DNA from: a virus
Taxonomy: Duplodnaviria > Heunggongvirae > Uroviricota > Caudoviricetes
Strand: one strand, 5' to 3'
Length of the DNA: 64,000 nucleotides
IMG/VR virus record: IMGVR_UViG_3300022555_000011
Coordinates: 19,381 to 83,380 of that record
In this document: positions 1 through 64,000 of the stretch, one piece after another
How positions within the stretch are numbered: the stretch's first letter is position 1
Layout of the letters: each line of letters begins with the position of its first letter
Position numbers and translations under genes: made by a program
The notes under the pieces: model-generated
Told to the model about the DNA's origin: nothing
Seen by the model: the letters and a program-made list of their open reading frames with translations, nothing else
Databases searched by the model: none

Positions 1-43
1 TGATTCTAATGACTATAAGCTCAATTATGATGAAGACTTATAT

Positions 44-397
44 ATGGATTATAGTGAGGGTGTCATGAAAAAAAGAATACATCAGGTGGCTCTTAAATTT
101 TATTCCAAATCAATTGAAGGATCTTTGGATATTCCAGTTTATAAAATTATGTTTGAAATTAAATTGAAGCCAGTTTCTGAAATAAAATTTCAGAAGGACG
201 ATGATATGTTTGGCTGGAGCTTTGGTGAAAAACCAGTAAAAGTAATTAGATTTGTTAAAAAATGTGGTAAATCTTGTGAGTGGAATGACTTTAGTGGTCG
301 CTTAATAATGAAGAAATCTCAACTTGATAAAATGGACATCGATCTTTTGAAAATTCTAATTAATGAAGAAGGTGGTGAAAAAATCAGAGTAAAATAA
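44..397 (+). CDS. hypothetical protein
   Basis: 117-aa ORF in a tightly packed + strand run; no recognised motif. Confidence 0.55.
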   Translation: MDYSEGVMKKRIHQVALKFYSKSIEGSLDIPVYKIMFEIKLKPVSEIKFQKDDDMFGWSFGEKPVKVIRFVKKCGKSCEWNDFSGRLIMKKSQLDKMDIDLLKILINEEGGEKIRVK

Positions 398-411
398 AAA
401 AAAATTAAATT

Positions 412-729
412 ATGAAAATAGTGAAAACTTTTGAAGGATTTTTGAAAAATTCTTATAATTTTATTAAATTGGTAAATTTGCTTAGAAATTGGCAAAGTAA
501 ATATCAACCAGAAGATTATGATAGAGTTATTTCAAGTGCATTTGAACTCATAGATGATTATGAATTGGAGACTGGTAAACTTTCTCCTCCTTTTACTTTA
601 CCTAATGAACAATTAGGCACAGAGTTTATTACAAAATTTTTCAAAACAGCAGAAGATCATGGTTATGAGATAATTTCTAATCCATCAAATCGTGGTGATG
701 ATTTTACTACATTTAATTTAAAAAAATAA
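412..729 (+). CDS. hypothetical protein with MKxxKTFE leader (putative virion internal protein)
   Basis: Starts MKIVKTFEGF, matching the leader shared by many ORFs in 0.4-14.5 kb. Confidence 0.6.
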   Translation: MKIVKTFEGFLKNSYNFIKLVNLLRNWQSKYQPEDYDRVISSAFELIDDYELETGKLSPPFTLPNEQLGTEFITKFFKTAEDHGYEIISNPSNRGDDFTTFNLKK

Positions 730-737
730 TTATTGAT

Positions 738-1097
738 ATGACAAATATTACAACATCATTCGGGCAATTTCAAGATTCATTAAATGAAGATAAGAAATAT
801 ATTGATAAGGTTACATATTGTCTCACAGGAAGTCCAAAACCTTTATGGCCAACTAAAGCGGATTTTATTTCTGATATGGAAAAATGGGGATATAAATATA
901 CAACTTTAACTAAAGATACTGACATGCTAATAGCCGCAGACGAGGATTTAGGTACATTAAAATGTCAAAAAGCAGAGAAATATGGCATACCAATTTATAG
1001 TTATAATGATGCTTTTAAAAAGAAAGAATTATTATACAAACGAGTTATTAGAGGTAAAAAACTAGAGAATTTAAATAGATTATCTGAAGAAGATTGA
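738..1097 (+). CDS. stand-alone BRCT-domain protein
   Basis: YCLTGS...TKDTDMLIAADEDLGTLKCQKAEKYGIPI resembles the BRCT domain of NAD-dependent ligases. Confidence 0.7.
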   Translation: MTNITTSFGQFQDSLNEDKKYIDKVTYCLTGSPKPLWPTKADFISDMEKWGYKYTTLTKDTDMLIAADEDLGTLKCQKAEKYGIPIYSYNDAFKKKELLYKRVIRGKKLENLNRLSEED

Positions 1098-1098
1098 T

Positions 1099-1124
1099 AA
1101 AAAACACCTTGTTAGGTGTTTTTT
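1099..1124 (+). terminator. intrinsic terminator
   Basis: aaaaaacacct-tgtt-aggtgttttttt stem-loop with U tract. Confidence 0.8.
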
Positions 1125-1147
1125 TATTTTAAAACAATCATTTAGAC

Positions 1148-1182
1148 TTTATTTATTTTATATATACTATAAAATAAATAAA
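1148..1182 (+). promoter_or_regulatory. hairpin with TATATA late-type promoter upstream of LAGLIDADG gene
   Basis: 14-bp inverted repeat tttatttattttat/ataaaataaataaa overlapping tatatatac. Confidence 0.55.
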
Positions 1183-1193
1183 TAATTGAGGCT

Positions 1194-2123
1194 ATGTTAA
1201 GGAAAAAATGGACAGAAGAAGAAGTCGAAAAGTTAAAAAATTCATATCTAAATATGAGTACAAAAGAATTGTCTTTATTTTTAGATAGGACTGAGATTTC
1301 TATTATTGGCAAAATGCAGTTATTGGGTATAAATAGAATGTGGACTAAAAATGAAGATGATATATTAAGAGAGAATTATGGAATAAACAATTATGAGGAT
1401 TATAAATATTTATTACCAAATAGAACATTAAGTTCTCTATTTAATAGAGCACAAGTTTTAAAAATAAAATGTAAAGAAAAAATTAGAAATAATTATAAAT
1501 ATGATGTAAATCATCATTTTTTTAAGGATTTGTCCAATATAAATTGCTATTGGGCTGGATTTATTGCTGCTGATGGTTGGATAAAATCTGATTGTAATTG
1601 CTTAGGTGTAAAATTGGCAAAAAAAGATATAAAACATTTAGAGAAATTTAAATTCGATATTCAATCTAATTCACCTATAAGAGAAAAAAAAGCAAAAATT
1701 GATGAAAAGATTTTTTTACAAAGTGAAATAAATGTTTACTCCAGATATATTGTGCACGATTTATATGATAATTTTAATATAACTCCTAATAAAACTTTTA
1801 CTTTAATACCACCAAATATTGAAAACTTTGAACATAAAATTTCATATATAGTTGGTCTAATTGATGGTGATGGCACGATAGGAAAAAAAACTAATGCAAC
1901 TGATTTGAGAATTTCTTTAGCTGGCAATGAAGAAATTATAAAATGGTGTAAGTCTGTGTTAGTGGATCTTCTTAAATTAAGAAAATCAAAAAAAATTGCG
2001 TATAGTAATAAAATTTATAGCTTTAGTTTAGGTAATAAAAACTCTATAAAATTTATCAATTATGCAAAAAAATTAAATATACCTCATATGGAGAGGAAAT
2101 GGAATAGATATGGATTACAATAA
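1194..2123 (+). CDS. LAGLIDADG homing endonuclease with N-terminal WTEEE repeats
   Basis: YWAGFIAADG and YIVGLIDGDG motifs. Confidence 0.85.
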   Translation: MLRKKWTEEEVEKLKNSYLNMSTKELSLFLDRTEISIIGKMQLLGINRMWTKNEDDILRENYGINNYEDYKYLLPNRTLSSLFNRAQVLKIKCKEKIRNNYKYDVNHHFFKDLSNINCYWAGFIAADGWIKSDCNCLGVKLAKKDIKHLEKFKFDIQSNSPIREKKAKIDEKIFLQSEINVYSRYIVHDLYDNFNITPNKTFTLIPPNIENFEHKISYIVGLIDGDGTIGKKTNATDLRISLAGNEEIIKWCKSVLVDLLKLRKSKKIAYSNKIYSFSLGNKNSIKFINYAKKLNIPHMERKWNRYGLQ

Positions 2124-3132
2124 AGATTATTATAAAATTTTAGAAATTGATAAAAATTCATCTTATGATGAATTGAAAAAACAATATAGAAGTTTATCTA
2201 AATTATATCATCCAGATGTTATGAAGACTGGTGATGAGTTTAAATTCAAAGAAATTAATAACGCATTTGAAGTTTTATCAGATGCTAAAACCAGACAAGA
2301 GTATGATCAACGTAGTCCACATGGAAATTCCTATTCGCCAGGATTTGGTGGATTTCCAGGATTTGAATTTCATTTTAATCAAGGAGGTGGTGATATTCAC
2401 GATATATTTAGCCAATTTTTTGGAGGCGCAAACCCATTTGGAGGCGGATTTAACCCATTTGGTCAAAGAGAACAGTTTAGAGAAGATTTAGATATTAATG
2501 CTATTATAACAATAAATCTAAAACAGATATATTTAAATGAACAATTAAATATAAAATATAAGCGTAAAGTTCATTGCGATAGTTGTAATGGTACAGGCTT
2601 TGATAAAGAGAGTCATTCTGATATGTGCGAAATTTGTAATGGAAGTGGAGTAGATAAAGGAAAAGTTTGTGAGTATTGTAGAGGTGAAGGTAAGATTTAT
2701 GCTGAAACTTGTAAAAAATGTAAAGGTGAAAAGGTGATGTTAATTGATTCAGAAGTTAATTTGGCAAACATTTCTCAATTAAGAGAAAATATACAGAATT
2801 TACATAGAGGTTATGGTCACCAATCAAAATATTATAGAGAAAAGATTGGGAGTTTAATTTTGAATATTAATGTTGATAGGAGTGATGGTTATGAAATATT
2901 GAATGGTTATCAATTGAGGAAAGTATTGGATATTCATTTTCAAGATGCTATTGATGGTTCTGAATTGACACATATTCATGTTGATGGTAATGAAATTAAA
3001 ATTAAATTGCCAGCCAAAACAAAAAATGATGAGGTTTTAAGAATTAGAGAAAAAGGTTTATTAAGACAAGATAATACAAGAGATGATTTATATCTAAAGA
3101 TTAATATAATAATTGATTATAGTAGAATTTAA
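2110..3132 (+). CDS. dnaJ: DnaJ chaperone
   Basis: J domain with HPD, G/F-rich region, four CxxCxGxG-type repeats, C-terminal domain. Confidence 0.92.
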   Translation: MDYNKDYYKILEIDKNSSYDELKKQYRSLSKLYHPDVMKTGDEFKFKEINNAFEVLSDAKTRQEYDQRSPHGNSYSPGFGGFPGFEFHFNQGGGDIHDIFSQFFGGANPFGGGFNPFGQREQFREDLDINAIITINLKQIYLNEQLNIKYKRKVHCDSCNGTGFDKESHSDMCEICNGSGVDKGKVCEYCRGEGKIYAETCKKCKGEKVMLIDSEVNLANISQLRENIQNLHRGYGHQSKYYREKIGSLILNINVDRSDGYEILNGYQLRKVLDIHFQDAIDGSELTHIHVDGNEIKIKLPAKTKNDEVLRIREKGLLRQDNTRDDLYLKINIIIDYSRI

Positions 3133-3395
3133 AAATCTTCAAGACTTTTAACTAAGTCATTTAATTCTAAATTTAGTGTATTTACATATAATTCTAATAT
3201 ATCTGTTGAAAATACAACAGTTGCAATTTCACCTTCATTTAATTGAATTTCACCAACACCTACAACACCAGGTTCAAATCCTTTTATTGTGAATGATCTT
3301 TTGTTTGTTAATTTTTGTACATCAAAAATGGTTTTTTCAAGTTTAGTAATTTTGTCAACGATATTAGCGACAAGAAGTGCATTATCTCTATTCAT
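3129..3395 (-). CDS. hypothetical protein
   Basis: 88-aa ORF preceded by a TATATA motif on the minus strand. Confidence 0.6.
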   Translation of the reverse strand: MNRDNALLVANIVDKITKLEKTIFDVQKLTNKRSFTIKGFEPGVVGVGEIQLNEGEIATVVFSTDILELYVNTLNLELNDLVKSLEDF

Positions 3396-3435
3396 AATAT
3401 TTTTTTATTTTATATATTTAAAAAATAGAGTCTCA

Positions 3436-4149
3436 TCAAATAAATCTCCAGTTGATATAATCTAACGCTTGATAGACTTGTAACATTTTATTCCAATCTT
3501 TGCTTTTTGTTACAACTTGAAATACAAAATCCTTGAATTCTTTTAATCCTTTACTTTCAAATTCTTTTGTCATTTTTTTGCGATTTTCATATGATATTGG
3601 TGTATCTGTAGATTGACCTAATTGTTTTGCCTTGTCAGTTTTTAGATATAATACATATTCTGTACCTTCTCTCATATAATCATTTGCAACTTCTAATGCT
3701 TTATCAAAGGCTTTTTCCCAGTCTGGATTAGTCTTAATAAGATTTATAAAATGTCTTTTTGATTTTAAATCAAAAAAATTTGCTAACTGTTGTTCAGAAA
3801 AATTGTTTTCTTTTGATATTTTAACAAAATTTATAAGATCACTTGGTTTTTTTATTTGATTTATACTTTTATCTTCTACAATTTCTGATTTTGTATTTGA
3901 ATCTAATGGAGGAGGTGTCTGACCTTTTGTCATTCCGCCTAATGTAGCTGCTGTCATTAAGGCTCCAGCTGCAAGATTTTTCTTCCAATCTTCATATAAT
4001 CTAATCTTTGAAAGATTGTTTTCTTCAAAATTTTGTAAATCAATTTTATACTTTTGATCTTTATCTTCTTCATCATCAAAATTATCATAAAATTGAGCTG
4101 TGAAGTTATCAATTTCTTCTGATTCGTTGAATTTTTTTAAGTGTTTCAT
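3436..4149 (-). CDS. leader-bearing protein with internal hydrophobic segment
   Basis: MKHLKKFNES leader; KKNLAAGALMTAATLGGM segment. Confidence 0.65.
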   Translation of the reverse strand: MKHLKKFNESEEIDNFTAQFYDNFDDEEDKDQKYKIDLQNFEENNLSKIRLYEDWKKNLAAGALMTAATLGGMTKGQTPPPLDSNTKSEIVEDKSINQIKKPSDLINFVKISKENNFSEQQLANFFDLKSKRHFINLIKTNPDWEKAFDKALEVANDYMREGTEYVLYLKTDKAKQLGQSTDTPISYENRKKMTKEFESKGLKEFKDFVFQVVTKSKDWNKMLQVYQALDYINWRFI

Positions 4150-4403
4150 AGGTTAAATTTTATTGCTAATTTTTCTTCTCTGGTTAATGGTATTAAATTT
4201 GATTCATATTCCCAAAAACCATCGTCTAGTTTATAATTATTTATATTTCCATCTTTATATCTATCAGTTATCTTATATATTTTATTTTTGACTAATTTTA
4301 TTGCAGAATCTACTTTAACATGATCTTTTAATTTAAATTTATATCTAGTTGTTGGTTCTTTATAATTCTTATCTATAACTTTGATATTTCTTAAATGTTT
4401 CAT
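4146..4403 (-). CDS. small hypothetical protein (MKHL...KFNL family)
   Basis: Overlap-coupled ORF ending AIKFNL. Confidence 0.65.
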   Translation of the reverse strand: MKHLRNIKVIDKNYKEPTTRYKFKLKDHVKVDSAIKLVKNKIYKITDRYKDGNINNYKLDDGFWEYESNLIPLTREEKLAIKFNL

Positions 4404-4735
4404 AAGTTAAATTTTTTAATATTTTTAAGATTCTCAATTTTATCTTTATCTTTTATTGTAAATAATTTGGAAAGAACTTCATTTGATAATCTTCCATTAA
4501 ATCCAGTTAATTTAAATCTATCATATCCATATTTGTCTTTTTTAACTGTTTTTTTACTTCCTTTTTTAACAAATAATTTATCTCCACTAAGAGATAATTC
4601 TCTTGGACACATATATGGTTTTCTAATATAAATATTATGTTTAGCAATTAAAACATCGCCTGGCTCTACAAAATTAAAATCATCTTCAGTTGCTATATAA
4701 TGTTCCGATTCAAAATCTTCAAATAGTGTTATCAT
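4400..4735 (-). CDS. small hypothetical protein (leader + KFNL end)
   Basis: Starts MITLFEDFESE, ends KKFNL; 4-nt overlaps on both sides. Confidence 0.65.
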   Translation of the reverse strand: MITLFEDFESEHYIATEDDFNFVEPGDVLIAKHNIYIRKPYMCPRELSLSGDKLFVKKGSKKTVKKDKYGYDRFKLTGFNGRLSNEVLSKLFTIKDKDKIENLKNIKKFNL

Positions 4736-4983
4736 GGTTTAAAATTTGCAAAAGATTGTAAATTTTTTCTTTTATGTTTTTTGTCTTTTTTTAGATTTGG
4801 TGCTGATTTCATATATGCACCACTAATGGTTTGACCAATATCTCCACTTCCTGCAATAGAATCTGTCGCATTTACTGAGCCAGGAGTAGCAGAAGGTTGA
4901 GCAGCCACAACAGCGCCCATACCACCAGTGTTACCCATAGTTGCTGTAGCATCTTCTTTAATATATTCTTTAAATTTTTTCAT
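4732..4983 (-). CDS. Gly/Ala-rich small protein with MKKFKEYIKE leader
   Basis: Leader closely resembles T4 internal-protein MKTYQEFIAE; basic C-terminus. Confidence 0.65.
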   Translation of the reverse strand: MKKFKEYIKEDATATMGNTGGMGAVVAAQPSATPGSVNATDSIAGSGDIGQTISGAYMKSAPNLKKDKKHKRKNLQSFANFKP

Positions 4984-5869
4984 ATAAATAATTTTTTATT
5001 TTTTCTTCAATATTTTCATTATATTTAATTCTTAATAGATTTATATTGTTGTTAATACAAAAATTTGTTTTTATTTTATCATTCTTTTCTATTTCTGGAG
5101 TATAAAATTTTGTATTTATATTAAAGTGTTGTCTACCATCAAATTCTATTGTTAGATTATATGCTGGTAAATAAAAATCAAAAGGTAATGTTAGTATATT
5201 TTTACAGTTATCAAATCTTTTTTGATTTTCGAAATGAATATTTTCTTTTAATAAAAAATTTATAATTGCAGTCTCACCTTTAGATTTTATCAAACAATCA
5301 CAACCTATTTTACCTTTTAAATGGTTGTCAGCACTTTGTAAGAATGTTTTTCCACATTTTTGACATTTAATTGTAATTTTTGTTCTATTATTTATATATT
5401 CCTGATCTAATATTAAATATTTGTGGTTATATATTATGTTGGATCTATTAATTATTTCATCAATTGTTAATTTTATATTTTTTGCACATTTTGGACAACC
5501 TTGTTTCTGATATAAGTGCTTACCGTATTTTTGAGAGAATTCAGAATTACATTCTTTACAATGAATTTTAAGGTTATTGTCATTTCTTTCTACTATAATA
5601 TATTTGCTATTATTTAGAATATTAGATTTTTCTTGAATTTGATTTATTGTTAATTTACTATTTTTTATTGAGCATAAACATCCTTGTTTACTGTGTATAA
5701 ATTTATTTGAAGATTTTTCAAAATATTTTTTACAATTATTACAAAAAATTTTAAGTTTTTGTCTATCATTTAAGTATTCTTGACACTTATCTATTAAATA
5801 TGTATTATCACCATACAATATATTTGCACTTATTTGAATATTTTCTATTGTGTTCTTAACTCCTTTCAC
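4970..5869 (-). CDS. zinc-ribbon-repeat PD-(D/E)XK/Vsr-like homing endonuclease
   Basis: Repeated CxxC...H...GCPxC units; C-terminal FDFYLPAYNLTIEFDGRQH; GTG start. Confidence 0.75.
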   Translation of the reverse strand: MKGVKNTIENIQISANILYGDNTYLIDKCQEYLNDRQKLKIFCNNCKKYFEKSSNKFIHSKQGCLCSIKNSKLTINQIQEKSNILNNSKYIIVERNDNNLKIHCKECNSEFSQKYGKHLYQKQGCPKCAKNIKLTIDEIINRSNIIYNHKYLILDQEYINNRTKITIKCQKCGKTFLQSADNHLKGKIGCDCLIKSKGETAIINFLLKENIHFENQKRFDNCKNILTLPFDFYLPAYNLTIEFDGRQHFNINTKFYTPEIEKNDKIKTNFCINNNINLLRIKYNENIEEKIKNYLYEKI

Positions 5870-5893
5870 TTTTAAATTATTCTTTGTTATTTT

Positions 5894-6742
5894 TTAATTA
5901 AATAGTAATCCAATTCCTTGTATTGGTTGATTATTAGTTTGATATGTGAATTCTTTATATTCTTTACCTTCTTTTATTTCTTTCCAAAATTTAACCACAC
6001 CTGGGCAAGTACTATCATTTATATCGTGAAACATCACAATTTTAGCATATTGACCAATATTTTCATAGTCTGTTTTTATTCCTTCATAAGAATGATCCCC
6101 ATCAATAAATACCAAATCAAATTTTTCACCTTTGTAATCTTCACTTGTTCCAATATGTAAATTGATATATTTTTTAATATCTTCTGTCATATGTTTATCT
6201 TGTATGTCAACACCTACAGCTTTTAAATTTGGATTTTTTAATTTTAACATTTCTGTTATCAATAAATGAGAACCACCTTTGAATATGCCTACTTCACAAT
6301 ATGTATTTATATTATATTTTAATAATTCTAATATTGCGTCTGCAATTTGTTTAGGTGTTTGAAACATAGCTTCTTCTGTTCTATTATAAACCATATATTT
6401 ATTCCATTCACCATATGCATCTCTATCTTCAACACATAAGCCATAATCACAAACTAGATTTATAATGTCTGTGTCTTTAATAGATTCTAAATTTAAGTTA
6501 GATATATTTTCAACTAATATAGAATTTTTAGTTTTTTTATTTTTGAGATTTTTCTTTGAGTGTTTCATACTTTTGTATGTTTTGAACGTTGGTTCTGAGC
6601 TTGGTGTAAATTGAGTTCCAAATTCACCATTATTGCCAGATTTATAATATCCTCCACGAAATGGTAAAGAAGATATTCCTGCTATTCCTGATGCGTTTCC
6701 TGTGGAAACTTCTGATTCGTTAAATGTTTTTAAATGTTTCAT
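5894..6742 (-). CDS. class I SAM methyltransferase (Methyltransf_24-like) with MKHLKTFNES leader
   Basis: CEVGIFKGGS, VGVDI, FDLVFIDGDHSYE, FHDI motifs after a ~75-aa low-complexity N-terminus. Confidence 0.8.
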   Translation of the reverse strand: MKHLKTFNESEVSTGNASGIAGISSLPFRGGYYKSGNNGEFGTQFTPSSEPTFKTYKSMKHSKKNLKNKKTKNSILVENISNLNLESIKDTDIINLVCDYGLCVEDRDAYGEWNKYMVYNRTEEAMFQTPKQIADAILELLKYNINTYCEVGIFKGGSHLLITEMLKLKNPNLKAVGVDIQDKHMTEDIKKYINLHIGTSEDYKGEKFDLVFIDGDHSYEGIKTDYENIGQYAKIVMFHDINDSTCPGVVKFWKEIKEGKEYKEFTYQTNNQPIQGIGLLFN

Positions 6743-7041
6743 AAATTGTATTTATTTACTTTTGTATCTAATTTATATTGTTTTATTTCTTCTTTTGTTG
6801 CTTTCCTTAATTGATTTGTTTTAAGAAAAAGTTGCAAATTTATATTTGATAATGATGTTATTTTCCATAATAAATCATCTGTATCAGAATATAAATTTTC
6901 TACTCCACTAACTTTAAAAATATCATTTTCATATTTTTCATATCCATATGATCCAAAAATTGGAGATTTATCAATTTTAACAATATCATCCATACTGAAA
7001 GCCATTTCATCTCTAGATTCAAATGTTTTTAAGTATTTCAT
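6739..7041 (-). CDS. small protein, MKYLKTFES leader and KYNL end
   Basis: Leader and C-terminal motif; AATATATA motif directly upstream. Confidence 0.65.
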   Translation of the reverse strand: MKYLKTFESRDEMAFSMDDIVKIDKSPIFGSYGYEKYENDIFKVSGVENLYSDTDDLLWKITSLSNINLQLFLKTNQLRKATKEEIKQYKLDTKVNKYNL

Positions 7042-7119
7042 ATTGATTATATATTAAAATTTAAATCTTTATTTTATAGTAAGATTTATTTTATATATAC
7101 AAGAAAATAATTGACAAGT

Positions 7120-7686
7120 ATGAAAAAATTGTTCGAAGAATATGTTGAATCCGCTGATTATAAAATAGGTGCATTCTTTAAAGAATTAGAAGCTCAAATT
7201 AAGAAGTGGTTCGAAACTGGCTCATTATCCGCACAAGGATGTGAGTTAGATGGTGATATACAGATTTCAAATTATAATCCAATGGAAAAATTTTTAATTT
7301 GTAATTTTGTTGAGCCAGTTCAAGAGGGTGAAGAAGAGGATGGATCATCATTTAGATATCGAATGATATTTATGGTTAGACTTGATCAGATGAAAGGTGC
7401 AGACGCACAAGCACAAGGCGCACAAGCACAAATGGGATCACAACCTGGAGCACAAGGTGGAGAAAGTGCACCACCAGAACAAAAAAATCTAGAAATTAAT
7501 AAAGTCTTATTGAAAATACATCAATTTGATGAAGAAAATGTAGAAAAGGGAGAACTTGTGGAAGAAGTTAAAGTTGAAGATATTAAAGAAGATTTTATAA
7601 TTGATAAACTTGGTCAATTGAAAGATAAATCTGATGATAAAGGTACAGATGAGAATGATCTAAAAGATGATATTTATACAAAATGA
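7120..7686 (+). CDS. acidic protein with MKKLFEEYVES leader
   Basis: ATG at 7120 preferred over TTG at 7111; tatatatac upstream. Confidence 0.65.
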   Translation: MKKLFEEYVESADYKIGAFFKELEAQIKKWFETGSLSAQGCELDGDIQISNYNPMEKFLICNFVEPVQEGEEEDGSSFRYRMIFMVRLDQMKGADAQAQGAQAQMGSQPGAQGGESAPPEQKNLEINKVLLKIHQFDEENVEKGELVEEVKVEDIKEDFIIDKLGQLKDKSDDKGTDENDLKDDIYTK

Positions 7687-8135
7687 TAGTAGTTGCAAAC
7701 ACATTTATGCTTAATATTTTTAAGAAGATTTCTATATTCAAGTTGGATCTAGGCAAAAATCTTATGCCTATTAATAGTGAAAGAGTTGAAATTAAAGATC
7801 CTTTTATGTTGAAGTATATAAATATGACTGGTAAACAGATATTAACTTATGGCTCAATAGGAAAGCTTACTTTTTATCAAGATTTCACATTAGGAAATAC
7901 TGAATTTTATATTTTTAATGAAGATAGTATTTATGGATTAAATTATAGTGAATCAGATTCAAAAATAAGTCCAGAAAACTATTTAGCTGATATTGTGCAG
8001 GAAATAAATGAGAAAGATGGAATTAAAGAAAATCCTGATAAAGTTGATAAGAAAAAAGATCCAGATATAAAATTACCAGCAGATCAATATCTTCAAGAGA
8101 TGATTAAAAAAAGAAAAGAAGAAAATGTCAGATGA
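7683..8135 (+). CDS. hypothetical protein
   Basis: 150-aa ORF overlapping both neighbours. Confidence 0.6.
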   Translation: MIVVANTFMLNIFKKISIFKLDLGKNLMPINSERVEIKDPFMLKYINMTGKQILTYGSIGKLTFYQDFTLGNTEFYIFNEDSIYGLNYSESDSKISPENYLADIVQEINEKDGIKENPDKVDKKKDPDIKLPADQYLQEMIKKRKEENVR

Positions 8136-9096
8136 TAAATCAAATATGGTTATTGATAAACTTATTGTCAATAATCATGCATTGTTGAATAAAACACCAA
8201 ATGGTGAAACTTTATATGGTCCTCCATTTACTGCTTTTGTTGATTATGATAATAAATCAGAATATAAACAGAGTAGAAATAAGACACCAAGTGGTCAGGT
8301 AGTTTTTAATCCTCCTTTTACAAAATTTGTTGACCATGACAATCCATTAGAAAAAGGTGATAGAAATAAAACTCCAAATAATGAAATCTTATATAAAAAC
8401 GCTGAACTTAGTAATAAACTAAAAGATGAAGATGTTTATACAAATATACCATCCAAAAATAAATTAAAAGATCAGGAATTATATAAAAATATATCATCCA
8501 ACAATAAATTGAAAGATGAGGATCTTTACGCAAATGTTGATTCTAAACGTTCATTAAGTGGTGAGGTTTATGTAAATGTTGATTCTAAACGTTCATTAAG
8601 TGGTGATGTTTATGTAAATGTTGATTCTAAAAACACATTGAATAATGAGAGCCTTTATGTAAATTTTGGTTCTAAAAATGATTTGAAAAATGAACAGTTG
8701 TTTGTAAATGTCGATTCTAAAAATGACTTGAAAAATGAAGAATTGTTTGTAAATGTTGGCTCTAAGAATCAATTGAATAATGATGAACTTTTCAAAAATA
8801 CTGAATCTAAAAATACATTAAATAAAGAAATACTATTTGTAAATAAAGATGAAAAACATACTCTTAATGGAGATTCATTATTTGAAAATGTAGGAATAAA
8901 AAGAAAAATGGATGATACTGTATTATATGCTGGTAAGAAAGCTGATAATACATTGAATGGCGAGAATTTATATGCTAATGTTGATGATGCTAATACTAAA
9001 TTGACTAATGAGCAATTATATGATAATAATGTGAAAGATGATAACACTATCAAAGATAATAAGATATTGTATATTAATAGTAATGTCAAAAAATGA
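8125..9096 (+). CDS. tandem-repeat protein (14-16-aa repeats)
   Basis: About 14 copies of N-x-L-x-x-[ED]-x-L-[YF]-x-N-V-x-S-K. Confidence 0.75.
   Translation: MSDDKSNMVIDKLIVNNHALLNKTPNGETLYGPPFTAFVDYDNKSEYKQSRNKTPSGQVVFNPPFTKFVDHDNPLEKGDRNKTPNNEILYKNAELSNKLKDEDVYTNIPSKNKLKDQELYKNISSNNKLKDEDLYANVDSKRSLSGEVYVNVDSKRSLSGDVYVNVDSKNTLNNESLYVNFGSKNDLKNEQLFVNVDSKNDLKNEELFVNVGSKNQLNNDELFKNTESKNTLNKEILFVNKDEKHTLNGDSLFENVGIKRKMDDTVLYAGKKADNTLNGENLYANVDDANTKLTNEQLYDNNVKDDNTIKDNKILYINSNVKK
8532..8631 (+). repeat. 42-bp tandem repeat (about 2.4 copies) inside the repeat protein
   Basis: aaatgttgattctaaacgttcattaagtggtga[g/t]gtttatgt at 8532 and 8574, partial at 8616. Confidence 0.9.
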
Positions 9097-9416
9097 AATA
9101 TTTAAAACAATACGAAAAATTTGAAAATCTTCTTAAATATTCTAAATTAATAAGAGATTATTTTGATTATACTAAAGTGAAGCATGTAAAAATAGATCCA
9201 TTTTTGGTATATAAAGGTCGCACCTATACAGACATATATTTTAATAAAAAAACTAGAGAAATTACAGTTAAAGATTTTTGGAGTCATAAACCAATTGATC
9301 CTGTAATTGATGGAACAATGTTATTAATTAAATTGTATATTTATTTAACAAAAGTTACACCAGAGATAATTCCTTATCAAAAGATGAAAAAGAATGTGGA
9401 TAAATTTAATATTTAA
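9093..9416 (+). CDS. small protein, MKYLKQYEKFEN leader and KFNI end
   Basis: Leader and C-terminal motif. Confidence 0.65.
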   Translation: MKYLKQYEKFENLLKYSKLIRDYFDYTKVKHVKIDPFLVYKGRTYTDIYFNKKTREITVKDFWSHKPIDPVIDGTMLLIKLYIYLTKVTPEIIPYQKMKKNVDKFNI

Positions 9417-9688
9417 CACCAATCAACCATCTGATATTCTTTGCCGTTGAAATATACTGTATCAAAAGTGTCAAATCCAAAATCTTTCAAAAAATGATTT
9501 AATATTTCTGATTTTGTCATTTTAGTTATATCACAATCTTCTAAAAGTTCAACAACATCATTATAAGTGTAGAATGAGTGATCACCTTGTCCGTCATTTA
9601 ATCCAATAATAATTCTGTTTATTTCATCATCGGAAGAAGAATTTAACCATTCATCTGTGATTTTCTTTTTTTCTTTTTCCCAAAGCAT
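9413..9688 (-). CDS. hypothetical protein
   Basis: 91-aa acidic ORF downstream of the Nudix gene. Confidence 0.55.
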   Translation of the reverse strand: MLWEKEKKKITDEWLNSSSDDEINRIIIGLNDGQGDHSFYTYNDVVELLEDCDITKMTKSEILNHFLKDFGFDTFDTVYFNGKEYQMVDWC

Positions 9689-9699
9689 AATATTATGTA

Positions 9700-10365
9700 T
9701 TAATAGTAAATCTTTTTCAAAAATTCATTGTGGTGTGTGAAGGCTAAATCCATTTTGACTGCTCTGTTTAATAGAACCCATTTTCCATTTTTAGCATCGT
9801 CCCCAAATTTTAGTTCTGCTGAATTATTCATATGAAAAATAAATGGATAAGCAAAGAAATTTATTTCTCTTGGATCATTAGTTTTGAATACTCCAAGTGG
9901 CTCTATTCTTTTTATATCATCTAATTTTGCTAATGTTTCTTCTTGCAATTCTCTTTTAGCCGCGTGTTCTGGAGTTTCACCAGCATCAATAAAACCACCA
10001 GGAATAGCCCAACCACGACCATCTGATCTTTCAATTAGATAAACACGACCATCTCTAAATGGAATGGCATCAGCAGCAAAATTAGCAGCATAAATTATTC
10101 TATCACCATCTAATTCAAAATATTTTGTGACTGATTGTTGGTGACCACCAGAATTGACAAAATTTGCGAATTTGTCATCAATTAGTGTTATTTTACCAGC
10201 ATCTTCTTTTGGTAAAAAAAGTGTTCTACCATCTGCTGTAGTATAAAGCCAGTTTCCATTTTCATCCTTATTGATGCCAGTAATAGTGACCAATTTGGTT
10301 AGGTCAAAATTTGAGAGATTTTCTTTCATTAGAAATTTGTTATATTGTTTAAATTTTATTATCAT
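9700..10365 (-). CDS. Nudix hydrolase (ADP-ribose pyrophosphatase-like) with leader
   Basis: Nudix box GGFIDAGETPEHAAKRELQEET; starts MIIKFKQYNKFLMKEN. Confidence 0.88.
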   Translation of the reverse strand: MIIKFKQYNKFLMKENLSNFDLTKLVTITGINKDENGNWLYTTADGRTLFLPKEDAGKITLIDDKFANFVNSGGHQQSVTKYFELDGDRIIYAANFAADAIPFRDGRVYLIERSDGRGWAIPGGFIDAGETPEHAAKRELQEETLAKLDDIKRIEPLGVFKTNDPREINFFAYPFIFHMNNSAELKFGDDAKNGKWVLLNRAVKMDLAFTHHNEFLKKIYY

Positions 10366-10393
10366 ATAAAGATATAAAGATTTTTTTAAATAA

Positions 10394-10427
10394 ATAATTA
10401 TTTTCTTATATATAAGAAAATAATTAT
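10394..10427. repeat. perfect 34-bp palindrome centred on TATATA
   Basis: ataattattttcttata|tataagaaaataattat between divergent Nudix and tnpB genes. Confidence 0.85.
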
Positions 10428-10498
10428 AAAAATAGAAAAATATGACTTTATTTTATTTATATATACATTATACAATAATAAAAAAATAGTATAATAAA

Positions 10499-11689
10499 TT
10501 GAAGATAATTAAATATACATATAAATTTAGGTTAGAACCAACACAAGAACAGGAAATTCTATTAAATAAGCATTTTGGCTCTGTTAGATACGTATATAAT
10601 TATTTTTTGAATCAAAGAAAAGAAGAATACTTAAATAATAAAAAATCAATAACTTATAATCAACAATCAAGTTTTCTAACTCAATTAAAGAAAGATGAAG
10701 AGACAAATTGGCTCAGTGAAATAAATAGTCAGACGTTACAGTATTCTCTTAAATGTTTAGACCAAGCATATCAAAATTTTTTTAACAAAAGAACTCAATT
10801 CCCAAAATTTAAATCAAAGAAAAATAAAAATTCATTTACTTCTCCACAATACGTTAGAGTTAAAAATAATAAATTATTAATTAGAAAATTTAATGAAGGA
10901 ATTGAAATGATAATGGAAAGAAAAATTAAAGGAACAATTAAACATTGTGTTGTAAGCAAAACTACTACTGGAAAATATTTTGTTTCAATTTTAACAGAAC
11001 AAGAATATAAACCAATTCAAAAAACAAATAAATCAGTAGGCATAGATTTAGGAATAAAAGACTTTTTAGTGTTATCTGATGGAACGAAAATCAAGAATCA
11101 CAGATTTCTGAAACATTACGAAGGAATATTAACATTAAATCAAAAGCATCTATCAAGGAAAACAAAAGGATCAAATCGTTATGAAAAACAAAGATTAAAA
11201 GTTGCTAGAATTCATGAAAAAATAACTAATTCTAGAATGGATTTAATTCACAAAACAACTAATAAACTAATTCGTGATTTTGATATAATTTATTTGGAAG
11301 ACTTAAATATTAAAGGAATGATGAAAAATCATAAACTATCAAAAGCAATTAGTGATGTTAGTTGGGGTATATTTATTAATATAATAGAATACAAAGCAGT
11401 ATGGAACGATAAACAAGTTATTCATATTGATAGATTTTTTCCTTCATCCAAAGCCTGTTCTAAATGTGGTTGGATTAACAATAATTTAACTTTAAAAGAT
11501 AGAACTTGGGCTTGTAAGTGTGGTTCTGTTCATGATAGAGATATAAATGCTGCAATAAATATTCTTAACGAAGGATATCGTAAAAATATATCAGATGGAA
11601 CGTCTGATTATGAGCGTGGAGCAAAAATAAGACCAGTTTCGACTGGCGCAAGCAACGAAACGCTTAAAAAGAAGGAACTTGTTTCCTGA
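10499..11689 (+). CDS. tnpB: IS200/IS605-family RNA-guided endonuclease TnpB
   Basis: N-terminal YKFRLEPT HTH; RuvC motifs GIDLG, LEDL, RDINAAINI; zinc finger; no tnpA nearby. Confidence 0.92.
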   Translation: MKIIKYTYKFRLEPTQEQEILLNKHFGSVRYVYNYFLNQRKEEYLNNKKSITYNQQSSFLTQLKKDEETNWLSEINSQTLQYSLKCLDQAYQNFFNKRTQFPKFKSKKNKNSFTSPQYVRVKNNKLLIRKFNEGIEMIMERKIKGTIKHCVVSKTTTGKYFVSILTEQEYKPIQKTNKSVGIDLGIKDFLVLSDGTKIKNHRFLKHYEGILTLNQKHLSRKTKGSNRYEKQRLKVARIHEKITNSRMDLIHKTTNKLIRDFDIIYLEDLNIKGMMKNHKLSKAISDVSWGIFINIIEYKAVWNDKQVIHIDRFFPSSKACSKCGWINNNLTLKDRTWACKCGSVHDRDINAAINILNEGYRKNISDGTSDYERGAKIRPVSTGASNETLKKKELVS

Positions 11690-11735
11690 AACTATTACAG
11701 AAATGTAATAGTAGTTCATAAGTTGTTATCATTAA
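11560..11735 (+). ncRNA. putative TnpB omega/reRNA with right end near 11718 (boundaries approximate)
   Basis: Hairpin ctattac-agaaat-gtaatag then tagttca, resembling an IS605-type right end, just after the tnpB stop. Confidence 0.45.
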
Positions 11736-11746
11736 ATTATTGAATA

Positions 11747-12439
11747 TCAATTAATTAAAGCACTGGTTCCTATTCTATCAACTATACCAGAAAGTTCTTT
11801 TATCTGTGATAAACTTCGAACCCCACCAGAAAACTTTATTTTCATTTCTTCTGGTAATATTTTTCTCATAAATTTAACTTTATCTACTTTAGTTTGGAAA
11901 GAATCATCTTTTGGTAATTTTCCAGTTGATGTCATTACAAAATCCACACTAGTGTCAATACACATATTACAAATTGCTTCAATTTCTTGATAATTTAGAG
12001 CACCTATTTCAATAATTACTTTAATTGTAACACCTTCACGATGACAATATTCTGATAATTTTCCTATTTCCTCTTTTAATTTTTCGTGTTCTTCTTCTTG
12101 TTTAATTAATTTATAATTAACAACAACATCGATTTCTGATGCACCGTTGACAATCGCATTATCAATTTCATCAATTTTTCTCTTTATATCTTCATCACCT
12201 TTTGGAAATCCAATTAATGCTGAAATTTTAATTTCATTCTTTAGAAAAGAATTCGCAGTTGCTATAAATTCTGGTAAAATACAAATAGAATAAAATCCAT
12301 TTTCTTCTGCTTCTTTACACAATTCTTTAATTTTATCGTTACTTAAATTGTCTGATATTTTAGTATAATCAATCAATTTATGATATTGTGCCTTTTCTTT
12401 ATTTTCTAAATATTCAAATATTTTCTTATAAACAACCAT
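11747..12439 (-). CDS. deoC: deoxyribose-phosphate aldolase-like protein lacking the Schiff-base Lys
   Basis: IDYT, GFPKG, GASEIDVV, IKVIIE, FSGGVR, RIGTS motifs; DFVMTSTG in place of DFVKTSTG. Confidence 0.85.
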   Translation of the reverse strand: MVVYKKIFEYLENKEKAQYHKLIDYTKISDNLSNDKIKELCKEAEENGFYSICILPEFIATANSFLKNEIKISALIGFPKGDEDIKRKIDEIDNAIVNGASEIDVVVNYKLIKQEEEHEKLKEEIGKLSEYCHREGVTIKVIIEIGALNYQEIEAICNMCIDTSVDFVMTSTGKLPKDDSFQTKVDKVKFMRKILPEEMKIKFSGGVRSLSQIKELSGIVDRIGTSALIN

Positions 12440-12487
12440 TGTGAGGATCTTTATTTTTTTCTATATATAAAAAAAACTAAATAGATT

Positions 12488-13474
12488 TTGAGACAAAATA
12501 TAAATTATATTGGTTCTAAGTATTCGTTATTAAAGTTTATAGAAGAAAATATAATATTGACAGTCGGTGACTTGTCTAATAAGGTTTTTTGTGATTTATT
12601 TGCTGGCACAAATATAGTTGGTTCTAATTTTAAAGATAAAGTAAAGCAAGTCATATCAAATGATATTGAATATTATAGTTATGTAATAGCAAAAAAATAT
12701 TTAAGCAATAAAAATATTGATTGTGGTAAAGAAATAGAAATATTAAATTCATTAGATGGAATAGAAGGTGATATTTTTAATTACTATTCAGAAAATGGCT
12801 CATCTAAAAGATTATATTTCTCAGAAGAAAATGGTAAAAAAATAGATGCAATTAGACAGAAAATTGAAGAGTGTTGTGATAAAGATTGTTATTACTATTT
12901 ATTAACATTATTACTTGAAGCCGCTGATAAGGTCGCAAATACGACTTCAGTTTATGGCGCATATTTAAAACAAATAAAAAAATCTGCCAGTAAACCTATT
13001 ATTTTAAGAGATATTGAAAATGATATTATTGATGATCAGATTAATATTTGTTATAATGAAGATTCTAATGAATTAGTTAAAAAAATAAAAGGTGATATTT
13101 TATATATTGATACACCTTACAATCATAGACAATATGGTTCTAATTATCATATTTTAAATGCAATTGCAAAATATGATTTTAGTGTTGAGCCAGGTGGAGT
13201 TGTTGGATTAATGGATTATAATAAATCTGATTATAGCTATAAAAGAAAAGTGAAAACTACATTTGAAGATTTAATAAAAAATTCAGATTTTGAACATATT
13301 TTTATTTCATATAATAATGAGGGTATTTTATCTCTTGATTACTTTAAAGATATGTTAGGTAAATACGGTAGACTAATAATTTTTGAAAAAGATTATAAAA
13401 CATATAAAGCAGATAAGAAAAGAAATAATAAATCGGAATTTGTTATAGAATATCTATTCTATTTAAAAAAATAA
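12488..13474 (+). CDS. DNA adenine methyltransferase (D12 class)
   Basis: NYIGSK, DLFAGT and YIDTPYN (DPPY variant); TTG start. Confidence 0.85.
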   Translation: MRQNINYIGSKYSLLKFIEENIILTVGDLSNKVFCDLFAGTNIVGSNFKDKVKQVISNDIEYYSYVIAKKYLSNKNIDCGKEIEILNSLDGIEGDIFNYYSENGSSKRLYFSEENGKKIDAIRQKIEECCDKDCYYYLLTLLLEAADKVANTTSVYGAYLKQIKKSASKPIILRDIENDIIDDQINICYNEDSNELVKKIKGDILYIDTPYNHRQYGSNYHILNAIAKYDFSVEPGGVVGLMDYNKSDYSYKRKVKTTFEDLIKNSDFEHIFISYNNEGILSLDYFKDMLGKYGRLIIFEKDYKTYKADKKRNNKSEFVIEYLFYLKK

Positions 13475-13496
13475 AATCCTGATAAATCAGGATTTT
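13473..13496. terminator. bidirectional terminator between convergent genes
   Basis: aaaatcctga-taaa-tcaggatttt. Confidence 0.8.
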
Positions 13497-13506
13497 GTTT
13501 TATGAA

Positions 13507-13875
13507 TTATTCTGGTCTTCTTTGACTATATCCAGTGTGTGCGCCAGATGCAGCTGCACCCATTGCTTCAAGATCAGTCCACAATGGCCTATATTGTCCA
13601 GCTTTAATATAACCTCTCCAATTATTGTCTGCAGCGGCTTTTAACATAAGCATTCTTTTCTTTTCAATTCTTTCAGGTGTCCATCCAGCTTCAGATGCTT
13701 TTGCTAAATATTCTTCAATATCAGCTTCTATTTTTGCTTTTTTTGATTCTTTATCTTCTCCTGATCTATGACCTGTTGCAAAATTTCTAATGTCTCCACC
13801 AAGTTTACGAGCACCACCCCAGAATTCATTAGTTTCTTCTATTGCGTGGTCTTCAAATGTTTTTAAGTGCTTCAT
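13507..13875 (-). CDS. protein with MKHLKTFED leader
   Basis: Leader; AATATATA motif directly upstream. Confidence 0.7.
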   Translation of the reverse strand: MKHLKTFEDHAIEETNEFWGGARKLGGDIRNFATGHRSGEDKESKKAKIEADIEEYLAKASEAGWTPERIEKKRMLMLKAAADNNWRGYIKAGQYRPLWTDLEAMGAAASGAHTGYSQRRPE

Positions 13876-13955
13876 AATTATATATTTTATTTTTTTTAAT
13901 ATTGTATATATTAAATTTTTTTTTATTTTTTTATTATTCTATATATTAATATTTT

Positions 13956-14537
13956 TTATTCAATTATTTTTAATTTAGCACCTGATCGTATTAATTCTTT
14001 GATACTATCAGTGTTTAAATTTTCTTTAAATTTATCTGTTTTTTTATCTTTATCTTTTAATAACCAATTGTTTCCAGAATTTGATGTTTCATAAGTATAT
14101 GTATTTCCATTAGATGTTAATTCAATAGTTTTTGCTGTTAATTTTTTATAAAAATCTTCAACTTCACCTTTAATTGTATAAATTTCAATTGGATACCATT
14201 TATTATCTTTATAATATTGTAGAATCAAAAAATTTGGATTATCTAAAATTGACTCATTCCTATCATATAGAAAGAAGAATTTCATATCTATATTCTTTCT
14301 TAAGAAATTTTCAATATCCATAGTAGTTTCCATTTCACCTTTTTTAAGATGATCTTTAAATAATTGCTTATTGAAATTTGCATCATCATATAGAAGTTCA
14401 ATTGGCTTGTGCATATATTCATCATTTGATAAATGTATTGTGAAAAAATCACCTTTTTTATCATTGATACTTGATAATAATCCATCAACGTCTGTAGTCA
14501 TAGATTCTTTGATATATTCTAAGAAGTTTTTTATCAT
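13956..14537 (-). CDS. protein with MIKNFLEYIKES leader
   Basis: Leader; AATATATA motif directly upstream. Confidence 0.7.
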   Translation of the reverse strand: MIKNFLEYIKESMTTDVDGLLSSINDKKGDFFTIHLSNDEYMHKPIELLYDDANFNKQLFKDHLKKGEMETTMDIENFLRKNIDMKFFFLYDRNESILDNPNFLILQYYKDNKWYPIEIYTIKGEVEDFYKKLTAKTIELTSNGNTYTYETSNSGNNWLLKDKDKKTDKFKENLNTDSIKELIRSGAKLKIIE

Positions 14538-14589
14538 ATTACTTATATATTAATTTAAACAATCAAAAAATTATTTGATATATATAATA

Positions 14590-15708
14590 ATGGATAAGAA
14601 GAGTATAATAGATTTATCAAATAAGATTCATAATTTTTATTATGATTATGCCAAAGTTGAGGATTCTGGTAAAATGAATAAAATAAAAATTATATGTCCT
14701 ATTCATGGTGAATTTGAACAGAGATTGGATGTTCACCTTAAAGGATCTGGATGCATAAAATGTGGAATAAATAGTAGAAAAAATAATATATTTGAGTTAA
14801 TAAGTAAATTTAATGTAGTACACAACAATAAATATGATTATTCTTTGACTTACTATGTTAATAATAAAAGTAAAATAAAAATTATATGTCCTATTCATGG
14901 TGAATTTGAGCAATCTACATCAAAACATTTATTCGGCTCTGGTTGCAAAAAATGCTCAGTGGATAATTCTAAAAAAAATAGAACTAAATCGAAAGATCAA
15001 TTTATAAAAGAATCAAACAAAAGGCATAATAATAAATATGATTATAGTCTGGTTAATTATGAAAACAATTATAAAAAAATTAAAATTATTTGTCCTGATC
15101 ATGGTGTTTTTGAACAAATTCCAAATAATCATTTATCTGGATCAGGTTGTTTTAAATGTTTTCATATTTATATTAATAATTTTAATACTTTAGATATATT
15201 AGAAATTTTTGATAATTTTAATAATGTACATGGTGATAAATATGATTATTCTTTGGTAGATTATGTGAATGGTGATATAAAAATTAAAATTATCTGCGAG
15301 GTTCATGGTATATTCGAGCAGACCCCAAATAGTCATAAAAATGGTTCTGGCTGTCCTCATTGTGCTAATATAAAAAATAGGTTAAAATATATTGATATTT
15401 TGAAAAGTAGATTTGAATCCAATATACAAATAACTCCAAATTTTAATAAATCTGCTTGTGCCATATTTGATAATATTATGAAAGATAATAATTCATATAT
15501 TCAACACGCTATGAATGATGGTGAATTTTTTATTAAGGAATTAGGATATTGGTTGGATGGTTATGATAAAGTTAATAATATTGTATATGAATTTGACGAA
15601 AAATATCACTTTAAAAAAGGAGTATTATCACCAAAAGATATAATACGACAGATGGAAATAGAAAATTTATTAAAATGCAATTTTATCAGAATAAAAAATA
15701 ATAATTAA
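14590..15708 (+). CDS. zinc-ribbon-repeat (DUF723-like) homing endonuclease
   Basis: Four KYDYS...IICPxHGxFEQ...HxxGSGCxxC repeats; C-terminal LDGYD...EFDEKYH; ATG at 14590 follows TATATA. Confidence 0.75.
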   Translation: MDKKSIIDLSNKIHNFYYDYAKVEDSGKMNKIKIICPIHGEFEQRLDVHLKGSGCIKCGINSRKNNIFELISKFNVVHNNKYDYSLTYYVNNKSKIKIICPIHGEFEQSTSKHLFGSGCKKCSVDNSKKNRTKSKDQFIKESNKRHNNKYDYSLVNYENNYKKIKIICPDHGVFEQIPNNHLSGSGCFKCFHIYINNFNTLDILEIFDNFNNVHGDKYDYSLVDYVNGDIKIKIICEVHGIFEQTPNSHKNGSGCPHCANIKNRLKYIDILKSRFESNIQITPNFNKSACAIFDNIMKDNNSYIQHAMNDGEFFIKELGYWLDGYDKVNNIVYEFDEKYHFKKGVLSPKDIIRQMEIENLLKCNFIRIKNNN

Positions 15709-15711
15709 AAA

Positions 15712-16350
15712 ATGAAAAATCCGTTTGATTATTTTGAGGAAATTTGGGTTATTAATCTGGATTCCAGAACAGATCGTTGGCAACACGCACAAGAGGAATT
15801 TAAGAAAGCTGGAATTTTAGATAAAGTTCAAAGATTTTCTGCAATTAGGGAAGACGATGGTAGAGTTGGTGTTATAAAATCAAACCTGGCTATTGTAAAA
15901 ATGGCAAAACAAAAAAAATTAAAAAATGTCTTAGTTTTTGAAGATGATTTTGAATTTATTGTTGATGATCCTCAAAAGGTACTACAGACATCTATTGATC
16001 AAGCAAAAGGAATAAATTGGCACCTATTTTATTTAGGCGCAAATACACATGAAAAACTAATTAAATTTAAGCCAAATTTAATAGCATTAAGAAACGCATT
16101 TGCAGTTCATTCTATGGCATATAGTAGCCTTGTATATGATTCTTTTATAAATAAGTATGAAGGAATTAAATCTATAAGAACTTTTGATGATATACTTGAT
16201 GTTTATTTAGCCAAAAATATTCAAACAAAAGGTGTTTGTCTTATGGTTAATCCTATGATGACTACACAAATGAATTCTTTTTCTGATATTGAAAAAAGAA
16301 TAGTAGATTACTCTTTCATTGAAGAAAGATATAAAAACAATATAAAATAA
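15712..16350 (+). CDS. glycosyltransferase family 25
   Basis: VINLDSRTDRW and LVFEDD motifs. Confidence 0.82.
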   Translation: MKNPFDYFEEIWVINLDSRTDRWQHAQEEFKKAGILDKVQRFSAIREDDGRVGVIKSNLAIVKMAKQKKLKNVLVFEDDFEFIVDDPQKVLQTSIDQAKGINWHLFYLGANTHEKLIKFKPNLIALRNAFAVHSMAYSSLVYDSFINKYEGIKSIRTFDDILDVYLAKNIQTKGVCLMVNPMMTTQMNSFSDIEKRIVDYSFIEERYKNNIK

Positions 16351-17084
16351 TGACTGACAAAACACTAAAAACACCATTTGTAATTTCTGATCAAACATTA
16401 GATAGAAGAGAAGATATATATGCTTTTTCTGAGTTTGGTAAAATTGTAAATAGATACGTATTAAATGATCAAATATTCTCCGTCGATTTTTGGAAATATT
16501 TGAAAGACAATTATGTTATAAAGCCTGAAAACACTATAGTATATTGTGATCTTCGCTCAGATGTTAAAAATAGAATGGAAAAAAGCTACAAATATATTGT
16601 TAAAGTTGATAAGCCATTTAAAATGATATTTCAATTTTATGATGAAGAAAAAGTTGTAGATGATAAAATATACGAAACTGAAATTGAACAAAAAAATAAA
16701 ATTTCAGAGTTAATGATTCATTTTGACTTTGATGCAATTGATCATGTTGAAAAATTTGTTGAAGATGTTAAGAAAATTATGTATCAACCTGCAGTTAATA
16801 AAACATTTTTCATTATTTCTTCATCTTCAATGGGTTATGAATTAAGAGCAGCAAATATTAAAGAATTTGACGTACAATTAGATTTGAATTATGGTGAGTC
16901 ATTTGTTGAAAAATATGCTGAGATAGTTAATAAATTGAGAAATTTCAAACATGGATTATTTTTATTTCATGGAGAAACTGGTTGTGGGAAATGTGTGGAC
17001 GAATCTACTATTGTTACGTTACGAAATAAAACTACTGGCGAAATAGAAAATATAAATATTTCAGATTTTGAAAAAATAATATGA
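16350..17084 (+). CDS. AAA+ ATPase N-terminal fragment fused to short split-intein N part
   Basis: Walker A stops at GETGCGK, followed by CVDESTIVTL... (intein block A) and a stop. Confidence 0.88.
   Translation: MTDKTLKTPFVISDQTLDRREDIYAFSEFGKIVNRYVLNDQIFSVDFWKYLKDNYVIKPENTIVYCDLRSDVKNRMEKSYKYIVKVDKPFKMIFQFYDEEKVVDDKIYETEIEQKNKISELMIHFDFDAIDHVEKFVEDVKKIMYQPAVNKTFFIISSSSMGYELRAANIKEFDVQLDLNYGESFVEKYAEIVNKLRNFKHGLFLFHGETGCGKCVDESTIVTLRNKTTGEIENINISDFEKII
16992..17081 (+). mobile_element. atypical split intein IntN (30 aa)
   Basis: CVDESTIVTLRNKTTGEIENINISDFEKII. Confidence 0.85.
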
Positions 17085-17099
17085 TGTTTTGCCTGTTCC

Positions 17100-17147
17100 A
17101 CTCATAATATTTTTATATATAGAACAAAAGAATAATTAATTATGAGT
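17100..17147 (+). promoter_or_regulatory. start-codon-sequestering hairpin with TATATATAG in the loop
   Basis: actcataat (17100-17108) pairs with attATGagt (17139-17147). Confidence 0.55.
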
Positions 17148-18122
17148 TTTTATGATATTGAACATTGGATAAAAAAAGGTTTGAGTGAAAATGATGCTAA
17201 GGAAAAAATAAAAGAAATAAAAGAGAAAAATAATAGATTTCGTGTTGAATTTTGGTTAAGGAAAGGATTTACTGAGATTGAATCTAAAGAAAAAATAAGT
17301 GAGATACAAAAAAATAATGCGTCAAAGGTTAATCATAAAACAAAGCCTCAAACAACTAGAATAGATTATTGGATAAGTAAAGGTTATTCTCTTGAAGAAT
17401 CTAAAATAAAATTAAAAGAGAGACAAACTACATTTACATTAGATAAATGTATATTTAAATATGGAGAAATAGAAGGACAAAAAATATTTAGAAATAGGCA
17501 AGAAAAATGGCAAGAGACTTTAAATAAAAATAATGATAAAATTGAACTTAATAAAAAACGTGGTCTATCCAAAGAAAAGTTTATTGAAAAGCATGGTCTA
17601 GAGATGTTTAATAAGAGTGTTGAATTAAAAAAATTTGGAAGTAGTAAAGAAGGTTTGATAGAAAATTATGGTTTAGATTTTTATAATAAGAGAATAAATA
17701 AAACAAAAATTGTATTAAAAAACAGAGGATTTAATAAATATTCAAAAATATCATTAGAATTGTTTTTAGAAATAGAAAAAAATATAGATTTAGATTGTTT
17801 TTACGGTAAAAATGAAAAAATAATACAATTTTATGCTGATGAAAAATATTTTTGCTTCTATGCTGACTTTATGTGTGAAAATAAAATTATAGAATTTTAT
17901 GGTGATTATTTTCATGGTAATCCAGAGGTGTATAATAAAGATAAAATAATTGGTAGTAAATATAAACATTTTTCTGCTGAAGATGCTTGGAAAAAAGATT
18001 CTGATAGAATAAACTTAATTAAAAATCAAGGATATGATATATTAATAATATGGGAAAATGATTATAAAAAAGATAAAGAAAAAATAAAAAATAAATGTGT
18101 AGAATGGATAAAAAATTTATAA
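17142..18122 (+). CDS. free-standing Vsr/PD-(D/E)XK-like endonuclease inside the fractured AAA gene
   Basis: W-x-x-KG-x-x-E-x-E-x-KEK repeats; ADFMCENKIIEFYGDYFH...IWENDY C-terminus. Confidence 0.75.
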   Translation: MSFYDIEHWIKKGLSENDAKEKIKEIKEKNNRFRVEFWLRKGFTEIESKEKISEIQKNNASKVNHKTKPQTTRIDYWISKGYSLEESKIKLKERQTTFTLDKCIFKYGEIEGQKIFRNRQEKWQETLNKNNDKIELNKKRGLSKEKFIEKHGLEMFNKSVELKKFGSSKEGLIENYGLDFYNKRINKTKIVLKNRGFNKYSKISLELFLEIEKNIDLDCFYGKNEKIIQFYADEKYFCFYADFMCENKIIEFYGDYFHGNPEVYNKDKIIGSKYKHFSAEDAWKKDSDRINLIKNQGYDILIIWENDYKKDKEKIKNKCVEWIKNL

Positions 18123-18955
18123 GTTCGAAAAATATTTCAAATTATGAAATATTAACAGAAGATGGATTTAAAGATGTTATAGCATTACATAAAACTATAC
18201 CTTATGATATGTATAATTTAGTTCTTGAAAGTAAAGAGTTAAAATGTGCAGATTTTCATATTGTTTTTTTAGAAACTGGTGAAGAAATTTTTGTTAAAGA
18301 TTTGATTAAAGGTAATAAAATAAAAACTGTTGATGGTGTAGAGGAAGTTTTGGATGTTATAAATTGTGGTTATGAAAAAGAAATGTATGATTTTGAACTT
18401 GGTGGTGATAATTTTAAATATTACACCAATGGAATTTTAAGCCATAATACCACATTAATTAGAAAATTGGTTTCTGAATTAGCTGAAGATAAAACTATTA
18501 TTTATGTTCCATCATATTTTATGGCTGATATTGCTAATCCAGAATTAATTTCATTTATTTCTAAATTTAGAAATTCTGTTCTCTTATTAGAAGATGCTGA
18601 GAGTATTTTAACTGCACCACAAGATGAAAGAACACAAGCTGTCACAAATATATTAAATATTAGTGACGGATTATTGAATGATCATATGGATATGCAAATA
18701 ATTGCAACATTTAATACTGGCAAAAAGAATGTAATTGATGATGCTTTATTACGAAAAGGTAGATTGATGGTTGATTATAAATTTAAGAAACTTACTGCAA
18801 AACAAGCAACTAAACTATCTAAACATATTGGTCAGAATAAAGAATATACTGAGCCTAAATCTCTAGCTGAAATTTATGAGGAAAAAAATAGTGGTAAACA
18901 ATTGGTAGATAATGATGTAAATACACAAAAAATAGGATTTCAATTTACAAAATAA
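18104..18955 (+). CDS. split-intein C part (115 aa) fused to AAA+ ATPase C-terminal fragment
   Basis: Block B KCADFH, block F MYDFEL, block G ILSHN|T; then TTLIRKL, Walker B LLLED, LLRKGRL; ATG 18104 (or 18095). Confidence 0.88.
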   Translation: MDKKFISSKNISNYEILTEDGFKDVIALHKTIPYDMYNLVLESKELKCADFHIVFLETGEEIFVKDLIKGNKIKTVDGVEEVLDVINCGYEKEMYDFELGGDNFKYYTNGILSHNTTLIRKLVSELAEDKTIIYVPSYFMADIANPELISFISKFRNSVLLLEDAESILTAPQDERTQAVTNILNISDGLLNDHMDMQIIATFNTGKKNVIDDALLRKGRLMVDYKFKKLTAKQATKLSKHIGQNKEYTEPKSLAEIYEEKNSGKQLVDNDVNTQKIGFQFTK

Positions 18956-18960
18956 TCTAA

Positions 18961-19005
18961 TTTCTAAAAAAAAGAACTGAAAATTTCAGTTCTTTTTTTT
19001 AGAAA
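18961..19005. terminator. 22-bp near-perfect palindrome, bidirectional terminator
   Basis: tttct(a8)gaactgaaa-a-tttcagttc(t8)agaaa. Confidence 0.8.
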
Positions 19006-19060
19006 AGGTTTTTTTAATTTTGTAGGACTTTTAACTACAAAAGAATTAGACGCATGACTA

Positions 19061-19068
19061 CAAAGATA
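19061..19068 (-). promoter_or_regulatory. Bacteroidota-type -7 box TATCTTTG with no downstream protein gene
   Basis: caaagata on the + strand, facing the 18961-19005 terminator. Confidence 0.35.
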
Positions 19069-19117
19069 TATTAGTTTAATCACACGAAAATAGATATAAT
19101 AATATTATATATCTATT

Positions 19118-19360
19118 ATGAAAGAATTTTTATTTATGTTTCTTATTTTTGTTGCTAACATTAATTGCTTCTCTCAAAGTACAGCATATGCTAATATTTT
19201 TGTGACAATTGTAGAAGCACCAATACAAATTAAAATAACTTCTGATAGTACTGTAGTTAGAAAAGATATTTATATGGCAAGTATGACATCAAAAATGGAT
19301 ACCACATATGTAAATAGAAGGAAAATTGTATTAAATGCTAAATTGATTAATTATAATTAA
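19118..19360 (+). CDS. small secreted/membrane protein
   Basis: Signal-peptide-like N-terminus MKEFLFMFLIFVANINCFSQ. Confidence 0.6.
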   Translation: MKEFLFMFLIFVANINCFSQSTAYANIFVTIVEAPIQIKITSDSTVVRKDIYMASMTSKMDTTYVNRRKIVLNAKLINYN

Positions 19361-19363
19361 TAA

Positions 19364-20341
19364 TTATTTCTTGTTTAATTCCACAATATTTTTAAATTCT
19401 TGTAAAATTCGTGTCTTATTTTCAGATGGTGAATGGTTTATATAATCAATTACCATTTCATTTAATGATAGTGAAGATTCATTTAAGTCTAGAATGTCTT
19501 CTTTATCTTTTAATATTTCATTATCAATATAACTCACATTAGCAATATCATGTTCAGATATTAGCATTTCTATTTTTAATTTGTTGTCAACTAATAGTTT
19601 TTTATTTATATTCAAACTAATGTAATTATTGATAAATGTTTCAACAGGAATATTTAGGTCTGACTCTGTTTCAATGTTTATCTTTTTGAAGTTCGGACTT
19701 AGTTTATTTTGAACAAATTTATCTTTATTCTCATAAACATCTAGAATAATAAATCCTTTTTTATCATCACCTTCAGTGTTGTATGGACCAGCTAAATTTT
19801 TGATATTTGCAGTTACACCGTTTTTATCATAGAATCCATTATAACATTTTTTGTACATTTTTAGCTTGTTTACTATAATGTCTCTTTTTGGTGAGTTTAC
19901 ATAATCAAAGTTAAAGAAACAATAGTCAGATTCAAATTTATCAAGATCCTCAATTTGTGTATTTCTTGGAAGTGCAACAAAACTTTCATCCAATAAAATT
20001 TCTATTCTTTTAGGTTCTTTTATAATTTCAATATTGTCTATATTTTTAAGGATATTTAATGATAGAGTGTCATTTTCTCCTTCTATAATATATACTGGAA
20101 GTATTTTTGATATCTTTTCAAATAAGTCTTGAATGAATTTTAAGACTGTTAAATCAATTGTTTTTGTTTTGCATAGTAGATTACCTAAATGAATTAATAT
20201 ATCATTTGGTTGAGCGTTATTAGTCAAATAAGGCACAAATTCGTTGTAGAAATAGTAGTCCATGTTTTTCAACCATTCTTTTGAAGAAAGATTTTTTGAT
20301 AGGTTTAAGTTTGTATTGCTTATGATGAATATTTTTGACAT
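19364..20341 (-). CDS. degenerate SbcD/Mre11/gp47-like protein
   Basis: Overall gp47-like layout, but IISNTN, HLGNL and EGEND replace DxH, GD and GNHD. Confidence 0.7.
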   Translation of the reverse strand: MSKIFIISNTNLNLSKNLSSKEWLKNMDYYFYNEFVPYLTNNAQPNDILIHLGNLLCKTKTIDLTVLKFIQDLFEKISKILPVYIIEGENDTLSLNILKNIDNIEIIKEPKRIEILLDESFVALPRNTQIEDLDKFESDYCFFNFDYVNSPKRDIIVNKLKMYKKCYNGFYDKNGVTANIKNLAGPYNTEGDDKKGFIILDVYENKDKFVQNKLSPNFKKINIETESDLNIPVETFINNYISLNINKKLLVDNKLKIEMLISEHDIANVSYIDNEILKDKEDILDLNESSLSLNEMVIDYINHSPSENKTRILQEFKNIVELNKK

Positions 20342-20607
20342 ATTTCGTTTAATTTTTTTAATTTTTCCACTCTTTCTTGTTTTTCCGTAATAAAATAATT
20401 TTTATATAAAGAGCCATTTGCGATATTTGTATTTCCATTATTATTTATTTCATCTTTAGATAAATAACATCTAATATTCCAATCATCATATATGTAAAAA
20501 TCATATGGTATATTAGACATTCGTACAAGATTATACCATTTACCAACAGTTAAACTTAATTGACCTCTTTTTACACATAAAACTTTATCAAATTTCTGAA
20601 TGTTCAT
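20320..20607 (-). CDS. hypothetical protein with C-terminal RVEKLKKL motif
   Basis: 95-aa ORF overlapping both neighbours. Confidence 0.6.
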   Translation of the reverse strand: MNIQKFDKVLCVKRGQLSLTVGKWYNLVRMSNIPYDFYIYDDWNIRCYLSKDEINNNGNTNIANGSLYKNYFITEKQERVEKLKKLNEICQKYSS

Positions 20608-20743
20608 TGATTTTTTTCAATTTTTCTCTTCTCTCTTTTTTTTGTATTTCAATACATTGTTTTTTGTATATGTCAAGTATTTCTTTTTGAGATAAGCAAT
20701 GATCATAATGAATAATTTCTGTTATGCCTTCAACATAATTCAT
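20588..20743 (-). CDS. 51-aa protein not in the ORF track (ends ERREKLKKINEHSEI)
   Basis: Manual translation MNYVEGITEII...; ATGA overlap with the upstream RHH-like gene. Confidence 0.6.
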   Translation of the reverse strand: MNYVEGITEIIHYDHCLSQKEILDIYKKQCIEIQKKERREKLKKINEHSEI

Positions 20744-20895
20744 TTTTTATCTTTTTCTTTCCTTATTAAGTGTTCAATATATTTTGATTTTGAAACACCT
20801 TTTTCTTCTAATAATTTATCTAAAATTTCATCTAATTCTTTATTGATAGATAAAGAAATTGCCTTTTTATGGTTCTCAATTTTAGGTCTTCCCAT
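20740..20895 (-). CDS. ribbon-helix-helix (CopG-like) protein, 51 aa, not in the ORF track
   Basis: MGRPKIENHKKAISLSINKELDEILDKLLEEKGVSKSKYIEHLIRKE. Confidence 0.7.
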   Translation of the reverse strand: MGRPKIENHKKAISLSINKELDEILDKLLEEKGVSKSKYIEHLIRKEKDKK

Positions 20896-20991
20896 AGTTT
20901 TTTATTTTTATATAAAATATTTTAATATTTGTTTAAAAATAGAAAAATACGACTTTATTTTATTTATATATACTATAAAAAAGAAATAAAA

Positions 20992-21153
20992 ATGCCAAAA
21001 ATAAAAAAGACAAAGAAGAAAGTTGCCATTACTGTTGATCCTGATATTTATGAATTTTTAACAAATTTTGAAAATAAATCAAAGTATGTTGAGTATTTAA
21101 TATATAAAGATATTAAGGAATGTGGGTTATTAAAAAAAGAAATTATACTATGA
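20992..21153 (+). CDS. ribbon-helix-helix-like protein, 53 aa
   Basis: MPKIKKTKKKVAITVDPDIYEFL...NKSKYVEYLI; TATATA upstream; ATGA overlap with the GIY-YIG gene. Confidence 0.65.
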   Translation: MPKIKKTKKKVAITVDPDIYEFLTNFENKSKYVEYLIYKDIKECGLLKKEIIL

Positions 21154-21884
21154 TTCATTATGTTTATGCTTATTTAGATACAAGAAAGCCTGGTAAATAT
21201 ATTTATGATGATTTAGAATTTGAATATGAGCCATTCTATATTGGTCAAGGTAAAAAATATAGATGTTCAACTGGATTAAAAAATGGCTCTAAATACAAAG
21301 TTCATAAAGTTAATAAAATAATTAAGGATGGATTTTATCCTAAGATAATGAAATTGTATGAAAATCTAAATTTTGAAAATGCTATCAAGTTAGAGATTGA
21401 AATTATTTCAAAGATTGGTAGATGTGATTTACAAAATGGTCCTTTAGTAAATTTAACAAATGGCGGAGAAGGAAAGTTAAATTTTAAAATTACAGAAGAA
21501 ACAAGATTAAAACAGAGATTGGCTAAACTCGGAAAATCACCATCCAATAAAGGTGTATCACCATCAAATGAAACTAAAGAAAAAATATCAAATTCGTTAA
21601 AAGGTGATAAGAATTTTAATTATGGTAAGCATTTTAGTGACGATCATAAAAAAAGACTTTCAGAATCAAATAAAACTCCACAAATTAAACCAGTCTATCA
21701 ATATAATTTAGAAGATTATTTTATAAGAGAATATGATTCAATATTGTTAGCGTCAATAGATAATAAGATAAATAAATCCAGTATAGGTAAATGTTGTAGA
21801 GGTGTGGTTAATAAAGCTGGTGATTATAAATGGAAATTTAAAAATCCAAATGGTAATCATAGAAAAAATAATAATGAATTATGA
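21150..21884 (+). CDS. GIY-YIG homing endonuclease with NUMOD3/NUMOD1-type tail
   Basis: YVYAY...FYIGQG, NLTNGGEG, SxETKxKISxS repeats, VYQYNLE...CCRG...WKF. Confidence 0.8.
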   Translation: MIHYVYAYLDTRKPGKYIYDDLEFEYEPFYIGQGKKYRCSTGLKNGSKYKVHKVNKIIKDGFYPKIMKLYENLNFENAIKLEIEIISKIGRCDLQNGPLVNLTNGGEGKLNFKITEETRLKQRLAKLGKSPSNKGVSPSNETKEKISNSLKGDKNFNYGKHFSDDHKKRLSESNKTPQIKPVYQYNLEDYFIREYDSILLASIDNKINKSSIGKCCRGVVNKAGDYKWKFKNPNGNHRKNNNEL

Positions 21885-22339
21885 TAAATTACTTTGCGTA
21901 TGGCTCTAACATTTCTTCATTTAGAATGTTAAACGAAAGAAATGTAAATTTTATAAGTAGAAAATTTGCAATATTAGAAAATTATAAATTACTATTTAAT
22001 AAGGTTTCTAAAAAAAATTGTTATTTGGGATTTGCAAATGTTGTAGAATCTAATGGAGATGTTGTTGAAGGTGCAATATATGAATTAAGTGACTCTGATA
22101 TTAATATAATTGATAAATTTGAGGGCGCAAATTCTAAACCAAGTCATTATTGTAGAAAAAATGTAGATGTTATTTGTGATGGTAAAATAATTAATGCTAT
22201 TGTTTATGTTGCTAATCCTGATATGATTAGAGAAAATATTAAGCCTGATAAAAGTTATTTAAATTATTTATTGGAAGGTAAAGATATTTTTAGTGATAAA
22301 TATTATAATGACTTAAAATCAACAAAAACATTGGATTGA
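21881..22339 (+). CDS. gamma-glutamylcyclotransferase (AIG2-like)
   Basis: YFAYGSN, VEGAIYEL, IDKFEG, Y..P...YL motifs. Confidence 0.8.
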   Translation: MINYFAYGSNISSFRMLNERNVNFISRKFAILENYKLLFNKVSKKNCYLGFANVVESNGDVVEGAIYELSDSDINIIDKFEGANSKPSHYCRKNVDVICDGKIINAIVYVANPDMIRENIKPDKSYLNYLLEGKDIFSDKYYNDLKSTKTLD

Positions 22340-22401
22340 TTAATAAAATTTTTTATTTTTAATTTTTATATATACTTTTACAACAAATGTTTAAATAAAG
22401 T

Positions 22402-23112
22402 ATGAAAATAACAGCGATAGGGGATATACATGGTAGAGAAACTTGGAAGGATATAGTTACAGACAATCCAAGTTCTCATTTTGTTTTTTTAGGTGATTAT
22501 CTTGATGCCTATGATATTGAAGAAATTTCTGAAGAAGAGAGTGTAGAAAATTTTTATCAATTATTAGATTTTAAAAAAGGAAATTCAAATAAGGTTACTT
22601 TGTTAATTGGTAATCATGATTTTCAATATTTATACTATCCTTTTGGTGCAACAAATGCAATGTCTAAAAAATATTTACCAGAAATTAGAGAAATATTTAG
22701 AGATAATAAAAATCTTTTTCAATTTGCTTATCAAAGAAAAAATTATTTATTTCTTCACGGTGGTTTGACCAATTCTTGGGTTAAAGAGCATCTTGATTAT
22801 TTAACTAAAATTGGACTAAAACCTGACAAAAGTAATATTGGTGAAATAATAGATAAGGCTGGTCAAGAACTAATTGGAAGATATGCTTTGAGTGAAGTTT
22901 CTTATTATAGAAATGGACCTAAATTATATGGTGGACCTCTTTGGTGTGATCATAGAGAGCTTGTTGCTGATAATTTAGATAATTATCATCAAATAACGGG
23001 TCATAATAAATTTTATGAGATAGAAACTTGGAAAGAAGAGGATGATAGTTCTTCTATCACTTTTTGTGATTGTTTATTTAATAAACTTGATAGTTATACA
23101 ATAAATATTTAA
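22402..23112 (+). CDS. calcineurin-like metallophosphoesterase
   Basis: GDIHG, GDYLD, GNHD, HGG and GHN motifs. Confidence 0.88.
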   Translation: MKITAIGDIHGRETWKDIVTDNPSSHFVFLGDYLDAYDIEEISEEESVENFYQLLDFKKGNSNKVTLLIGNHDFQYLYYPFGATNAMSKKYLPEIREIFRDNKNLFQFAYQRKNYLFLHGGLTNSWVKEHLDYLTKIGLKPDKSNIGEIIDKAGQELIGRYALSEVSYYRNGPKLYGGPLWCDHRELVADNLDNYHQITGHNKFYEIETWKEEDDSSSITFCDCLFNKLDSYTINI

Positions 23113-23121
23113 AAATAGACA

Positions 23122-23171
23122 AAAATGACTTTTTGTTTTTAATATATAGTATAAAAACAAAAAGTCATTTT
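23122..23171 (+). promoter_or_regulatory. 20-bp perfect hairpin ending at the ATG, with ATATATAG in the loop
   Basis: aaaatgactttttgttttta / taaaaacaaaaagtcatttt; loop atatatagta. Confidence 0.75.
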
Positions 23172-24035
23172 ATGAAACATTACACAGAAGAAGAAATAGA
23201 ATTTTTAAAAATAAATTATCCAAAATTTGGTGGTTCTTATTGTTCTTTAGAACTTAATAAAACAAAAAATTCTATTTTAGCAAAAACAAAAAGACTTAAT
23301 ATATATCTAAATGATGATATTAAAAGTGAAATTAAAAGAAATAATTCTTTAGGTTGGTATAATAAAATAGATAATGATTCATATAATGTCGGATATGAAC
23401 AATTTAAAAATATAAATACTCCAGAAATTGCGTATATTTTAGGTTTAATTTGGACTGATGGTGATTGTCATAAAAATAAATATCACAATGATATTAGAGT
23501 TGAGATTATAAAAAAAGATTTAGACGAAATTAGATACATTTTTGATAAAGTTGGAAAGTGGGGATATTATAATAGAAAAAGGAAAAATAAAAAAGAAAGC
23601 GCAATTTTAAAAACCTCTAACAGGCCATTATTAGATTATTTATATTCGGTTGATTTTAATAAAAAATCGTTTGCCAGTCCTGATAAAATTTTAGATAGAA
23701 TACCATCAAAATTAAAAATGTATTTTTTTAGAGGAATTATAGATGGCGATGGCTGTTTTTATAATGGCAAAGGTCTTAAATTGTTTTCTGTAACAAGTTC
23801 AATAGAACAAGATTGGAAATATTTGGAAGATTTATTTAATTCATTAAATATTGAATATAAAATAAGAAAAAAAGAACATAAAAATAAAACTGGAAATATT
23901 TCACATTCTTCATTAATTGAAGTTATTGGTATTAATCGTATAATAAAAATTGGAAATTATATTTATAATGGTTTTGATTTGGATAAAATAGGATTAAAAA
24001 GGAAATATGATAAATATTTGTCAATTAAAAATTAA
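23172..24035 (+). CDS. LAGLIDADG homing endonuclease
   Basis: YILGLIWTDG and FFRGIIDGDG; ATG at 23172 (MKHYTEEE). Confidence 0.85.
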   Translation: MKHYTEEEIEFLKINYPKFGGSYCSLELNKTKNSILAKTKRLNIYLNDDIKSEIKRNNSLGWYNKIDNDSYNVGYEQFKNINTPEIAYILGLIWTDGDCHKNKYHNDIRVEIIKKDLDEIRYIFDKVGKWGYYNRKRKNKKESAILKTSNRPLLDYLYSVDFNKKSFASPDKILDRIPSKLKMYFFRGIIDGDGCFYNGKGLKLFSVTSSIEQDWKYLEDLFNSLNIEYKIRKKEHKNKTGNISHSSLIEVIGINRIIKIGNYIYNGFDLDKIGLKRKYDKYLSIKN

Positions 24036-24322
24036 ATATATCCTTCATTTTCTGCTTCTTTTTTTGCGGCTTCTTCTCTTTCTTCTATTGATTTTCTATG
24101 AGAAAGTGCATCTCTTTTTAATTGCTTTGCAGTCTGTATAATTATTTCTAAATTTTGTCTTAATCTAATTGATGCAACTTTATAATCTTTTTTATAAAGT
24201 TTATAATAATCTACTCTACAATGATTTAGTCTTTCAATAATATCCTCTATTGGATTGTTACTGTCATCATATTCGTCTTCTGTTGTAGACGATATTTTTC
24301 CACCTCTTTCATGATTTATCAT
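24032..24322 (-). CDS. possible histone H1-like (Hc1-family) protein
   Basis: DYYKLYKKDYKVASIRLRQNLEII...AKQLKRD resembles the Hc1 KGNKAAGTRARK helix. Confidence 0.45.
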   Translation of the reverse strand: MINHERGGKISSTTEDEYDDSNNPIEDIIERLNHCRVDYYKLYKKDYKVASIRLRQNLEIIIQTAKQLKRDALSHRKSIEEREEAAKKEAENEGYI

Positions 24323-25268
24323 AATACTCTTTTAATAATTTTTCTTTATTAATTGTCACAACACCAACTTCTTCACATACTATTCCACCAGCTAAATTTG
24401 AAATTTTTACAATTTCTTCAATTTCAATATCATTTAATAACATAGAAACAACAGAAATTACAGTGTCGCCTGCGCCTGATACATCAACAACTTGTCTTGC
24501 TGTTCCAGGTATTATCTTATTAATTATTTCATTATCTTTTTTATAAGACACAAAAATTCCATTTTCTGAAAGAGTTATAAATACAATTTCTATTCCTCTT
24601 TCATGTAATATTTTTGATCCATTTTCTAATAAACTCTGTTTATCAGATTCTATTAGATTTAACCCTTCTCTAAGTTCTTTTAGATTTGGTTTAAATAAAT
24701 TCACATTTTTATAAAAAGAAAAGTTGTTTTTCTTTGGATCTACAAGAATTGGAATTTTTAAGAAACCAGCATTAATTGTTATTTTGTTTATAATGTTCTC
24801 ATTTATAACGCCTTTATCATAATCTTGAAATAATATACAATCAATTTTTTGACTAAGTGCTTTATTTATTAATGTTGAAAAATTTTCTTGATCATCTTTA
24901 TTTAATTCAGATTTAATTTCTTCATCAATCCTTAACATTTGATGATTATTACCAATTACTCTAGTTTTATTTGTTGTTATTCTATTCTCTGTTTGATAAA
25001 TATAATCAAATGATATATTCATATTTTTCAATAAATCTAAAAATAATTCACCACTATTATCTTTGCCGATGACTGAACATAAAATTGGTGTTCCACCTAA
25101 GTTTTTTATATTTGCTGCTACGTTAGCTGCACCACCTAATTTATTTTCCTTATTTGTAATATCTATAATTGGAACTGGTGCTTCTGGTGATATTCTTTCT
25201 ACATTACCAAATAGATATGAATCTAACATAACATCACCTATGATTAAAATGTTTTTATTTTTAAACAA
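24309..25268 (-). CDS. rfaE: heptose-7-phosphate kinase (RfaE/HldE domain I, PfkB fold)
   Basis: IGDVMLD...RISPEAPVP, LGGAANVA, QDYDKG, VDPK, KPNLKE, DVSGAGDTV. Confidence 0.9.
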   Translation of the reverse strand: MFKNKNILIIGDVMLDSYLFGNVERISPEAPVPIIDITNKENKLGGAANVAANIKNLGGTPILCSVIGKDNSGELFLDLLKNMNISFDYIYQTENRITTNKTRVIGNNHQMLRIDEEIKSELNKDDQENFSTLINKALSQKIDCILFQDYDKGVINENIINKITINAGFLKIPILVDPKKNNFSFYKNVNLFKPNLKELREGLNLIESDKQSLLENGSKILHERGIEIVFITLSENGIFVSYKKDNEIINKIIPGTARQVVDVSGAGDTVISVVSMLLNDIEIEEIVKISNLAGGIVCEEVGVVTINKEKLLKEYYDKS

Positions 25269-25316
25269 AGTTTATAATGATTTTTTATGTTATATTAAAA
25301 GTTTATAAAAAAGTTT

Positions 25317-27362
25317 TTAACTACATTGAGTTAGCTGTTTTTTTACTTCTGCTAATGTTTCTTTCATAACATCATCTGAGGTTCCAACGTGTTGATTATA
25401 ATAAGACCTTCCAGTTTTTGGTGATGCAATAGATGCCCATTCTTTAGCTAAATTTTCTTGAAACTCATCATCAGATATTTTTCCATTTAGCCATTTATCG
25501 TAACCTCTTTTTTGTTTCAATAATTGAATCGCCATTTTATCTTGTACTTCAGGAGAAAATTTAACGTCATCCCCTAAATTAAGAGCCTTTTGAATATCTG
25601 GTATACTTGTTAATATAATTTGATATTTTCCCATAGGTGTAGATTTTGCGCCATTTTTAAGCATAACATATTGAACTTGTTTTAATTCTCCCAAATTTAA
25701 ATCTGTTATTGGATTAATTTTTCTACTGCCTATATATTCTGGTGTATATTTACCATAAGCATATGTTATATCATACGCACTATTAAATCCATATTTTTTT
25801 GCAAGAGTAAAGGTTGCGCCTTCACCAGTTGAGATTCTATCTAATAATGTTTTTGTCGCTAATTCTACACAAGAAAGATTTCCAAGATAAGCTGACATTT
25901 CTTCTTCTTTTTTATCTGGATTTCCTTTATTATCTAATGGTGTTTCACTTTCATCACTTTTATTTTTTTGATCTGCTTTATTTATTCCTTCACATGGTGT
26001 ATTAATTGAACCTGTTTGTTTTATTGAATAATCTTGACCATTAAGTTGCTGATTACTTGCTAAATTTTGTGTAGAATATAAATTAACATATCCATTAGAT
26101 ACATCGCCTTGTTCGTATTTGGCTTTTAATTGAGCTGTAGTAAATCCAAATCCCATATCAAAATGCCATCTTTCACTTTTTGGACTTCTGAAATGTTTGC
26201 CCCATCTAAATCCCAATGATTCTCCAATTGATCCAACTGTGTCCCAATCTCCATTTTCAGGTTTTACGTCTATCGCCAATCCATAATTATGATAACTAAA
26301 GCCTGGTCTTGCAGCATTTCCCGTGCTTTGTAAATTCTTTTGATTTTCTATTGATCTGTATCCACTGGTAATTATTAATTTTATTCCAGCACCTTGACAT
26401 TTATTTACAAATGCAATTACATATGGCTGTATATCAGGATGTAAATCTTTAATTTTATTTTTTGATTCTTTATTGGATATTCTATTTATTGCGTTTGGAT
26501 CTGTATCGTTTAATTGTATTTTATCTGAAGGTGATGCATTTTTTAATGTTTCACAGGCTTTATCATTTTGTGATTTTATAGATTTTTCTAATTGCATTCT
26601 ATTTGCTTCGTTTATATCAGGTGGTATTGTTAAATCTATATCATTTTTATTGTTTATTACATCAGGTGTTCTAGTAAGTACTTTAACATTACCATTATCT
26701 ACAATTTTTACACTATTAGATACGAAATCTGGTCTTAAAGATGTATATTCTTTGCATAACATACTAAGTCTTGGTTTTATAATACTACCTAGTGCGCTAT
26801 CAATTAATGATCCATTTCTACCCAATTCTGCCACAAATTTATCCATCCATTCAAAAAATCTTGTTCCTAATACTGCGTCTTGATTTGGACGATTAGAATC
26901 TTTTCCTCTTGAGCCTAAATTTAATTTTTGTGATTCATCTTTTAATTCAATATTAATAGAAGTATTATTAATTGTAATTTTATTAAGTAATTGGTCAATT
27001 GTAAATTCTTTACCTTTTATAAATATTTGTGTTGATTCATCAAATAATAATGAAGTAAAATCAACATATTCTTCATCACTTAAACTTTTAAGTTTATTTT
27101 GAAGATTCACATTATAATTTTCAGAATATATGTAATATGGAGAATATAAATCATCAGATAAAAAAAGCACATTTACTAATTTCCCGATTGCTGGAACTTG
27201 AAAATCTTTTCCAGCAATTCCACCCCAAGGATATGCATATGGAATATCTTCTAATGCTATATTGTGATATAGAGTTTGTACCCTTACTTTAATTCTACCT
27301 TTTCTATTTGGATCTTTGTTATCTTCAACTATACCAACGTAAAAATCTCTTTCTAGTTGCAT
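25317..27362 (-). CDS. gp5-like baseplate hub/spike protein with M15 peptidase and lambda-lysozyme-like domains
   Basis: N-terminal GIVEDNKDP..GRIKVRV; TSGYRS..SYHNYGLAIDV..ERWHFD; GKYQI..FSPEVQD..LAKEWASI. Confidence 0.8.
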   Translation of the reverse strand: MQLERDFYVGIVEDNKDPNRKGRIKVRVQTLYHNIALEDIPYAYPWGGIAGKDFQVPAIGKLVNVLFLSDDLYSPYYIYSENYNVNLQNKLKSLSDEEYVDFTSLLFDESTQIFIKGKEFTIDQLLNKITINNTSINIELKDESQKLNLGSRGKDSNRPNQDAVLGTRFFEWMDKFVAELGRNGSLIDSALGSIIKPRLSMLCKEYTSLRPDFVSNSVKIVDNGNVKVLTRTPDVINNKNDIDLTIPPDINEANRMQLEKSIKSQNDKACETLKNASPSDKIQLNDTDPNAINRISNKESKNKIKDLHPDIQPYVIAFVNKCQGAGIKLIITSGYRSIENQKNLQSTGNAARPGFSYHNYGLAIDVKPENGDWDTVGSIGESLGFRWGKHFRSPKSERWHFDMGFGFTTAQLKAKYEQGDVSNGYVNLYSTQNLASNQQLNGQDYSIKQTGSINTPCEGINKADQKNKSDESETPLDNKGNPDKKEEEMSAYLGNLSCVELATKTLLDRISTGEGATFTLAKKYGFNSAYDITYAYGKYTPEYIGSRKINPITDLNLGELKQVQYVMLKNGAKSTPMGKYQIILTSIPDIQKALNLGDDVKFSPEVQDKMAIQLLKQKRGYDKWLNGKISDDEFQENLAKEWASIASPKTGRSYYNQHVGTSDDVMKETLAEVKKQLTQCS

Positions 27363-27378
27363 TTATTTTATTTTATTT

Positions 27379-28908
27379 TTAAAAATTAGCAGCGTTTCTT
27401 GTTGCATTTTCTAAATCAGTTAATAATCCAGAACCAACAGTTTTCCCAAAGTTTTTCAGACTTGTACGATCATTAAAATCTGGATTATATACATTATCTG
27501 GTTCTATTTTATTTAAACCTGTTGAATTTCTAAATTGTGTTAAAAGGTTATTTACAGTATTTCCTCTAACATCTCTCAATTTTGCTTCAAGACTATCTAA
27601 ATAGTTAAGACTATTATTGGCAACTGTTTGTGCAGCTTTACCTAATAATTGATTTGTAAATCCTTTCTTTTGTGGTGGTGTAGAATTTATTCTATCTAAG
27701 TCATTATAATATTCTTGTTTAGTGTTACTATAAAAATCATCTGACCAAGGATTTATTTGTGTCATAGCATTTCCATTATTAGATGGATATAAGAGTGGAA
27801 ATTCACTCCAACGAGTTACAGACTTATAATAAATGTCAAAAGATAAAGTTTGTGGTGTATTTGGTATAGTACCACCATACCCACCTATTACCATTTCATC
27901 TTCATAATTTCTACTTTGTTCAAAATTAAAATTACAATCATGTAGGGTATATACAATTTGAGATTTTGGCGATATTGTATTTTTTATTTGATTTTGTGGA
28001 TCAAAGTTGCTATTATTTTTTTCTGGAATAGTAAAATTTCTAATATCATTTATTTTGATTGTCATATCAAATCTTATCAAATTTTCTGGAAACATATGTC
28101 TTTGATTTTTATAACTATAAATAATATTATTATATAATTCTGATAAATACCAAGCTATCATTGATACATCTTCGTTTAGAGTTATTGTGATTTTATCAGC
28201 TTCATCTTTAGTATTATAATTAATGAATTTATTGTTTAACTTTTCTAACCCTTTAATTTTTGTAATATAATATGCTTTGTTAAAAAAATTCCTATTTTTG
28301 TTTTCATTTAAATCTTTTTCAAATATTTTGAAAAAAACATTTCTAAATTCTGTCCAAAGATTTCCCCTATTTTCATATCCTATTGAATCTATTTCTTTTC
28401 CATAGTGATTAATAAAATACATTAAACTATTTTTAGAATCAGAAGTTGAAAAAAATGGAGAATTTTCATCAAAGAATAATTCAAATGCTGGAATAAATGG
28501 ATCTTCATACCAAAAATCATTTCCTCTAAATCCTGCTTGTGAATACAATCCTTTTTTAAAAGTGTTTGTATCTTCATCATATTCTTGAATCATATTTGCT
28601 TTCATTTGAGTGCCGTCATCATAATACCAAAGTTGCTCAGGTTTAGAATCTGATGTGTGATAAGGATCATAATCATCTAATTTCTTATCTTCAATACCAA
28701 AGGCTTGTTTGACCAATCCTTTATTAATATTTAAAGAGTTTGCTAATGCTTCAATAGCACTATCTTGAGCATATCCTTTAATATATCTGGCAGAGTTTGT
28801 CGCTTTCTTTTTAAAAGAACCAATTAATGAACTTTTTGAAAAATCACCAGAACCTAAAGAACTTGATAATTGTTCACCATTTAGAATATTTTTGTAACTT
28901 AGTCCCAT
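27379..28908 (-). CDS. probable virion/baseplate structural protein
   Basis: Position within the baseplate operon; no firm motif. Confidence 0.5.
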   Translation of the reverse strand: MGLSYKNILNGEQLSSSLGSGDFSKSSLIGSFKKKATNSARYIKGYAQDSAIEALANSLNINKGLVKQAFGIEDKKLDDYDPYHTSDSKPEQLWYYDDGTQMKANMIQEYDEDTNTFKKGLYSQAGFRGNDFWYEDPFIPAFELFFDENSPFFSTSDSKNSLMYFINHYGKEIDSIGYENRGNLWTEFRNVFFKIFEKDLNENKNRNFFNKAYYITKIKGLEKLNNKFINYNTKDEADKITITLNEDVSMIAWYLSELYNNIIYSYKNQRHMFPENLIRFDMTIKINDIRNFTIPEKNNSNFDPQNQIKNTISPKSQIVYTLHDCNFNFEQSRNYEDEMVIGGYGGTIPNTPQTLSFDIYYKSVTRWSEFPLLYPSNNGNAMTQINPWSDDFYSNTKQEYYNDLDRINSTPPQKKGFTNQLLGKAAQTVANNSLNYLDSLEAKLRDVRGNTVNNLLTQFRNSTGLNKIEPDNVYNPDFNDRTSLKNFGKTVGSGLLTDLENATRNAANF

Positions 28909-28917
28909 ATTTTTTTA

Positions 28918-30321
28918 TTATTTTACTAATGTTCTGAAACCGCTCTTTTCGTCATTTCCAGCACCATAATTAACACTTAATTCTCTTCTTTGAAGTGTTA
29001 TTTCTTGTTCGACACCACCGCTTCTTTTGTATAAATAATTTATTCCAGTTACAAACCAGTAACCAGATAATCTAGTGTTTATATTATTTATAGATGATTT
29101 AGTATTTGCAGCCTGTGAAAATAAATCATCTGGATTATATATTTCAACTTTAATGTTTTGAAATCTTTTAATAGAAAAATTAACTTGATTTAATGTTACT
29201 ATCATTTTCATTTTTTCCATACCATCTAAATGAAATTTGTTTGCAACTTTAGCTAATGAATAATATTTGTGAACATTATTATCAGTGTCAATTTTACCAG
29301 TAAAGTATTCATCATTTACATTCTCTTCATATATTTTTGAATTTCTATCAGTTAAGTCTTTTAATTCCTCATGCTCAGTTTTAAGTTCTTTTATAAATTC
29401 TTTATATACTGTATTATTACTTTTATCATACCAAGTGGATGATACTTGATAAAATCTTTCTAAATTTACTTTATATGATTGATTGACCAAATTAAATTTA
29501 CTTATATAACTATTTGTCATATGAAAAGCCGTGTTATTAGTTAAATATAAATTTACATTTCTTTCTTCATCATTTTTTATGGTTTGTGGATTTGTTATAG
29601 TGCCTTTTTCTTCTTTATTGAAATAGTTCATTTCTAATTGAATATCAACATAATTTATATTATATTGGAAATCAATAAATGTCCATACAAATGAATCTTT
29701 TGAAATAAAAGAATATTTAGTAACGTCTTTAATAAATTCTGGATAAGTATCGCTACAATTTATCCAAGTCATACTATCATTACTTGATTTAACATTAGAT
29801 GCAAATCCTAAATTCAAATCAAATGCCATTTGTTTTATTACGTCATAGCTTGTGCCTTTTTTTGATTCATACCTTGTATAAAATAATTCATCCACATCTA
29901 ATATTCCTTTAATTAAATAATTAAAATAATTTTTTTGACTATCATTTTTTACTGTTTCATATGATGTTATTCTAAAATCCATCCTTATTGGCATAGTATT
30001 TTCAGAAGTTGATTTAACAAAAATACTTAGAACCATATCGTGATCGTATGGATATAAGTCATTAAATAATATGCCTTTTGAATCATCGCAACATAGTTCA
30101 ATTTCTGGTAAAAACTTACTATTATGTAGTTTTATATAAATAATATCTTTGGGATCAACAGTTGTACCAATTGTTGTACCTGTATTTGAATCTACCTTAC
30201 TTATAAATACATATGGCACATAATTAAAAGACTGTACCGCAATATCAGCAGATGTAGGATCATTTAATTGAAGGCTTAATTCTTTAAGTTTTATTTTAGC
30301 TTTTTCTATGACTGTTATCAT
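28918..30321 (-). CDS. probable baseplate hub (gp27-like) protein
   Basis: Position between gp53-like and gp5-like genes; C-terminal LSGYWFVTGINY...QEITL. Confidence 0.55.
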   Translation of the reverse strand: MITVIEKAKIKLKELSLQLNDPTSADIAVQSFNYVPYVFISKVDSNTGTTIGTTVDPKDIIYIKLHNSKFLPEIELCCDDSKGILFNDLYPYDHDMVLSIFVKSTSENTMPIRMDFRITSYETVKNDSQKNYFNYLIKGILDVDELFYTRYESKKGTSYDVIKQMAFDLNLGFASNVKSSNDSMTWINCSDTYPEFIKDVTKYSFISKDSFVWTFIDFQYNINYVDIQLEMNYFNKEEKGTITNPQTIKNDEERNVNLYLTNNTAFHMTNSYISKFNLVNQSYKVNLERFYQVSSTWYDKSNNTVYKEFIKELKTEHEELKDLTDRNSKIYEENVNDEYFTGKIDTDNNVHKYYSLAKVANKFHLDGMEKMKMIVTLNQVNFSIKRFQNIKVEIYNPDDLFSQAANTKSSINNINTRLSGYWFVTGINYLYKRSGGVEQEITLQRRELSVNYGAGNDEKSGFRTLVK

Positions 30322-30806
30322 TGAAATGAATTTATTATTTGAATTTTATTATCTTTTGTCACTTTAACTTGTTGTAAATTAGAAGGTTTTACTGTAGGTG
30401 GTAAATTTTGATCAGATGTGCCAAAATTTAAATTATTTTGATTTTGATTTGATTTAATTAAATTTTGTCTGGCAACATTTTTTAGATTTTGTAAATCATC
30501 TATTGTATATAATTTTTGCAAGTTATCAACTTGACAAAAGTAAATATATTGACCCTCTTTAACTGAATATGGACTAATTATATCATTTAATACCATTAGT
30601 TCTTCAATATAACTTGATGATCCATAAATATAATCTGATATTCTATCTAATCTCATTTCAAATTCTCTTGGAACAATATATATTTGAAGAGTCATATTTT
30701 TAGAATTATTGACTACATTTTTTTGAAATAAATCGAAAAGATTATCCTGATTAGGGTCTCTTTTTATTTTATTATTTGCTGTATTATCAAAGGATAGTAT
30801 TTCCAT
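30318..30806 (-). CDS. gp53-like baseplate wedge protein (LysM-like)
   Basis: YIV...MRLDRISDYIYGS...LMVLNDIISPYSVKEGQYI. Confidence 0.7.
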   Translation of the reverse strand: MEILSFDNTANNKIKRDPNQDNLFDLFQKNVVNNSKNMTLQIYIVPREFEMRLDRISDYIYGSSSYIEELMVLNDIISPYSVKEGQYIYFCQVDNLQKLYTIDDLQNLKNVARQNLIKSNQNQNNLNFGTSDQNLPPTVKPSNLQQVKVTKDNKIQIINSFQ

Positions 30807-30821
30807 CTTTTATATTATTTT

Positions 30822-32756
30822 TTAAAATCCTCTAGCCATTTGTCTTTGAATATATGAACTATTATTTGAGTTTGCAATATGTCTAGCAGCATATGCTGCT
30901 GTTTCTGCTGGACTAAATGTTGTATCTGCTGTTGTTGTTGCATTTTGTGCCGCATTTTTATTCCCCATAAGTTGTGCACTTTGATTAGAAAAAACCGAAC
31001 CACCTTTAGGCTCCATTGATTGAATATTTTCTGAAGCTTTTTTATTTACCTCTGGTATTGAATTTACTGTTTCTGTGCCAGGAGGAGGTGTATTATAAGT
31101 TCTTCTAAATGTATTATTAAACATTCTCATTAATTCTTGTTTACCTAAAGGTCTTGAAAATCTACAACCAAATGTAGCTTTTAATCTTTGTGGTTGATCA
31201 TTAAATCCCATTTCATTACTAGTTTCTATGCTACAAGTACTTACAATTATATGATTTGATGCAAACCAAGGTGAATATGGATTACCTAAAGTTAAATACC
31301 AAGGTGTTGAACTTATTTTACCACCAACCATTAATTCTAAAGATCCTCTTAATTTAAATCTGTTTATAGATAGTGTGCTTGTTAAAATAGATTGTAAAAA
31401 TGGTGCAATAAAATCTATTGCACCATCAATTTTCTGTTTTGCTCCATTAAAAACAGATTCTGTTTTAGAACTTGTGCCATCTTGATAAAATTTGTCTAAT
31501 GCGGCTTGTTTTGATTCTTTTTCTTCAGGTTTAGCATTTTCTACTTCTTTTTTTAATCTAGTTTCTTCTGCAGTTCTATCTTTATTTGACTGTTCTGTTT
31601 TAGCAGAATCATTTTTTGCTTTTTCCAAATTTTCCTTCATTTTTTGATAAGTGTCCGTAAAGAATTTTGTTATTACTTCCCAAAATCCAACTAAGATTTT
31701 AGCTACCATATCCCACCATGCATTCAGATTATTACCTTTACCACTTGATGCATCTCTGGCACTTTTTATTATAGGTGAATTGTCGCCCCAATAAAATACC
31801 ATATTTGATGTTCCCATTGTCATAAGATTATCCATTATATCTAACATTGCTGAGCCAGGATCAACATCTCCCAATAATTTTTGTTCATAATTTGTTTCTA
31901 ATTCAAAAGTAAAATCTGAAGTAAGGTTCTGACTTTCTGGATCTCTCCATGGACCTTGAAGTAAAAGATTAGGATTTCCAACTGGTATATTATTAAGACC
32001 CCAAGAATTAGATGTTGTTGCGCCATTTGCGCCTTTATCGGTATTTGTTAAACTATTAGAAGTTGGATGTAAAAATGCATTTGGATCAAAATTTTCATAT
32101 GTTTCATCTGTAGTTTCATCCACTCCACTTTTATCTAATAAGTGTGCTCTATTATAAAGTTCAAATAACATACCTTGTGCAAAATCTGGTATTGGAACTA
32201 ATGCTGTGCCTTCTGCTCCACCCATAGCTTTTTTAATAATATCATTTAATACTTGATCAAATCTTCTATCAATTGTTGTCCAAGTTTCACTAAAATTAAT
32301 TTTACCAAAGTTATCAGTAGGTTTAATCCAACCAATTACAGTTGAAATTGGCTCAATTTTCATTTCATTTAAGTCTTCTAACACGAAACAACCTTCTGGA
32401 AATCTTCTGAGAATAGCCATTCTGTTTATTGGGTAAACTCCTAATTCTCTTAGATATGCTAAATCTGCAGCGTTTATTCTTAACCCTGCGCCAGGATTTC
32501 CTTGAACTTTATCAAAATCCCTTATAAGCTGTATATATGGATTAATTGATATATTTTCATTTTTATAAACTGTTGTGTTAAGATATGATTTTATTTTATT
32601 TGTTCCTGAACCAGATCCATCTTTTGTTTTATATACAACATATTTAGAATTATCAAAAATGTTACGTTTGTTGTCAAAATTATCTAGTTGAGAATTTACA
32701 TCTTCTCTATTAGTAATATTACTAAATAAAAAATCCATTTCAGAATAATGTGCCAT
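30822..32756 (-). CDS. probable baseplate/tail structural protein
   Basis: First gene of the baseplate operon, TATATA upstream; WYLTLGNPYSP...FNDQP. Confidence 0.5.
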   Translation of the reverse strand: MAHYSEMDFLFSNITNREDVNSQLDNFDNKRNIFDNSKYVVYKTKDGSGSGTNKIKSYLNTTVYKNENISINPYIQLIRDFDKVQGNPGAGLRINAADLAYLRELGVYPINRMAILRRFPEGCFVLEDLNEMKIEPISTVIGWIKPTDNFGKINFSETWTTIDRRFDQVLNDIIKKAMGGAEGTALVPIPDFAQGMLFELYNRAHLLDKSGVDETTDETYENFDPNAFLHPTSNSLTNTDKGANGATTSNSWGLNNIPVGNPNLLLQGPWRDPESQNLTSDFTFELETNYEQKLLGDVDPGSAMLDIMDNLMTMGTSNMVFYWGDNSPIIKSARDASSGKGNNLNAWWDMVAKILVGFWEVITKFFTDTYQKMKENLEKAKNDSAKTEQSNKDRTAEETRLKKEVENAKPEEKESKQAALDKFYQDGTSSKTESVFNGAKQKIDGAIDFIAPFLQSILTSTLSINRFKLRGSLELMVGGKISSTPWYLTLGNPYSPWFASNHIIVSTCSIETSNEMGFNDQPQRLKATFGCRFSRPLGKQELMRMFNNTFRRTYNTPPPGTETVNSIPEVNKKASENIQSMEPKGGSVFSNQSAQLMGNKNAAQNATTTADTTFSPAETAAYAARHIANSNNSSYIQRQMARGF

Positions 32757-32814
32757 ATTTAATTTATATAGTTTTACTTTATATATAAAAAAAATATTCC
32801 TCTGAAATAGAATT

Positions 32815-33216
32815 TTAGTAGTCTCTAATTATTTGAATGGCATCAAATAGTGATATATTAGATAGAAGATTTTCATACATTTTTTGATTGTCTTTGAAAT
32901 CTTCAAAAAAGAAGAGTAGATTGAAATTAATTTTACCAATTAAATTTTCTTTAATTTGAAAAATATCATCAATTTCTAATGTATTTATTTTATTTAAGTT
33001 TGGTATATAGTACACGTCTTTATTTTTCCTAATTGTTTGAGTTATTTTCGTATAAATTATAAGATTGAAATATTCTCGCCATTCAGTCACATCTTCTAGA
33101 CCATGATCATCTAATTGCTGTTTTATATCTATAATTGTCTTATTTCGTACCTTGTTTATCTTAATATATTTGTCCAATTTTTTTCTATTTTTAACGAAAA
33201 CTATGTAAAATTCCAT
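32815..33216 (-). CDS. hypothetical protein
   Basis: 133-aa ORF with TATATA upstream. Confidence 0.6.
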   Translation of the reverse strand: MEFYIVFVKNRKKLDKYIKINKVRNKTIIDIKQQLDDHGLEDVTEWREYFNLIIYTKITQTIRKNKDVYYIPNLNKINTLEIDDIFQIKENLIGKINFNLLFFFEDFKDNQKMYENLLSNISLFDAIQIIRDY

Positions 33217-33317
33217 ATTTTAGATTGTATTTTGGAATTATATATATTTTCAATTGGGTTCTAAATTTATTATATAAACTTTTTATTATAACTTTAAACT
33301 AATTTTTAATTAGGTAC

Positions 33318-33332
33318 TATAATAACTTAGAA
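33318..33332 (+). promoter_or_regulatory. TATAATAACTTAGAA motif (copy 1)
   Basis: Identical 15-mer at 35029-35043; both have AAACT[AT] 16 nt upstream. Confidence 0.45.
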
Positions 33333-33355
33333 TTTTAAAAAATAATACTAAAATT

Positions 33356-33619
33356 ATGGAATTTGAAGTAGAAGTAAAAGTAGTAGAAGAACCAATTATT
33401 AGTGATATAATAATGCCAGAGGAAAAACCTGATGAATTTATAGAATTTGATGAAGAACTGATCAAAGAGTTAGGTTATAAATCTTTAAGATATAGTATAA
33501 AAACATTTGATCACAGATTGATTTTGACTTCTGTAGATGACGAAGATATAGTTGTACCTAATGAATTGGTGGAAGATAAGTTGAAAGAATTATTGAATAT
33601 ACTACATAGTAAAAAATAA
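33356..33619 (+). CDS. 87-aa hypothetical protein, paralog of 34685-34948
   Basis: Starts MEFEVEVKVVEEPIIS. Confidence 0.7.
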   Translation: MEFEVEVKVVEEPIISDIIMPEEKPDEFIEFDEELIKELGYKSLRYSIKTFDHRLILTSVDDEDIVVPNELVEDKLKELLNILHSKK

Positions 33620-33894
33620 TTATTAAAAAACGTATTCTTGATTGTGTTGTTGATAGTAGAAAAAATATAGAATTGTCATTTATATCACCTGACGATTGGG
33701 ATGACAGGTTAAACAGAATGAAATGTTTAAGAGAAAAATATAAAGATATAATACCTGTTGATATTATAATAATGGAACAATGTGAAAATTATTTAGATTT
33801 AATTGAAAGTGAGAATTATGAAATGTGTAATAAATATATTTTTATATAACTCACACTCATTTGTGAAAGTGTTGAATTAAAAAAAATTAAAATT

Positions 33895-34431
33895 ATGTTA
33901 GAAAGATTAAAAAAATTAAATTATGTATCAGTTAAAGAAACTGATAATTTAGAAAAATTATCTATGTTAGTTGTTGAAGAAGATAATAATGTATATTCTA
34001 AAACTGTATCAGCGGACATTTTTGAAATTGATAATTTGGAAAATATCCCTGAATTTATTGAAAAGTCTTTTGTTCAAAAAGTTGAAAGTCTTATTAAGCA
34101 CAAAAAAACAATAGAGTATAAAGATATTAAAGAATCAATCAATCAATGTTTTGATGAATTGAAGCCTTTAAATGAAAAATTTCACAATGAGGATAAATTT
34201 ATTATAACTTCTAAAAATATAGAAATTAAAAATTTACAAAATATTTCAGTTATTGTGTCTGAGTATTTAGATAATAAGATTATAATTGGTTATAAAACAC
34301 AAGTAGATCAACCAGGAATAATTGTAATAACAAATGAAAATGGATTAAGTGATAAAAATAATATACAAATAGCAATAATTGATATTGGATTTTATCCTGA
34401 AAAAGCATACTATATACTAAAAATAAAATGA
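33895..34431 (+). CDS. hypothetical protein
   Basis: 178-aa ORF. Confidence 0.6.
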   Translation: MLERLKKLNYVSVKETDNLEKLSMLVVEEDNNVYSKTVSADIFEIDNLENIPEFIEKSFVQKVESLIKHKKTIEYKDIKESINQCFDELKPLNEKFHNEDKFIITSKNIEIKNLQNISVIVSEYLDNKIIIGYKTQVDQPGIIVITNENGLSDKNNIQIAIIDIGFYPEKAYYILKIK

Positions 34432-34455
34432 AAATAGAATGAAAATAGGGGATAA

Positions 34456-34653
34456 AATACTTGTATAGAATTTGATGGTATCCAACATTATGAATCTGTT
34501 AAATGGTTTGGTGGTGAAGAAACATTAAAAAATATAAAAATACGTGATAAAATAAAAACTGAATATTGTATAAATAATAATATTCAGTTAATTAGAATAA
34601 AATATGATGATAATTTAGAGGATAAACTGACTAAATTATTATTGAAAAATTAA
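34456..34653 (+). pseudogene. C-terminal remnant of a PD-(D/E)XK/Vsr-like endonuclease
   Basis: TCIEFDGIQHYES...RDKIKTEYCINNNIQLIRIKYDD, similar to the end of 4970-5869; no start codon, in-frame stop just upstream. Confidence 0.75.
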
Positions 34654-34684
34654 ACAAAAATAAAACAAAAATAAAACAAAAATT

Positions 34685-34948
34685 ATGGAATTTGAAGTAG
34701 AAGTAAAAGTAATAGAAGAGCCGATTATTAGTGAAATAATACTACCAGAGGAGCATCCTGATGTGATTATTGATTTTGATAATGAAATGTCTAAAGAATT
34801 AGGTTATAAATCTTTTAGATATAATGTAAATATATCTAATTATAGATTAATTTTTACAACGATTAATGACGAAGAAATAGTTGTGCCTAATGAACTTGTT
34901 GAAATAAAATTAAAAGAAGTTTTAGATATATTACATAGTAAGATGTAG
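34685..34948 (+). CDS. 87-aa hypothetical protein, paralog of 33356-33619
   Basis: Starts MEFEVEVKVIEEPIIS. Confidence 0.7.
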   Translation: MEFEVEVKVIEEPIISEIILPEEHPDVIIDFDNEMSKELGYKSFRYNVNISNYRLIFTTINDEEIVVPNELVEIKLKEVLDILHSKM

Positions 34949-35028
34949 AATTTTTATTAGATGTAATTATATAAATACACTTGTGTGGATTTTTTATTTT
35001 AAAAAAAAACTTTTAATAATAATTTAAT

Positions 35029-35043
35029 TATAATAACTTAGAA
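35029..35043 (+). promoter_or_regulatory. TATAATAACTTAGAA motif (copy 2), upstream of recA-N
   Basis: Identical to 33318-33332. Confidence 0.45.
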
Positions 35044-35072
35044 CAAATCTAAATAAAAATAATTAAACTAAT

Positions 35073-36041
35073 ATGGCAAAGACAACAAAACCATCACAAA
35101 AAAAATCAAATGATTTTGATTTCTCAAAAATATCTACACTTATAGAGAATATTTCAAAGAAAGATATAATTTCAATTGAAGATTTTGAGAAAGAAAAAAC
35201 ATTTATTTCAACAGGCATTCATATCGTAGATGCACTTTTATCAAAAAGTATTTTAAAAGGTGGAATACCTAATAACAAAATCACAATTATCGCTGGTCCA
35301 AAACAAACTGGTAAATCATTTATCTCTTTAAATATAGCAAGAAATGCACAAAAGATGGGGTATAATATTGTATGGATTGATACAGAATATTCTATTGAAA
35401 AAGCTGATTTTGATATGTATGGTATTGATACTTCAGACGCTAACAAATTTATGTTGATTAGAACTAATATCGTTGAGAAGATAAAAATGTTTATGATGTC
35501 GTTTTTAGATGCTTTGCAAAAATTAAAAGACACAGGAGTTGATGTGTCAAAAACTATATTCTTCTTAGATTCCATTGGTATGTTATCCAGTGAAAAGGAA
35601 AAAGAAGATACACTCAAATTGAATGTCAAACAAGATATGACACGTGCAAAACAAATCAAATCTCTTGTTAGACTTATTACAAATGATTTAGGATATTTGA
35701 ATATTCCATTAGTAGCAACAAACCACGTTTATTTATGTTTAACTGCTGGACATAAAGTAATAAAGGCTGATGGTAATTCAGAATTAATAGAGAATTTAAT
35801 GATAGGTGATTCTATACAAACATTAGAAGGAAATAAAACTATTGTAAAAACTGTTGAATATCCTAAAAGTCCAATAATTCAAATAACATTGGAAACTGGT
35901 GAGAAAATTAAATGCACTCCACAACATAGATTTTTAGTAAAACCTGATTGGGTTAGCGACGAAAATAATGATTGTTGGAAAAAGGCGGAAGATTTAACTG
36001 ATAAAGATATAATTTTAGCGGTTGATGAAACTATTAAATAA
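35073..36041 (+). CDS. recA: UvsX/RecA recombinase N-terminal fragment + split-intein N part (101 aa, 35736-36038)
   Basis: Walker A GPKQTGKS, WIDTE, FFLDSIG, VATNHVYL then CLTAGHKV...CTPQH (blocks A and B). Confidence 0.9.
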   Translation: MAKTTKPSQKKSNDFDFSKISTLIENISKKDIISIEDFEKEKTFISTGIHIVDALLSKSILKGGIPNNKITIIAGPKQTGKSFISLNIARNAQKMGYNIVWIDTEYSIEKADFDMYGIDTSDANKFMLIRTNIVEKIKMFMMSFLDALQKLKDTGVDVSKTIFFLDSIGMLSSEKEKEDTLKLNVKQDMTRAKQIKSLVRLITNDLGYLNIPLVATNHVYLCLTAGHKVIKADGNSELIENLMIGDSIQTLEGNKTIVKTVEYPKSPIIQITLETGEKIKCTPQHRFLVKPDWVSDENNDCWKKAEDLTDKDIILAVDETIK

Positions 36042-36099
36042 ACTTTATTAGTGGAAATAAACGAGTTTTTTATTTTTATATATAGAATAAAAAAAGATT

Positions 36100-37329
36100 A
36101 TGGAATTAATAGAAAAAATTAAAAATAGTAAAAGTATGTCTGGCATCATTAGAATGATTAATGGTGATGATAAATTAAATGATATTGTTATAGATAGAAC
36201 AAAGTATTTAAATGATGCTTCTATACATGAAAGGTTATTTAATATAAAAAATGATTTTTTTGATAATACTGTTTGTTCCATATGTAATGTAAGTTTTTTA
36301 GAATGGAATGTTAAATATAATAAATATAAAAATACTTGTTCTCATAAAGAATGTAAAACAAAATTTTTGATGATAAATAAAGATCCAGAGTCAGAAAAAT
36401 TAAGAAGAGAAAAAATAAGCGAAACACAAAAAAATAAAACTGAAGAAGAAAAACAAATAATTTTAGACAAGATTAAAAAAACAAATATTAAAAAATTTGG
36501 TAAAGATTCTTATGCAAAAACACAAAAATTTAAAAATGATATGATTGATAAATATGGATATATTAGTGCATTTGAATTGAAAGAAACCCATGATAAGTCA
36601 AAATTAACTTTACTTAAAAAATATAATTGTGATCACAATTCTAAGATAGATGAAGTGAAAAATAATAAAAAAATTACATATTTAAATAATTATGGTGTTG
36701 ATAACCCCACAAAATCTATAGTTGTAAAAGATAAAATTATAAAAACAAATAATGAAAAGTATGGTGGCAACTCACCTATGAATAATGATGAAGTGAAAGA
36801 AAAAGCAAGAGAAACATATCAATCAAATTATATTGATAATGAATTAAAAATGAATGAGTTGGTTTCCAGAAGAGAAGATACGATGTTTAAAAAGTATGGT
36901 GTTAATTATTGGATACAAGATAGTAAAAACTTAGATAAATTAGTTAAAAAAACAACTTATAAAAAATATCTTATACATGATAAAGAATATTTTTTGCAAG
37001 GATATGAAGATTGTGTTCTATTTGATATTTTATTAAAAAAGTATGATATTAATGATATTTGTATTTTTAATGATGATATAGAAAAATACACAGGTAAAAT
37101 ATATTATAGAGTTGAAAATAAAAAACACAAATATTATCCAGATTTTTATATAATAAGTGAGAATAAAATATATGAAGTTAAATCTGAATATACGTATAAT
37201 TCAGATATTATTATAAATACTCTAAAAAAAGATGCTTGCATTAATAACGGAATAGATTTTGAGTTTATTATATTGTCTAAAAAAGAATATAATAAATGGA
37301 AAAATAATAAAAATAATAAAAATATATGA
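36100..37329 (+). CDS. free-standing PD-(D/E)XK-type endonuclease inside fractured recA
   Basis: KYGVDNP-type repeats; C-terminal YYPDFYI...IYEVKS. Confidence 0.75.
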   Translation: MELIEKIKNSKSMSGIIRMINGDDKLNDIVIDRTKYLNDASIHERLFNIKNDFFDNTVCSICNVSFLEWNVKYNKYKNTCSHKECKTKFLMINKDPESEKLRREKISETQKNKTEEEKQIILDKIKKTNIKKFGKDSYAKTQKFKNDMIDKYGYISAFELKETHDKSKLTLLKKYNCDHNSKIDEVKNNKKITYLNNYGVDNPTKSIVVKDKIIKTNNEKYGGNSPMNNDEVKEKARETYQSNYIDNELKMNELVSRREDTMFKKYGVNYWIQDSKNLDKLVKKTTYKKYLIHDKEYFLQGYEDCVLFDILLKKYDINDICIFNDDIEKYTGKIYYRVENKKHKYYPDFYIISENKIYEVKSEYTYNSDIIINTLKKDACINNGIDFEFIILSKKEYNKWKNNKNNKNI

Positions 37330-38036
37330 AAAATTTTAAAGAAATTAGAGTATCTAAAGTAGAATATTTAGATGAATTAGAAACTACATATGATATTCAA
37401 GTAGAAGGTGTGCATCATTATATATTAGAAGGTGGTATAGTTTCGCATAATACTCAAGACATGTTTCCACAAACTATTATGTCTGGTGGTGAAGGTTTAT
37501 ATTATGCTGCTAGTGTTATTTTATTATTGAGTGACGCAAAATTAAAAACTGGTGAAGAAGATGAAATGGATCTTGGTAGATCAGGTTCAATTATCACCGC
37601 TCGTTCAGCAAAAAATAGATTGGCAAAACCAAAGAAAGTTAAATTTGAAATTGATCATAGTAAAGGTATTAACCCTTATAAGGGATTAGATTTATTCTGC
37701 ACTTTTGAAAATTTCCCTAAAATTGGTGTTGCTCAGGTTAAGAAAGAAGTTGACAAAGAGACTGGAGAAATTACATACAAACCTTCTAATCGTTGGTATG
37801 TTAGACATTTAGATAAAACATTATCAGCAAACCAAATTTTTAATAGAAAAGTTTTTAATCCAGAAGTATTAAAGGCTATGGAACCAATAATTTATGATTA
37901 TTTCAAATATCCATCATATGATGAGTGTCTTAGGGAATTGGAAGATATTGACGAGAGATTAAATGAAATTGAAGATAAGGATATGTTATCTTCAGAAGAA
38001 TTTAATCTTGAAGATGACGCAAATCTCTTCAATTAA
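37326..38036 (+). CDS. recA: split-intein C part (42 aa, 37326-37451) + UvsX/RecA C-terminal fragment
   Basis: TYDIQVEGVHHYILEGGIVSHN|TQDMFPQTIMSGGEGLYYAAS...KNR. Confidence 0.9.
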   Translation: MKNFKEIRVSKVEYLDELETTYDIQVEGVHHYILEGGIVSHNTQDMFPQTIMSGGEGLYYAASVILLLSDAKLKTGEEDEMDLGRSGSIITARSAKNRLAKPKKVKFEIDHSKGINPYKGLDLFCTFENFPKIGVAQVKKEVDKETGEITYKPSNRWYVRHLDKTLSANQIFNRKVFNPEVLKAMEPIIYDYFKYPSYDECLRELEDIDERLNEIEDKDMLSSEEFNLEDDANLFN

Positions 38037-38078
38037 GTTTGAAATTCGAACTTTTCCAAAAAATAATATAATACTCAT

Positions 38079-39425
38079 ATGTCGGAAGCGATGAATACGA
38101 ATATGGAAAAGCATTTCTTTATCTATATTTTAGATACACCAGATCAATTTTCCAAAGTAGAACCTTACTTTTTTAATAATTCAGATATACAGTTTGTTTA
38201 TACTGTAATCAGAGAAGAATATTTAAGAAGTGAGAGTCATATTGTACCAAGTACACAACAAATAGTAGCAATGGTCAAATTAGCTGATCAAGAAAATAAA
38301 ATAAGTAGTGCAGTTTTAAAAATACTACTTCAATCAGATAACGGTGATATAAGTCAAGAATGGTTGTTACCAAGATTTAAAGCTTGGAAAATTGAGAAAC
38401 AATTAAATGGTGATATGTTAAAAACCATTGATATGGTTCGAAATATTAAAGGCGAAATAAACTATGATACCGTGGTTGAAGTTGCTCAAAAAATAAAAGG
38501 AATTTTTGGTAATGTAATGATGGTTGATGATGATGACAGTGATTTAGGAGATGACTTTGACGATCCAGAATCACATAAACAGTTAATCAGTAAAAACAGC
38601 ATTCACACAGGCTGGCCTTGTATAGATTCAATATTAGGTGGTGGCTGGAGTAAATGCACATTAAATGTTATTATGGGTGAAACTAACGTTGGTAAATCAA
38701 TGTGGTTACACAATATTGCTACAAATGCAGCAAATGCTGGAGCTAATGTGTTAGTTATTACATTAGAAATGGCAACAAGAAAAGTAATGAAAAGATTGGG
38801 TTCTATGAGACTTAAAATTAATTCAGATGAATATGATGAAAAGTCAAAAGATGCAGTCTTTATGAAACAAAGATTAAATAATTTAAAATCTCAGGGATTT
38901 GGTGGCGGAGGATTGTTCGATTCTCAACCAGGCAAGATTTTTGTTAAAAAATACAATACAAGTGATTGTACTGTAACTGATATAGATAACTATATCAAAA
39001 AATTTGAAGAAGTTAAAAGGCTTAAAGTAGGAATGGTAATTGTGGATTATATAAATATTATGTCCATTGAAAAAGGCTTTGATATCACTAATATGCTTTA
39101 CTTAAAGGGAAAACACTTAGCAGAAGGCTTAAGAAGAATTGGAGATAAATATGAATGTGCAGTTGTTACTGCAACACAAACTGATAAAGCAGTTTGGGGA
39201 GCATCTGATATTAAATTGGGTGATATTCCTGAAAGTAAGGCTATTGCAGATACAGCAGACTCGGTTTGGGGTATTATTAGAAATCCAGAAATGAAACGTA
39301 ATAATATCTATAGATTAAAAATATTAAAATTAAGAGATGGTGAACACCATGAAGAACAAGTTAGATTTGATTTTAATACTAAATTTTTAACTATGGAAAA
39401 CGATCAATTGGTTGGTGCTAAATAA
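38079..39425 (+). CDS. dnaB: replicative DNA helicase (DnaB/T4 gp41-like)
   Basis: GETNVGKS, ITLEM, IVDYI, TATQ, LKLRDG motifs. Confidence 0.9.
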   Translation: MSEAMNTNMEKHFFIYILDTPDQFSKVEPYFFNNSDIQFVYTVIREEYLRSESHIVPSTQQIVAMVKLADQENKISSAVLKILLQSDNGDISQEWLLPRFKAWKIEKQLNGDMLKTIDMVRNIKGEINYDTVVEVAQKIKGIFGNVMMVDDDDSDLGDDFDDPESHKQLISKNSIHTGWPCIDSILGGGWSKCTLNVIMGETNVGKSMWLHNIATNAANAGANVLVITLEMATRKVMKRLGSMRLKINSDEYDEKSKDAVFMKQRLNNLKSQGFGGGGLFDSQPGKIFVKKYNTSDCTVTDIDNYIKKFEEVKRLKVGMVIVDYINIMSIEKGFDITNMLYLKGKHLAEGLRRIGDKYECAVVTATQTDKAVWGASDIKLGDIPESKAIADTADSVWGIIRNPEMKRNNIYRLKILKLRDGEHHEEQVRFDFNTKFLTMENDQLVGAK

Positions 39426-39446
39426 TATCTAAAAATAATATTATGT

Positions 39447-40127
39447 ATGACACAAAGGAAGAATTTAGATTTAGATGATGATTTAGAAAATAATTTAGAT
39501 GAGGAATTAGGTGCAGACTTTATTGATGATGTTATTATAGATGAAGAATTTGGTAACGGAGATATTGTAGAATCTATTGAGTCTGATGAAGATATAGATG
39601 ATGATTCTGAAGAAGATGTGATGTTTAAGTTTAATACAAATAATCATAAACTTGAAGGAAAACACTCATTAACAAGAGATACAATATTTAAAGGTAAACT
39701 TGATGACAATTCTGAACAATCCGATTATTTTAGTGGTAATCAGGAAGAATCTTATAGTTATGATGGATTACCAATAGAAGTTGGCTCTAATTATGAATTT
39801 GAAAGTAAATATCATGAAGAATATGTTGGTAGACTTAATTTATCAAGAGATGTTTATGATTTATTAAACGAAAAAACAGAGTTGGATTTTTCTTCAAATA
39901 GAAGAAAACCCAATAAACAAGCATTTAACGACTATTATAAGATGTTGTTGGATAATATTGGCAAAGAATATACTAAATCAGAAATCTTTGTCGAATTATC
40001 TTATTATTTTACAGATAACATATTCAATATGTTTAAGTTATTAGATAAAGAATATGCAACACAAATTATAGTAGAGCTAAAACAAAGTGGATATTTGAGT
40101 CATCTCAGTAATATCAACTTCATATAA
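39447..40127 (+). CDS. acidic hypothetical protein
   Basis: 226-aa D/E-rich ORF between helicase and RNR. Confidence 0.65.
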   Translation: MTQRKNLDLDDDLENNLDEELGADFIDDVIIDEEFGNGDIVESIESDEDIDDDSEEDVMFKFNTNNHKLEGKHSLTRDTIFKGKLDDNSEQSDYFSGNQEESYSYDGLPIEVGSNYEFESKYHEEYVGRLNLSRDVYDLLNEKTELDFSSNRRKPNKQAFNDYYKMLLDNIGKEYTKSEIFVELSYYFTDNIFNMFKLLDKEYATQIIVELKQSGYLSHLSNINFI

Positions 40128-40144
40128 AAAATAAAAGAAATAAC

Positions 40145-41008
40145 ATGGCTTTTTTTAAGAGAGACGAAGCATACTACGCATCATTAAAATATTTTAAGGG
40201 AGATACTTTAGCATCTGATGTATGGGTTAATAAATATGCGTTAAAAGACACAAAAAGTGGCGAGACTGTTTATTACGAACGTACGCCAGATGATATGCAT
40301 TGGAGACTTGCAAGAGAAATACATAGGATAGAAGCTAAATACCAAAATCCTTTATCAGAACAATTTTTATTTGATTTGATGAAAGATTTTAAGTATATAA
40401 TTCCACAAGGCTCTCCAATGTCAGGTATTGGAAATAATAGACAAGTTGTATCATTATCAAATTGTTTTGTTATAGGTAATCCTTCTGATTCATATGGTTC
40501 AATTATGCAAGTTGATGAAGAACAAATTCAACTTATGAAACGTAGAGGTGGTGTTGGACATGACCTTTCTCATATTAGACCTGCTGGAATGCCAGTTAAA
40601 AATTCAGCATTAACTTCAACAGGACTTGTACCTTTTATGAATAGATATTCTAATTCTACAAATGAAGTGGCTCAAGGTGGTAGGCGAGGCGCATTAATGT
40701 TAACTTGTTTTTCGCCTGATACATTTGTTCTTACAGATTATGGATGGGATCAAATAAAGAATGTTATAAATAAAATAAAATCTGGAATTGAAATTAAATC
40801 TTGGACACATGATGGGTTTAAGAATATTTTAGATATTCAAGAATTTAAAAATAGAGATGTTTATGAAATAGAATGTGAAAATGATAAGATCATAATTGTT
40901 ACTCCAGATCATGAATTTGTTGTAAGAAATATGAATTCAGGTGAGGAATATTTGAAGGCTATAATTGACGTAGATGTATTAATAGAAGAATTAATATTTT
41001 ATTTTTAA
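40145..41008 (+). CDS. nrdJ: class II ribonucleotide reductase N-terminal fragment + split-intein N part (100 aa, 40706-41005)
   Basis: SLSNCF, GGVGHDLS.IRP, RRGALMLT then CFSPDTFV...TPDH. Confidence 0.9.
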   Translation: MAFFKRDEAYYASLKYFKGDTLASDVWVNKYALKDTKSGETVYYERTPDDMHWRLAREIHRIEAKYQNPLSEQFLFDLMKDFKYIIPQGSPMSGIGNNRQVVSLSNCFVIGNPSDSYGSIMQVDEEQIQLMKRRGGVGHDLSHIRPAGMPVKNSALTSTGLVPFMNRYSNSTNEVAQGGRRGALMLTCFSPDTFVLTDYGWDQIKNVINKIKSGIEIKSWTHDGFKNILDIQEFKNRDVYEIECENDKIIIVTPDHEFVVRNMNSGEEYLKAIIDVDVLIEELIFYF

Positions 41009-41078
41009 TTTTATTTTCATTTTTCCAGTTTTTTTATTTTATATATACAAATAAAACATCCAGATGAAAATAAAATTA
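41006..41078 (+). promoter_or_regulatory. 15-bp hairpin sequestering the endonuclease ATG, TATATATAC between the arms
   Basis: taattttattttcat (41006-41020) pairs with ATGaaaataaaatta (41064-41078). Confidence 0.7.
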
Positions 41079-42053
41079 TTAAAAATTGAGGAGGACAGAA
41101 GAAGAATATTGTATAAAATAGATCAAGAAGAGTACATCATTAATGGTAAGATATTTAAAGTAAAAAAAAGCACTGCTAATCTTAGTAGTTATTTAAATTC
41201 TATTGATAGTTCATTAATTAAAATTTTAAATTTATCAGTAGATTGTAAATGTAAAAATTGTTTAGAGTATATTACTAGAAATAGATTTGAAAGAAATGTT
41301 TTTATTGCATATAAATTTTGCAATGAGTGTGATAAAAGAAATGTTTTGAATAAATATAATATTGTTAAGTGTATATGTTGTAATAAAGAAATTTTATATA
41401 AAGATATTAAATATTCTACTTGTGGAAATAAAAAATGTTTAGAAGAATATAGAAATATTATAAATAATAAAATAAAAGAAACACATTGGACTTTAAATGA
41501 TCACAAAAATGATATAACGATTAAAAAATCTATAAAAAGAAAAGAAAATGATATTAAATTTTGTAGAAAATATGTGGCTTGGAATAAAGATAAAACTGGA
41601 ATATATTCTAAAGAGACAATTGAAAAATTAAGAAATGCTGCCATTAATCAAATGAAAAATGGTAAAATTAAAAAAACAGGAATTGAGACAATTTTTGAAG
41701 AATTATTAAAATCTAATAATATTGATTATACATACTCGTTTATATATGAAAATAGGCAATTTGATTTTATTATAAAAGATTATAATATTGTTGTTGAAAT
41801 TCAGGGGGATTACTGGCATTCTAATCCTAAATTTTGGGATGTTTATGATAATGATAAAACAAAAAAGAAATTGTATGAGACTCAGATAATGAAAATAAAA
41901 GATGATGTAATTAAAAAGAATATTATAGAAAGATCAAAATATGATTTTGTTTCATTTTGGGAATATGATATTCATAATAATATTTCAGAAGTTGAAAAAA
42001 CTTTATTTGAATTAATTAATAAAAATAAAATTAAAAATGGAAAAAACTTATAG
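41064..42053 (+). CDS. free-standing Vsr/DUF559-like endonuclease inside fractured nrdJ
   Basis: Zn-ribbon N-terminus; IETIFEELL...FDFII...EIQGDYWH...FWEYDI. Confidence 0.78.
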   Translation: MKIKLLKIEEDRRRILYKIDQEEYIINGKIFKVKKSTANLSSYLNSIDSSLIKILNLSVDCKCKNCLEYITRNRFERNVFIAYKFCNECDKRNVLNKYNIVKCICCNKEILYKDIKYSTCGNKKCLEEYRNIINNKIKETHWTLNDHKNDITIKKSIKRKENDIKFCRKYVAWNKDKTGIYSKETIEKLRNAAINQMKNGKIKKTGIETIFEELLKSNNIDYTYSFIYENRQFDFIIKDYNIVVEIQGDYWHSNPKFWDVYDNDKTKKKLYETQIMKIKDDVIKKNIIERSKYDFVSFWEYDIHNNISEVEKTLFELINKNKIKNGKNL

Positions 42054-45000
42054 TAAAATACGTAAAATAACAAAAAAAGGTAAAAGTGATGTATATGATT
42101 TTACGGTGGAAGACACACATAGAATATTGGCAAATAATTTTTATACTTCAAATTGCTCCGTAAAACATCCAGATTCTGAAAGTTTTATTGATGCAAAATT
42201 AGAAGATGGTAAAGTAACTGGTGCAAATATTTCAGTTAAAATTGCAGATGACTTTATGGAAGCCGCATTAAATGCTAAAATGTACACACAATTATTTCCA
42301 ATAGATTCAAAAAATCCTATTCATACTAAAGAAATTGATGCTCAAAAATTGTGGAAGAAAATTATTCATAATGCCTGGAAATCTGCGGAGCCAGGTGTTT
42401 TATTTTGGGATACAGTAATGAGAGAATCTGTGCCAGATTGTTATCAAGATTATGGCTTTACAACAATTTCAACAAATCCTTGCATTATTGGTGATTCTTT
42501 AATTGCTGTTGCTGATGGTAGAAATGCAGTTTCTATAAGACAATTAACAGAAGAAGGTAAAGATATTCCAGTATATAGTACAAATAGTGAAGGTAAAATT
42601 GAAATAAAATGGGGTAGAAATCCTAGATTGACTGGAAAAAATAAAGAAGTATGGAAATTAACTTTAGATGATGATTCTGTTTTTGTCGCAACCCCAGATC
42701 ATAGAGTTTATTTGAATAATAATACATATAAAGAATTAAAAGATTTGTTACCAGGTGAATCAATATCATCTTTTTATTCTTTTAATTCTAATAAGGGATA
42801 TAGACAAATTGCACAAACTGGTGATAAAATGATCGGAGGTAGATATAGAAATAGAAGACAGTATAGACTTATTCATGAGTTTCATAAAGGTAAAGACATT
42901 GATTATAAATTGTTTAATATACATCATAAAGATTTCGATAATCAAAATGATATGATAGATAATTTAGAATTGATGACGAGAGATGATCATAAATTTTTAC
43001 ATTCTGGAAGAATTAAAGGTAAAAATAATCCATATTTTAGAATGACTGATGAATGGAAAGCTAATTTTGCTTCACATCCAGGAGAAAAGAATTCTAAATA
43101 TATTAATGTTTCTAATGATGAAATGATAATTCATGGTAGAGAATTATTTAAACAGGAAGGAAAATTTACAGCACGAGGATGGATTAAGTATTCAAAAGAA
43201 CATAATTTGCCACAATCATTATGGAACGAATTTAGATTTAAGACATTTGCAGATTTTAAAAACCAAGTAGTAAATAATCATAAAGTTGTGAGTGTTGAAT
43301 TTTTTGGATATGATGATGTATATAATATTACAGTTGATGATAATCACAATTATAATGTTATTACAAAAACTGAGGATGATAGATATATAACATCAGGTGG
43401 AATTTGCGTAAAAAATTGTGGAGAAATAACTCTTTGTCCTTATGATTCTTGTAGATTATTGGCTATAAACCTTTATAGTTTTGTAGATGAACCTTTTACA
43501 AAAAATGCAAAATTTAATTGGGATAAATTCAAGGAATATGTTGTTTATGCTGAAAGGATTATGGATGATATTATTGATCTTGAGATAGAAAAAATTAATA
43601 TGATCTTGGATAAAATTGCATCAGATCCAGAAAATGAAGAAACTAAAAGAGTTGAAAGAGAAACTTGGATTAAGATTATGAATATGACTTTAAATGGTCG
43701 TAGAACTGGTTTGGGTGTAACTGCTGAAGGTGATATGTTAGCTGCTCTTGGCTTAAGATATGGTACACCAGATGCAACAGATTTTTCAACAGAAGTTCAT
43801 AAAGTATTGGCGATAAATGCTTATAAATCATCTGCAATTATGGCAAAAGAACGTGGCTCATTCCCTATTTATGATTATGAAAGAGAAGTTAGTAATCCTT
43901 TTGTTCAAAGATTAAAAGATGCTGATCCAGAATTAGATATGATGTTAAAACAATATGGTAGAAGAAATATTGCACTTTTGACTATTGCACCAACAGGAAC
44001 AGTTTCACTAATGACACAAACAACTTCAGGTATCGAACCTGCATACTTGGTTTCTTATAGAAGAAGAAGAAAGATTAATCCTACTGATAAAGGTGGTAGA
44101 GTTGATTTTATAGATGCAGAAGGTGTAAAATGGGAAGAATATAATGTCTTTCATCATAAGTTTGAAGTTTGGTTAGAGGTTAACGGTTATAATATTGATG
44201 AAGTAAAAGCAATGAAAGATTCTGAATTAAAATTAATTATTGAAAAATCTCCATACTATAAAGCAACTTCTAATGATGTTGACTGGGTTGAAAAGGTTAG
44301 AATGCAAGGTATGATTCAAAAATATGTTGACCATTCTATTTCAGTAACAGTTAACTTGCCTAATAATGTAACTGAAGAAATTGTTTCTAAAGTATATGAA
44401 ATGGGCTGGAAGTCTGGATGTAAAGGTATGACAGTTTATCGTGATGGTTCTCGTCAAGGAGTTATTATGTCAAATGAAGGAACAACTCAAAATGTTGTTA
44501 AAGAAGTACAAGAGAACAACGCAAAACCAAGACCAAAAAGACTTGAATGTGAAGTTGTTAGATTTACTAATAATAAAGAAAAATGGGTTGGTGTTCTTGG
44601 ATTGATGGTTGATGAAAAAGGTCAAAAATATCCTTATGAGATATTCACTGGATTACTTGATGAATTTTATATTCCTCCTAGTATTGAAAAAGGTGAAATT
44701 ATTAAGCATAAAGAAGATGGTGAAAAAAGTAGATATGATTTTGTTTACAAGGACAAAGATGGTTATAATGTTACAATGGAAGGCTTAAATAGAGCTTTTA
44801 ACAGAGAATTTTGGAACACAAGTAAACTATTGTCAGCATTTTTAAGACATAGAATACACCTTCCTAGTGTGATTAATCTTATTGATAGTTTACAAATGAA
44901 TTTAGATAATGAAGCAGCTTTTGGTACTTGGAAATCTGGTGTGAAAAGAATTATTAAGAAATATATAAATTCTATCGTTGTTGGCGAATCTTGTCCAGAA

Positions 45001-45084
45001 TGTGGAGCTACAGGACATGATTTAGTGTATGAAAATGGCTGTAAGACTTGTAAGGCGTGCGGTTGGGCGAAATGTTCAGATTAA
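42037..45084 (+). CDS. nrdJ: split-intein C part (39 aa) + class II RNR C-terminal fragment containing a second intein
   Basis: VYDFTVEDTHRILANNFYTSN|CSVKHPD; NP|intein|CGE; RRTGLG, IAPTGT; C-terminal Zn ribbon. Confidence 0.92.
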   Translation: MEKTYSKIRKITKKGKSDVYDFTVEDTHRILANNFYTSNCSVKHPDSESFIDAKLEDGKVTGANISVKIADDFMEAALNAKMYTQLFPIDSKNPIHTKEIDAQKLWKKIIHNAWKSAEPGVLFWDTVMRESVPDCYQDYGFTTISTNPCIIGDSLIAVADGRNAVSIRQLTEEGKDIPVYSTNSEGKIEIKWGRNPRLTGKNKEVWKLTLDDDSVFVATPDHRVYLNNNTYKELKDLLPGESISSFYSFNSNKGYRQIAQTGDKMIGGRYRNRRQYRLIHEFHKGKDIDYKLFNIHHKDFDNQNDMIDNLELMTRDDHKFLHSGRIKGKNNPYFRMTDEWKANFASHPGEKNSKYINVSNDEMIIHGRELFKQEGKFTARGWIKYSKEHNLPQSLWNEFRFKTFADFKNQVVNNHKVVSVEFFGYDDVYNITVDDNHNYNVITKTEDDRYITSGGICVKNCGEITLCPYDSCRLLAINLYSFVDEPFTKNAKFNWDKFKEYVVYAERIMDDIIDLEIEKINMILDKIASDPENEETKRVERETWIKIMNMTLNGRRTGLGVTAEGDMLAALGLRYGTPDATDFSTEVHKVLAINAYKSSAIMAKERGSFPIYDYEREVSNPFVQRLKDADPELDMMLKQYGRRNIALLTIAPTGTVSLMTQTTSGIEPAYLVSYRRRRKINPTDKGGRVDFIDAEGVKWEEYNVFHHKFEVWLEVNGYNIDEVKAMKDSELKLIIEKSPYYKATSNDVDWVEKVRMQGMIQKYVDHSISVTVNLPNNVTEEIVSKVYEMGWKSGCKGMTVYRDGSRQGVIMSNEGTTQNVVKEVQENNAKPRPKRLECEVVRFTNNKEKWVGVLGLMVDEKGQKYPYEIFTGLLDEFYIPPSIEKGEIIKHKEDGEKSRYDFVYKDKDGYNVTMEGLNRAFNREFWNTSKLLSAFLRHRIHLPSVINLIDSLQMNLDNEAAFGTWKSGVKRIIKKYINSIVVGESCPECGATGHDLVYENGCKTCKACGWAKCSD
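42481..43416 (+). mobile_element. contiguous intein (312 aa) with HNH endonuclease at the RNR catalytic NP|CGE site
   Basis: Starts CIIGDSLI; TPDH; IHHKDFDNQNDMIDNL; ends VYNITVDDNHN...CVKN|C. Confidence 0.9.
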
Positions 45085-45091
45085 TTAAAAA

Positions 45092-45170
45092 TAAACCACA
45101 TATTTCACATTTAAGACAACCATATTTTTATATATAGAATATGAGAAAAAAATGTGAAATATGTGGTTTA
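45092..45170 (+). promoter_or_regulatory. 21-bp perfect hairpin spanning the promoter and start of the endonuclease gene
   Basis: taaaccacatatttcacattt (45092-45112) pairs with aaatgtgaaatatgtggttta (45150-45170); tatatatag at 45129. Confidence 0.75.
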
Positions 45171-46160
45171 GATTTTTCATATACAACAGGAAAATTTACA
45201 ATTCATTTAAATGAAGAACATAATATCTCTTTAAGAGATTATATTATTCAATATGAGTTAAGTGGACAAACACCAAAATGTAAATGTGGCTATTGTGATG
45301 ATGATGCACCTTTTTTTAGAGGTAAATTTCTTGATAGAATTGGTAAACATCAAAAATATGAATGGTTGAAATATCAGTATATTAAAAAATATGGTACACC
45401 AAAATGTGAAGTGTGCGGTGATGATGTTAAATGGAATAGAGATGTCCCGAATAGATATTGTTCACCAAAATGTTTTCCAAATAGATGGAACCAAGAAAAA
45501 ATAGATATTACTGTTAAAGAAAGATATAATGTAAATAATGTTTCTTTTTTAGATGATGTTAAAAATAAAATATCTAATAGTAATAAAGAAAATTATAAAT
45601 ATAATAAAAAAGAAATAGTAGAAAAATTTTCTACTACTTGTTTGGATAGATTTGGTGTTGATTTTCCAGTTAAATCTTCTGATGTTCAAGATAAAATGAA
45701 AATAACATATTTTAAAAATTTAGGAGTTGATCATCCGTCTAAATTATTAATAAATAGACAGAATTCAAGTAAAAGAATGATAAAGAATAATTATGAATTT
45801 AATTTCACTAATTGTTATAATATCAAAAGATATAAAGAAACTGAATTGTATTATCAAAGTTTATATGAATATCATTTTTTAGAATATTGTGAAAAAAAGA
45901 ATATTATTGATAGAGTTAAAAATGGAAATATTTATAATTTTTTACCAGAAGAATCTGATTATGGATTTAGAACTATTACAGATTTTTGTATAGATGATAT
46001 TGAGATAGAAATAAAATCAACATATATTTTAGAAAAACAAGGTGGTGATTTTGTTATAGATATAAAAAGAAGAGCTGTTGAAAGTACAGGTAAAAAATAC
46101 TTATTAATTCTGGATAAAAAATATTCAGAATTTGAAAAATTAATTAACAATAATGAATGA
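45141..46160 (+). CDS. free-standing PD-(D/E)XK-type endonuclease
   Basis: Zn ribbons, GVDHPS-type repeats; C-terminal TDFCIDDIEIEIKS. Confidence 0.7.
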   Translation: MRKKCEICGLDFSYTTGKFTIHLNEEHNISLRDYIIQYELSGQTPKCKCGYCDDDAPFFRGKFLDRIGKHQKYEWLKYQYIKKYGTPKCEVCGDDVKWNRDVPNRYCSPKCFPNRWNQEKIDITVKERYNVNNVSFLDDVKNKISNSNKENYKYNKKEIVEKFSTTCLDRFGVDFPVKSSDVQDKMKITYFKNLGVDHPSKLLINRQNSSKRMIKNNYEFNFTNCYNIKRYKETELYYQSLYEYHFLEYCEKKNIIDRVKNGNIYNFLPEESDYGFRTITDFCIDDIEIEIKSTYILEKQGGDFVIDIKRRAVESTGKKYLLILDKKYSEFEKLINNNE

Positions 46161-46338
46161 TATTTATGAATATAAAGGAAACCAATATAGAATATTTGCA
46201 GAATCTAAAATGAAAGTTGATGGTGTGTGGATAAAGTGTATTATTTATCAAACTCTTTATTATAATGAAGATGGTTGGATATGGGTTAGAAATAGTGAAG
46301 AGTTTTTTAAACTATTTAAAAGAGTTGAAGAGAAATGA
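46153..46338 (+). CDS. DUF1653-like protein
   Basis: YKGNQY...IIYQTLY...WVRNSEEF. Confidence 0.65.
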   Translation: MNDIYEYKGNQYRIFAESKMKVDGVWIKCIIYQTLYYNEDGWIWVRNSEEFFKLFKRVEEK

Positions 46339-47519
46339 TGGAAATAAACTTTGTTACTAGATTTAAGGAAGATTATATATTTTTAGATATTGTTGGTCTT
46401 TCTGGTGATACAAGAGAATTTTTTGTAGAATATATTGATTTGAACACTAATGAAGTTATATATTCAGATATGCTTAAAATAAACTACTGGTCAAAAATAA
46501 ATTCTAATCCATCTATGAATATTTTGATTAGAGTTACATCAGAAAATCAAATAGTTTTTGAAAGAAGACAAGATCAGAAATTTAATAGAGTCTATATTAA
46601 AATTGGCTCAAATTCTTTGGGTGATAATATAGCTTGGATGTCTTGTATTGAAGAGTATAAAAAATTAAATAATGTAGATGTCGTTGTTTATTCAAATCAT
46701 AGGCATTTATTTGATAAGGCATATCCAGATTTTATTTTTACTGATATAGTAAATCCAGATTATATTAATGATGTTGATAAGAAAATTAAAATTGATTATG
46801 GTCCAGAATTATATAGAATAAATAATATTCCAGCATCAGATCAATGGTTTATAGATACTGAGAAATATGATAATAATTTGGATTATTTTGATTATAGAAA
46901 ATACGCTTTACAATCAATAGCAAATATAACTTTAAATATTCCTGATATAGAATATGTTTCAAAGATAAATATACCAGAAGATAATGGTCCAAAAGTTAAA
47001 GGTAAATATGTTGTTGTTGCAATTCAATCTACATCTCAACTTAAATATTGGAATAATCCATTTGGTTGGGAAAGAGTTTTTGATTTTTTAGGAAGAAATG
47101 GCTACAAAATTGTTTTAATTGATAAGAATAAAAATTTTGGTGTACTTGGAAGTTTTAACCAAGCACCAAAATCTAAATATGTCATAGACAAAACTGGGAA
47201 TTTTCCATTATCTGAAAGGATTACTGATATTAAGTATGCTGATATGATGATTACAATTAGTTCAGGCTTAGCTTGGGTTTCATGGGCTGTTGGTACTCCA
47301 GTAGTTATGATTAGTGGCTTTACAAAACCTTTTTTGGAGTTTAAATCTAATTGTGTCAGAATACATAATCCTAATGTTTGTAATGGTTGCTGGAATGATC
47401 CATTAATAACTTATGATGCAGCTAATTGGTTATTTTGTCCAAGAAAACAAGATTTTATATGTTCTAAAGCTATACAACCAAAAGATGTTATTGATGGATT
47501 TAGAAAATTAATGAAATAA
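46335..47519 (+). CDS. Aah/TibC-like (strand-loop-strand) heptosyltransferase, GT9-related
   Basis: SLGDNIAW, QSTSQLKYWNNPFGW, ISSGLAWVSWA, ISGFT, CNGCW...CP...C. Confidence 0.78.
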   Translation: MMEINFVTRFKEDYIFLDIVGLSGDTREFFVEYIDLNTNEVIYSDMLKINYWSKINSNPSMNILIRVTSENQIVFERRQDQKFNRVYIKIGSNSLGDNIAWMSCIEEYKKLNNVDVVVYSNHRHLFDKAYPDFIFTDIVNPDYINDVDKKIKIDYGPELYRINNIPASDQWFIDTEKYDNNLDYFDYRKYALQSIANITLNIPDIEYVSKINIPEDNGPKVKGKYVVVAIQSTSQLKYWNNPFGWERVFDFLGRNGYKIVLIDKNKNFGVLGSFNQAPKSKYVIDKTGNFPLSERITDIKYADMMITISSGLAWVSWAVGTPVVMISGFTKPFLEFKSNCVRIHNPNVCNGCWNDPLITYDAANWLFCPRKQDFICSKAIQPKDVIDGFRKLMK

Positions 47520-47522
47520 AAA

Positions 47523-47548
47523 AAAGTCTAACTTGTTAGTTAGACTTT
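47523..47548. terminator. bidirectional terminator
   Basis: aaagtctaact-tgtt-agttagacttt. Confidence 0.8.
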
Positions 47549-47554
47549 ATTTTA

Positions 47555-48850
47555 TTACTTCTTATCATCATCATCAACGTGTTTGAAGATGGCATCACGG
47601 AATTTGTTAAATGCTTTAGATGCAAGGAATTTTTCAGCCATTTTATTTTCTTTGCCGTCCTCAGCCAAATTGTATTCAGTATCAAGTACGTGAAGTAGGT
47701 AACCTACAATTTCATCATCTGAAATAGTTCCAAGGAACTTTGTAAGGTTTTCAACTTGTTTGATTTTAAGTTGAGCAATTCTACGTTCTTTCATATTTGC
47801 AAGAAGTTCTGATTTCTTGTCTCTGTTGAAAGTTTTAACATCACTTTCAATTTCATCATACCTATCAAGTACATCATCCAATGTAATTTTCAAAGTATCT
47901 TCACAGTAACGAATAAATCTAACATTAGAAGAACCAACATAACCATGACCAATTTCTTTAATGTCATTGATCCAAGTTCTAACATTAGGGAACTTTTTGA
48001 ATAGTTTTGGTTGACCTGTGTATTCATCCATAACCTCTCTAATTACATCTACACCATTTTCTTTAATCATATCCTTCTTAGTTACCCATTCACCAAAGTT
48101 TTCAAAGATATAATCAGATAGGAATGTCCAAGAACGAGGAGTTGCATAAGCTTTACTTGTTCTGTTTGTAGTATTACGTTCATCTGGTTTCTTGTAATAG
48201 TGCTCAGTGTGAGTTTTCAAGAATTGAACAATAACAGGGCAAACGTTTTCGTTTGCATATCTTTCAACCCATTCAGGAAATGGAAGAGTATGTTCAATGT
48301 GAATCAAACGGTTGTTAAGAGCCTGGTCAAATTCTTCTACATCAGTACCATCTTCTTCACCAAGGTTACCTGATGCACACATCATGACATTATCATTGAA
48401 TTTGAAGAATGCACCAATTTCTCTTTCAAGAAGCATCTGAAGAGCGGCATTACGAACTGACAATGTTGAACGGTTTAACTCTTCAAAGTGAATAATAGTT
48501 GGCTTAGTGTTAGCCATGTAAGCCCATTTAGGTGCTACGTGGGATAACATTTTTTGCATTTTGCCATTAACTTCTTCTTCGCCAATGGTTGGGAACAAAC
48601 CAACGTCAGTTTCGTCTACCATTGAAAGACGAATGTCAAAATATTGACAACCCATTTGTTTTGCAACTGACCTCATAATTGCAGATTTTGCATATCCTGG
48701 AGGTGAAGAGATATAAAGAACACCACTTTTAGCGTTCATCATTTTGTAATACTTCTTCTCACGGTCAGAAAGATTTTCAAACCCAGTAGGAAATTTACTT
48801 GCTGGTTCAAAATTGATTCCTTTTGGAAGATTTAGATTCGTTTTAGCCAT
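47555..48850 (-). CDS. MoxR-like AAA+ ATPase
   Basis: SPPGYAKS, DIRLS, FEELNR, ASGN, ALNNR, TPRSW. Confidence 0.85.
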   Translation of the reverse strand: MAKTNLNLPKGINFEPASKFPTGFENLSDREKKYYKMMNAKSGVLYISSPPGYAKSAIMRSVAKQMGCQYFDIRLSMVDETDVGLFPTIGEEEVNGKMQKMLSHVAPKWAYMANTKPTIIHFEELNRSTLSVRNAALQMLLEREIGAFFKFNDNVMMCASGNLGEEDGTDVEEFDQALNNRLIHIEHTLPFPEWVERYANENVCPVIVQFLKTHTEHYYKKPDERNTTNRTSKAYATPRSWTFLSDYIFENFGEWVTKKDMIKENGVDVIREVMDEYTGQPKLFKKFPNVRTWINDIKEIGHGYVGSSNVRFIRYCEDTLKITLDDVLDRYDEIESDVKTFNRDKKSELLANMKERRIAQLKIKQVENLTKFLGTISDDEIVGYLLHVLDTEYNLAEDGKENKMAEKFLASKAFNKFRDAIFKHVDDDDKK

Positions 48851-48936
48851 AATTTTTATTTAATTTTATTTTTACTTCTTTATTAGATTATAAATATACA
48901 CCTACTTTTTGATATAAAAAAATTGTATAGATAATT

Positions 48937-50316
48937 TTAATTAAAATTATCTAACATATTTGGAACATAAACAAATCCTTCTTGTTCCATACTTTTAATG
49001 ATATCCTCTTTTGTTTTTGATTCAGAATCATTAACTTCCCACATTGCTTCCATCATTTCAGAATCACCAAATATTCCTGCTCTGTTAAGAGCATCAATAA
49101 CATTTTGTGATAAACTGTGAGAACCTAATTGATCATCTAAATAAGTAGCACCATCTTCAAATAATGCAATAATTGATGGCATTTCTTCTTCTGGAGACAC
49201 CATAACATCAAAACACCAGTCACTTGGATTTGTTTGTTTTTTCTTCATTTCTTCGTCGTTATTATTGTTAATATTAAAATCATCTTCACCATCAGAAAGG
49301 ATTTGTCCAAATTCTAATTTTTCCTCTTTATCATTTGATTTTTCCTTGTTTATTTTATCCAAATATTCCTTTTCTCTTTTTTTCTTATTTTCTTTGAAAA
49401 TTGGAACCAGATAATCAATAACATATTCAAACCTATCAGTTTCGTTTTTATATATCCATTCTGGAATTGATTTAGTGTCAATATCATATAATTGAGCTAA
49501 AACATCGTAATCAGAAAGTATTCTTGGGCATGTAATACTATCATCAATTTCAACAGCATCTTCAGTAATTAATTCTGTTTTTTCAAACCTTAATGTTGCA
49601 GTATATGATCTTTCATTATCAGTAAGATAAACATTCATTCTATCTTCTAGTAGTGAACAAAGTTCTATTTTACAAATGAATGGTTTATCATTAATTTTAA
49701 TCCAAGATTCTTCGTTAATGAGACTCCCAACAATTTTTTCTAATTCAGATGTGAAATCAAAATCTCTCTTTTCGAATTCGATAACACCTTCAAAATATTC
49801 TTGTAATAATTTCACCAAATTATTATTGTATGCTAAAAGCATTTCTTCTCTTTTGTTCTTTGATTCTTGGTGTTGTTTAATGAAATCTTCCATCAATTCT
49901 TTTTGATGTAAATCATATTCTGCTTTTTTTGCTTCTGCATAAGCTTCTGGGTCTTTATTATATAATAAAGAATCTTGAACTTCTAAAATTCTATATTCTC
50001 CTTTTACAGTTTCAATAAAGTTAGAAAAATCTTGATCTTCTGAAATTTTATTATTGAGTTTTCTTTTTAATTCAGCAGTATCAAATTCTTTTGTCCAGAA
50101 TATAGCAGGTGCAAATTTTTCAATTTCAACTGAACATTCTTTTATTAATTCTTGAACAATTGCAGTTGGTGAAAATTCTAATGTTTCCTGATCCAATGAT
50201 TCTCCATTCTTCATTAAATATAGAAGATGTCCATTTGGATCTATAGTTCTAACAAGATGATAATTATAAGTTTCATCTTGTGAGAATAATTTAAGTAAAT
50301 TTTGTCTTTTTCCCAT
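48937..50316 (-). CDS. acidic hypothetical protein
   Basis: 459-aa ORF with upstream TATATTTG promoter. Confidence 0.7.
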   Translation of the reverse strand: MGKRQNLLKLFSQDETYNYHLVRTIDPNGHLLYLMKNGESLDQETLEFSPTAIVQELIKECSVEIEKFAPAIFWTKEFDTAELKRKLNNKISEDQDFSNFIETVKGEYRILEVQDSLLYNKDPEAYAEAKKAEYDLHQKELMEDFIKQHQESKNKREEMLLAYNNNLVKLLQEYFEGVIEFEKRDFDFTSELEKIVGSLINEESWIKINDKPFICKIELCSLLEDRMNVYLTDNERSYTATLRFEKTELITEDAVEIDDSITCPRILSDYDVLAQLYDIDTKSIPEWIYKNETDRFEYVIDYLVPIFKENKKKREKEYLDKINKEKSNDKEEKLEFGQILSDGEDDFNINNNNDEEMKKKQTNPSDWCFDVMVSPEEEMPSIIALFEDGATYLDDQLGSHSLSQNVIDALNRAGIFGDSEMMEAMWEVNDSESKTKEDIIKSMEQEGFVYVPNMLDNFN

Positions 50317-50351
50317 TATTATTTTTTAATATGTGGTTTTTATTTATAATT

Positions 50352-50382
50352 CAAATATAAACATTATTTATAAATAAAAAAA
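50352..50382 (-). promoter_or_regulatory. Bacteroidota-type promoter TTTTTTTAT-N14-TATATTTG
   Basis: Same layout at 53372-53402 and 55318-55348. Confidence 0.65.
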
Positions 50383-50450
50383 ATTGAAAATAATTATCTT
50401 TTTATATCTTTTTTTATCTTTTTGACCTTATATATTTTATATATAGTAAT

Positions 50451-50600
50451 ATGAGAAAGTTAAAAAATATGAAAATAGACGAAAACTTGCATACTGATTT
50501 GAAAAAATATGCAAAAGAAAATTCACTAAAATTAAATGATTGGGTTGAAAAAATTATTAAAAAAGAGTTTGAAAAAATAAAAGATAGAAATGATAATTGA
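50451..50600 (+). CDS. 49-aa ribbon-helix-helix-like protein not in the ORF track
   Basis: MRKLKNMKIDENLHTDLKKYAKENSLKLNDWVEKIIKKE; tatatatag upstream; overlaps the next gene. Confidence 0.65.
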   Translation: MRKLKNMKIDENLHTDLKKYAKENSLKLNDWVEKIIKKEFEKIKDRNDN

Positions 50601-51396
50601 AGAGTATGTTAATGTTGGTGTGAATTCTAGAAATAAAAATCATTTTATATCTTTAGGTTATAATGCTATTGTTGGTATAGATATGATGGTATTATCTATA
50701 CATTTATGTAAAAATAGTAATTCTTTAATAAAAGCGAAATGTGCGGATTGTGGCTGTGAAACAAATATAAAAATGAGAACATATACAAAATCTTTAAAAT
50801 CGCATGATTATTACTGTTGTAAAAAATGTTCAATAAATAAGAATATAAAAACAAATAAAGAAAAATATGGAGTTGAACATACATTTCAAAACAAAGAATT
50901 ATTAGATAAACGAAAAGAAAATAATATAGATAAATATGGTGTTGATAGTGTTTTTAAGTTAAATGATGTTAAAGAAAAAATTAAGAAAACAAATTTAGAA
51001 AGATATGGATTTGAAAGTGCCAGTCAAAGCGATGCTGTCATTGAAAAAATGAAAAATACTAGAATAAAAATTGGCATACAATTGTCAGATAATTTACTTT
51101 CAGATTTTATTTTATATAAAAGAAATGTCAATAGAATTACTAATAGAAATAAAAAAGCACTATTATTAGAATGGAATGGTTTAGATTATTATGACAATGA
51201 GGATATAAGGAGTAATTTTATTTTACGTGGACAAGATCCAAATTATCCTTCTCTTGATCATAAAATTTCTATTTGGTATGGTTATCAAAAAGAAATATCA
51301 CCTGAGATTATAGGTGATATTTCTAATTTGTGCTTTACAAAGAACTCTATAAATTCTACTAAGAATATAAAGATTGAATCCGAATTTAAATATTAA
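50590..51396 (+). CDS. free-standing HNH-like homing endonuclease
   Basis: KEKYGV repeats; C-terminal SLDHKIS...NL...N..K. Confidence 0.65.
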   Translation: MIIEEYVNVGVNSRNKNHFISLGYNAIVGIDMMVLSIHLCKNSNSLIKAKCADCGCETNIKMRTYTKSLKSHDYYCCKKCSINKNIKTNKEKYGVEHTFQNKELLDKRKENNIDKYGVDSVFKLNDVKEKIKKTNLERYGFESASQSDAVIEKMKNTRIKIGIQLSDNLLSDFILYKRNVNRITNRNKKALLLEWNGLDYYDNEDIRSNFILRGQDPNYPSLDHKISIWYGYQKEISPEIIGDISNLCFTKNSINSTKNIKIESEFKY

Positions 51397-53057
51397 TCTT
51401 GTTTATCAATATGCTCAATCTGCTTAATTTTACCATTATCAAATGCAATTGGACATTTACCATCTGTGGATAAAATCAAAGTTTTTGTTCTAATTCCTTG
51501 AAAATCTAACGAATCTGTACATCCGTCAGTTAAAATTACAGTGTTGAATATGCTTATTTTATTTTTTTTATCTGCAATAAATTTTAATGCTGGAGTTAAA
51601 GTTGTACCGCCAAGACCAAAAATTTTCATTTTTTCTAGTTCTTTTTTACAAGTAATTTTATATACTTTTTTTACTTCTGTGTCTATTTGAACTAAATTCA
51701 TTTCAATATCGTTTTGGAAAATGTAGGATAATACTTTTTCGAAGCTACCTGACATCGAACCACTTGTGTCTAATATGACGTTAATTTCATTTTTATATTT
51801 CTTATTACCTTTAAGTCCTTCAATTCCTCTACGATTTGGACGAACAATGGTTTTTGATTTTTTAGAACCAAAAATATGACTACTCATAGTCCTTTTAATT
51901 TCTTTCAAATAGTCCCTTCTAGTTTTACGAAGTTTGTTAAGAATAGCTTCAACTTCACCAGATGATAAACCACGGTTTTTTAACTTGGTCATAATACCTT
52001 CAACAATTTCTCTTTTCAATTCTTGAGGTATGTCGTCTGGTAAGTGTGAATCAAGTGTATTCTGTTCTTCTCTTTCTTCACCTTCAAAAATAGTATCAAG
52101 TGAATAACATTCAGAATCATTTTTACCATATTTACCATATCTTGGTTTACCTGATGTGTCTTTGTCACCCTGACGAGATTGATTATTCTCATTCTCATGA
52201 CCACAGTTAGGACACTTGTTACCTTGACCTTCACCATCACCATCTTCATCACTATCTTGGTCACCACCTTGACCACCTTTACCTTGTTTTTCTTTATTTT
52301 TTCCGTCTGAACCTGATTTTCCTCCACCTTGACCTTTACCGTCTTTTCCTTCTTTGTCACCTTTACCTTTGCCTTGACCTTCTTTGTCACCTTGACCTTC
52401 TCCTTCTTGATCACCTTCACCTCCACCATCTCCAGGTTGATCACCTGGCTGAGGCATTGGCTGTCCACAATTAGGACATTTTCCAGCTTGCTTTCTCATT
52501 TGCTGAATTTTGTCCTTATTTTTTTCTTGCCATTCTCTTCTTTTATTTACATACCATTCATATAAATCTTCAAAAATAGCTTCACCTTTATATTCTTTTG
52601 GAATCATAAGTGCACTATTATTATCAAACATATCCTTAGGAACAGAAATGAATGGTTTTGGTCCTGAGCCAAGACCACCTTGTTTCATAATTTCATCAAC
52701 AATGATTTGATTTATAATCATATCTTGTACAATGTTAGCCGCTTTTAAGTCATAACCAACACTTCTTTTTACGTGATCAAACAAAATGTGGAATTCTTCG
52801 TGAATTAAAAGAAAATTGACTGCGGATTGAACAAGACTATCCATGAATTTTCTATCCCAATAGAAGTTCATACCAGCAGATGTGACATTTACACCTGCTG
52901 TTTTGATATAAGGATTGTTTTTTGATTCAAAAAAGTTGATGAAAAGAGCAAATTCACCATAATAAGGTAGGTTACCAGTTGCCATCATAGCTACGACAGC
53001 TTCAGTAAGCTTTTCGTGCATTTGACCTGGTATGACATGCTTGTAAAAATCTAACAT
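51393..53057 (-). CDS. DUF2201-like metallopeptidase + vWA-domain protein (MoxR partner)
   Basis: HEEFH zincin-like motif, G/K/D-rich linker flanked by CPNC, MIDAS DTSGSM, TDG. Confidence 0.85.
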   Translation of the reverse strand: MLDFYKHVIPGQMHEKLTEAVVAMMATGNLPYYGEFALFINFFESKNNPYIKTAGVNVTSAGMNFYWDRKFMDSLVQSAVNFLLIHEEFHILFDHVKRSVGYDLKAANIVQDMIINQIIVDEIMKQGGLGSGPKPFISVPKDMFDNNSALMIPKEYKGEAIFEDLYEWYVNKRREWQEKNKDKIQQMRKQAGKCPNCGQPMPQPGDQPGDGGGEGDQEGEGQGDKEGQGKGKGDKEGKDGKGQGGGKSGSDGKNKEKQGKGGQGGDQDSDEDGDGEGQGNKCPNCGHENENNQSRQGDKDTSGKPRYGKYGKNDSECYSLDTIFEGEEREEQNTLDSHLPDDIPQELKREIVEGIMTKLKNRGLSSGEVEAILNKLRKTRRDYLKEIKRTMSSHIFGSKKSKTIVRPNRRGIEGLKGNKKYKNEINVILDTSGSMSGSFEKVLSYIFQNDIEMNLVQIDTEVKKVYKITCKKELEKMKIFGLGGTTLTPALKFIADKKNKISIFNTVILTDGCTDSLDFQGIRTKTLILSTDGKCPIAFDNGKIKQIEHIDKQD

Positions 53058-53071
53058 ATTTTATTTATTTT

Positions 53072-53356
53072 TTATTTTTTATTTTTTAACCAAACTAAGA
53101 ATAATACAAAAAATAATGTAATTGGTAAAAAAACATTTGAATTTACTTGTATTGTTTTTTTCAACCCCCACATTTTATATTCTTTTACTAATAAATCACC
53201 AATTTTTACTGCATAAACTTTAGTTGTATCAATTTGTGCACTAATTGGTTCAGCACTTTTTCTGGCTTTTTCAACATCAATATACTGATTCTTAGAAAAA
53301 ACCGAAAATGAAAACATCATTAATAATAAAACAAATATTGTCTTTTTCATAGTCAC
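53072..53356 (-). CDS. small membrane protein
   Basis: N-terminal signal peptide and C-terminal TM helix. Confidence 0.6.
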   Translation of the reverse strand: MTMKKTIFVLLLMMFSFSVFSKNQYIDVEKARKSAEPISAQIDTTKVYAVKIGDLLVKEYKMWGLKKTIQVNSNVFLPITLFFVLFLVWLKNKK

Positions 53357-53371
53357 ATATTTTATTGACTA

Positions 53372-53402
53372 CAAATATAGTATATTTTACTGAATAAAAA
53401 AA
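53372..53402 (-). promoter_or_regulatory. Bacteroidota-type promoter TTTTTTTAT-N14-TATATTTG
   Basis: Directly upstream of 53356. Confidence 0.65.
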
Positions 53403-54134
53403 TTAAAATGTAGGAATTAATTTTTTTGTCTTCCAGTAGTAAGTAAGTGAGTATCCACCAATTAGACCACCAAGGTGAGCAAAGTGACCTACACCAAATC
53501 CATATGATGGATTTATTAATGATAGTAGACCAAATCCAAGTGATAATGCACCAAAACCATAAACGAAATTTTTCATTTTCATTGGAATAATGAACATAAA
53601 TAGAACTTCTGTTTCAGGTGCAATAAAAACAAATGCTGATACTAAACCACAGAGAGCGCCAGATGCTCCAACTGCTGGACCTGTTCCTAAAAACATCCAA
53701 AGTAATGCTGAAGATAATCCACTTATGAAATATAACTTTAGGAATTTATTTGTACCTATAATTTGCTCAAGTTGATTGCCAAATTGCCATAACACAAACA
53801 TATTAAATAATATGTGTAAAAATCCAGCATGTAAAAACATTGATGTTATTGGTTGCCAAATTGCAAAATTTGGATCTTGAATATTGAAGAGTGCAAATGC
53901 GTTCATATTTATAAAATATGTACCAAGGAATAATATTACATTGGCAAGAATTAAATTTCTTACTGAATTAGTTGATAATACAATAGATGTAAATTTATAA
54001 ATATTTTCTCTTCTTTTTTGAGTTTTTTTCTTTTTTTCTGAAAACTCTATTCTTTCAGGTGTATTGAATAGTTCTTTTATTTTTTCTTTGTTTAAAGAAA
54101 AATCATAACCAGCGATTGGTCTTTCTTCTTTCAT
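53403..54134 (-). CDS. rhomboid intramembrane serine protease
   Basis: FLHAGFLHILFNM, GASG, AHLGG, multiple TM helices. Confidence 0.92.
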   Translation of the reverse strand: MKEERPIAGYDFSLNKEKIKELFNTPERIEFSEKKKKTQKRRENIYKFTSIVLSTNSVRNLILANVILFLGTYFINMNAFALFNIQDPNFAIWQPITSMFLHAGFLHILFNMFVLWQFGNQLEQIIGTNKFLKLYFISGLSSALLWMFLGTGPAVGASGALCGLVSAFVFIAPETEVLFMFIIPMKMKNFVYGFGALSLGFGLLSLINPSYGFGVGHFAHLGGLIGGYSLTYYWKTKKLIPTF

Positions 54135-54140
54135 TTTTTA

Positions 54141-54341
54141 TCATTTTAAAATGTTACACTTAGCTTCTGGATCTTTTCTACCACCTTGCTGACCATATTT
54201 ACATTCATCACAATCTATTAATGAATGATATTCACAGTCATATTCAACTGGATCTAGTGGGTGATTACATTGATAACTTTTACACTTTGGGTGCTTATTT
54301 TTTTCTCCTAATAGCCATACTATATTAGTCTTCTCTTTCAT
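54141..54341 (-). CDS. small Cys-rich protein
   Basis: 66 aa with six Cys. Confidence 0.55.
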   Translation of the reverse strand: MKEKTNIVWLLGEKNKHPKCKSYQCNHPLDPVEYDCEYHSLIDCDECKYGQQGGRKDPEAKCNILK

Positions 54342-54603
54342 ATTTTGTTGAGAATTTATACATTTTGCTTAATTCAACATGTCTTTTAATATCTTTCCAG
54401 TTTAATTTCATTTTCTTTTCTGTATCATTATCTAATTGTCCACCTATTAATAATTCAATTAATACTACAGTGTCTAGATAATTTTTGATATGAAGAAAGA
54501 TGGCATATAAATACCATCTTTGTCTCCACATCTTTACATGCCATTTAGAAGATTCATAAGATATTATGTTCTTCTTCTTCGTCTTCTGCTCCATTGTGAT
54601 CAA
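54325..54603 (-). CDS. hypothetical protein
   Basis: 92-aa ORF overlapping both neighbours. Confidence 0.55.
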   Translation of the reverse strand: MITMEQKTKKKNIISYESSKWHVKMWRQRWYLYAIFLHIKNYLDTVVLIELLIGGQLDNDTEKKMKLNWKDIKRHVELSKMYKFSTKYERED

Positions 54604-55207
54604 TTTCTTGGAATTTTTTCTGTACTCTCTTTTTAATGATATTTCTACCTTTTTTAATTTGAGATTTAATAGTTGAAAGGTTTATATTCAACTCTTCAGA
54701 AATTTCTTTATAAGCCATTCCTTCAATTTCTCGCATGATTAGAACTTTCTTATACTTAGAATCCTTTTCAGGTAAGTTATAAATAGTTTCTTTAATGAAA
54801 TTAGCCTTCTTGACAAATATGTTATATTCATCAATGTGTCGTTTACCATCATCATATGGAATAATATTTGACAGATTGAAATTTTCTGCCATTTCTTTAT
54901 CCAAAGAATTGGTTGGAAGCCTCTCGCCGTCTTTATGAGCTTTTTTAACAATATTTTCAGCGATCTTGTAAATCCAAGTATTTACTTGCGCACCACCTTC
55001 GTCTGGTCTCTTATAAGTACTTATATTCAATAGTGCTTGAATAAAAGCATCTTCTACATGATCTTCCGCAACATCTTGATCTTTGGTGTATTTTGCAATA
55101 TACCACATTAATCTTGGTTTGTAGTTTTTGTAGAAGTTTTGAAAATTAGTACCCGTGCGTTCCTCGAATTGTATTTCGAGTTCATTCATTGTTTCTTTTT
55201 CTTTCAT
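54554..55207 (-). CDS. ECF-type RNA polymerase sigma factor
   Basis: Region 2 AEDHVEDAFIQ...NTWIYKIA; region 4 REIEGMAYKEISEELNINLSTIKSQI. Confidence 0.9.
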   Translation of the reverse strand: MKEKETMNELEIQFEERTGTNFQNFYKNYKPRLMWYIAKYTKDQDVAEDHVEDAFIQALLNISTYKRPDEGGAQVNTWIYKIAENIVKKAHKDGERLPTNSLDKEMAENFNLSNIIPYDDGKRHIDEYNIFVKKANFIKETIYNLPEKDSKYKKVLIMREIEGMAYKEISEELNINLSTIKSQIKKGRNIIKKRVQKKFQEIDHNGAEDEEEEHNIL

Positions 55208-55317
55208 AGATATAATTTAGAACATTTATATAGTAAATAAGTCATTCTTTGTTTACTACATTTATTAAAATAATTTAATTCTTAATGATAAAATCACATT
55301 GATTTTTCTTTGTATAT

Positions 55318-55348
55318 CAAATATAACTAAATTATTAGAATAAAAAAA
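55318..55348 (-). promoter_or_regulatory. Bacteroidota-type promoter TTTTTTTAT-N14-TATATTTG
   Basis: About 110 nt upstream of the sigma gene. Confidence 0.6.
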
Positions 55349-55402
55349 ATGCTCTGAACTCTATTCTACTCTTTTTGGAACAAAAGGTTTCAAAAATAAA
55401 AA

Positions 55403-55431
55403 AAGGTGGTGCTAAACCATAGCACCACCTT
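55403..55431 (-). terminator. intrinsic terminator
   Basis: aaggtggtgcta-aacca-tagcaccacctt with a T tract on the minus strand. Confidence 0.85.
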
Positions 55432-55458
55432 GTCATTACAAACAATCAACATTAAAAA

Positions 55459-55719
55459 CTATTTTACTAATACATCAATTAATACTTGTAATTGAGATTC
55501 ATTTATTTCAACAATACTTGTATCATAAATTTTATCTCCTTCTGGATCTTCCTTGTAGTAAGAATACGTTTGCAAATCAACTTCACAATCTTGATCTCCG
55601 AATATTGTTGCCCAATGTGAAATTACACATTCACCATCTTCATCACCAACATTTATTTCTTTGTAATAGCCATATCCTTTCTTAACATAGCCATTCTTTA
55701 ATATTACATCTTTTAGCAT
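55459..55719 (-). CDS. hypothetical protein
   Basis: 86-aa ORF. Confidence 0.6.
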   Translation of the reverse strand: MLKDVILKNGYVKKGYGYYKEINVGDEDGECVISHWATIFGDQDCEVDLQTYSYYKEDPEGDKIYDTSIVEINESQLQVLIDVLVK

Positions 55720-55847
55720 TTTTTACAAATTTTATAGTCATTATTAATTAGCCATTGAAAAATTTCACCAATTAGTTGGTTATTAACATTAACTGTGTGA
55801 TCATCACAACAATCATCACAAACTGTTTGAATATCTTGTTCTTCCAT
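55713..55847 (-). CDS. 44-aa Cys-containing protein
   Basis: Start moved to MEEQDIQ (55847) to avoid overlap with 55852-56712. Confidence 0.45.
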   Translation of the reverse strand: MEEQDIQTVCDDCCDDHTVNVNNQLIGEIFQWLINNDYKICKKC

Positions 55848-55851
55848 TTTA

Positions 55852-56712
55852 TTAATTTTTAATTGAGTCAAGTGCTTCAATAACCCTTCTGCTCTCTCTT
55901 GCGATAACTGAGGTGCTACTATCTTTGAATAATTCAATGTATGCTGAGTACAAAACTTTGGCATTCAATGTGATGTCTTCTACTTTGTTGATGTCAGCGG
56001 CAGTAAGATTGCTCAAAGTTGAATAATTTTTTCTGAAACCATATTCATACATCAGTCTTTTACCAAGTGCTGCAAGTTTCAATTCAACGCTTTTTACAAC
56101 TTTGCCATTCTTGTCAAAAAGAATTGACTTTGCAAATTCGACGATTGTTACTTCTTTGTTTTTCAAATCTTCAATAGTTTTGATATGAAAATCAATGTTC
56201 ATATTGAAGTTAATCAAATTGTCAGAGAAGGATTTAATTTTGTCTGGCAAAGATGATTTGTAGTGCTTGTTGCTGAAACTTGTCAAAATTGTGGTTGATG
56301 TTGCTCTTTTGCCTTTTTCAATTTTAACCAAACCAACATTCATTGAAAGAGCTTTAGATTTGTCAGTTGAGTTGACAATATTGATGGTTTTTTCATACCT
56401 TTCATTGTCGATGTATAATTCATCACCAACTAAATTGATTTCTTGCTCACCACTTGCGATTTTAAGTCTGTAAACTTCAGGTGTGAAATATTTTTGAATT
56501 TCAGACAAAATTGATTTTGAAAAATTGGTGAAATCAAAATTGTAATAGATTTTAGAAACTTCTACTCTACAAATTTCACGACCATCATACCTTGTAACCA
56601 AAAAACCATCTTCAATCTGATTGTCGAATTTGTCGAGGTCATCGTTCAATTTAACTGAATCAAATACTTTTGTAACTGCAACTGTTCTGTTTGGGAAGTA
56701 AAATCTTTTCAT
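55852..56712 (-). CDS. hypothetical protein, possibly DUF932-like
   Basis: IVNSTDKSKALSMNVGL resembles the DUF932 NSHDGS region; own TATCTTTG promoter. Confidence 0.5.
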   Translation of the reverse strand: MKRFYFPNRTVAVTKVFDSVKLNDDLDKFDNQIEDGFLVTRYDGREICRVEVSKIYYNFDFTNFSKSILSEIQKYFTPEVYRLKIASGEQEINLVGDELYIDNERYEKTINIVNSTDKSKALSMNVGLVKIEKGKRATSTTILTSFSNKHYKSSLPDKIKSFSDNLINFNMNIDFHIKTIEDLKNKEVTIVEFAKSILFDKNGKVVKSVELKLAALGKRLMYEYGFRKNYSTLSNLTAADINKVEDITLNAKVLYSAYIELFKDSSTSVIARESRRVIEALDSIKN

Positions 56713-56745
56713 AATGAATTGTGTGTTTGTTTTTATTTGACTCTA

Positions 56746-56776
56746 CAAAGATAGTGGTTTAAATTGATACTACCAA
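56746..56776 (-). promoter_or_regulatory. Bacteroidota primary-sigma promoter TTG-N20-TATCTTTG
   Basis: Matches the -33 TTG / -7 TAnnTTTG consensus, 34 nt upstream of ATG 56712. Confidence 0.65.
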
Positions 56777-56916
56777 GGAATTACTAACTTATCTTGCATG
56801 TTTTTTGACTTTTTTTCAAAAAATCTTATTAATATATAAAGATGTAAAAAAGACAATAAAATGATTTTTTACAGAAAAAAATTTAATATATATACCATAA
56901 AAATAATTTTTTAATT

Positions 56917-59900
56917 ATGCCAATCAAAGACAAAGATTTCGGAAAATACAACAGACCAGATGTCTACATAGAAGAGATTGATAGTAGTATCATAGAACTT
57001 CCAGTACAGAACGTTCTAGTAAATTTAGTTCCTGGTTTTTCCAAAAAGGGACCTTTTAACGCACCAATTTATGTTACAAATCCTAACGATTTTACTGCAA
57101 TTTTTGGTGATGATGATAGAAGGTTAGAAAATAAAGGCTCATTTTTTCATAAAACAGTAAAACAAATGTTGAAAAATGGTCCTGTTTGGGCTTTAAATCT
57201 CTTAGCCACAAACCCAAATAGAGACAAGGTTGACTGGCAATCTATCTCAGTATCTTCTCAATATCAAAACGGTGATGTCACAAGATCAGCTTATGAGTCA
57301 TTTTTTAACCGTCAAGATTTCTGGGAGAGAGATTCTGACGCATTCTTAAATGTAGTTAAAGCTAACAATTTTGGTGTTCAAGATAATCAAAAACTTTTCC
57401 ACATTACAAATATGGGTGATAAAGATATTACTGTATTTATGTTTAAATCTAGTATTACTGGATTTGATGTAACAGCAGAAGAATGGTATGGCGATAGAAC
57501 AAAAGTTCCACCATATATTGATTATAGAGAATGGATTTCAGATTACCTAGTTGAGGTAGTTGTAGTTGCTGGTGATTGGTCAGATTATAAAACTTTGAGC
57601 AATGATACTACATTTAGTAAATACTTCAATAGAAATGGTTTAATGAAAACACAAGTTAATAACTTTCTTAATGAGAGAACAGTAACTGTTTTAGGTAAAT
57701 ATGATGTTTCTTTAATTCCATATTTCAAAGATATTAATAATAGAGATATGTATATAAAGAGTATTATTAATAATAATACTGATACAACTGGTTTATTCTG
57801 TACATATAATGAAGATTCATTATTAGAAGCAGATTTTAAACTTGGTAATCTTGATATTATAGGTGATGTTATTGTAGGAGAAGATATTAGTAATATTAAA
57901 TTTATGTCATATGAAGCAACTCTTAAAGAAACATTAACATATGCTCAAAAATATCTAGATTCAAGCAATAATGTTATAACTAACAATGTTGATAGTTTAT
58001 TGCCATCAGTATTTCCAAATAGAACTGGAATTTATACTAATGGAAGTACTTTTGGTATTTCTTTTGATTCTGGTGTTACATTAAGCGGTGGAAGTATAGG
58101 AAGTACAATTCTTGTTGGATTTTTAGGATCAGCATCAGCACATTTTGTTTTGAATGGTGTTGTTACAACAGGATTTACAGGTGATATAGTCACATTGAGT
58201 GCTATATCATATGCAACTGGTTCAAGATATGATGTACTTTATCTTACAAGTGATAAAAAAGTTAATATTTTGTATGGCGCTGCTTCTAATACCACAACAG
58301 GAGCAAAACAACCAGATTATACTTTTAGCTTAGATAGTACAATAATTTTAGGTTACGTTAAACTTGTAAATTCAAGTGAAAATTATACTTTGAATTATTA
58401 CCCAGTAACTGTTGATACAACTGGATATCTTCCTTTGAATCAAATTCCTGGATATGGAGTTAAAGCAGATGGTAGTGGATATGATACATTGGGAACATAT
58501 GTAAAAGTCGAATTTACTGGAACATCAGGTAAAACTGGAACATATAATGATTATGGCTATTTAAGAGCTATGCAAGCTTTTAATGAAATGTATGATAAAA
58601 CCACAACTCAAAGTGTCATGGTTCAATATTCTGGATTAACATCATTGACATTTATGGATGGTATTAAAGTGCCAGTCACTTCAATAATGCCAATAGACGC
58701 AACTTCAACTTCAAATGCAAGTATTAAAATTTATGTTGTCGATGCAATTAAATGTGCAACAAGTGATACATTCTTACTTTATTATGTGGATGATGAATTT
58801 TTATTCAGCAATATAGGTGACACAAATACATTAATAACTAGATATACAGTTGCTGGTGATACACTTTTACCTTTAAAAGGTGTTGTTGCAACTTATTCAC
58901 AATTGTATCAAGATTATTATAATGGTATAATAAATAATTTAGATTATTTCTATGAAAATAATAATAGTGGTGGTACAACTAAGATTTTCTTAAAAATGTT
59001 TTTAGATCAAAACAATGTGTTGACAGTTAATTTCTTATCAACTGTAAATCCTGATACTCAATATAGCATATCTTATTCAAATTGGGAAAATTTATATTTA
59101 TTTGAATTGGATATTCATTCAAATAGATCAAATTGGGAACAATCAGTTGAAATTGAAGATTGGTTTGGTGATGATCTTAATACTTGCCAACAAATTTGGG
59201 TGAATAAGAATAGATATTCTGAAATTACTAAAGGTAGTTTCTTAGCAGCTTATTATGATGTTGCTTATTACGAACCACCAAGTGGACAAGGCTATTTAGA
59301 TGGTGCTGTACCAAGGAAATTGACTAGAATTATTAATGTTAAGAATGATCCAAATAATGTTGATCTTAAAATTCTTTATACAGATGCACCTATTATGATT
59401 TCAAATTATAATATTTCTGTAACAGGCGGAACACTTGTTGATTATCAAACATTTACATACCCATCAATTGATGCTTATGTTGATGAATATAAAGCCTTGA
59501 AAATTTCTCCTTTTGTTGTACACACAGACTCTATTCCTAATGGTACAGATGCAAGACAAAACTCTATTCTTAATATTATTGGTATGGATACTAACCTTGC
59601 AAAAGGATTAGCAGACAAAAATAAAATTTCTTGGAGATACCTTGTAGATTCATTTGGCTTAGGACTTGTTCCAATGGACGGATTTGGATCAAAACAACAA
59701 TTAGCTGACCTTTGTGGTATGAAATTGAATTGCCTTGGATTTATTAATATGCCAAGTGCAAAAATATTCAGAGAATCAACTAATCCTTCATTTGTTAATG
59801 ATGATGGTTCACTTAACCTTGCATATGTAAAAGCAGGTGCTGATGAAAGCAAGAATCCAGATTTTTATTACCAATTTGCACAAAAACATGGACAAATTGA

Positions 59901-60552
59901 TGGTAGAAGCACAGTAGGATATTTCTTCCCATATATCAGAATTTATGACAATGGTATTCCTAAATGGGTTCCACCATCATCATATGCCGCAACTACTTAT
60001 ATGCAAAAATTCACCTCTAATGTTGCAGGAATGTTACCTTGGACAATTTGTGCAGGTATCACTAATGGTAGAATCCAAAATATCACTAAAACTGAAATGG
60101 ATTTCACTAATACTGATCTTTCTAACTTACATCAAATGAACGCAAACCCAATTGTTTACAAAATAAACAATGGATATTGTATCAATGATGAAGCAACAGC
60201 ACAAGTATTTCCATACAGTTCACTTAGCTTCTTACATTCAAGAGAAGTACTTATTGAACTTGAAAATAGACTTTATGATATGTTATTAAGATATCAGTGG
60301 AGTTTCAATACACCTGAAATTAGAGCAGAGATTAAATATCGTGCTGACAAAATCTGTAAGGATATGTTAGATAATGATGCTTTCTATGATTTCTGGAATG
60401 TATGTGATGCAACTAATAATACTGATTATGTAATAGATTTACAGATGGGTGTGCTTGACACATATGTGGAAATTATTAAAGGCATGGGAATTATTGTAAA
60501 TAATATTACAATCATGAAAAAGGGTGATATTCAGTCTATGGGCTTCAAATAA
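56917..60552 (+). CDS. contractile tail sheath protein (T4 gp18-like, 1211 aa)
   Basis: N-terminal RPDVYIEEID...GFSKKGPFN; C-terminal WVPPS..AGITNG..ANPI..VREVLIELE. Confidence 0.9.
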   Translation: MPIKDKDFGKYNRPDVYIEEIDSSIIELPVQNVLVNLVPGFSKKGPFNAPIYVTNPNDFTAIFGDDDRRLENKGSFFHKTVKQMLKNGPVWALNLLATNPNRDKVDWQSISVSSQYQNGDVTRSAYESFFNRQDFWERDSDAFLNVVKANNFGVQDNQKLFHITNMGDKDITVFMFKSSITGFDVTAEEWYGDRTKVPPYIDYREWISDYLVEVVVVAGDWSDYKTLSNDTTFSKYFNRNGLMKTQVNNFLNERTVTVLGKYDVSLIPYFKDINNRDMYIKSIINNNTDTTGLFCTYNEDSLLEADFKLGNLDIIGDVIVGEDISNIKFMSYEATLKETLTYAQKYLDSSNNVITNNVDSLLPSVFPNRTGIYTNGSTFGISFDSGVTLSGGSIGSTILVGFLGSASAHFVLNGVVTTGFTGDIVTLSAISYATGSRYDVLYLTSDKKVNILYGAASNTTTGAKQPDYTFSLDSTIILGYVKLVNSSENYTLNYYPVTVDTTGYLPLNQIPGYGVKADGSGYDTLGTYVKVEFTGTSGKTGTYNDYGYLRAMQAFNEMYDKTTTQSVMVQYSGLTSLTFMDGIKVPVTSIMPIDATSTSNASIKIYVVDAIKCATSDTFLLYYVDDEFLFSNIGDTNTLITRYTVAGDTLLPLKGVVATYSQLYQDYYNGIINNLDYFYENNNSGGTTKIFLKMFLDQNNVLTVNFLSTVNPDTQYSISYSNWENLYLFELDIHSNRSNWEQSVEIEDWFGDDLNTCQQIWVNKNRYSEITKGSFLAAYYDVAYYEPPSGQGYLDGAVPRKLTRIINVKNDPNNVDLKILYTDAPIMISNYNISVTGGTLVDYQTFTYPSIDAYVDEYKALKISPFVVHTDSIPNGTDARQNSILNIIGMDTNLAKGLADKNKISWRYLVDSFGLGLVPMDGFGSKQQLADLCGMKLNCLGFINMPSAKIFRESTNPSFVNDDGSLNLAYVKAGADESKNPDFYYQFAQKHGQIDGRSTVGYFFPYIRIYDNGIPKWVPPSSYAATTYMQKFTSNVAGMLPWTICAGITNGRIQNITKTEMDFTNTDLSNLHQMNANPIVYKINNGYCINDEATAQVFPYSSLSFLHSREVLIELENRLYDMLLRYQWSFNTPEIRAEIKYRADKICKDMLDNDAFYDFWNVCDATNNTDYVIDLQMGVLDTYVEIIKGMGIIVNNITIMKKGDIQSMGFK

Positions 60553-60567
60553 TCAATATATTAGATT

Positions 60568-60607
60568 AAATAAGAAAAGGAAGGATTTATTCTTCCTTTT
60601 CTTATTT
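60568..60607 (+). terminator. intrinsic terminator after the sheath gene
   Basis: aaataagaaaaggaag-gatttatt-cttccttttcttattt. Confidence 0.85.
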
Positions 60608-60657
60608 TAAATAAACTTCATATTTTTTTATTTATATATAAGGAATAAAAGATACTT

Positions 60658-62241
60658 ATGATGAATATGAATGTAGAGATAATAAAGAAAGAAAATGGTC
60701 CTTCTGGTAGGATGTATGTTGAAAAATATGTTAAAAATAATTATACAGAAATTTATGAAGATATTATAAAATTTTGTGAAGAAAAATTAAATGATTTACC
60801 TTTTAAAGAGAAAGTTTATCATTATGTTAACAATGTTTTAGATGCAGTTTATTGTAATAATCCAAATTGCAATGAATTAGTTAAATTTAAGAATTCAACT
60901 ATAGGATATTATAAATATTGTTCAAATAAGTGTGTTAGTAGAGATCCTGGTATAAAAAAAGAAAAAGAAGACAAGTCGTATGAAAAATATGGCACTAAAG
61001 CTCCTGGGATGAATAAAGATGTAAAAGAAAAAATGATAAAAACAAATAACGAAAAGTATGGTCATAATAGTCCTTTACAAAATAAAGAAATTAAAGATAA
61101 AGCAATAAAAACCTTAGTTAAAAATTATGGGGTTGATAATCCTGGTAAATCAGAAATTTTAGTAGAAAGAAGAATACAAAGTTTTAGTAGAAGTATGAAA
61201 AATAAATACCTAGAAATATTAAAACCTTATGGTATTAAAGATATTGATTATAAAAATAAAATTATGTATTTTAATTGCTCTGAGTGTAGAAATGATTTTG
61301 ATTTGCATTTAGATCTTTTTCATAATAGAAAAATAACAAGTACTATATTATGTACACATTGCAATCCAATAGATTCTCATATATCAGGCCAAGAAATACA
61401 ATTACAACAATTTATTAAGAATAATTATAGTGGAAATATTCTTTTTAATAATAGAGTACTATTAAAACCTTATGAATTAGACGTATATTTACCAGATTTA
61501 AAATTGGGATTTGAATTTAATGGTTTATTTTACCATAGTGAAAAATGTGTAGAAAGTAATTATCATTTGAAAAAAACAGAATTGTCTGAAAGTAATGGTA
61601 TTAAATTAATACAAATATTTGAGGATGATTGGACATATAAACAGGATATTATAAAATCAATGATTATGAATCATATAATGAAAAACGATAAAATATATGC
61701 TAGAAAAACAGAAATTAAAGAAATAGATGATACTGAATTATTAAGAAATTTTTTGGAAACAAATCATATTCAAGGATTTATTGGCGCACAAGTGAAAATT
61801 GGATTATTTTATAATAACGAATTAGTCTCTTTAATGACTTTTGGTAAACAAAGAAAAAATATGGGAATTAAAAGTTTACCCGATACATATGAATTGTTAA
61901 GATTCTGCAATAAATTAAATACAACTGTGATTGGAGGAGCGTCTAAATTATTTAATTATTTTATTAAAAATTATAATCCAAATGAAATTATCACATATGC
62001 AAATAGATTTTTTAGTAAAGGTGATTTATATAAACAATTAGGATTTGAATTTGTGCATAAAACTCAACCGAATTATTATTATATAATAAATAAATTAAGA
62101 AAAAACAGGTTTAATTTTAGAAAAGATGTTCTTGTTAAAGATGGCTTTGATAAAAATAAAACAGAAAGAGAAATAATGTTGGAAAGAAAAATTTATAGAA
62201 TATATGACTCGGGTCAATTGAAATTTATTTGGAAAAAATAA
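60658..62241 (+). CDS. Hef-like homing endonuclease
   Basis: KYG repeats, [21 protein letters not shown]; C-terminal NHIQG...MTFG...ELLRFC...GGASKL; true start may be 60661 or 60667. Confidence 0.72.
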
Positions 62242-62270
62242 AAAAAGGGAGAATTAATTCTTCCTTTTTT
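62241..62270 (+). terminator. intrinsic terminator
   Basis: aaaaaagggagaatt-aattcttcctttttt. Confidence 0.65.
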
Positions 62271-62380
62271 TGTGCCAAAACAAAAACAAATCTATTTAGA
62301 ATTATTATAAATAAGAAAAGAAATTTAAAAATAATTGAATATTGTCATAGATGGGCTCGTCGGATTTTTATATATAGAAT

Positions 62381-63193
62381 ATGGAAACAACTTATATTTA
62401 TATCTTAAAAGATCCAATAACTTATGATGTTCGTTATGTTGGCAAATCTAATAATCCAAAAAGAAGATTAATGTCACATATGAGAAAAAACAAAGATTTA
62501 GGAACTCATAAGAGAAATTGGATAAATTCACTTAATTCCAAACCTATATTGGAAATTATTAAAGAAGTTCCAAAAAAAGAATGGCAAGAATATGAAAAAT
62601 ATTATATAGAATATTATATATCACTTGGTTGTAATTTGGTAAATTGGGGTGATGGTGGTGAGGGATTAACTTATGGTAATCAAACATCATTTAAAAAAGG
62701 TCATAGTGGAAGAAAAGTTGTTGCTATAACAAAAGACGGAGAATTGTTCAAAGAATTTGATAGTGGAAAAATGCTATCAGAGTATTTTGATAAAGTTGGA
62801 AATGGTGGATTTTATCAAGTTTTAAAAAAGAATAGACGGTTTTTTGTTGGTTATAATTATTTGTATTATGATGAGTATATAAATATGAGTGATGAGGATA
62901 TGAAAAAACATCTTGATTGGTTAAATAATTATGCAGATAAGAGAGAAATCGGTATACAGAATGGATTTAAAAAGGGTCGTAAAACTTGGCATGGCGCTAA
63001 ATTAAACCTTGATATAATACATAATGGAAAGCAAGTTGAACAGTATTCATTAACTGGCGAATTTATTAAACTTTGGAAAAATACCGCAGTTGCTTGTAGA
63101 GAATTAAATATGTCACGGGGCTGTGTGAGTAATTGTGCAAATAATAAAGTAAATACTGCTGGTGGATTTAAATGGAAATATAAAAATAAATAA
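62381..63193 (+). CDS. GIY-YIG homing endonuclease with NUMOD-type tail
   Basis: YIYILKDP...RYVGKS..PKRRL..H, GDGGEG, VEQYSL...CAN...GGFKW. Confidence 0.82.
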   Translation: METTYIYILKDPITYDVRYVGKSNNPKRRLMSHMRKNKDLGTHKRNWINSLNSKPILEIIKEVPKKEWQEYEKYYIEYYISLGCNLVNWGDGGEGLTYGNQTSFKKGHSGRKVVAITKDGELFKEFDSGKMLSEYFDKVGNGGFYQVLKKNRRFFVGYNYLYYDEYINMSDEDMKKHLDWLNNYADKREIGIQNGFKKGRKTWHGAKLNLDIIHNGKQVEQYSLTGEFIKLWKNTAVACRELNMSRGCVSNCANNKVNTAGGFKWKYKNK

Positions 63194-63200
63194 AACAATT

Positions 63201-63809
63201 ATGGAAGTTTCAATCGAAGGAACAGTGGGTTCGGGAAAATCCACCTTTGGTAAATTCTTATCAGAGAAAATTAATATAAAATTATATGAAGAATTAGTGA
63301 ATAGTGATACACCAGTATTATTAGATAAATTTTATAAAAAACAAAAAAGATGGTCATTTGCATTACAAATTCATTTTCTAAATGAAAGATTTAGAATGAT
63401 TAAAGAAATTAATAAATTAGAAAGTGGAATTCTTGATAGAAGTATATATGGTGATAGTATTTTTGCACAACTTCTTCACGAAGATGATAAGATGTCAAAA
63501 GAAGAGTATAATACTTATAAAACATTACTTAATAATATGTTAGAACATGTAGAGCCACCACAATTAATGATATATTTAAAATGCTCAACCGAAACAGCAA
63601 TTCAAAGAATAGCAACAAGAAATAGAGGAATAGAATCTGAAGTTCCAATTAATTATTGGATGAGACTAAATGATAAATACGAATCTTGGTTTAATGAATA
63701 TAATTTATCAGAAAAATTATGTCTTAATGTTGATCATTTTAATGTCTTTGATGAAAAAGAACGAGAGGGATATCTAAATATTATTGTTAATAAAATAAAA
63801 ATATTTTGA
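63201..63809 (+). CDS. deoxynucleoside kinase
   Basis: IEGTVGSGKST, WSFALQIHFL..R, DRSIYGD, RIATRNR; ATG 63201. Confidence 0.9.
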   Translation: MEVSIEGTVGSGKSTFGKFLSEKINIKLYEELVNSDTPVLLDKFYKKQKRWSFALQIHFLNERFRMIKEINKLESGILDRSIYGDSIFAQLLHEDDKMSKEEYNTYKTLLNNMLEHVEPPQLMIYLKCSTETAIQRIATRNRGIESEVPINYWMRLNDKYESWFNEYNLSEKLCLNVDHFNVFDEKEREGYLNIIVNKIKIF

Positions 63810-64000
63810 CTATAAAGATGTTTGATGTATTTTTTCCAATTTTTGTTTTCTAATTTCAGAAATAGTTAAAAACCAATCTTTTGGACATAAGCAATACTCA
63901 GAATTATCATCATAAAAAAAATACCAATCTAAGTATAATTCATTATCTTTTGTTACTACATTATATATTTTATTAATGGTTAAACCTTCTTTATAATTAT
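63810..64000 (-). CDS. partial hypothetical protein (5' end outside window), ends EIRKQKLEKIHQTSL
   Basis: Manual translation; open to the window edge; resembles the 20320-20607 family. Confidence 0.55.
   Translation of the reverse strand, partial: NYKEGLTINKIYNVVTKDNELYLDWYFFYDDNSEYCLCPKDWFLTISEIRKQKLEKIHQTSL

Follow-up and report, generated by a model that had tools for sequence, protein, structure and literature searches.

A short N-terminal leader shared by unrelated proteins of a huge myophage, a candidate capsid-targeting propeptide

The window analyzed here is a stretch of 64,000 nucleotides within a 147-kb fragment of a huge uncultured myophage; the fragment is estimated to cover 21% of the genome. 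Positions 412 to 14537 of the window were examined, with genome-wide counts taken over 181 ORFs, and the features of this range are listed in Table 1. Two forms of a short N-terminal leader were defined: class A, M-[KNE]-[HY]-[LI]-K-x-[FY] followed by E or NE, and class B, M-K-K-F-x-E-[FY]-[IL]-x-E, which matches the pattern [FY]-x-E-[FY]-[IV]-x-E of the T4 capsid-targeting sequence (CTS).

Table 1. Features between positions 412 and 14537 of the window
Feature	Position	Strand	Remarks
ORF, 105 aa, near-class A leader MKIVKTFEG (PSSM 4.9)	412..729	+	No Pfam family; ends ...TFNLKK, tail-like
BRCT-like ORF, 119 aa, without leader	738..1097	+	Similarity to relatives' polyproteins
Phage DnaJ	2110-3132		
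ORF, 237 aa, strict class A leader MKHLKKFNES	3436..4149	-	
Small ORF, 85 aa, degenerate leader MKHLRNIK	4146..4403	-	K-F-N-L end; stop overlaps next start as ATGA
Small ORF, 111 aa, loose leader MITLFEDFES	4400..4735	-	K-K-F-N-L end with ATGA overlap
ORF, 83 aa, class B T4-CTS-like leader MKKFKEYIKE then D	4732..4983	-	Capsid N-arm-like segment; basic tail
Homing-endonuclease-like ORF, without leader	4970..5869	-	DUF5889 and zinc finger
ORF, 282 aa, strict class A leader MKHLKTFNES	5894..6742	-	Module 1; Methyltransf_24 domain
ORF, 100 aa, strict class A leader MKYLKTFES	6739..7041	-	K-Y-N-L tail; first gene of minus-strand leader operon
Promoter-like motif AATATATA	7048..7055	-	14 nt upstream of start 7041
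Promoter-like motif TATATATA	7092..7099	+	28 nt upstream of start 7120
ORF, 188 aa, loose class B leader MKKLFEEYVES	7120..7686	+	
ORF, 107 aa, class A leader MKYLKQYEK	9093..9416	+	Tyr at position 7; K-F-N-I tail though no leader gene comes after
Nudix protein, 221 aa, weakly leader-like N terminus	9700..10365	-	Domain residues 97-215
DeoC-family protein, 230 aa	11747..12439	-	Residues 8-13 (IFEYLE) weakly class B-like
ORF, 122 aa, strict class A leader MKHLKTFED	13507..13875	-	
AATATATA motif	13879..13886	-	11 nt upstream of start 13875; further copies at 13905-13912 and 13940-13947
ORF, 193 aa, class B leader MIKNFLEYIKE then S	13956..14537	-	
AATATATA motif	14544..14551	-	14 nt upstream of start 14537

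A preliminary description of this DNA had assigned the leader to 14 ORFs. All 14 starts were confirmed, and the leader itself held in about 8 or 9 of them, because four (starts 4403, 4735, 10365 and 12439) are weak or degenerate and the ORF starting at 738 has none. Strict class A leaders were found at five starts (4149, 6742, 7041, 9093 and 13875), with a near match at 412, and class B leaders at 4983 and 14537, with a looser version at 7120. As had been described, no leader is present on the endonucleases, DnaJ, TnpB or the D12 DNA methyltransferase. Among the cargo domains that had been proposed, the SAM methyltransferase was upheld, with its strict class A leader in front of Methyltransf_24. 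The Nudix, DeoC-like and BRCT proteins were poorer examples: the first two have the weakest leaders, the N terminus of the DeoC-family protein may simply be native, and the BRCT-like ORF is the leaderless one at 738. Absent from that description were a conserved C-terminal tail, the members beyond the range, and the homology of three of the proteins and ORF 738 to one polyprotein in relatives.

As had been proposed, the genome and its relatives were scanned for the motif. The strict form occurred at the start of 13 of the 181 ORFs of the 147-kb record, further members outside the range lying at genome positions 114293-118216 and 145883. A PSSM score of at least 12 was reached by 12 of 181 N termini, a count that is circular because the PSSM was trained on those same N termini, versus 1 of 41,032 internal positions. 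Independently of the PSSM, a regular expression produced 5 to 42 matches in each of ten related huge-phage genomes and a reversed control pattern produced zero; the class A pattern was absent from a related 735-kb phage, LR756501. Leader matches were obtained at more than 118 IMG/VR loci versus 52 in 596 Gb of prokaryote genomes, and at least 17 of the 52 came from a single MAG whose contigs probably include some of phage origin. The leader was almost confined to phage DNA. In some genomes at least 40 leader genes formed arrays of small tandem paralogues, reminiscent of the plastic accessory regions known from other phages, and no relative of the small leader proteins was found in the INPHARED phage collection.

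The 250 leader proteins fell into 165 BLAST clusters, with more than 150 unrelated protein cores, supporting the earlier view of a modular tag, as judged by sequence, on diverse and unrelated cargo. Homologues of the methyltransferase carried the tag in close phage relatives only, distant and cellular ones being without it, and these comparisons support acquisition of the tag by this enzyme. The leader proteins of the IMG/VR relatives were mostly acidic (median pI 5.3), and the 13 from this genome were mixed (pI 5.3-9.6).

Selection acts on the leader at the peptide level. Synonymous codons vary while the amino acids are fixed or conservatively changed (H/Y, L/I, F/Y); C-ending codons accounted for 5 of 13 at leader codon 3 versus a genome background of 10-23%, and AAC for 40% in the tail versus a background of 13%. 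Positions 4 (L/I) and 7 (F/Y), which the search regex itself fixes, were present in all 13 leaders of this genome and in all 238 retrieved from relatives, and class B leaders have F4 and Y7. An AlphaFold2 model of the SH3-like family (31-sequence alignment) gave the core a pLDDT above 90 and leader residues 1-11 a pLDDT below 50 with no secondary structure; these residues formed the most conserved alignment columns although they are predicted to be disordered. The low pLDDT values at residues 1-11 in this model argue against a conserved N terminus that is part of the protein fold.

The TATATA motif, which had been described upstream of most leader genes, was found only in front of the first gene of each operon; the downstream leader genes are joined to their neighbors by ATGA stop/start overlaps, in many cases as chains. 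As [AT]ATATATA, it was upstream of 6/6 operon-first class A leader genes and 6/6 operon-first tail, fiber or baseplate genes, compared with 0/12 replication or nucleotide-metabolism genes. Thus, leader operons share the upstream motif of the tail genes and replication genes are without it, an observation that is new here. From its sequence the motif would be of the late type, which serves as a proxy for timing. In operon-first class A genes it lies 11-16 nt from the ATG, and the 5' untranslated region would therefore be very short. Folding energies of eight tail/leader junctions ranged from 0 to -5 kcal/mol, and their z-scores relative to shuffles from +0.13 to +1.42.

Could the shared start instead reflect selection for translation initiation, in an AT-rich host without Shine-Dalgarno sequences, through an unstructured, A-rich start with Lys at codon 2? 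Some genes would then possibly be leaderless or re-initiated, and the distance from motif to ATG, the eight junctions no more structured than shuffles and the codon 2 that is AAA in most leaders would all fit. We nevertheless regard this explanation as highly improbable. Other ATGA-coupled or well-expressed genes of the phage do without the motif; His/Tyr 3, Thr 6, Phe 7 and Glu 8 are specific, with synonymous variation, and not merely A/U-rich; the leader also occurs internally, at the module junctions of relatives' polyproteins; and the C-terminal tail is left unaccounted for.

A further new finding, based on homology, is that single polyproteins in relatives correspond to four separate leader-related genes in this genome, namely those of three listed leader proteins and ORF 738. 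The latter matched the last polyprotein module (63-64% identity to P0138 and P0157, residues about 184-283), which ends K-Y-N-L in relatives. The N-terminal acidic segment of the ORF starting at 4149 matched module 3, which in relatives has neither Met nor leader, and the comparison indicates that this module gained its leader on becoming a separate gene. Module 1, in the methyltransferase ORF, comprises a Gly/Ser/Asn-rich segment and a basic stretch (about residues 10-75). The endonuclease ORF lies between the methyltransferase and 83-aa genes, which are contiguous modules in relatives. Likewise, two small SH3-like genes are placed at the exact boundary of modules that adjoin each other in relatives; the module behind them opens with a leader absent from the fused form. 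Together with the internal leaders at polyprotein junctions, this arrangement shows that leaders mark module boundaries.

Such insertions would also be expected if the conserved ends were mainly DNA-level cassette boundaries, offering about 40 nt of tail-stop/start-leader microhomology for recombination that would add, remove and reshuffle small genes, with peptide conservation as a by-product. The tandem arrays, the interspersed homing endonucleases and the ATGA overlap of 103 of 243 tail ORFs with the next leader gene point the same way. This reading fits poorly, however, with synonymous sites that are free to vary around conserved amino acids, with leaders on operon-first genes that have no upstream tail and tails on operon-last genes, and with junctions that have no hairpin, and we consider it improbable; a cassette mechanism could aid the spread of the tag without being its function. 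An integron-like attC array was rejected, as none of the eight junctions contained an imperfect hairpin site. Integron attC cassettes, and the promoter-stem-loop (PeSL) cassettes that act as recombination boundaries in T4-type phages, are similar in that small exchangeable genes are arrayed between conserved borders; they differ from the present case, where conservation is at the peptide rather than the DNA level.

Over 50 aa, the 83-aa leader protein shared 52% identity (E value of 2e-11) with the N-arm of the T4-type major capsid protein, and its I-K-E then D fell on the capsid [IM]-N-E then N. As a new observation, the protein copies the capsid N-arm and its leader ends at the presumed propeptide cut, the capsid cut site being taken from the motif without a residue-by-residue T4 alignment. 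Within the 83-aa family, a member may have either a class A or a class B leader. Class B leaders and the 83-aa family show [ILFM]-x-E then D-A; in class A leaders Glu occupies position 8 or 9, and P3 of the putative cleavage site is F, T or K. The link between the leader and the phage head is thus supported, indirectly.

Neither the head module, with its capsid gene, nor the real prohead protease was found on the 147-kb fragment, which is about 21% of the genome. The tail sheath of this genome and its counterpart in a complete 640-kb phage shared 53% identity from end to end. Pfam Gp23 capsid proteins were present in the 640-kb phage, where the protein also matched PDB 5vf3, and in four other near-complete leader-bearing genomes (5/5). 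In two of these five the capsid gene adjoins an ORF of 720-804 aa, the copy in the 640-kb phage having a weak match to the S77 protease N-domain. These similarities support, indirectly, T4-type heads in the clade to which the fragment belongs. The only protease-like ORF of the fragment itself (150 aa, genome positions 130227-130679) scored 21.3 bits against a Pfam cut-off of 27 and matched phrog_207 with an E value of 2.4e-12; it had no PDB match.

The reading that we favor, and to which we give about an even chance, is that the leader is a capsid-targeting propeptide that is removed after Glu like the T4 CTS. In the T4 CTS, targeting depends on residues 4 and 7, mapped in IPIII, and processing on residues 8 and 10, and gp21 cuts after L/I-x-E (PMC9026906). 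The internal-protein loci of T-even phages (IPI, IPII, IPIII) are diverse (PMC3012670, PMC9026906). The present leader is similarly a peptide of about 10 residues on otherwise unrelated, diverse, fast-changing cargo, in a clade whose relatives encode a T4-type Gp23 capsid protein and show a weak match to an S77-like protease domain. The T4 resemblance proposed in the preliminary description stands for class B, which has all four determinants (F4, Y7, I8 and E10). Class A retains the two targeting residues (4 and 7) as well as a Glu, at residue 8 or 9, but its sequence is new and, without L/I at P3, departs from the L/I-x-E rule. The numbers also differ, the 147-kb fragment having 13 strict leaders and a 330-kb relative as many as 42 pattern matches compared with three internal proteins in T4, as does the cargo, which is mostly acidic in relatives whereas T4 internal proteins are basic. 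A further difference is the internal position of leaders in relatives' polyproteins.

Propeptides of head or ejection proteins in phiKZ, 201phi2-1 and SPN3US are removed by gp21-like proteases after S/A-x-E (PMC9026906, PMC5694885). Giant phages of this type resemble the present one in having large genomes and many packaged proteins, with head-internal proteins cut after Glu by a diverged gp21 homologue. To our knowledge, their propeptides are long and mutually dissimilar, with no shared short leader; in contrast, the clade studied here has a recognizable shared tag and a T4-type Gp23 capsid protein.

As a portable propeptide, the leader would tether its cargo to the prohead core and in this way bring it inside the capsid, and the head protease would then remove the leader after Glu, as with the T4 CTS. 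The leader genes lie in operons that are late-type by their upstream motif, many of them ATGA-chained, and the tagged set includes head-related modules, such as the capsid N-arm paralogue and the Gly/Ser-rich and acidic segments. The steps that we infer are attachment of the leader proteins to the prohead core, their cleavage and packaging, and their injection.

Many leader proteins (167 of 303, more than half) also end in K-[FY]-N-[LIV], a conserved tail that has no counterpart in the T4 CTS model and forms the end of a helix in the AlphaFold2 model. The tail could be a second address or a processing signal; cleavage at both termini is known for T4 Alt. Encapsulin cargo-loading peptides, which are short terminal peptides on diverse cargo that bind the interior of an HK97-fold shell, offer a possible model by analogy, with no sequence similarity. 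Those tags are usually C-terminal, Gly/Ser-linked and not cleaved, and differ from the predicted helix end seen here.

Two-ended tagging, being outside the T4 CTS model, would suit a leader that, with or without the tail, is an address or handle for a non-capsid target. Candidates are a chaperone (the phage DnaJ), a protease or degron system controlling how long proteins last, a compartment inside the cell, or a docking partner that fast-evolving effectors have in common. Peptide-level selection, disorder and cargo diversity suit any short linear motif, and the acidity of relatives' proteins fits as well, as do ankyrin- or LRR-like repeats noted by eye in listed cargo sequences, repeat proteins of this type being typical of cytoplasmic effectors. 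We judge a non-capsid target unlikely, since it leaves unaccounted for the capsid N-arm paralogue with its leader aligned to the propeptide end, the match to T4 determinants 4, 7, 8 and 10, and the upstream motif common with tail genes; no partner was identified.

An extension of the capsid-targeting reading, possible though we are more doubtful than confident of it, is a programmable two-ended addressing system in which, across a clade of huge phages with T4-type heads, dozens of interchangeable effectors and N-arm mimics would be brought into the capsid by the Glu-cut leader together with the K-[FY]-N-[LIV] tail. The modules would be made as one polyprotein or from separate genes that regain the tag after homing-endonuclease or cassette insertions. 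If this were true, the proteins that uncultured phages inject could be listed straight from their sequences. The tagged enzymes of this genome include the methyltransferase and, elsewhere on the fragment, a lysozyme; many of the tagged proteins are small, fast-changing and SH3-like.

The 147,380-bp IMG/VR virus record (25% G+C) from which the window was taken, as its positions 19381-83380, was estimated by CheckV to be 21% complete. Among its genes are those for tail fibres, a baseplate and a tail sheath of 1211 aa; replication genes split by inteins, TnpB, DnaJ and many homing endonucleases are also present. Sheath identity was 50% with the 735-kb phage LR756501 and, over the full length, 53% with G003, a complete phage of 640 kb that has direct terminal repeats; the source was therefore considered to be a piece of a huge myophage. 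Sheath matches farther off were to Flavobacterium and Prevotella phages, a hint that the host may belong to the Bacteroidota. No cultured relative was matched among 50,697 phage records by megablast of window positions 1-15000 or by tblastn of two small leader proteins, and the head module is absent from the 147-kb fragment (about 21% of the genome).

The preliminary description had listed 14 ORFs with a shared N-terminal leader. All 14 ORF starts are present, but they are not equivalent, ranging from strict class A to no leader. Strict class A leaders (M-[KNE]-[HY]-[LI]-K-x-[FY] followed by E or NE) were found at 4149, 6742, 7041, 9093 and 13875, with a near match at 412. Class B leaders at 4983 (MKKFKEYIKE) and 14537 matched the T4 capsid-targeting sequence (CTS) position by position (aromatic at 4, aromatic at 7, I at 8 and E at 10), and the start at 7120 was a looser form. 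The ORFs at 4403 and 4735 had a degenerate start and a conserved C-terminus instead, those at 10365 (Nudix) and 12439 (DeoC) bore a weak likeness, and the ORF at 738 had no leader. When the scan was extended to the whole genome and its relatives, as had been proposed, the strict motif was found at the start of 13 of the 181 ORFs of the record, with members beyond the range first described (genome 114293-118216 and 145883). A degenerate DNA pattern for the leader gave 5 to 42 matches per genome in ten related huge-phage genomes, where the reversed control pattern gave none. Across the whole record, 12 N-termini had a PSSM score of at least 12, as did 1 of 41,032 internal positions. This comparison is in part circular, since these very N-termini had served to train the PSSM, and the DNA-pattern counts provide an independent check.

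The leader DNA pattern occurred in more than 118 IMG/VR loci, whereas 596 Gb of prokaryote genomes yielded only 52 occurrences, at least 17 of them on contigs of one MAG that probably includes phage contigs. A general host-type signal was ruled out by this near absence from prokaryote genomes. The class A pattern was not found in LR756501. Several JALOAD0100000xx contigs ('Candidatus Muiribacterium halophilum' bin 137) were also rich in leader matches, with as many as four per 8 kb, and are probably huge-phage DNA binned with the bacterium. Two further ORFs of the record begin with MKTYNQFIEA and MKTYSKFIEL, nearly the T4 CTS MKTYQEFIAE, the former having an ATGA overlap with a preceding gene that ends in a K-Y-N-I tail.

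A conserved C-terminal tail, K-[FY]-N-[LIV], had been overlooked. It ends about 15 proteins of the record, four of them in the range first described, and its tetrapeptide has 7 internal copies in about 41,000 residues. In the IMG/VR loci, the tail was present on 167 of 303 leader ORFs, and 103 of 243 tail ORFs had an ATGA overlap with the next leader gene.

Leader and tail residues are fixed or conservatively changed and their codons vary (CAT/CAC, TAT/TAC, TTA/CTA/ATT/ATA, TTT/TTC, AAT/AAC). The conserved residues, if anything, favour the rarer C-ending codons, which exceed the genome background both at leader codon 3 (5 of 13, compared with 10% for TAC and 23% for CAC) and at the tail Asn (AAC in 40%, compared with 13%), so the DNA is under no A/T-level constraint. 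Eight stop/start junctions had minimum free energies of 0 to -5 kcal/mol, every z-score positive, and no hairpin. The codon variation, the C-ending codons and the lack of a hairpin indicate that the signal is the peptide and that the junction RNA is merely unstructured. We regard a translation signal as highly improbable. That the leader is primarily a recombinational boundary is also improbable in our judgement, and for this genome the unstructured folds at the eight junctions rule out the integron-like form with its junction hairpin.

The largest cargo family, an SH3-like domain with one member in this genome, was modelled by AlphaFold2 after alignment of 31 members (69 of 119 residues at pLDDT >=90, pTM 0.73). 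Residues 1-11 had a pLDDT of <50 and no secondary structure, yet formed the most conserved columns, and a fold-integrated N-terminus was ruled out by this disorder; the tail formed the end of a helix. A PDB fold search with the model returned weak SH3-barrel-like matches only (best E value of 0.015). When trimmed at both ends, 250 leader proteins fell into 165 BLAST clusters, the cargo including a lysozyme, a Methyltransf_24 enzyme and repeat proteins that, judged by eye, resemble ankyrin or LRR proteins. The leader proteins of relatives are mostly acidic. The leader genes at 7120 and 9093 share their plus-strand operon with a 323-aa ORF that has no Pfam family and is made up of some 15 degenerate repeats, each of 13 residues (roughly L-[YF]-V-N-V-D-S-K-N-x-L-x-x-E).

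T-even internal proteins are diverse defence proteins with nothing in common but a CTS, through which they are encapsidated into the scaffolding core (PMC3012670). The first 10 residues of IPIII are enough for packaging, residues 4 and 7 of its CTS being needed for targeting and 8 and 10 for processing; the gp21 cut follows L/I-x-E, and Alt is cut at both termini (PMC9026906). Class B has all four determinants, whereas class A keeps exactly positions 4 and 7 plus a Glu at 8 or 9 and does not fit the L/I-x-E rule. We suggest with about even confidence that the leader may be a CTS-like propeptide. The reading of the leader as another peptide-level address we hold to be rather unlikely.

A link to the capsid was seen in the relatives. 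Pfam Gp23 capsid proteins were present in all five near-complete leader-bearing genomes (E values down to 4e-28), and the G003 capsid protein matched T4 gp23 in the PDB (E value of 5e-8), the phmmer alignment covering the C-terminal half only. Just before the capsid gene in G003 and in G005, another near-complete relative, is an ORF of 720-804 aa, with a weak S77 N-domain in the G003 copy. A complex prediction for this 804-aa protease-scaffold ORF of G003 and one G003 leader protein gave no answer (score 0.00) and so speaks neither for nor against binding. The class B 83-aa protein of the window matched the G003 capsid protein at residues 48-94, the N-arm immediately downstream of the presumed propeptide, with 52% identity over 50 residues (E value of 2e-11). 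When 13 sequences were aligned, I-K-E then D of the leader lined up with the capsid's [IM]-N-E then N, the capsid cut site being placed from the motif only, without residue-by-residue alignment to the T4 gp23 cut. At this point the 83-aa protein's 43 relatives in the database retain [ILFM]-x-E then D-A, and some carry a class A leader rather than class B. The leader classes are thus interchangeable on one cargo, and the leader stands in the capsid propeptide's place. The Gly-Met-Gly ... Gly-Ser-Gly-Asp block of the capsid N-arm was also observed in proteins of four loci (L019, L035, L051 and L087) starting M-P-S-x-S-x-A/T-Q-Q-K/R-L-M-G, a DUF3008-like start, so small phage proteins may widely share this N-arm-like segment as a module.

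Were the leader a capsid address, sequence alone would be enough to list what uncultured huge phages deliver into their hosts at infection, including candidate anti-defence and takeover factors; the T4 principle of one tag for many cargoes would have been extended about tenfold, with tags of new sequence, and these could serve to package foreign proteins into phage heads. The small protein copying a capsid N-arm is of interest for head assembly. No paper on such leader expansions was found in the library searched. The present analysis adds a paralogue of the capsid N-arm, the correspondence between polyproteins and split genes, the series of leader acquisition in the methyltransferase and the promoter contrast.

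The 282-aa methyltransferase, used as a query, matched proteins of 140-330 aa over its first 55-60 residues only; these proteins were chains of modules. Four separate genes here correspond to consecutive modules of single 280-283-aa proteins of relatives (P0138 and P0157), and tblastn of two chain proteins on the window gave matches of 49-75% identity.

Positions of modules, motifs and selected ORFs (window positions unless marked genome)
Feature	Position	Strand	Correspondence	tblastn match of chain proteins
Module 1	5894-6742	-	segment after leader in methyltransferase	6718-6563
Module 2	4732-4983	-	N-arm copy (83-aa protein), after an internal leader in the chain proteins	4956-4735
Module 3	3436-4149		acidic; start of 237-aa protein	4149-3985
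Last module	738-1097	opposite to the other three	BRCT-like, ends K-Y-N-L in the chain proteins	798-1031
Homing endonuclease	4970-5869		
323-aa repeat ORF	8125-9096	+	
[AT]ATATATA examples	7048-7055, 12462-12469, 14544-14551		
MKTYSKFIEL ORF	genome 96602-97351	+	
Lysozyme	genome 114293		leader cargo	
150-aa ORF	genome 130227-130679 (L004:9228-9680)	+	S77-like	
MKTYNQFIEA ORF	genome 145075-145386	-	

The homing endonuclease and two small SH3-like genes lie between the four split genes. In the fused forms, module 3 follows ...P-L-K-E as S-E-D with no Met, whereas here a full class A leader precedes the same S-E-E segment; the independently translated piece thus has its own leader. A polyprotein-like gene appears to have been fractured in this genome, in which AAA, UvsX and NrdJ genes are also split by inteins and endonucleases. 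The correspondence suggests how prohead core components evolve and tolerate gene fragmentation. The methyltransferase homologues point the same way, as a series of leader acquisition: those at least 68% identical have a leader-like start, M-[IK]-[KR]-x-F-x-x-[FY], and a linker, and those near 50% identity, together with cellular CmcI-like enzymes, start at the domain. The closest relative, P0044 (90% identical, 355 aa), has 73 further residues to a K-Y-N-I tail. Here the ORF ends at 282 aa, the homing-endonuclease-like gene follows, and tblastn found no trace of the C-terminal part of P0044 in this genome. Many leader-bearing homologues (P0046, P0047, P0049, P0050 and others, 440-476 aa) carry at the C-terminus a further conserved domain, about 230 aa long, that has no Pfam match and is not in the window.

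The T4 late promoter is TATAAATA. The motif [AT]ATATATA of this phage resembles it and was used as a proxy for timing. It was found within 90 nt upstream of 6/6 operon-first tail, fibre or baseplate genes and 6/6 operon-first class A leader genes, and upstream of 0/12 replication or nucleotide-metabolism genes. The motif often follows a T-run and also lies ahead of many homing-endonuclease genes. Its distance from the ATG was 11-16 nt in class A genes, compared with about 30 nt in structural genes, so the 5' untranslated regions of class A genes would be very short or absent.

A 150-aa ORF of the record resembles a head-maturation protease: it matched phrog_207 (E value of 2.4e-12) and scored 21 bits with Pfam S77. 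It was not called a prohead protease, since this score is below the cut-off and a PDB sequence search returned nothing meaningful. Its neighbours are acetyltransferase, methyltransferase and transposase genes rather than those of a head module. In LR756501 a similar open frame of 181 aa occurs in addition to the large protease-like ORF. The 150-aa ORF may be a non-catalytic paralogue.

Follow-up and report, generated by a model that had tools for sequence, protein, structure and literature searches.

Hairpins enclosing promoter-like boxes at the starts of two endonuclease genes in a huge, Shine-Dalgarno-poor phage

The question raised by this stretch of phage DNA (the window, 64,000 nt, or 64 kb) is whether the inverted repeats in front of its endonuclease genes form hairpins that govern translation or simply follow from its base composition. 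The original prediction listed six such repeats, each with a TATATA motif, and read them as a single kind of switch, a hairpin combined with a late promoter, that had arisen repeatedly in front of homing endonuclease genes with unrelated arm sequences. We number them by the first position of the 5' arm in the window: #1 (1148), #2 (17100), #3 (23122), #4 (41006), #5 (45092) and #6 (60617). On re-reading, the coordinates of all six matched exactly and an ATATATA box lay between the arms at 6/6 sites. An independent repeat search recovered 4/6: #1 (1148-1162/1168-1182, 15 nt, 100%), #3 (23122-23141/23152-23171, 20 nt, 100%), #4 (40999-41020/41064-41085, 22 nt, 86%, with a perfect core at 41006-41020/41064-41078) and #5 (45087-45112/45150-45175, 26 nt, 92%, with a perfect core at 45092-45112/45150-45170). 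The other two, #2 (17100-17108/17139-17147, 9 nt) and #6 (60617-60624/60664-60671, 8 nt), are present by eye. The phage has relatives by protein only among uncultured huge phages and Lak phages, 10 kb searched by megablast had no match among GenBank phages, and its host is probably a member of the Bacteroidota.

Two chance tests were applied to the predicted folds. The first compared RNAfold energies with 200 dinucleotide shuffles per site, and the second, which is stricter, shuffled each side by itself, T-rich upstream and A-rich downstream (arm-wise). For #1 to #6 in order, z was -2.48, -0.89, -7.75, -3.48, -8.50 and -1.24 in the first test and -1.05, -1.19, -6.51, -1.97 (p 0.03), -7.82 and +0.26 in the second. 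The expectation that the repeats would fold better than shuffled controls was thus borne out far past chance at #3 and #5 and marginally at #4, and it failed at #1, #2 and #6, which are indistinguishable from the level expected from composition. The four weaker sites are as follows.

1148-1182, plus strand: #1, a 15-bp palindrome of A and T only, enclosing the promoter box of gene 1194-2123; significance uncertain
17100-17147, plus strand: #2, 9-bp arms (ACTCATAAT/ATTATGAGT) that span the AUG of gene 17142-18122; no more than chance
41006-41078, plus strand: hairpin #4, arms 41006-41020 and 41064-41078, all pairs A/U but for a single C-G; marginal
60617-60671, plus strand: #6, an 8-bp repeat close to where gene 60658-62241 starts; no more than chance

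Repeats #1, #2, #4 and #6 are quite probably by-products of composition, formed where a T-rich promoter upstream meets an A-rich leader without a Shine-Dalgarno site downstream, with the palindromic TATATATA box between them; this reading is limited to these four and excludes the repeats at 23122 and 45092. Besides the arm-wise z values, it draws on the observation that about half of all sites of the motif are T-rich on both strands and hence near-palindromic, and on the generic nature of the shift in accessibility between long and short RNA (see below). No bracket is kept in the relatives of the last two: those of #4 (L009-L014) have no equivalent bracketing hairpin, and those of #6 (L039-L051) keep the terminator and the box and no bracket. 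On the other side stand the z of -3.48 for #4 against dinucleotide shuffles, with its perfect 15-bp stem on the AUG, and a short CATAAT/ATTATG pairing, the only part of #2 retained in a relative (L037); weak A/U stems can also still slow initiation. These four repeats may dampen translation weakly, with no sign of selection on them.

The surroundings of the four sites differ. The stem of #4, whose loop holds the ATATATA box at 41041, covers the AUG of a Vsr-like endonuclease gene (41064-42053) that shares 17 nt with the gene after it. The stem of #1 stops 12 nt before the AUG, and no close relatives of #1 were found, those available being too distant (34% identity). Strong terminators lie just upstream of #1 (~1101-1127) and of #6 (~60583-60602, followed by the promoter box), so little read-through is expected at either. 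By profile, the gene of #1 matches phrog_4645 'endonuclease' and that of #6 matches DUF7487 and phrog_3339 'homing endonuclease'; the genes of #2 (MTES_1575) and #4 (Vsr) have sub-threshold Pfam matches only. The two cases that had been named as PD-(D/E)XK-type, #2 and #4, are among the weak ones, and the strong families are LAGLIDADG, DUF7487 and T5orf172. By fold z and the arm-wise test the stems of #2, #4 and gene 36100 are weak and non-significant; scans of viral contigs found no relatives of gene 36100.

The first of the two strong sites is hairpin #3, which precedes a LAGLIDADG-type gene.

23122-23141, plus strand: 5' arm of hairpin #3, perfect 20-nt inverted repeat
23142-23151, plus strand: loop of hairpin #3, with the ATATATA box
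23152-23171, plus strand: 3' arm of hairpin #3, the entire A-rich leader, stopping 1 nt short of the AUG at 23172
23172-24035, plus strand: LAGLIDADG-type endonuclease gene, 287 aa (PF14528, E 8.5e-10)

The gene at 23172 has profile matches to LAGLIDADG_3 and phrog_4645 'endonuclease', and its product has 163 homologues. Its hairpin has a minimum free energy of -20 kcal/mol (RNAfold), and the 5' arm coincides with the TGAC box and T-rich spacer of a promoter-like element (TGAC-N11-AATATATA), from which transcription would start a few nucleotides 3' of the loop, in the first bases of the 3' arm. The hairpin is kept in all 7 close homologous loci fetched (8 loci including this one, 52-83% identity), which span 3 different gene contexts, and pairing is retained as the arm spacing ranges over 8-10 nt. 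Across the 8 loci 95% of alignment cells are paired, with 3 compensatory pairs, and the covariation score is 0.071 vs 0.037 in shuffles, a value reached by 7/500 of them. The cassette begins 59 nt after a co-directional metallophosphatase gene with no separate terminator between. At one locus (L034) a cassette of this type has no co-directional gene upstream, so that read-through is not obvious there, and the hairpin is still kept. Scans of viral contigs returned no relatives of #3, and a covariance model built on the hairpin, run over the 147-kb genome and 37 other loci, detected no additional copy, so the module is not a shared portable leader here; the sole extra match of the model (L046) was an unrelated hairpin.

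Hairpin #5 consists of two nested stems around the start of a DUF7487 gene.

45092-45112, plus strand: 5' arm of the outer stem, intergenic, perfect 21-nt repeat
45115-45136, plus strand: promoter-like element GAC-N11-TATATATA in the loop
45121-45143, plus strand: inner stem (45121-45128 with 45136-45143), pairing the AUG at 45141-45143 (RNAfold)
45150-45170, plus strand: 3' arm of the outer stem, endonuclease codons 4-10 (K-C-E-I-C-G-L)
45141-46160, plus strand: DUF7487 / phrog_3339 homing endonuclease gene, 339 aa, inserted 3' of the RNR gene

The 5' arm begins 8 nt past the RNR stop codon at 45084, and the cassette lies 56 nt after this co-directional gene, again with no separate terminator between. 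The TATATA box forms the loop of the inner stem, and the promoter-like element, at whose position the homologues carry TTGAC(A), stops 4 nt short of the ATG, which would give a leaderless or near-leaderless mRNA. The whole structure has a minimum free energy of -30.8 kcal/mol (RNAfold), and the AUG has a predicted accessibility of 0.00 when the RNA is long and 0.90 when it is short. Homologues of the gene occupy an identical insertion site in 9 loci. The hairpin is found in all 8 other close loci fetched (9 distinct loci, 52-79% protein identity), and 9/9 retain a 22-bp outer stem and a 6-bp inner stem bearing the AUG, with 93% of alignment cells paired vs 36-58% when the partner column is slid. 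Six pairs have changed on both sides (4 in the outer helix and 2 in the inner stem, which also shows G.U variants in L018, L020 and L025), and the covariation score of 0.157 vs 0.099 in shuffles was reached by 0/500. Synonymous changes in the 3' arm (AAA->AAG in L018, GGT->GGA in L020) have matching changes in the 5' arm, which is non-coding. In L025 a 17-nt insertion enlarges the loop from 37 to 54 nt without disturbing the arms, as would suit a hairpin but not a protein site of fixed spacing. One-sided changes give sense-strand G.U in 6 columns vs C.A in 1 column; this strand bias is weak evidence, since mutation bias together with coding constraint on the 3' arm could yield it, and part of the G.U excess could stem from a mutational bias towards C-to-T in the 5' arm, which is unconstrained.

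A third family, lying outside the window, has the same design.

Window-equivalent 112011-112328, minus strand: T5orf172 endonuclease

The arms of its hairpin (CCCATAATTATAAA/TTTATAATTATGGG) include the AUG and are kept at 58-84% identity as loop and flanks drift, and, as had been proposed, the arm sequences are unrelated between families. Within the #3 and #5 families sequence conservation starts at the 5' arm, and at one #5 locus (L018) the endonuclease is 72% identical where the flanking RNR is only 39%. Judged by these alignments, hairpins #3 and #5 are real and under selection, and they travel as part of the mobile endonuclease cassette. The idea of a hairpin built around a promoter thus stands for #3 and #5, with their conservation and compensatory changes, and is weak for #1, #2, #4 and #6.

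What would such a structure do? The explanation that we favour as a whole, with moderate confidence, is that hairpin and internal promoter form a translational gate for the #3 and #5 cassettes, and for that of T5orf172. The 5' arm lies upstream of the -10-like box or coincides with the upstream half of the putative promoter, and the 3' arm is the translation-initiation region, namely the whole A-rich leader at #3 and the AUG with codons 4-10 at #5. RNA reading through from the upstream operon (RNR for #5, metallophosphatase for #3) would carry both arms and fold (~ -20 to -31 kcal/mol), and ribosome access would be blocked. RNA made from the cassette's own promoter would start inside the hairpin and so be without the 5' arm, presenting an open A-rich leader (#3) or a 5'-terminal AUG (#5). 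Since the short RNA would lack the 5' arm and the long RNA would be blocked, translation of the endonuclease would depend on its own promoter and be independent of the expression of the host gene. The setting agrees with the original prediction of occlusion where Shine-Dalgarno sites are not used: such motifs are lacking or depleted among the genes of this phage, the leaders are A-rich, and what the stems occlude is the leader as far as the AUG at #3 and the AUG plus positions +10 to +30 at #5. Many ordinary genes likewise show a higher predicted accessibility in the short RNA than in the long one, so that folding alone does not distinguish the endonuclease genes. A tentative elaboration, which we lean against in its full form, is that endonuclease cassettes in huge phages of hosts without Shine-Dalgarno use bring their own expression module, that at #3 and T5orf172 the promoter DNA (TGAC box and spacer) doubles as an anti-leader arm and that #5 is leaderless and translatable only from an AUG start. 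Together these could make a ribosome-binding-site-free form of the T4 switch that depends on initiation at a 5'-terminal AUG or an A-rich leader and can move between phages even where the flanking genes share only 39% identity.

Hairpins #3 and #5 could instead act as RNA insulators, that is weak intrinsic terminators or attenuators halting read-through from the operon upstream, or RNase III sites where the endonuclease message would be severed from that of the host gene, with the promoter in the loop restarting transcription; we consider this unlikely. A duplex of 20-22 bp is of the right length for RNase III, and the stems at #3 and #5 are of that size. Within the window, UUUU stands at the end of #3 and UUUAGAUUUUU after #5, neither cassette is separated from its upstream gene by another terminator, and one KCEIC-type endonuclease (L046) has a G+C-containing 15-bp hairpin with a U-run 5 nt before its AUG. 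However, no U-tract follows the stem in the #3 homologues (L032, L033, L034), the outer stem of #5 encloses a loop of 37 nt (54 nt in L025), unlike intrinsic terminators, and a terminator scan calls neither site. The combination of a short G+C-rich stem, a loop of 3-8 nt and a U-tract that marks an intrinsic terminator was not found at #5 or in the #3 homologues. At #5 the covariation of the inner stem lies specifically around the AUG, which points to initiation and argues against an insulator. A role of the DNA itself, as an operator for a dimeric repressor, an autorepression site for the endonuclease or a promoter cruciform, is very improbable: I-TevI does bind an operator overlapping its own late promoter (PMC2988022), the arms here flank or overlap the promoter box, and other boxes sit in palindromes short of any start codon (e.g. 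10395-10428), but arm spacing varies at both #3 and #5 with pairing kept, one-sided changes at #5 favour sense-strand G.U, arms of 20+ nt far exceed protein half-sites, and the 3' arm of #5 lies inside coding sequence where synonymous changes are tracked. Given the evidence against each, the terminator and operator readings rank low relative to the translational gate.

If translation is gated in this way, which promoter opens the gate, and is the design confined to endonuclease genes? The TTTT-ATATATA motif stands upstream of 61-64 of ~190 genes, with T-rich 5' and A-rich 3' flanks, and is enriched (18 observed vs 8.5 expected). A subset of the sites has (T)TGAC at a fixed distance of 11 nt upstream, and this TGAC-N11 spacing recurs in the genome and in relatives. 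From its position and conservation, the motif appears to be a general promoter-like element of this huge, Shine-Dalgarno-poor phage. It had been taken for a late promoter; every class of gene has members with this box upstream (tail sheath, a gene of the baseplate module, structural gene 30822, NUDIX, Dam methylase, DeoC, TnpB and metallophosphatase among them), so we reject the label 'late' as untestable from sequence. A scan for the sigma-70 consensus was uninformative in DNA of 26% G+C (71 sites vs 63 expected), and a literature search for a TATATATA phage promoter found nothing. As a class, promoter-bracketing stems are enriched: those with z < -2.8 occur in 7/64 genes with the box vs 1/126 without (Fisher p 0.002), and in 4/17 endonuclease-like genes vs 4/173 others (p 0.0025); about 13/17 endonuclease-like genes of the genome have no significant bracket. 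Nor is the design restricted to endonucleases, since the structural gene at 30822-32756 (minus strand) has a bracket around its promoter box (z -4.1) with the 3' arm at +12 to +26.

The design is already known from T4, where I-TevI (in the td intron), I-TevII, I-TevIII and segB have hairpins that sequester the ribosome-binding site and are expressed from late or middle promoter transcripts without the 5' arm (Edgell, Gibb and Belfort 2010, PMC2988022). As in that group, the endonuclease genes here lie in or after a host transcription unit, a stable hairpin sits on the initiation region, a promoter-like box lies within the hairpin, and the arm sequences are unrelated between genes. A hairpin that pairs the initiation region is present at #3 and #5, marginal at #4 and not beyond chance at #1, #2 and #6, and a path for read-through exists at #3 and #5 and is missing at #1, #6 and the L034 cassette. 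Unlike the T4 group, there is no Shine-Dalgarno site here and the stems cover the A-rich leader, AUG or early codons; the box is TATATATA (with or without TGAC-N11) and not TATAAATA; the families are LAGLIDADG, DUF7487 and T5orf172 and not GIY-YIG or HNH; and the host is probably a member of the Bacteroidota. Several T4 late genes (e, soc, 39, 25, 26) also hide their ribosome-binding sites in hairpins on early read-through transcripts (PMC2988022); the bracketed structural gene at 30822-32756 resembles them, although its 3' arm does not lie on a Shine-Dalgarno site.

A free-standing endonuclease next to a ribonucleotide reductase gene also has a precedent in mobE of Aeromonas phage Aeh1, which lies between nrdA-a and nrdA-b (Gibb and Edgell 2007, 2009, as cited in PMC2988022). 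In the account given there, mobE has a regulatory hairpin with internal promoters, for which #5, located where the RNR gene ends, has putative counterparts; in mobE a Shine-Dalgarno site is concealed and mutation showed that the hairpin acts, whereas the evidence for #5 is comparative. For free-standing Vsr-like and GIY-YIG endonucleases of split-intein 'fractured genes', hairpins have likewise been reported upstream of 15/16 ORFs; a T4-type late-promoter box is present in 10 of these hairpins, and the 3' end of the endonuclease overlaps the downstream gene (Dassa et al. 2009, PMC2677866). The Vsr-like gene of #4, with its 17-nt overlap, recalls these loci, but the box here is TATATATA and not TATAAATA, and the endonucleases with the well-supported hairpins, #3 and #5, split no gene. 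Recurrence across endonuclease families is seen here, and it had already been published (PMC2677866, PMC2988022).

Since the design was known from T4, our result is well supported but familiar, and the concept is unchanged: selfish endonucleases that limit their own expression, and uncouple it, through a promoter in a hairpin were described from 1988 to 2010. These observations carry a regulatory scheme classic in T4 over to an uncultured huge phage of a very different lineage that makes no use of Shine-Dalgarno sites, and newly tie the LAGLIDADG, DUF7487 and T5orf172 families to it. They also provide a candidate promoter consensus for these phages (TGAC-N11-TATATATA or TTTT-ATATATA), and the two leaders supported by covariation may serve as test cases for structure-controlled initiation without a Shine-Dalgarno site.

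All six inverted repeats of the original prediction (sites #1 to #6, beginning at window positions 1148, 17100, 23122, 41006, 45092 and 60617) read exactly as claimed, and each encloses an ATATATA box, in keeping with the TATATA motif expected between the arms. Profile matches make the downstream genes of #1, #3, #5 and #6 endonuclease-like, as had been proposed (phrog_4645 'endonuclease' for #1 and #3, LAGLIDADG_3 additionally for #3; DUF7487 and phrog_3339 'homing endonuclease' for #5, #6 and gene 36100), but #2 and #4 gave sub-threshold matches only (MTES_1575 and Vsr, respectively). Against dinucleotide-shuffled controls, #3 and #5 were outstanding (z -7.75 and -8.50), #4 and #1 moderate (z -3.48 and -2.48), and #2 and #6 not significant (z -0.89 and -1.24). 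Since the T-rich upstream region and the A-rich leader pair by default, each side was also shuffled on its own. Under this side-wise null #3 and #5 retained strong scores (z -6.5 and -7.8), #4 was intermediate (z -2.0, p 0.03), and #1, #2 and #6 reached only -1.2 to +0.3. The idea of a hairpin and late-promoter switch recurring before homing endonuclease genes is therefore confirmed in part as an observation and supported in part as an interpretation: #3 and #5 hold, whereas #1, #2, #4 and #6 do not.

For the four weaker sites, compositional chance is the probable explanation. Relatives of #4 (34-55% identity) have no equivalent bracket, that is, a stem whose arms flank the promoter box; relatives of #6 keep the terminator and box, with the bracket absent; and the sole close relative of #2 retains just a 6-bp CATAAT/ATTATG pairing. 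At site #1 the palindrome consists of A and T alone, stops 12 nt short of the AUG and lies just behind a strong terminator. No significant bracket was found at the endonuclease-like genes 36100, 62381, 21120, 50590 and 51393 or the GIY-YIG gene at -4884, among others. The #6 gene itself (60658-62241), a 527-aa phrog_3339 'homing endonuclease', is located behind the window's tail sheath gene and has relatives (39-63% identity) in 15 viral contigs. A terminator and TATATA box precede these relatives (loci L039-L051) wherever the 5' region was read, so that for a selfish gene the module seems to be remarkably stable.

Site #5 lies in front of a DUF7487 gene behind the ribonucleotide reductase (RNR) gene. 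Thirteen further loci with homologues were fetched (36-79% identity), some of them exact duplicates and a few more divergent, and the 5'-region alignment holds nine distinct sequences, the window copy counted. All nine have a 22-bp outer stem, with an intergenic 5' arm and a 3' arm made of the K-C-E-I-C-G codons, an inner stem CCATATT/AATATGG holding the AUG, and TTGAC-N11-TATATATA in the loop. Paired cells make up 93% of the alignment, versus 36-58% with the partner column slid; six pairs are altered on both sides, and the covariation score was reached by 0/500 shuffles. The non-coding arm mirrors synonymous codon changes of its coding partner (AAA to AAG in locus L018, GGT to GGA in L020) as well as E-to-K and G-to-D replacements, and a 17-nt loop insertion in L025 leaves both arms intact. 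Among the more distant members, L023 has an AUG-sequestering stem of different sequence (z -3.97) and L002 a weaker stem (z -1.83). All homologues except that in L002 lie directly behind an RNR gene. Conservation begins at the 5' arm, and L018 shares 72% identity with window 42037-46160 in the endonuclease but only 39% in the adjoining RNR C-terminus; the hairpin and putative promoter thus belong to the homing cassette. This difference in identity is evidence that the cassette, hairpin and putative promoter included, has moved between divergent phages by homing. A further KCEIC-type endonuclease, in L046 (430-530, minus strand), has in front of it a G+C-containing hairpin of 15 bp whose loop is TATATT, and a U-run located 5 nt ahead of the AUG; the structure is terminator-like, yet shares the box-in-loop layout.

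For #3, the LAGLIDADG cassette, seven homologues (52-83% identity) were compared in three gene contexts: in five the cassette comes after a metallophosphatase gene, the context also seen in the window, in one the preceding gene is unrelated, and in one all genes upstream are divergent. The arrangement TGACTTTTTGTTTTTA, ATATATA loop, TAAAAACAAAAAGTCA is kept in all seven, with 0-2 nt between the end of the 3' arm and the AUG (1 nt in the window). The alignment is 95% paired, with three compensatory pairs (U-A to C-G in L032 and L033) and one U.G, a covariation score reached by 7/500 shuffles. The 5' arm is itself the TGAC box and spacer of the promoter-like element. It is also a diverged copy of AAAAATAGAAAAATATGACTTTATTTTATTTATATATAC, a ~39-nt element repeated at 10444-10482, 20951-20989 and 23127-23150, with further copies at window-equivalent 79876, 100783, 107394 and 114804(-). 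AAAAATAGAAAAATATGACTTTATTTTATTTATATATAC precedes TnpB/OrfB_IS605 genes (10499-11689 and a minus-strand paralogue, 113589-114806), a pair of small paralogues (20992 and 107435) and the tRNA array, and is either a promoter class or a mobile-element end. In a third family, T5orf172, the stem with the AUG is retained in four homologues (58-84% identity) as loop and flanks drift; a member at 49% identity, overlapping its upstream gene, has neither box nor stem.

The ATATATA box is a general promoter-like motif of this phage. The window has 18 occurrences of TATATATA (8.5 expected), nearly all of them between genes, and genome-wide ATATATA lies within 80 nt upstream of 64 of ~190 genes (within 45 nt of 61). 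Its consensus runs from a T-run through ATATATA and a non-T base to an A-rich tract, and in a subset of sites (T)TGAC stands exactly 11 nt upstream, a spacing found again in related phages. Since the genes behind it include tail sheath, structural gene 30822, NUDIX, Dam methylase, DeoC, metallophosphatase, TnpB and many endonuclease genes alike, the predicted label 'late' cannot be assigned from sequence. The box-to-ATG distance (examples at 45130-45143, 62370-62383, 50439-50453 and 14580-14592) is bimodal genome-wide, at 3-8 nt (nineteen genes, a class that includes #5) and 13-27 nt, which suggests that a substantial group of this phage's mRNAs is leaderless. Gene 14590-15708 begins 3 nt past such a box; it and its paralogue at window-equivalent 71184-72092 match DUF723 and a zinc ribbon and may be further endonuclease-like genes.

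The window comprises bases 19381-83380 of a 147,380-bp IMG/VR virus record (about 21% complete by CheckV; G+C 27%) encoding a tail sheath, baseplate hub/lysozyme, DnaB and an RNR with intein-like inserts; judged by DnaB, it is closest to Prevotella Lak phages and to uncultured phages of 0.46-0.74 Mb. Shine-Dalgarno (SD)-like 4-mers are rarer upstream of phage genes (6.3%) than in background (10.6%), and A content is 53-68% at positions -18 to -10. Bacteroidota-type, SD-independent initiation fits this depletion and the A-rich leaders.

The geometry of arm, box and initiation region agrees with the T4 arrangement. Long RNA from the upstream operon would contain both arms and fold over the initiation region; RNA begun at the internal box would lack the 5' arm. 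At #5 only 4 nt separate the box from the ATG, so RNA made from within this cassette is expected to have little or no leader, and the predicted accessibility of the AUG is 0.00 for the long RNA and 0.90 for the short one. The comparisons establish, at the level of sequence, the hairpins and selection on them; the start of transcription, a block to translation and any temporal control are inferred. Insulation at the RNA level or processing by RNase III is an unlikely alternative to such a switch. An operator in the DNA, of the kind used in I-TevI autorepression, is very improbable; of the columns with one-sided changes at #5, six show sense-strand G.U and one shows C.A.

An unbiased screen applied the same separate-side shuffle to all motif-bearing genes and flagged, among others:

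Window-equivalent 112011-112328, minus strand: T5orf172/GIY-YIG-like gene, z -5.0
32730-32815, minus strand: bracket of structural gene 30822-32756, z -2.8 (-4.1 in the dinucleotide-shuffle run)
64617/65002, divergent: divergent gene pair
10395-10428: palindrome centred on a promoter box

Just one of 126 motif-less genes, endonuclease gene 83759, had z < -2.8 (motif versus no motif, Fisher p 0.002). Brackets occur at 4/17 endonuclease-like versus 4/173 other genes (Fisher p 0.0025). At gene 30822-32756 a stem of 12-15 bp encloses the promoter box and its 3' arm covers +12 to +26, so the design is not confined to endonuclease genes. The divergent pair, two genes of unknown function (L005 617-1040, window-equivalent 64617-65040), both begin with TTATAAAATGAAAAC, giving a 15-nt inverted repeat ~60 nt apart around a common TATATA box (z -5.0 and -3.3). 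The perfect 14+6+14 palindrome at 10395-10428 has TATATA at its centre and lies in the gap that separates the NUDIX gene (9700-10365, minus strand) from the divergent TnpB gene; it stops short of both start codons and may be a bidirectional promoter or operator.

The concept of a hairpin with an internal promoter is already known. The same arrangement has been described at I-TevI, I-TevII, I-TevIII, segB and Aeh1 mobE, and at the non-endonuclease late genes e, soc, 39, 25 and 26 (PMC2988022). Among free-standing endonucleases of the Vsr-like and GIY-YIG types lodged in 'fractured genes' with split inteins, 15/16 also have a hairpin in front, ten of them with a TATAAATA box (PMC2677866). The new points are that the design occurs in this phage lineage, with this promoter box, in an SD-less context and with these endonuclease families.

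What the first reader, a model, noticed from the sequence alone, without database searches (positions are those of the whole stretch)
16350..18955. Fractured AAA+ ATPase with an atypically split intein (30-aa IntN, 115-aa IntC) around an endonuclease
The N-gene ends GETGCGK|CVDESTIVTL...(30 aa)*. After a 981-bp endonuclease gene, the C-gene starts with the remaining intein (block B CADFH, block G SHN) and continues |TTLIRKL. Splicing would rebuild the P-loop GETGCGKTT, so ATPase activity needs protein trans-splicing. The split lies just after block A, as in rare atypical split inteins such as AceL-TerL that are prized for labelling. I do not know of one in this AAA family, but novelty needs a database check.
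Basis: partly seen in the sequence, partly recalled or inferred. Interest (0 to 1): 0.85.

Follow-up and report, generated by a model that had tools for sequence, protein, structure and literature searches.

The report
Phage ATPase gene split by intein
In a freshwater phage, the only copy of a Bcs1-like AAA ATPase gene is cut in two inside its ATP-binding loop by a self-splicing intein that a selfish nuclease gene has split into a 30-residue and a 115-residue piece; it is real and probably functional, but it is a new example of an arrangement known since 2009.

Summary
The N-gene (16350-17084) ends with the Walker A sequence GETGCGK followed by a 30-aa IntN. A 326-aa endonuclease gene follows (17142-18122). 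The C-gene (18095/18104-18955) starts with a 115-118-aa IntC ending SHN, then TTLIRKL.

- Intein-less alleles (97% identical C-extein, GxxGxGKTTLIRKL) and an empty-site contig from an independent lake metagenome fix the junction exactly.
- A homologous ATPase carries the same intein unsplit.
- One allele keeps the split but has lost the endonuclease gene.
- Both intein halves are under purifying selection, and IntC keeps every residue that is invariant across the family.
- The complex model passes its controls.
- The endonuclease belongs to the EDxHD/Vsr-like homing family.

IntC is a sequence relative of the Cat, VidaL and gp41-1 inteins. Its family is large: 851 representative clusters, mostly atypically split, mostly in terminases, and 8 of 81 sampled in AAA exteins.

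So this is a "fractured gene" (Dassa 2009) with an atypically split intein, a new member of a known kind. This scan has already noted such cases in at least 55 other genomes. Trans-splicing itself is inferred, not shown.

The parts
16350..16991 (+). N-extein: residues 1-214 of a Bcs1/YjoB-like AAA ATPase, ending at the Walker A lysine (GETGCGK)
   Evidence: 87% identical to residues 1-223 of the intein-less P0002. The fold of P0002 is closest to Bcs1/YjoB.
16992..17084 (+). IntN: 30 aa (CVDEST...EKII) plus the stop codon; block A with Cys1
   Evidence: CVxGxT..x.RNKxTG is conserved in 6 alleles, whose IntN lengths are 27-32 aa. The model places it against IntC blocks B, F and G.
17085..17141 (+). 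Spacer carrying the promoter-like motif TTTATATATAG (17112-17122) about 20 nt before the endonuclease start
   Evidence: 12 copies in the window against 0.58 expected, each shortly before an ORF start. Three of those ORFs are the endonuclease genes that lie between split-intein halves. The motif is conserved in L001, L003 and L009.
17142..18122 (+). Free-standing homing endonuclease gene (326 aa): helical N-terminal repeats (WxxKG[FY]sExEa) and a C-terminal EDxHD/Vsr-like nuclease core
   Evidence: Pfam MTES_1575 at E 4e-4 and DUF559; phrog_22677. AF2 model with pLDDT 90.7. The best PDB fold matches are the I-Bth0305I catalytic domain 3R3P (TMt 0.64-0.66), then Vsr 1CW0/1VSR. E251, G254, H258, P261 and D286 are invariant in 64 homologues.
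18104..18448 (+). IntC: 115 aa from the conserved MDKKF start (an alternative ATG at 18095 gives 118 aa). It carries block B CADFH (His52), block F Asp96 and block G Ser-His-Asn115. Its start overlaps the 3' end of the endonuclease gene.
   Evidence: (CatC 6DSL at E 3e-6, VidaL 6VGV, gp41-1 6QAZ), and 52 (T31, H52, M94, D96, S113, H114 and N115 invariant in 81 family representatives and all present here).
18449..18955 (+). C-extein: 168 aa starting at Thr+1 (TTLIRKL...), with Walker B (LLLEDAE) and the rest of the AAA domain, plus the stop codon
   Evidence: 97% identical to P0002 residues 215-382. Pfam AAA.
18961..19005 (+). Terminator-like hairpin followed by a T run, directly after the C-gene; none was found between the three genes
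   Evidence: 3 terminator-like sites in 16000-19400 against 0.2 expected.

Best explanation
This is a 'fractured gene'. The single copy of a Bcs1/YjoB-like classical AAA ATPase gene in a 147-kb freshwater phage carries a class-1 intein (Cys1 ... His-Asn | Thr+1) inserted between the Lys and Thr of Walker A. The intein belongs to the P-loop-targeting family that also includes the TerL-derived consensus Cat intein. A free-standing EDxHD (Vsr-like) homing endonuclease gene, with its own promoter-like motif, sits in the intein loop about 30 residues from its N-terminus. I read this as the S2 site of AceL/GOS-TerL and Cat. As a result the intein is made as a 30-aa IntN on the N-half and a 115-aa IntC on the C-half. 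The inferred mechanism is that the two polypeptides associate through the intein halves, protein trans-splicing removes them, and the 382-aa ATPase forms with an intact GETGCGKTT P-loop. The endonuclease most likely cuts intein-less alleles in co-infecting relatives and so copies the intein-plus-endonuclease cassette into them. Shown here: the anatomy, the homology, the exact insertion boundaries, purifying selection and the scattered distribution. Inferred: splicing activity, endonuclease activity and its target.
For: 1. Boundaries. Intein-less homologues read G..G.GKTTLIRKL. P0002 is 382 aa and 97% identical in the C-extein. In a lake metagenome from a different study than the probable source, one contig joins 16991 to 18461 with 12 nt encoding TTLI between. 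That is an empty site at exactly the predicted junction.
2. One domain in two pieces. P0126 (549 aa) is a homologous ATPase with the same intein unsplit at the same site: GK|CVVGDT...linker...YYTNGILSHN|TTLIRKL.
3. Family. The best PDB sequence matches of IntC are CatC 6DSL (E 2.9e-6), VidaL 6VGV (5.7e-6) and gp41-1 6QAZ. There are 851 representative clusters at E<=1e-3. Of the best 145, 116 carry IntC at the protein N-terminus.
4. Catalytic residues. Cys1 is conserved in all six alleles aligned. Block B His52, block F Asp96, and Ser-His-Asn115 are invariant in 81 family representatives and present here. Thr+1 is also present, where the family has Ser or Thr.
5. Selection. Across 6 alleles with dS of about 0.5-2, dN/dS is 0.03-0.92 for IntN (median about 0.25) and 0.17-0.64 for IntC. 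That is the same range as the exteins, 0.10-0.67.
6. L005 keeps both split halves with only a 97-bp spacer. The spacer retains the two ends of the endonuclease cassette, so the split outlived loss of the endonuclease gene.
7. Complex model of IntC with IntN: score 0.81 against a best control of 0.00. This mark was reached by 51 of 78 solved complexes and 2 of 108 mismatched pairs. The runs agree in at least 84% of contacts and the partner pLDDT is at least 76. Contacts put residues 216-217 against block B (46-49) and Tyr95 next to the block F Asp96. Similar complexes have been solved (6DSL), so the pass may reflect likeness only.
8. The genome holds no second copy of the ATPase.
9. Mobility. 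On the C-extein tree, the split state needs 23 changes (at least 18 forced by well-supported branches) for 29 split rows. Several split/empty pairs are near-identical sisters.
10. The endonuclease belongs to the EDxHD/Vsr-like family (PMC3239194, PMC2677866).
Against: No protein or RNA data exist for this locus, so splicing is inferred. Block B reads CADxH rather than the common TxxH; this is conserved in the six ATPase alleles, and A, D and H are nearly invariant or invariant family-wide, which argues against decay. dS is near saturation, so the dN/dS values are rough, and the 30-codon IntN gives noisy estimates (one pair at 0.92). The complex model may pass because similar complexes are solved. 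The start codon of the C-gene is ambiguous (18095 or 18104). The function of the ATPase in the phage is unknown, so its necessity is not established.
Confidence: 0.85

Rival explanations
1. Decaying remnant. The endonuclease insertion killed the intein or the ATPase, and the two ORFs are pseudogene halves on their way to loss.
For: Most alleles of this ATPase (90 of 119) lack the element, so the phages do well without it. The ATPase has no known function.
Against: Both exteins and both intein halves show dN/dS well below 1 at near-saturated dS. The IntC residues invariant across the family are all kept, and Cys1 is conserved in all six alleles. The reading frames are intact in at least 29 clusters that diverge to 58% extein identity. 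The split persists after loss of the endonuclease gene (L005). This is the only ATPase copy in the genome.
Confidence: 0.06
2. Non-covalent reassembly. The intein halves only dock the two ATPase fragments together without splicing, as described for the mobE-fragmented NrdA of an Aeromonas phage (title and abstract of PMC3045599).
For: The model predicts tight association of IntN and IntC. A precedent exists for fragmented phage enzymes assembled without ligation.
Against: The break lies inside the P-loop (GK|T). A 145-residue HINT domain left there would sit in the nucleotide-binding site. All splicing nucleophiles and the Asn-cyclisation residues are conserved, which docking alone would not require.
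Confidence: 0.05
3. Removal at the RNA level (a group I or II intron carrying the endonuclease ORF), or an assembly artefact, so that a contiguous intein or ATPase is made.
For: EDxHD endonucleases also occur in group I introns, for example I-Bth0305I in recA (PMC3239194).
Against: Rfam finds no intron-family match at E<=1 in 15500-19500. The spacer before the endonuclease gene does not fold better than shuffled sequence (z 0.32). The same three-gene layout occurs in independent assemblies from several studies. In L005 the two halves are separated by only 97 bp, too short for an intron.
Confidence: 0.02

Closest known systems
'Fractured genes' of Dassa, London, Stoddard, Schueler-Furman and Pietrokovski 2009 (PMC2677866)
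   Same: A host enzyme gene is broken by a split intein, with a free-standing Vsr-like (or GIY-YIG) endonuclease gene between the halves. The endonuclease arrives with its own control element and its frame overlaps the downstream half. The arrangement is found mainly in phages, and loci without the endonuclease are also seen.
   Different: The hosts listed there are gp41 helicase, IMPDH, DnaE, NrdA, NrdJ, DNA ligase and terminase. A Bcs1-like AAA ATPase is not among them. No significant hairpin was found upstream of the endonuclease gene here.
AceL-TerL and GOS-TerL naturally atypically split inteins, and their consensus Cat (PDB 6DSL; IntN 25-37 aa, Cat 30 aa; S2 split site after helix alpha1, per PMC13014065)
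   Same: Short IntN (30 aa) and long IntC (115 aa). Cysteine-dependent, inserted at a P-loop GK|[ST], with block G reading YYTNGI[LV]SH. CatC is the best PDB sequence match of IntC (E 2.9e-6).
   Different: The extein is an AAA ATPase, not a terminase. The sequence is diverged, so it is a family relative rather than an allele. The +1 residue is Thr. No kinetic data exist. Assignment to the S2 site rests on IntN length and the alignment to Cat, not on a solved structure.
VidaL (PDB 6VGV/6VGW) and PolB16 OarG atypically split inteins (PMC13014065, PMC10189870)
   Same: Naturally split with a very short IntN. VidaL is the second-best PDB sequence match (E 5.7e-6).
   Different: Those two are split at the S1 site after strand beta2 (IntN 15-16 aa). 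PolB16 is cysteine-less.
I-Bth0305I, prototype of the EDxHD homing endonuclease family (PDB 3R3P; PMC3239194)
   Same: N-terminal helical DNA-binding repeats plus a C-terminal Vsr-like nuclease core. It is the best PDB fold match of the endonuclease model. The E..GD..H.NP...D residues are conserved.
   Different: I-Bth0305I is encoded in a group I intron of recA. Here the gene is free-standing inside an intein coding sequence. Sequence identity is only 16-18% in the aligned core, and the Foldseek E-value is weak (0.05) because the full-length model was used as the query.
Bcs1 (mitochondrial AAA translocase) and Bacillus subtilis YjoB
   Same: They are the best fold matches of the intein-less homologue over both the N-terminal domain and the AAA domain (E 1.6e-13 to 1e-10). 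Pfam AAA PF00004 matches at E 1.4e-9.
   Different: Sequence identity is 12-16% and global TM only 0.35-0.46. The role in the phage is unknown.

Membership tests
Intein (HINT domain, class 1) | In-frame insertion that is absent from otherwise collinear homologues, with the extein sequence continuous across the site | tested here: met
   P0002 and about 90 other homologues read G..G.GKTTLIRKL. An empty-site contig occurs in run X3.
Intein (HINT domain, class 1) | Nucleophile at position 1 (Cys or Ser), block B His, block F Asp, penultimate His plus terminal Asn, and a +1 Cys/Ser/Thr | tested here: met
   Cys215 of the N-gene; His52, Asp96, His114, Asn115 and Thr116 of the C-gene. The IntC residues are invariant in 81 family representatives. 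Cys1 is conserved in all 6 alleles aligned. The +1 residue is Ser or Thr across the family.
Intein (HINT domain, class 1) | Catalyses protein splicing | not testable with these tools
   Indirect support only: purifying selection and the complex model.
Atypically split intein (short IntN) | IntN and IntC lie on separate ORFs, with IntN of about 15-37 aa and a correspondingly long IntC (PMC13014065) | tested here: met
   IntN is 30 aa with a stop at 17082-17084. IntC is 115-118 aa at the start of the next ATPase ORF. IntN is 27-32 aa in 5 other alleles.
Atypically split intein (short IntN) | Homology to characterised members | tested here: met
   CatC 6DSL at E 2.9e-6 and VidaL 6VGV at E 5.7e-6. 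The 30-aa IntN alone gave no PDB hit; it is too short for this search.
Atypically split intein (short IntN) | The two fragments associate into one HINT fold | tested here: inconclusive
   The model supports binding: 0.81 against a best control of 0.00, a mark reached by 51 of 78 solved complexes and 2 of 108 mismatched pairs. The runs agree in at least 84% of contacts and the partner pLDDT is at least 76. Similar complexes are solved, so the pass may come from memory.
Fractured gene (Dassa 2009) | Host gene halves, each fused to a split-intein half, with a free-standing homing endonuclease gene between them in the same orientation | tested here: met
   The same layout occurs in L001, L002, L003 and L009.
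EDxHD / Vsr-like homing endonuclease | C-terminal Vsr-like nuclease fold with conserved E, D, H and D residues; N-terminal helical DNA-binding modules | tested here: met
   Fold matches: 3R3P with TMt 0.64-0.66 and probability 1.0, and Vsr 1CW0/1VSR. E251, H258 and D286 are invariant, and D255 is the majority residue. Pfam MTES_1575 at E 4e-4 is below its cutoff. The nuclease core shares 35% identity over 65 aa (E 3e-6) with the endonuclease of the NrdJ locus.
EDxHD / Vsr-like homing endonuclease | Cleaves the intein-less allele near the insertion site | not testable with these tools
   Indirect only. The distribution on the extein tree is scattered (23 changes). Identity is lower next to the site (47/60 nt) than further away (54-59/60) when compared with the empty allele L008.
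Classical AAA ATPase (PF00004), Bcs1/YjoB-like | Walker A GxxGxGK[ST], Walker B, the AAA fold, and a Bcs1-type N-terminal domain | tested here: met
   This holds for the spliced product, judged from its intein-less homologue: Pfam AAA at E 1.4e-9 and Bcs1/YjoB fold matches at E 1.6e-13. In the window Walker A exists only after joining the two halves.

The most novel reading that the evidence does not exclude
One insertion site in one phage gene family shows all four states that the fractured-gene model predicts. These are: the empty site; a contiguous mini-intein (P0126); an intein split by an EDxHD endonuclease gene (this window); and the split kept after deletion of the endonuclease gene (L005). 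There have also been many recent gains and losses. If these states are truly stages of one lineage, the locus is a natural record of how atypically split inteins arise. It would also be a source of many diverged, naturally co-evolved pairs of a 27-32-aa IntN and an IntC, in a new extein context (Thr+1, AAA P-loop), that could be tested for orthogonality to Cat and AceL-TerL. A further possibility is that the endonuclease's own promoter-like motif also drives the overlapping C-half, so that splicing times ATPase activation.
Probability: 0.4. Interest if true: 0.45.

Novelty: new member of a known kind. Interest (0 to 1): 0.3.

Why it matters
Only a handful of natural atypically split inteins have been characterised: AceL-TerL, GOS-TerL, VidaL and PolB16. 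Protein chemists value them because the short IntN can be synthesised chemically. This locus adds a candidate with a 30-aa IntN, in an extein type I did not find in the papers I read. It comes with dozens of natural variants (IntN 27-32 aa) and a contiguous relative for comparison. For phage biology, it shows the sole copy of a conserved ATPase depending on protein trans-splicing, and an intein-endonuclease cassette that has moved among related freshwater phages many times. It does not change what is known about how such elements work.

Tried and rejected
- Group I/II intron: an Rfam E-value scan of 15500-19500 found only four weak sRNA/miRNA-model matches, all at the terminator hairpin. Rejected.
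- Regulatory hairpin before the endonuclease gene, as in Dassa 2009: folding of 17070-17170 is no better than shuffled sequence (z 0.32).
- DNA similarity to deposited phages: only a 47-nt match to one uncultured phage. No cultured relative was found.
- IntN (30 aa) against PDB sequences: no hit at E<=10. The query is too short to be informative.
- Pfam and PHROG on the N-gene alone: nothing significant. The AAA identity only appears from the C-half and from intein-less homologues.
- The endonuclease of the UvsX locus (36100-37329) is unrelated to this one (E 0.29).
- RNA evidence: no RNA holder is listed among public runs, so expression and splicing at the RNA level could not be examined.
- The sigma-70 promoter scan gave no enrichment (28 sites against 31 expected).
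- The PNAS 2020 VidaL paper could not be read.
Full report
**Context.** The window is part of a single 147,380-bp contig with about 25% G+C. It encodes a phage baseplate spike/lysin and a ribonucleotide reductase with an HNH intein, and several homing-type nucleases. It is therefore a large phage genome. Near-identical DNA occurs in freshwater and lake-water metagenomes from at least two further studies.

**Observation.** Three co-oriented ORFs are exactly as described.
- The N-gene (16350-17084, 244 aa) ends FHGETGCGK, then CVDESTIVTLRNKTTGEIENINISDFEKII and a stop.
- A 326-aa ORF follows (17142-18122).
- The C-gene (18095-18955) overlaps the end of that ORF in another frame.
- Its widely conserved start MDKKF (18104) opens a 115-aa stretch with LKCADFH, DFEL and YYTNGILSHN, followed by TTLIRKL and the rest of an AAA domain (Pfam AAA).
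- A terminator-like hairpin follows only after the C-gene.

**Is it an intein, and are the boundaries right?** A search with the C-extein found 261 homologues. About three quarters of the 119 usable ones are roughly 380-aa proteins with an uninterrupted G..G.GKTTLIRKL. The rest are roughly 283-aa proteins that begin with the same IntC ending SHN|T.
- The nearest empty allele (P0002, 382 aa) is 97% identical in the C-extein and 87% in the N-extein. It equals the length of the predicted spliced product (214 + 168 aa).
- At the DNA level, the empty allele L008 aligns up to the AAA Lys codon and resumes at the ACC Thr codon.
- In a lake metagenome from a different study than the probable source, one contig joins 16991 directly to 18461 with 12 nt encoding TTLI in between.
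- The inserted element is therefore 16992-18448.

**One domain in two pieces.** P0126 (549 aa, contig L007) is a homologous ATPase. It carries the same intein unsplit at the same site, and its IntC-equivalent part is 59% identical. It has a short acidic linker exactly where the window has the stop, the endonuclease gene and the restart.
- IntC matches the solved CatC (6DSL, E 2.9e-6), VidaL (6VGV) and gp41-1 (6QAZ) inteins by sequence.
- An exhaustive search found 851 representative clusters at E<=1e-3.
- Of the best 145 with a recognisable block G, 116 have IntC at the very N-terminus of the protein, meaning they are atypically split. Another 29 have it internally, about 18 of them as contiguous mini-inteins of 151-179 aa at GK|C.
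- The exteins of 81 split representatives are mostly T4-type large terminases (40). DnaB-like helicases (9), AAA PF00004 (8), ABC ATPases (4), ClpB-type (3) and gp44 clamp loaders (2) follow.
- The family thus targets P-loops at GK|[ST], and an AAA extein is recurrent in sequence data.

**Is it likely to work?**
- Six alleles with DNA in hand (window, L001, L002, L003, L005, L009) differ at near-saturated synonymous distances. Even so, dN/dS is about 0.03-0.9 for IntN and 0.17-0.64 for IntC, similar to the exteins at 0.10-0.67.
- Cys1 and the CVxGxT..RNKxTG pattern are conserved in all six alleles. His52, Asp96 and Ser-His-Asn115 are invariant across 81 family representatives, and all are present here.
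- The genome has no other copy of the ATPase.
- L005 has both halves separated by 97 bp with no endonuclease gene. The spacer still resembles the first bases after the N-gene stop and the last roughly 55 nt of the endonuclease ORF. I read this as an endonuclease deletion in a lineage that kept the split.
- A complex model of IntC with IntN scored 0.81 against a best control of 0.00. That mark was reached by 51 of 78 solved complexes and 2 of 108 mismatched pairs. Runs agree in at least 84% of contacts, and the partner pLDDT is at least 76. The residues next to Cys1 pack against block B and against Tyr95, next to the block F Asp96. Because similar complexes are solved, this shows likeness rather than proof.

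**The middle gene.**
- Its AF2 model is confident (pLDDT 90.7): a helical N-terminal half with repeated WxxKG[FY]sExEa modules, and a C-terminal alpha/beta core.
- The best PDB fold matches are the catalytic domain of homing endonuclease I-Bth0305I (3R3P, TMt 0.64-0.66) and then E. coli Vsr.
- E251, G254, H258, P261 and D286 are invariant in 64 homologues.
- This is the EDxHD/Vsr-like family, first predicted from fractured genes (PMC2677866) and characterised as I-Bth0305I (PMC3239194).
- The gene is preceded by TTTATATATAG. That motif occurs 12 times in the window against 0.58 expected, always shortly before an ORF start. Three of those ORFs are the endonuclease genes that lie between split-intein halves in this window.

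**Mobility.** On a maximum-likelihood tree of 119 C-exteins, the split state needs 23 changes (at least 18 forced by well-supported branches) for 29 split rows. That is hardly fewer than for shuffled labels (mean about 26), and 36-39 of 500 shuffles gave as few. Several split/empty pairs are near-identical sisters. This fits repeated homing and loss. Extein recombination could contribute, and I did not separate gains from losses.

**The host protein.** The intein-less homologue is a classical AAA ATPase (Pfam AAA E 1.4e-9). Its model, including the N-terminal domain, is closest to Bcs1 and B. subtilis YjoB (E 1.6e-13 to 1e-10). Its role in the phage is unknown.

**Comparison and novelty.**
- The layout is that of Dassa et al. 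2009 (PMC2677866).
- I read the split as the S2 type of AceL/GOS-TerL and Cat, whose IntN is 25-37 aa with Cat at 30 aa (PMC13014065). This is inferred from length and alignment.
- The characterised atypically split inteins named in the papers I read sit in terminase and PolB genes, or have no extein stated there. I found none in an AAA ATPase, but I could not search intein databases.
- This scan has already recorded similar cases in at least 55 other genomes, and this window holds two more fractured genes.
- I therefore rate it a well-supported new member of a known kind.

**Not shown.** Splicing, endonuclease activity and its target, transcription starts, and the ATPase's function were not shown.

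Noticed in passing
window 1157, 7090, 10456, 12461(-), 17112, 20963, 22365, 36075, 41038, 45127, 50436, 62367: The motif TTTATATATA[CG] occurs 12 times against 0.58 expected by shuffling. Each copy lies roughly 10-45 nt upstream of an ORF start. Those ORFs include the three endonuclease genes between split-intein halves, a TnpB-like gene and two other nuclease cassettes. It is probably a phage promoter class shared by the mobile nuclease genes.
   Followed up: partly
The RNR C-part also holds a contiguous intein with an HNH domain (Pfam). The endonuclease at 41064-42053 shares the EDxHD core with the one studied here (E 3e-6). The one at 36100-37329 does not.
   Followed up: partly
window 18449-18508 compared with L008: Against the nearest empty allele, the first 60 nt of the C-extein are only 47/60 identical, while windows further downstream are 54-59/60. 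The Walker A codons also differ (GETGCGK versus GDSGTGK). This may be a co-conversion tract or target-site divergence next to the homing site. It rests on a single comparison.
   Followed up: no
L005:3867-3963 (JGI 3300038912): This allele has both split-intein halves but no endonuclease gene. The 97-bp spacer resembles the two ends of the endonuclease cassette.
   Followed up: partly
window 14575-15708: A 377-aa protein lies two genes upstream. It has four repeats of a Cys-rich module (KIICPxHGxFEQ...GSGC) and matches endonuclease PHROGs 681 and 559. DUF723 is recorded for its homologues. It is syntenic with the ATPase locus in related contigs.
   Followed up: no
P0218, P0129, P0176 (representative proteins): The same intein family occurs unsplit at GK|[ST] of a DnaB-like helicase and a large terminase. 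It also occurs in a ClpB-like ATPase. Two terminase examples (P0157, P0213) carry a roughly 300-aa low-complexity insert at the position of the split.
   Followed up: no

Follow-up and report, generated by a model that had tools for sequence, protein, structure and literature searches.

The window analysed here, a 64,000-nucleotide stretch of a 147-kb phage contig (positions 19,381 to 83,380 of IMG/VR record IMGVR_UViG_3300022555_000011), contains three genes, encoding an AAA ATPase, a UvsX/RecA recombinase, and NrdJ, each of which is divided by a different split intein. The order of elements is the same in every gene: an N-extein fused to the N-terminal intein half (IntN), a free-standing homing-endonuclease gene, and the C-terminal intein half (IntC) fused to the C-extein. 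All three pairs are encoded on one strand and lie within ∼25 kb of the replication module. The elements are as follows, with related sequences designated by L numbers.

16350..16991, + strand: AAA ATPase N-extein, 214 aa, with Walker A GETGCGK at its end; joined directly to the C-extein in L030-L038
16992..17084, + strand: AAA IntN, 30 aa plus stop, short and atypical, starting with Cys1; 73-80% identical in L028 and L029
17142..18122, + strand: free-standing endonuclease gene between the AAA halves, 326 aa; weak Pfam REase_MTES_1575 match, phrog_22677
18095..18448, + strand: AAA IntC, containing block B and ending SHN, +1 Thr; TIGR01443 match
18449..18955, + strand: AAA ATPase C-extein, 168 aa; Pfam AAA match, joined to the N-extein in uninterrupted relatives
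35073..35735, + strand: UvsX/RecA-like recombinase N-extein, 221 aa; Pfam RecA/KaiC matches
35736..36041, + strand: RecA IntN, 101 aa plus stop, after NHVYL, with Cys1 and block B CTPQH; TIGR01445, PF14890, alleles in L001-L004
36100..37329, + strand: free-standing homing-endonuclease gene, 409 aa; Pfam DUF7487 (2.6e-34), PHROG "homing endonuclease"
37326..37451, + strand: RecA IntC, 42 aa, ending SHN, +1 Thr; TIGR01443 (1.9e-7)
37452..38036, + strand: UvsX/RecA C-extein, 194 aa; phrog_97 (UvsX-like), NHVYL/TQDMF junction as in uninterrupted alleles
38079..39425, + strand: gp41/DnaB-type helicase, uninterrupted in the window by comparison with relatives
40145..40705, + strand: NrdJ N-extein, 187 aa; Pfam Ribonuc_red matches
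40706..41008, + strand: NrdJ IntN, 100 aa plus stop, after GALMLT, with Cys1 and block B VTPDH; TIGR01445 (3.5e-11), alleles in L039-L045
41064..42053, + strand: free-standing Vsr-like endonuclease gene, 329 aa; Pfam Vsr below cut-off
42037..42153, + strand: NrdJ IntC, 39 aa, with a basic head, ending TSN, +1 Cys; TIGR01443
42154..42480, + strand: NrdJ middle extein, 109 aa, between the split and cis inteins
42481..43416, + strand: contiguous cis-splicing NrdJ intein with an HNH domain, 312 aa, at NP/CGE; PF14890, HNH_3
43417..45084, + strand: NrdJ C-extein, 555 aa; Pfam and relatives

An earlier note had placed three split inteins at these positions, and this was borne out by the coordinates, by intein profile matches, and by exact junctions in uninterrupted homologues. 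In profile searches, TIGR01443 (intein C-terminus) matched all three IntC ends and the NrdJ cis intein, and TIGR01445 (intein N-terminus) matched the RecA and NrdJ IntN and the NrdJ cis intein; the AAA IntN, which at 30 aa is too short to score, gave no profile match. The sizes of the halves and the +1 residues were likewise as proposed, with 30 + 115 aa and Thr for AAA (IntC measures 118 aa when started at the first ATG and 115 aa when started at the ATG of position 18104), 101 + 42 aa and Thr for RecA, and 100 + 39 aa and Cys for NrdJ. The canonical split claimed for both RecA and NrdJ was also confirmed; AAA has a short-N "atypical" split. No second copy of any of the three host genes was found in the 147-kb contig. 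This contig represents ∼21% of the estimated genome, and further inteins or backup copies of the host genes may be present elsewhere.

The atypical short-N class is recognized by an IntN of ∼15-37 aa, an IntC of ∼100-120 aa in which block B lies, and resemblance in sequence to known members. AceL-TerL and GOS-TerL were reportedly described as atypical naturally split inteins by Thiel in 2014 and by Bachmann and Mootz in 2015. The AAA intein fits the class of AceL-TerL, VidaL, and Cat, both in the lengths of its halves and in PDB sequence matches of its IntC to CatC (6dsl, 2.5e-6), VidaL (6vgv, 5.5e-6), and gp41-1 (6qaz), and its IntN aligns to the atypical IntN of gp41 and TerL. It shares with AceL-TerL/GOS-TerL, VidaL, and Cat a short IntN, a long IntC with block B, and insertion in a P-loop, and its identity to TerL inteins from cultured phages is 40-46%. 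Unlike the atypical TerL inteins, it is hosted by an AAA ATPase (the gp41 helicase in relatives), its +1 residue is Thr (the threonine of Walker A GKT), and an endonuclease gene still lies between its halves. In its block B, Ala replaces the usual Thr.

At the second locus, assignment of the host protein is consistent with L005, an uninterrupted homologue that matches UvsX and RecA structures. The start of the RecA IntC overlaps the stop of the endonuclease gene (ATGA). A natural contiguous allele of this split intein is present in L004, and its predicted structure has a HINT fold (pLDDT 91.2) with Foldseek TM values of 0.74-0.82 against the solved mini-inteins NpuDnaB, gp41-1, and Mtu RecA; the two RecA halves together are thus predicted to form a HINT domain. 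In NrdJ, alleles of the additional cis intein are found in L016 and L017 (78-79% identical).

In all three genes, an independent endonuclease ORF separates the halves. Against Pfam, the NrdJ-locus protein scored 20.7 bits with Vsr (cut-off 27) and the AAA-locus protein 20.8 bits with REase_MTES_1575 (cut-off 38.2), both below cut-off, and none of the three endonucleases gave a usable match in sequence searches of PDB. The Vsr-like/EDxHD (I-Bth0305I) family is a candidate; a shared C-terminal GDY(W/F)H..NP ... WE.D motif was recognized by eye only. The NrdJ-locus endonuclease is 55-61% identical at the same position in L039-L042, and that of the AAA locus aligns along its entire length with gp41-locus endonucleases of relatives at ∼34% identity. 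Of the RecA-locus endonuclease, L001 has the full-length form, L002 has a remnant of ∼50 aa, and L004 has none.

In uninterrupted relatives, the exteins are joined exactly at the predicted junctions, an agreement beyond chance: GxGK/T in 9 contigs for AAA, NHVYL/TQDMF in more than 20 for recA, and GALMLT/CSVKHPDS in more than 15 for nrdJ. With dN/dS values of 0.04-0.29, similar to those of the exteins, the N- and C-terminal halves of each of the three inteins are under purifying selection. All alleles compared have retained Cys1, block B, the terminal Asn, and the +1 nucleophile. A pseudogene or assembly artefact was ruled out, given that the same arrangements occur in independent metagenome contigs under purifying selection.

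These data also bear on the possibility that at least one pair no longer splices, either because its halves assemble non-covalently or because the gene is dead. Non-covalent rescue of a fragmented phage ribonucleotide reductase is documented for Aeromonas phage Aeh1 (nrdA-a/mobE/nrdA-b; PMC3045599), in which the gene is likewise cut by a free-standing homing-endonuclease gene; the absence of a penultimate His from the NrdJ IntC (TSN) and the block B Ala of AAA could be taken in the same sense. In Aeh1, however, the halves reportedly assemble non-covalently and no intein is involved, whereas intact intein halves flank the break in the present genes. Strong purifying selection on all six halves argues against loss of splicing, as does the invariance across alleles of Cys1, the terminal Asn, and the +1 Cys or Thr; the FYTSN/C ending is itself retained in 7 of 7 NrdJ alleles that span 40-70% extein identity. 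In addition, non-covalent rescue would be implausible for AAA, whose split interrupts the Walker A loop. Loss of splicing is considered highly improbable. The three pairs are evidently functional on this comparative evidence, splicing itself being predicted from purifying selection and conserved catalytic residues.

The forms found among relatives comprise the empty site, the split intein with an endonuclease, with an endonuclease remnant, or with no endonuclease, and the contiguous intein. Combinations of elements differ from contig to contig, and some relatives carry none; judged from these sequences, each element is present or absent independently of the others among close relatives. Between the window and L001, dS was 0.29-0.39 for the RecA intein and endonuclease, compared with 0.95 for the exteins. 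The closest published genome (LR756501, 735 kb) yielded no more than one or two intein C-termini, so that an intein density like that of the window does not characterize that genome in general. The reading we favor, and hold as a whole to be probable, is that the window contains three mobile "fractured gene" units, independent of one another and located in the replication region of a huge phage, and that their non-interference most likely derives from distant relationship rather than from selection as a matched set.

Given that the three pairs lie on one contig in which their host genes are single-copy, they must coexist without ruinous cross-splicing. To this extent the proposal of the earlier note, a naturally selected orthogonal set, holds; the selected, co-adapted part of it does not. 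The reconstituted AAA, RecA, and NrdJ inteins are pairwise 19-27% identical, and their split positions are of two kinds, with AAA differing from RecA and NrdJ. In the work of Pinto et al. [quoted passage not shown] Taken with these published matrices, identities of 19-27% lead one to expect orthogonality by default, an expectation extrapolated from other inteins. The argument that co-residence of three split inteins would imply orthogonality is therefore logically sound and, by analogy, unsurprising.

The alternative is that selection against chimeras shaped the interfaces of a co-adapted set, for example through their charges. The pairs are co-resident and probably co-expressed in one module, and RecA-split and NrdJ-split occur together again in a second lineage (L041/L042). 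The charges described in the earlier note are also present in the window, where the last 25 aa of the NrdJ IntN carry a net charge of −5, the first 20 aa of the NrdJ IntC +5, and the RecA IntC −4. Yet in L041 both IntC halves are basic (RecA +3, NrdJ +8), and the NrdJ allele has the same basic head in L039 and L040, genomes with no RecA intein. Moreover, the RecA IntN tail in the window is acidic, so that attraction to the basic NrdJ IntC head, not repulsion, is expected; electrostatics permit this encounter, and discrimination would then rest on putative shape complementarity. Charge as a discriminating code was rejected, its polarity differing between alleles; opposite local charges of either polarity were described for fractured-gene inteins in general by Dassa et al. 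(2009, PMC2677866). With low identity already predicting orthogonality and the elements assorting independently among relatives, a selected set appears unlikely.

A different situation is encountered at Walker A sites in relatives. The gp41 helicase of the window has an empty target site at GETNVGK/S (codons 206/207, about 38694-38699). In relatives, this site is occupied by a paralogue of the AAA intein-plus-endonuclease unit that fractures gp41, and a related unit is found in TerL at the corresponding Walker A position. Identity between the AAA and gp41 inteins is 41-47%, and that between the endonucleases of these two loci is ∼34%; the TerL intein is ∼35% identical to the AAA IntC. Such units can be co-resident: IMGVR_UViG_3300000553_000081 carries AAA-split, gp41-split, and RecA-split, and IMGVR_UViG_3300028601_000028 carries gp41-split, TerL-split, and NrdJ-split. 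When the AAA IntN of L029 was modeled with the gp41 IntC of L002, from the same contig and 45% identical, a docking score of 0.84 was obtained. This mark is attained by 58 of 80 solved complexes and by 2 of 110 mismatched pairs, but also by close cousins of true partners. The best control scored 0.02; contacts agreed between runs to at least 91%, and the pLDDT of the partners did not fall below 85. These 30-35-aa N-fragments are thus alike enough for confidently predicted non-cognate docking, which would make discrimination a need of the paralogues and not of the three inteins in the window. It is tentatively suggested, as a possibility we would not favor, that one intein-plus-endonuclease unit spread between Walker A sites of P-loop ATPases and that its co-resident paralogues need evolved discrimination. 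If true, closely related short-tag split inteins could here provide a natural case of orthogonality that was selected. Co-adaptation or character displacement was sought in a small sample and not seen, AAA-gp41 identity being 45% where the two are co-resident on one contig and 41-47% in other comparisons.

The same docking result, together with the residual cross-talk of short-peptide atypical splits, could indicate that some cross-association or cross-splicing occurs and is tolerated, for instance through kinetic dominance of cognate pairs. However, the docking pair is absent from the window, where gp41 is uninterrupted, the three inteins present there are far more divergent, and a predictor that passes close cousins reports likeness rather than binding. 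Tolerated cross-talk in the window is accordingly rated quite unlikely.

Under the favored reading of three independent mobile units, each host protein would be translated as two polypeptides, cut inside Walker A in AAA, at the start of loop L2 in UvsX/RecA, and in the GGRRGALM...HPD motif in NrdJ. Cognate IntN and IntC would together adopt a single HINT fold and join the exteins through protein trans-splicing, and the endonuclease would carry the whole unit into empty alleles at co-infection. Interference would be avoided because the inteins belong to old, distantly related lineages with differing split types, such that orthogonality would be an inherited default, not selected within this genome.

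The fractured-gene layout is known since 2009, when gp41-1, gp41-8, NrdJ-1, NrdA-2, IMPDH-1, and others were described by Dassa, London, Stoddard, Schueler-Furman, and Pietrokovski (PMC2677866). The present units agree with theirs in having a free-standing endonuclease gene (GIY-YIG or Vsr-like in that study) between the two fusions, in phage origin, in DNA-metabolism host genes, and in the existence of endonuclease-less forms (gp41-7 there; L017 and L002 here). By contrast, UvsX/RecA and the present AAA ATPase are not among the eight host types of that study; its NrdJ site is beside the thiyl-radical Cys, whereas the site here is ∼110 residues upstream; and its short metagenome reads could not show co-residence, whereas three units are found here on one contig. 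The libraries of Pinto et al. similarly place several split inteins side by side, with orthogonality from low homology; those sets were human-assembled from different organisms, whereas the present, putative set is known from the sequence of one natural genome. A literature search, partly ill-aimed, found no paper describing natural co-residence of several split inteins or a UvsX split intein. What is new is the natural contiguous RecA allele (L004), the paralogue of the AAA unit in gp41, and the related TerL unit at the same Walker A position.

Split inteins able to function in parallel are in demand as tools for protein engineering, and this clade supplies several evidently functional candidate pairs new to characterization, including two with Thr at +1, one with a 30-aa N-tag, and one with no penultimate His. 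At one site, relatives present every stage (empty, contiguous mini-intein, and split with an endonuclease, with its remnant, or with none), a natural before-and-after pair for asking how split inteins arise. The co-resident Walker A paralogues likewise offer a system for examining the sequence divergence needed by natural trans-splicing specificity.

ORF listing and translation revealed three collinear ORF triplets on the + strand of the window, in the genes for an AAA ATPase, UvsX/RecA and NrdJ. In each, an ORF for the N-extein (host-protein part) and IntN (N-fragment of the split intein) is followed by a free-standing endonuclease ORF and an ORF for IntC (C-fragment) and the C-extein. Dassa et al. 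2009 (PMC2677866) described this layout as the fractured gene. The positions, lengths and +1 residues in an earlier note proved correct throughout.

Intein-bearing ORFs of the window (/ marks the splice junction)
16350-17084, +, AAA ATPase N-extein and IntN; GETGCGK precedes an IntN of 30 aa
17142-18122, +, AAA-locus endonuclease, 326 aa
18095-18955, +, AAA IntC and C-extein; IntC of 118 aa (115 from the second ATG), ending SHN/T
35073-36041, +, UvsX/RecA N-extein and IntN; NHVYL precedes an IntN of 101 aa
36100-37329, +, UvsX/RecA-locus endonuclease, 409 aa, DUF7487
37326-38036, +, UvsX/RecA IntC and C-extein; IntC of 42 aa, ending SHN/T
40145-41008, +, NrdJ N-extein and IntN; GALMLT precedes an IntN of 100 aa
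41064-42053, +, NrdJ-locus endonuclease, 329 aa, weak Vsr match
42037-45084, +, NrdJ IntC and C-extein; IntC of 39 aa, ending TSN/C
42481-43416, +, contiguous HNH intein inside the NrdJ C-half, 312 aa, at NP/CGE

Pfam and NCBIfam intein profiles match every intein half except the 30-aa AAA IntN, and the family matches of the AAA- and NrdJ-locus endonucleases in profile searches are sub-threshold. At all three loci the IntC-extein ORF begins within the end of the endonuclease ORF (18095-18122, 37326-37329 and 42037-42053; overlaps of 28, 4 and 17 nt for AAA, RecA and NrdJ), suggesting that the C-half is co-transcribed or translationally coupled with the endonuclease. A promoter-like T-rich motif, TTTTATATATA followed by G/C and then AA, is common to all three endonuclease genes ∼10-20 nt before the ATG and lies within a weak predicted hairpin (17105-17141, 36070-36099 and 41035-41063). 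Three further segments (45609-45797, 50860-51060 and 60787-61182) are 35-53% identical to the repeat-containing N-terminal part of the RecA-locus endonuclease and probably belong to coding sequences of additional free-standing homing-endonuclease genes.

The window comes from a linear contig in IMG/VR that is 147,380 bp long, has ∼25% G+C and is 21% complete by CheckV estimate. Its helicase shares 59% identity with the helicase of LR756501, an uncultured phage of 735 kb, and ∼31% with those of Lak megaphages, so the contig is a fragment of a huge phage. Pfam and NCBIfam profiles revealed no further intein termini in the whole 147-kb record, and the contig contains recA, nrdJ and the AAA gene once each.

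Dozens of related contigs were collected from IMG/VR by scans with the host proteins as queries. In most of these the host genes are uninterrupted, and the exteins abut exactly at the predicted splice junctions (recA NHVYL/TQDMF, nrdJ GALMLT/CSVKHPDS, AAA GxGK/T). Since uninterrupted AAA genes read GxGK/T, the threonine of the Walker A GKT motif serves as the +1 residue of the AAA intein. By structure match, the recA site corresponds to the beginning of the well-established loop L2 in E. coli RecA. Every allele retains Cys1, block B, the terminal Asn and the +1 nucleophile, and the unusual NrdJ ending FYTSN/C is invariant across seven NrdJ alleles. Pairwise dN/dS among relatives with inteins (NG86 method, short segments) was 0.04-0.29 for IntN and IntC, comparable to the exteins, and somewhat more relaxed, at 0.22-0.44, for the endonucleases. 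We infer that the host proteins are ligated by trans-splicing.

The distribution of these elements among relatives was compiled by contig, with numbered loci (L) and records (G) denoting related sequences.

Intein elements at six sites (HE, homing endonuclease; n/c, site outside the sequence examined; nrdJ a, GALMLT/C; nrdJ b, NP/CGE)
Window: AAA split + HE; recA split + HE; gp41 empty; nrdJ a split + HE; nrdJ b cis HNH intein; TerL not seen
3300000553_000081 (L002 + L029): AAA split + HE; recA split, HE remnant ∼50 aa; gp41 split + HE; nrdJ a, b empty; TerL n/c
3300002933_000045 (L001): AAA n/c; recA split + HE; gp41 split + HE; nrdJ a empty; nrdJ b different cis intein; TerL n/c
3300009502_001249 (L004): AAA n/c; recA contiguous 142-aa mini-intein; gp41 split + HE; nrdJ a empty; nrdJ b, TerL n/c
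G001 (L010): AAA, recA empty; gp41 split + HE; nrdJ a, b empty; TerL n/c
G003 (L017): AAA, recA empty; gp41 split, no HE; nrdJ a empty; nrdJ b cis intein; TerL n/c
L020-L022: AAA, recA empty; gp41 split, HE frameshifted; nrdJ a, b empty; TerL n/c
L019, L023, L025, L026: AAA, recA, gp41, nrdJ a, nrdJ b all empty; TerL n/c
G004 (L039 + L053): AAA n/c; recA empty; gp41, nrdJ a, TerL each split + HE; nrdJ b cis intein
L041/L042: AAA n/c; recA split; gp41 empty; nrdJ a split + HE; nrdJ b empty; TerL n/c

The intein elements are thus mobile and assort independently from contig to contig. Between the window and L001, dS was 0.29-0.39 for the RecA intein and endonuclease and 0.95 for the flanking exteins (small samples; NG86 on short segments). 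This difference fits the unit having been transferred horizontally in the recent past. NrdJ alleles that are more distant (L043:3350-4790, L044 and L045) have the split intein two residues further along the extein (LMLTIH/CNHPE versus LMLT/CSVKHPD), owing either to a displaced insertion site or to divergence of the extein nearby. L001, L039 and L040 carry, at the thiyl-radical site of nrdJ, an intein 37-40% identical to the HNH intein of the window, and L009:11549-12666 holds a ∼1.1-kb insert without similarity to it; several intein lineages appear to compete for this site.

The earlier note had proposed that the AAA, RecA and NrdJ inteins form a naturally selected orthogonal set. The reconstituted inteins are only 27% (AAA/RecA), 19% (AAA/NrdJ) and 26% (RecA/NrdJ) identical, and the split topology of the AAA intein differs from that of the other two. 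Assuming that homology would reduce orthogonality, Pinto et al. [quoted passage not shown] Given these properties and results, mutual non-interference is the default expectation for the three inteins. The charge argument for selection holds for the window, where net charge is -5 for the last 25 aa of NrdJ IntN, +5 for the first 20 aa of NrdJ IntC and -4 for the whole RecA IntC. It fails as a general rule, in that L041, with the same two intein types, has a basic IntC in both (whole RecA IntC, +3; whole NrdJ IntC, +8). Within the window, the acidic RecA IntN tail (last 25 aa, -3) would by net charge be drawn to the basic NrdJ IntC rather than pushed away from it. Dassa et al. 2009 (PMC2677866) described fractured-gene inteins with opposite local charges of either polarity. 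Neither the charges nor the independent assortment, a weak test with few co-resident genomes, gave any sign of co-adaptation.

Closer relationships were found among inteins at Walker A sites. The gp41 helicase of the window is uninterrupted at GETNVGK/S (38694-38699, codons 206/207), whereas many relatives are fractured exactly there (L001, L002, L004, L010, L017, L018, L020, L039 and L040) by an atypical intein (IntN 33-35 aa, IntC 116-122 aa) that is 41-47% identical to the AAA intein of the window. The gp41-locus endonuclease appears Vsr-like and is ∼34% identical over its full length to that of the AAA locus, and the two intein-plus-endonuclease units are likely paralogues. The gp41-locus endonuclease is lost in L017, fused as a remnant to IntC in L018 and frameshifted in L020-L022. 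In L053:1-3369, from the record of L039 (G004), the large terminase TerL is interrupted after RQMGK; the atypical split intein there comes with an endonuclease and has an IntC ∼35% identical to AAA IntC. The TerL IntN (53 aa) and IntC (150 aa) have extra hydrophobic, helix-like extensions at their split ends, which might add pairing specificity or merely be AT-rich read-through. Because the AAA, gp41 and TerL inteins all separate the Walker A Lys from the following Ser/Thr, their position suggests that one unit moved between P-loop sites. The sequence GGNGAAACT...GGNAAA is common to the AAA and gp41 DNA targets of the window.

Such paralogues are co-resident: 3300000553_000081 has the AAA and gp41 units, and G004 has those of gp41 and TerL. 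Complex prediction for a non-cognate pair, AAA IntN (L029) and gp41 IntC (L002), gave a score of 0.84 against 0.02 for the best control, a mark reached by 58/80 solved complexes and 2/110 mismatched pairs. At least 91% of contacts agreed between runs, with partner pLDDT of at least 85, and the model places Cys1 against block B plus strands of blocks F and G. Because close relatives of the true partners also pass the predictor, and structures of atypical inteins have been solved, the score reflects likeness and structural plausibility of cross-association, not a demonstration of binding or splicing. The predicted docking does point to the pairs that would need evolved discrimination.

The fractured-gene arrangement, the atypical class to which the AAA intein belongs (CatC, VidaL and TerL inteins) and intein sites in P-loops (Novikova et al. 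2016) are already known. In the literature searched, no account was found of split inteins in UvsX/RecA or this AAA ATPase, of a split intein at the NrdJ site of the window, or of several split inteins co-residing naturally.

The RecA site also holds an unsplit form. L004:2305-2730 encodes a natural contiguous 142-aa mini-intein, without a stop or an endonuclease, that is allelic to the split RecA intein of the window (82-90% identical) and aligns end to end with its IntN and IntC, the break falling between residues 100 and 101. The model of this allele is a confident HINT fold (pLDDT 91.2), closest to the NpuDnaB, gp41-1, Mtu RecA and NpuDnaE inteins, with the break in the turn joining two strands. 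L004 and the window provide natural contiguous and split alleles of one intein, with the break at the canonical position for endonuclease insertion. A single RecA intein site thus presents the full series of stages, contiguous in L004, split with a homing endonuclease in L001, with a remnant endonuclease in L002, and empty.
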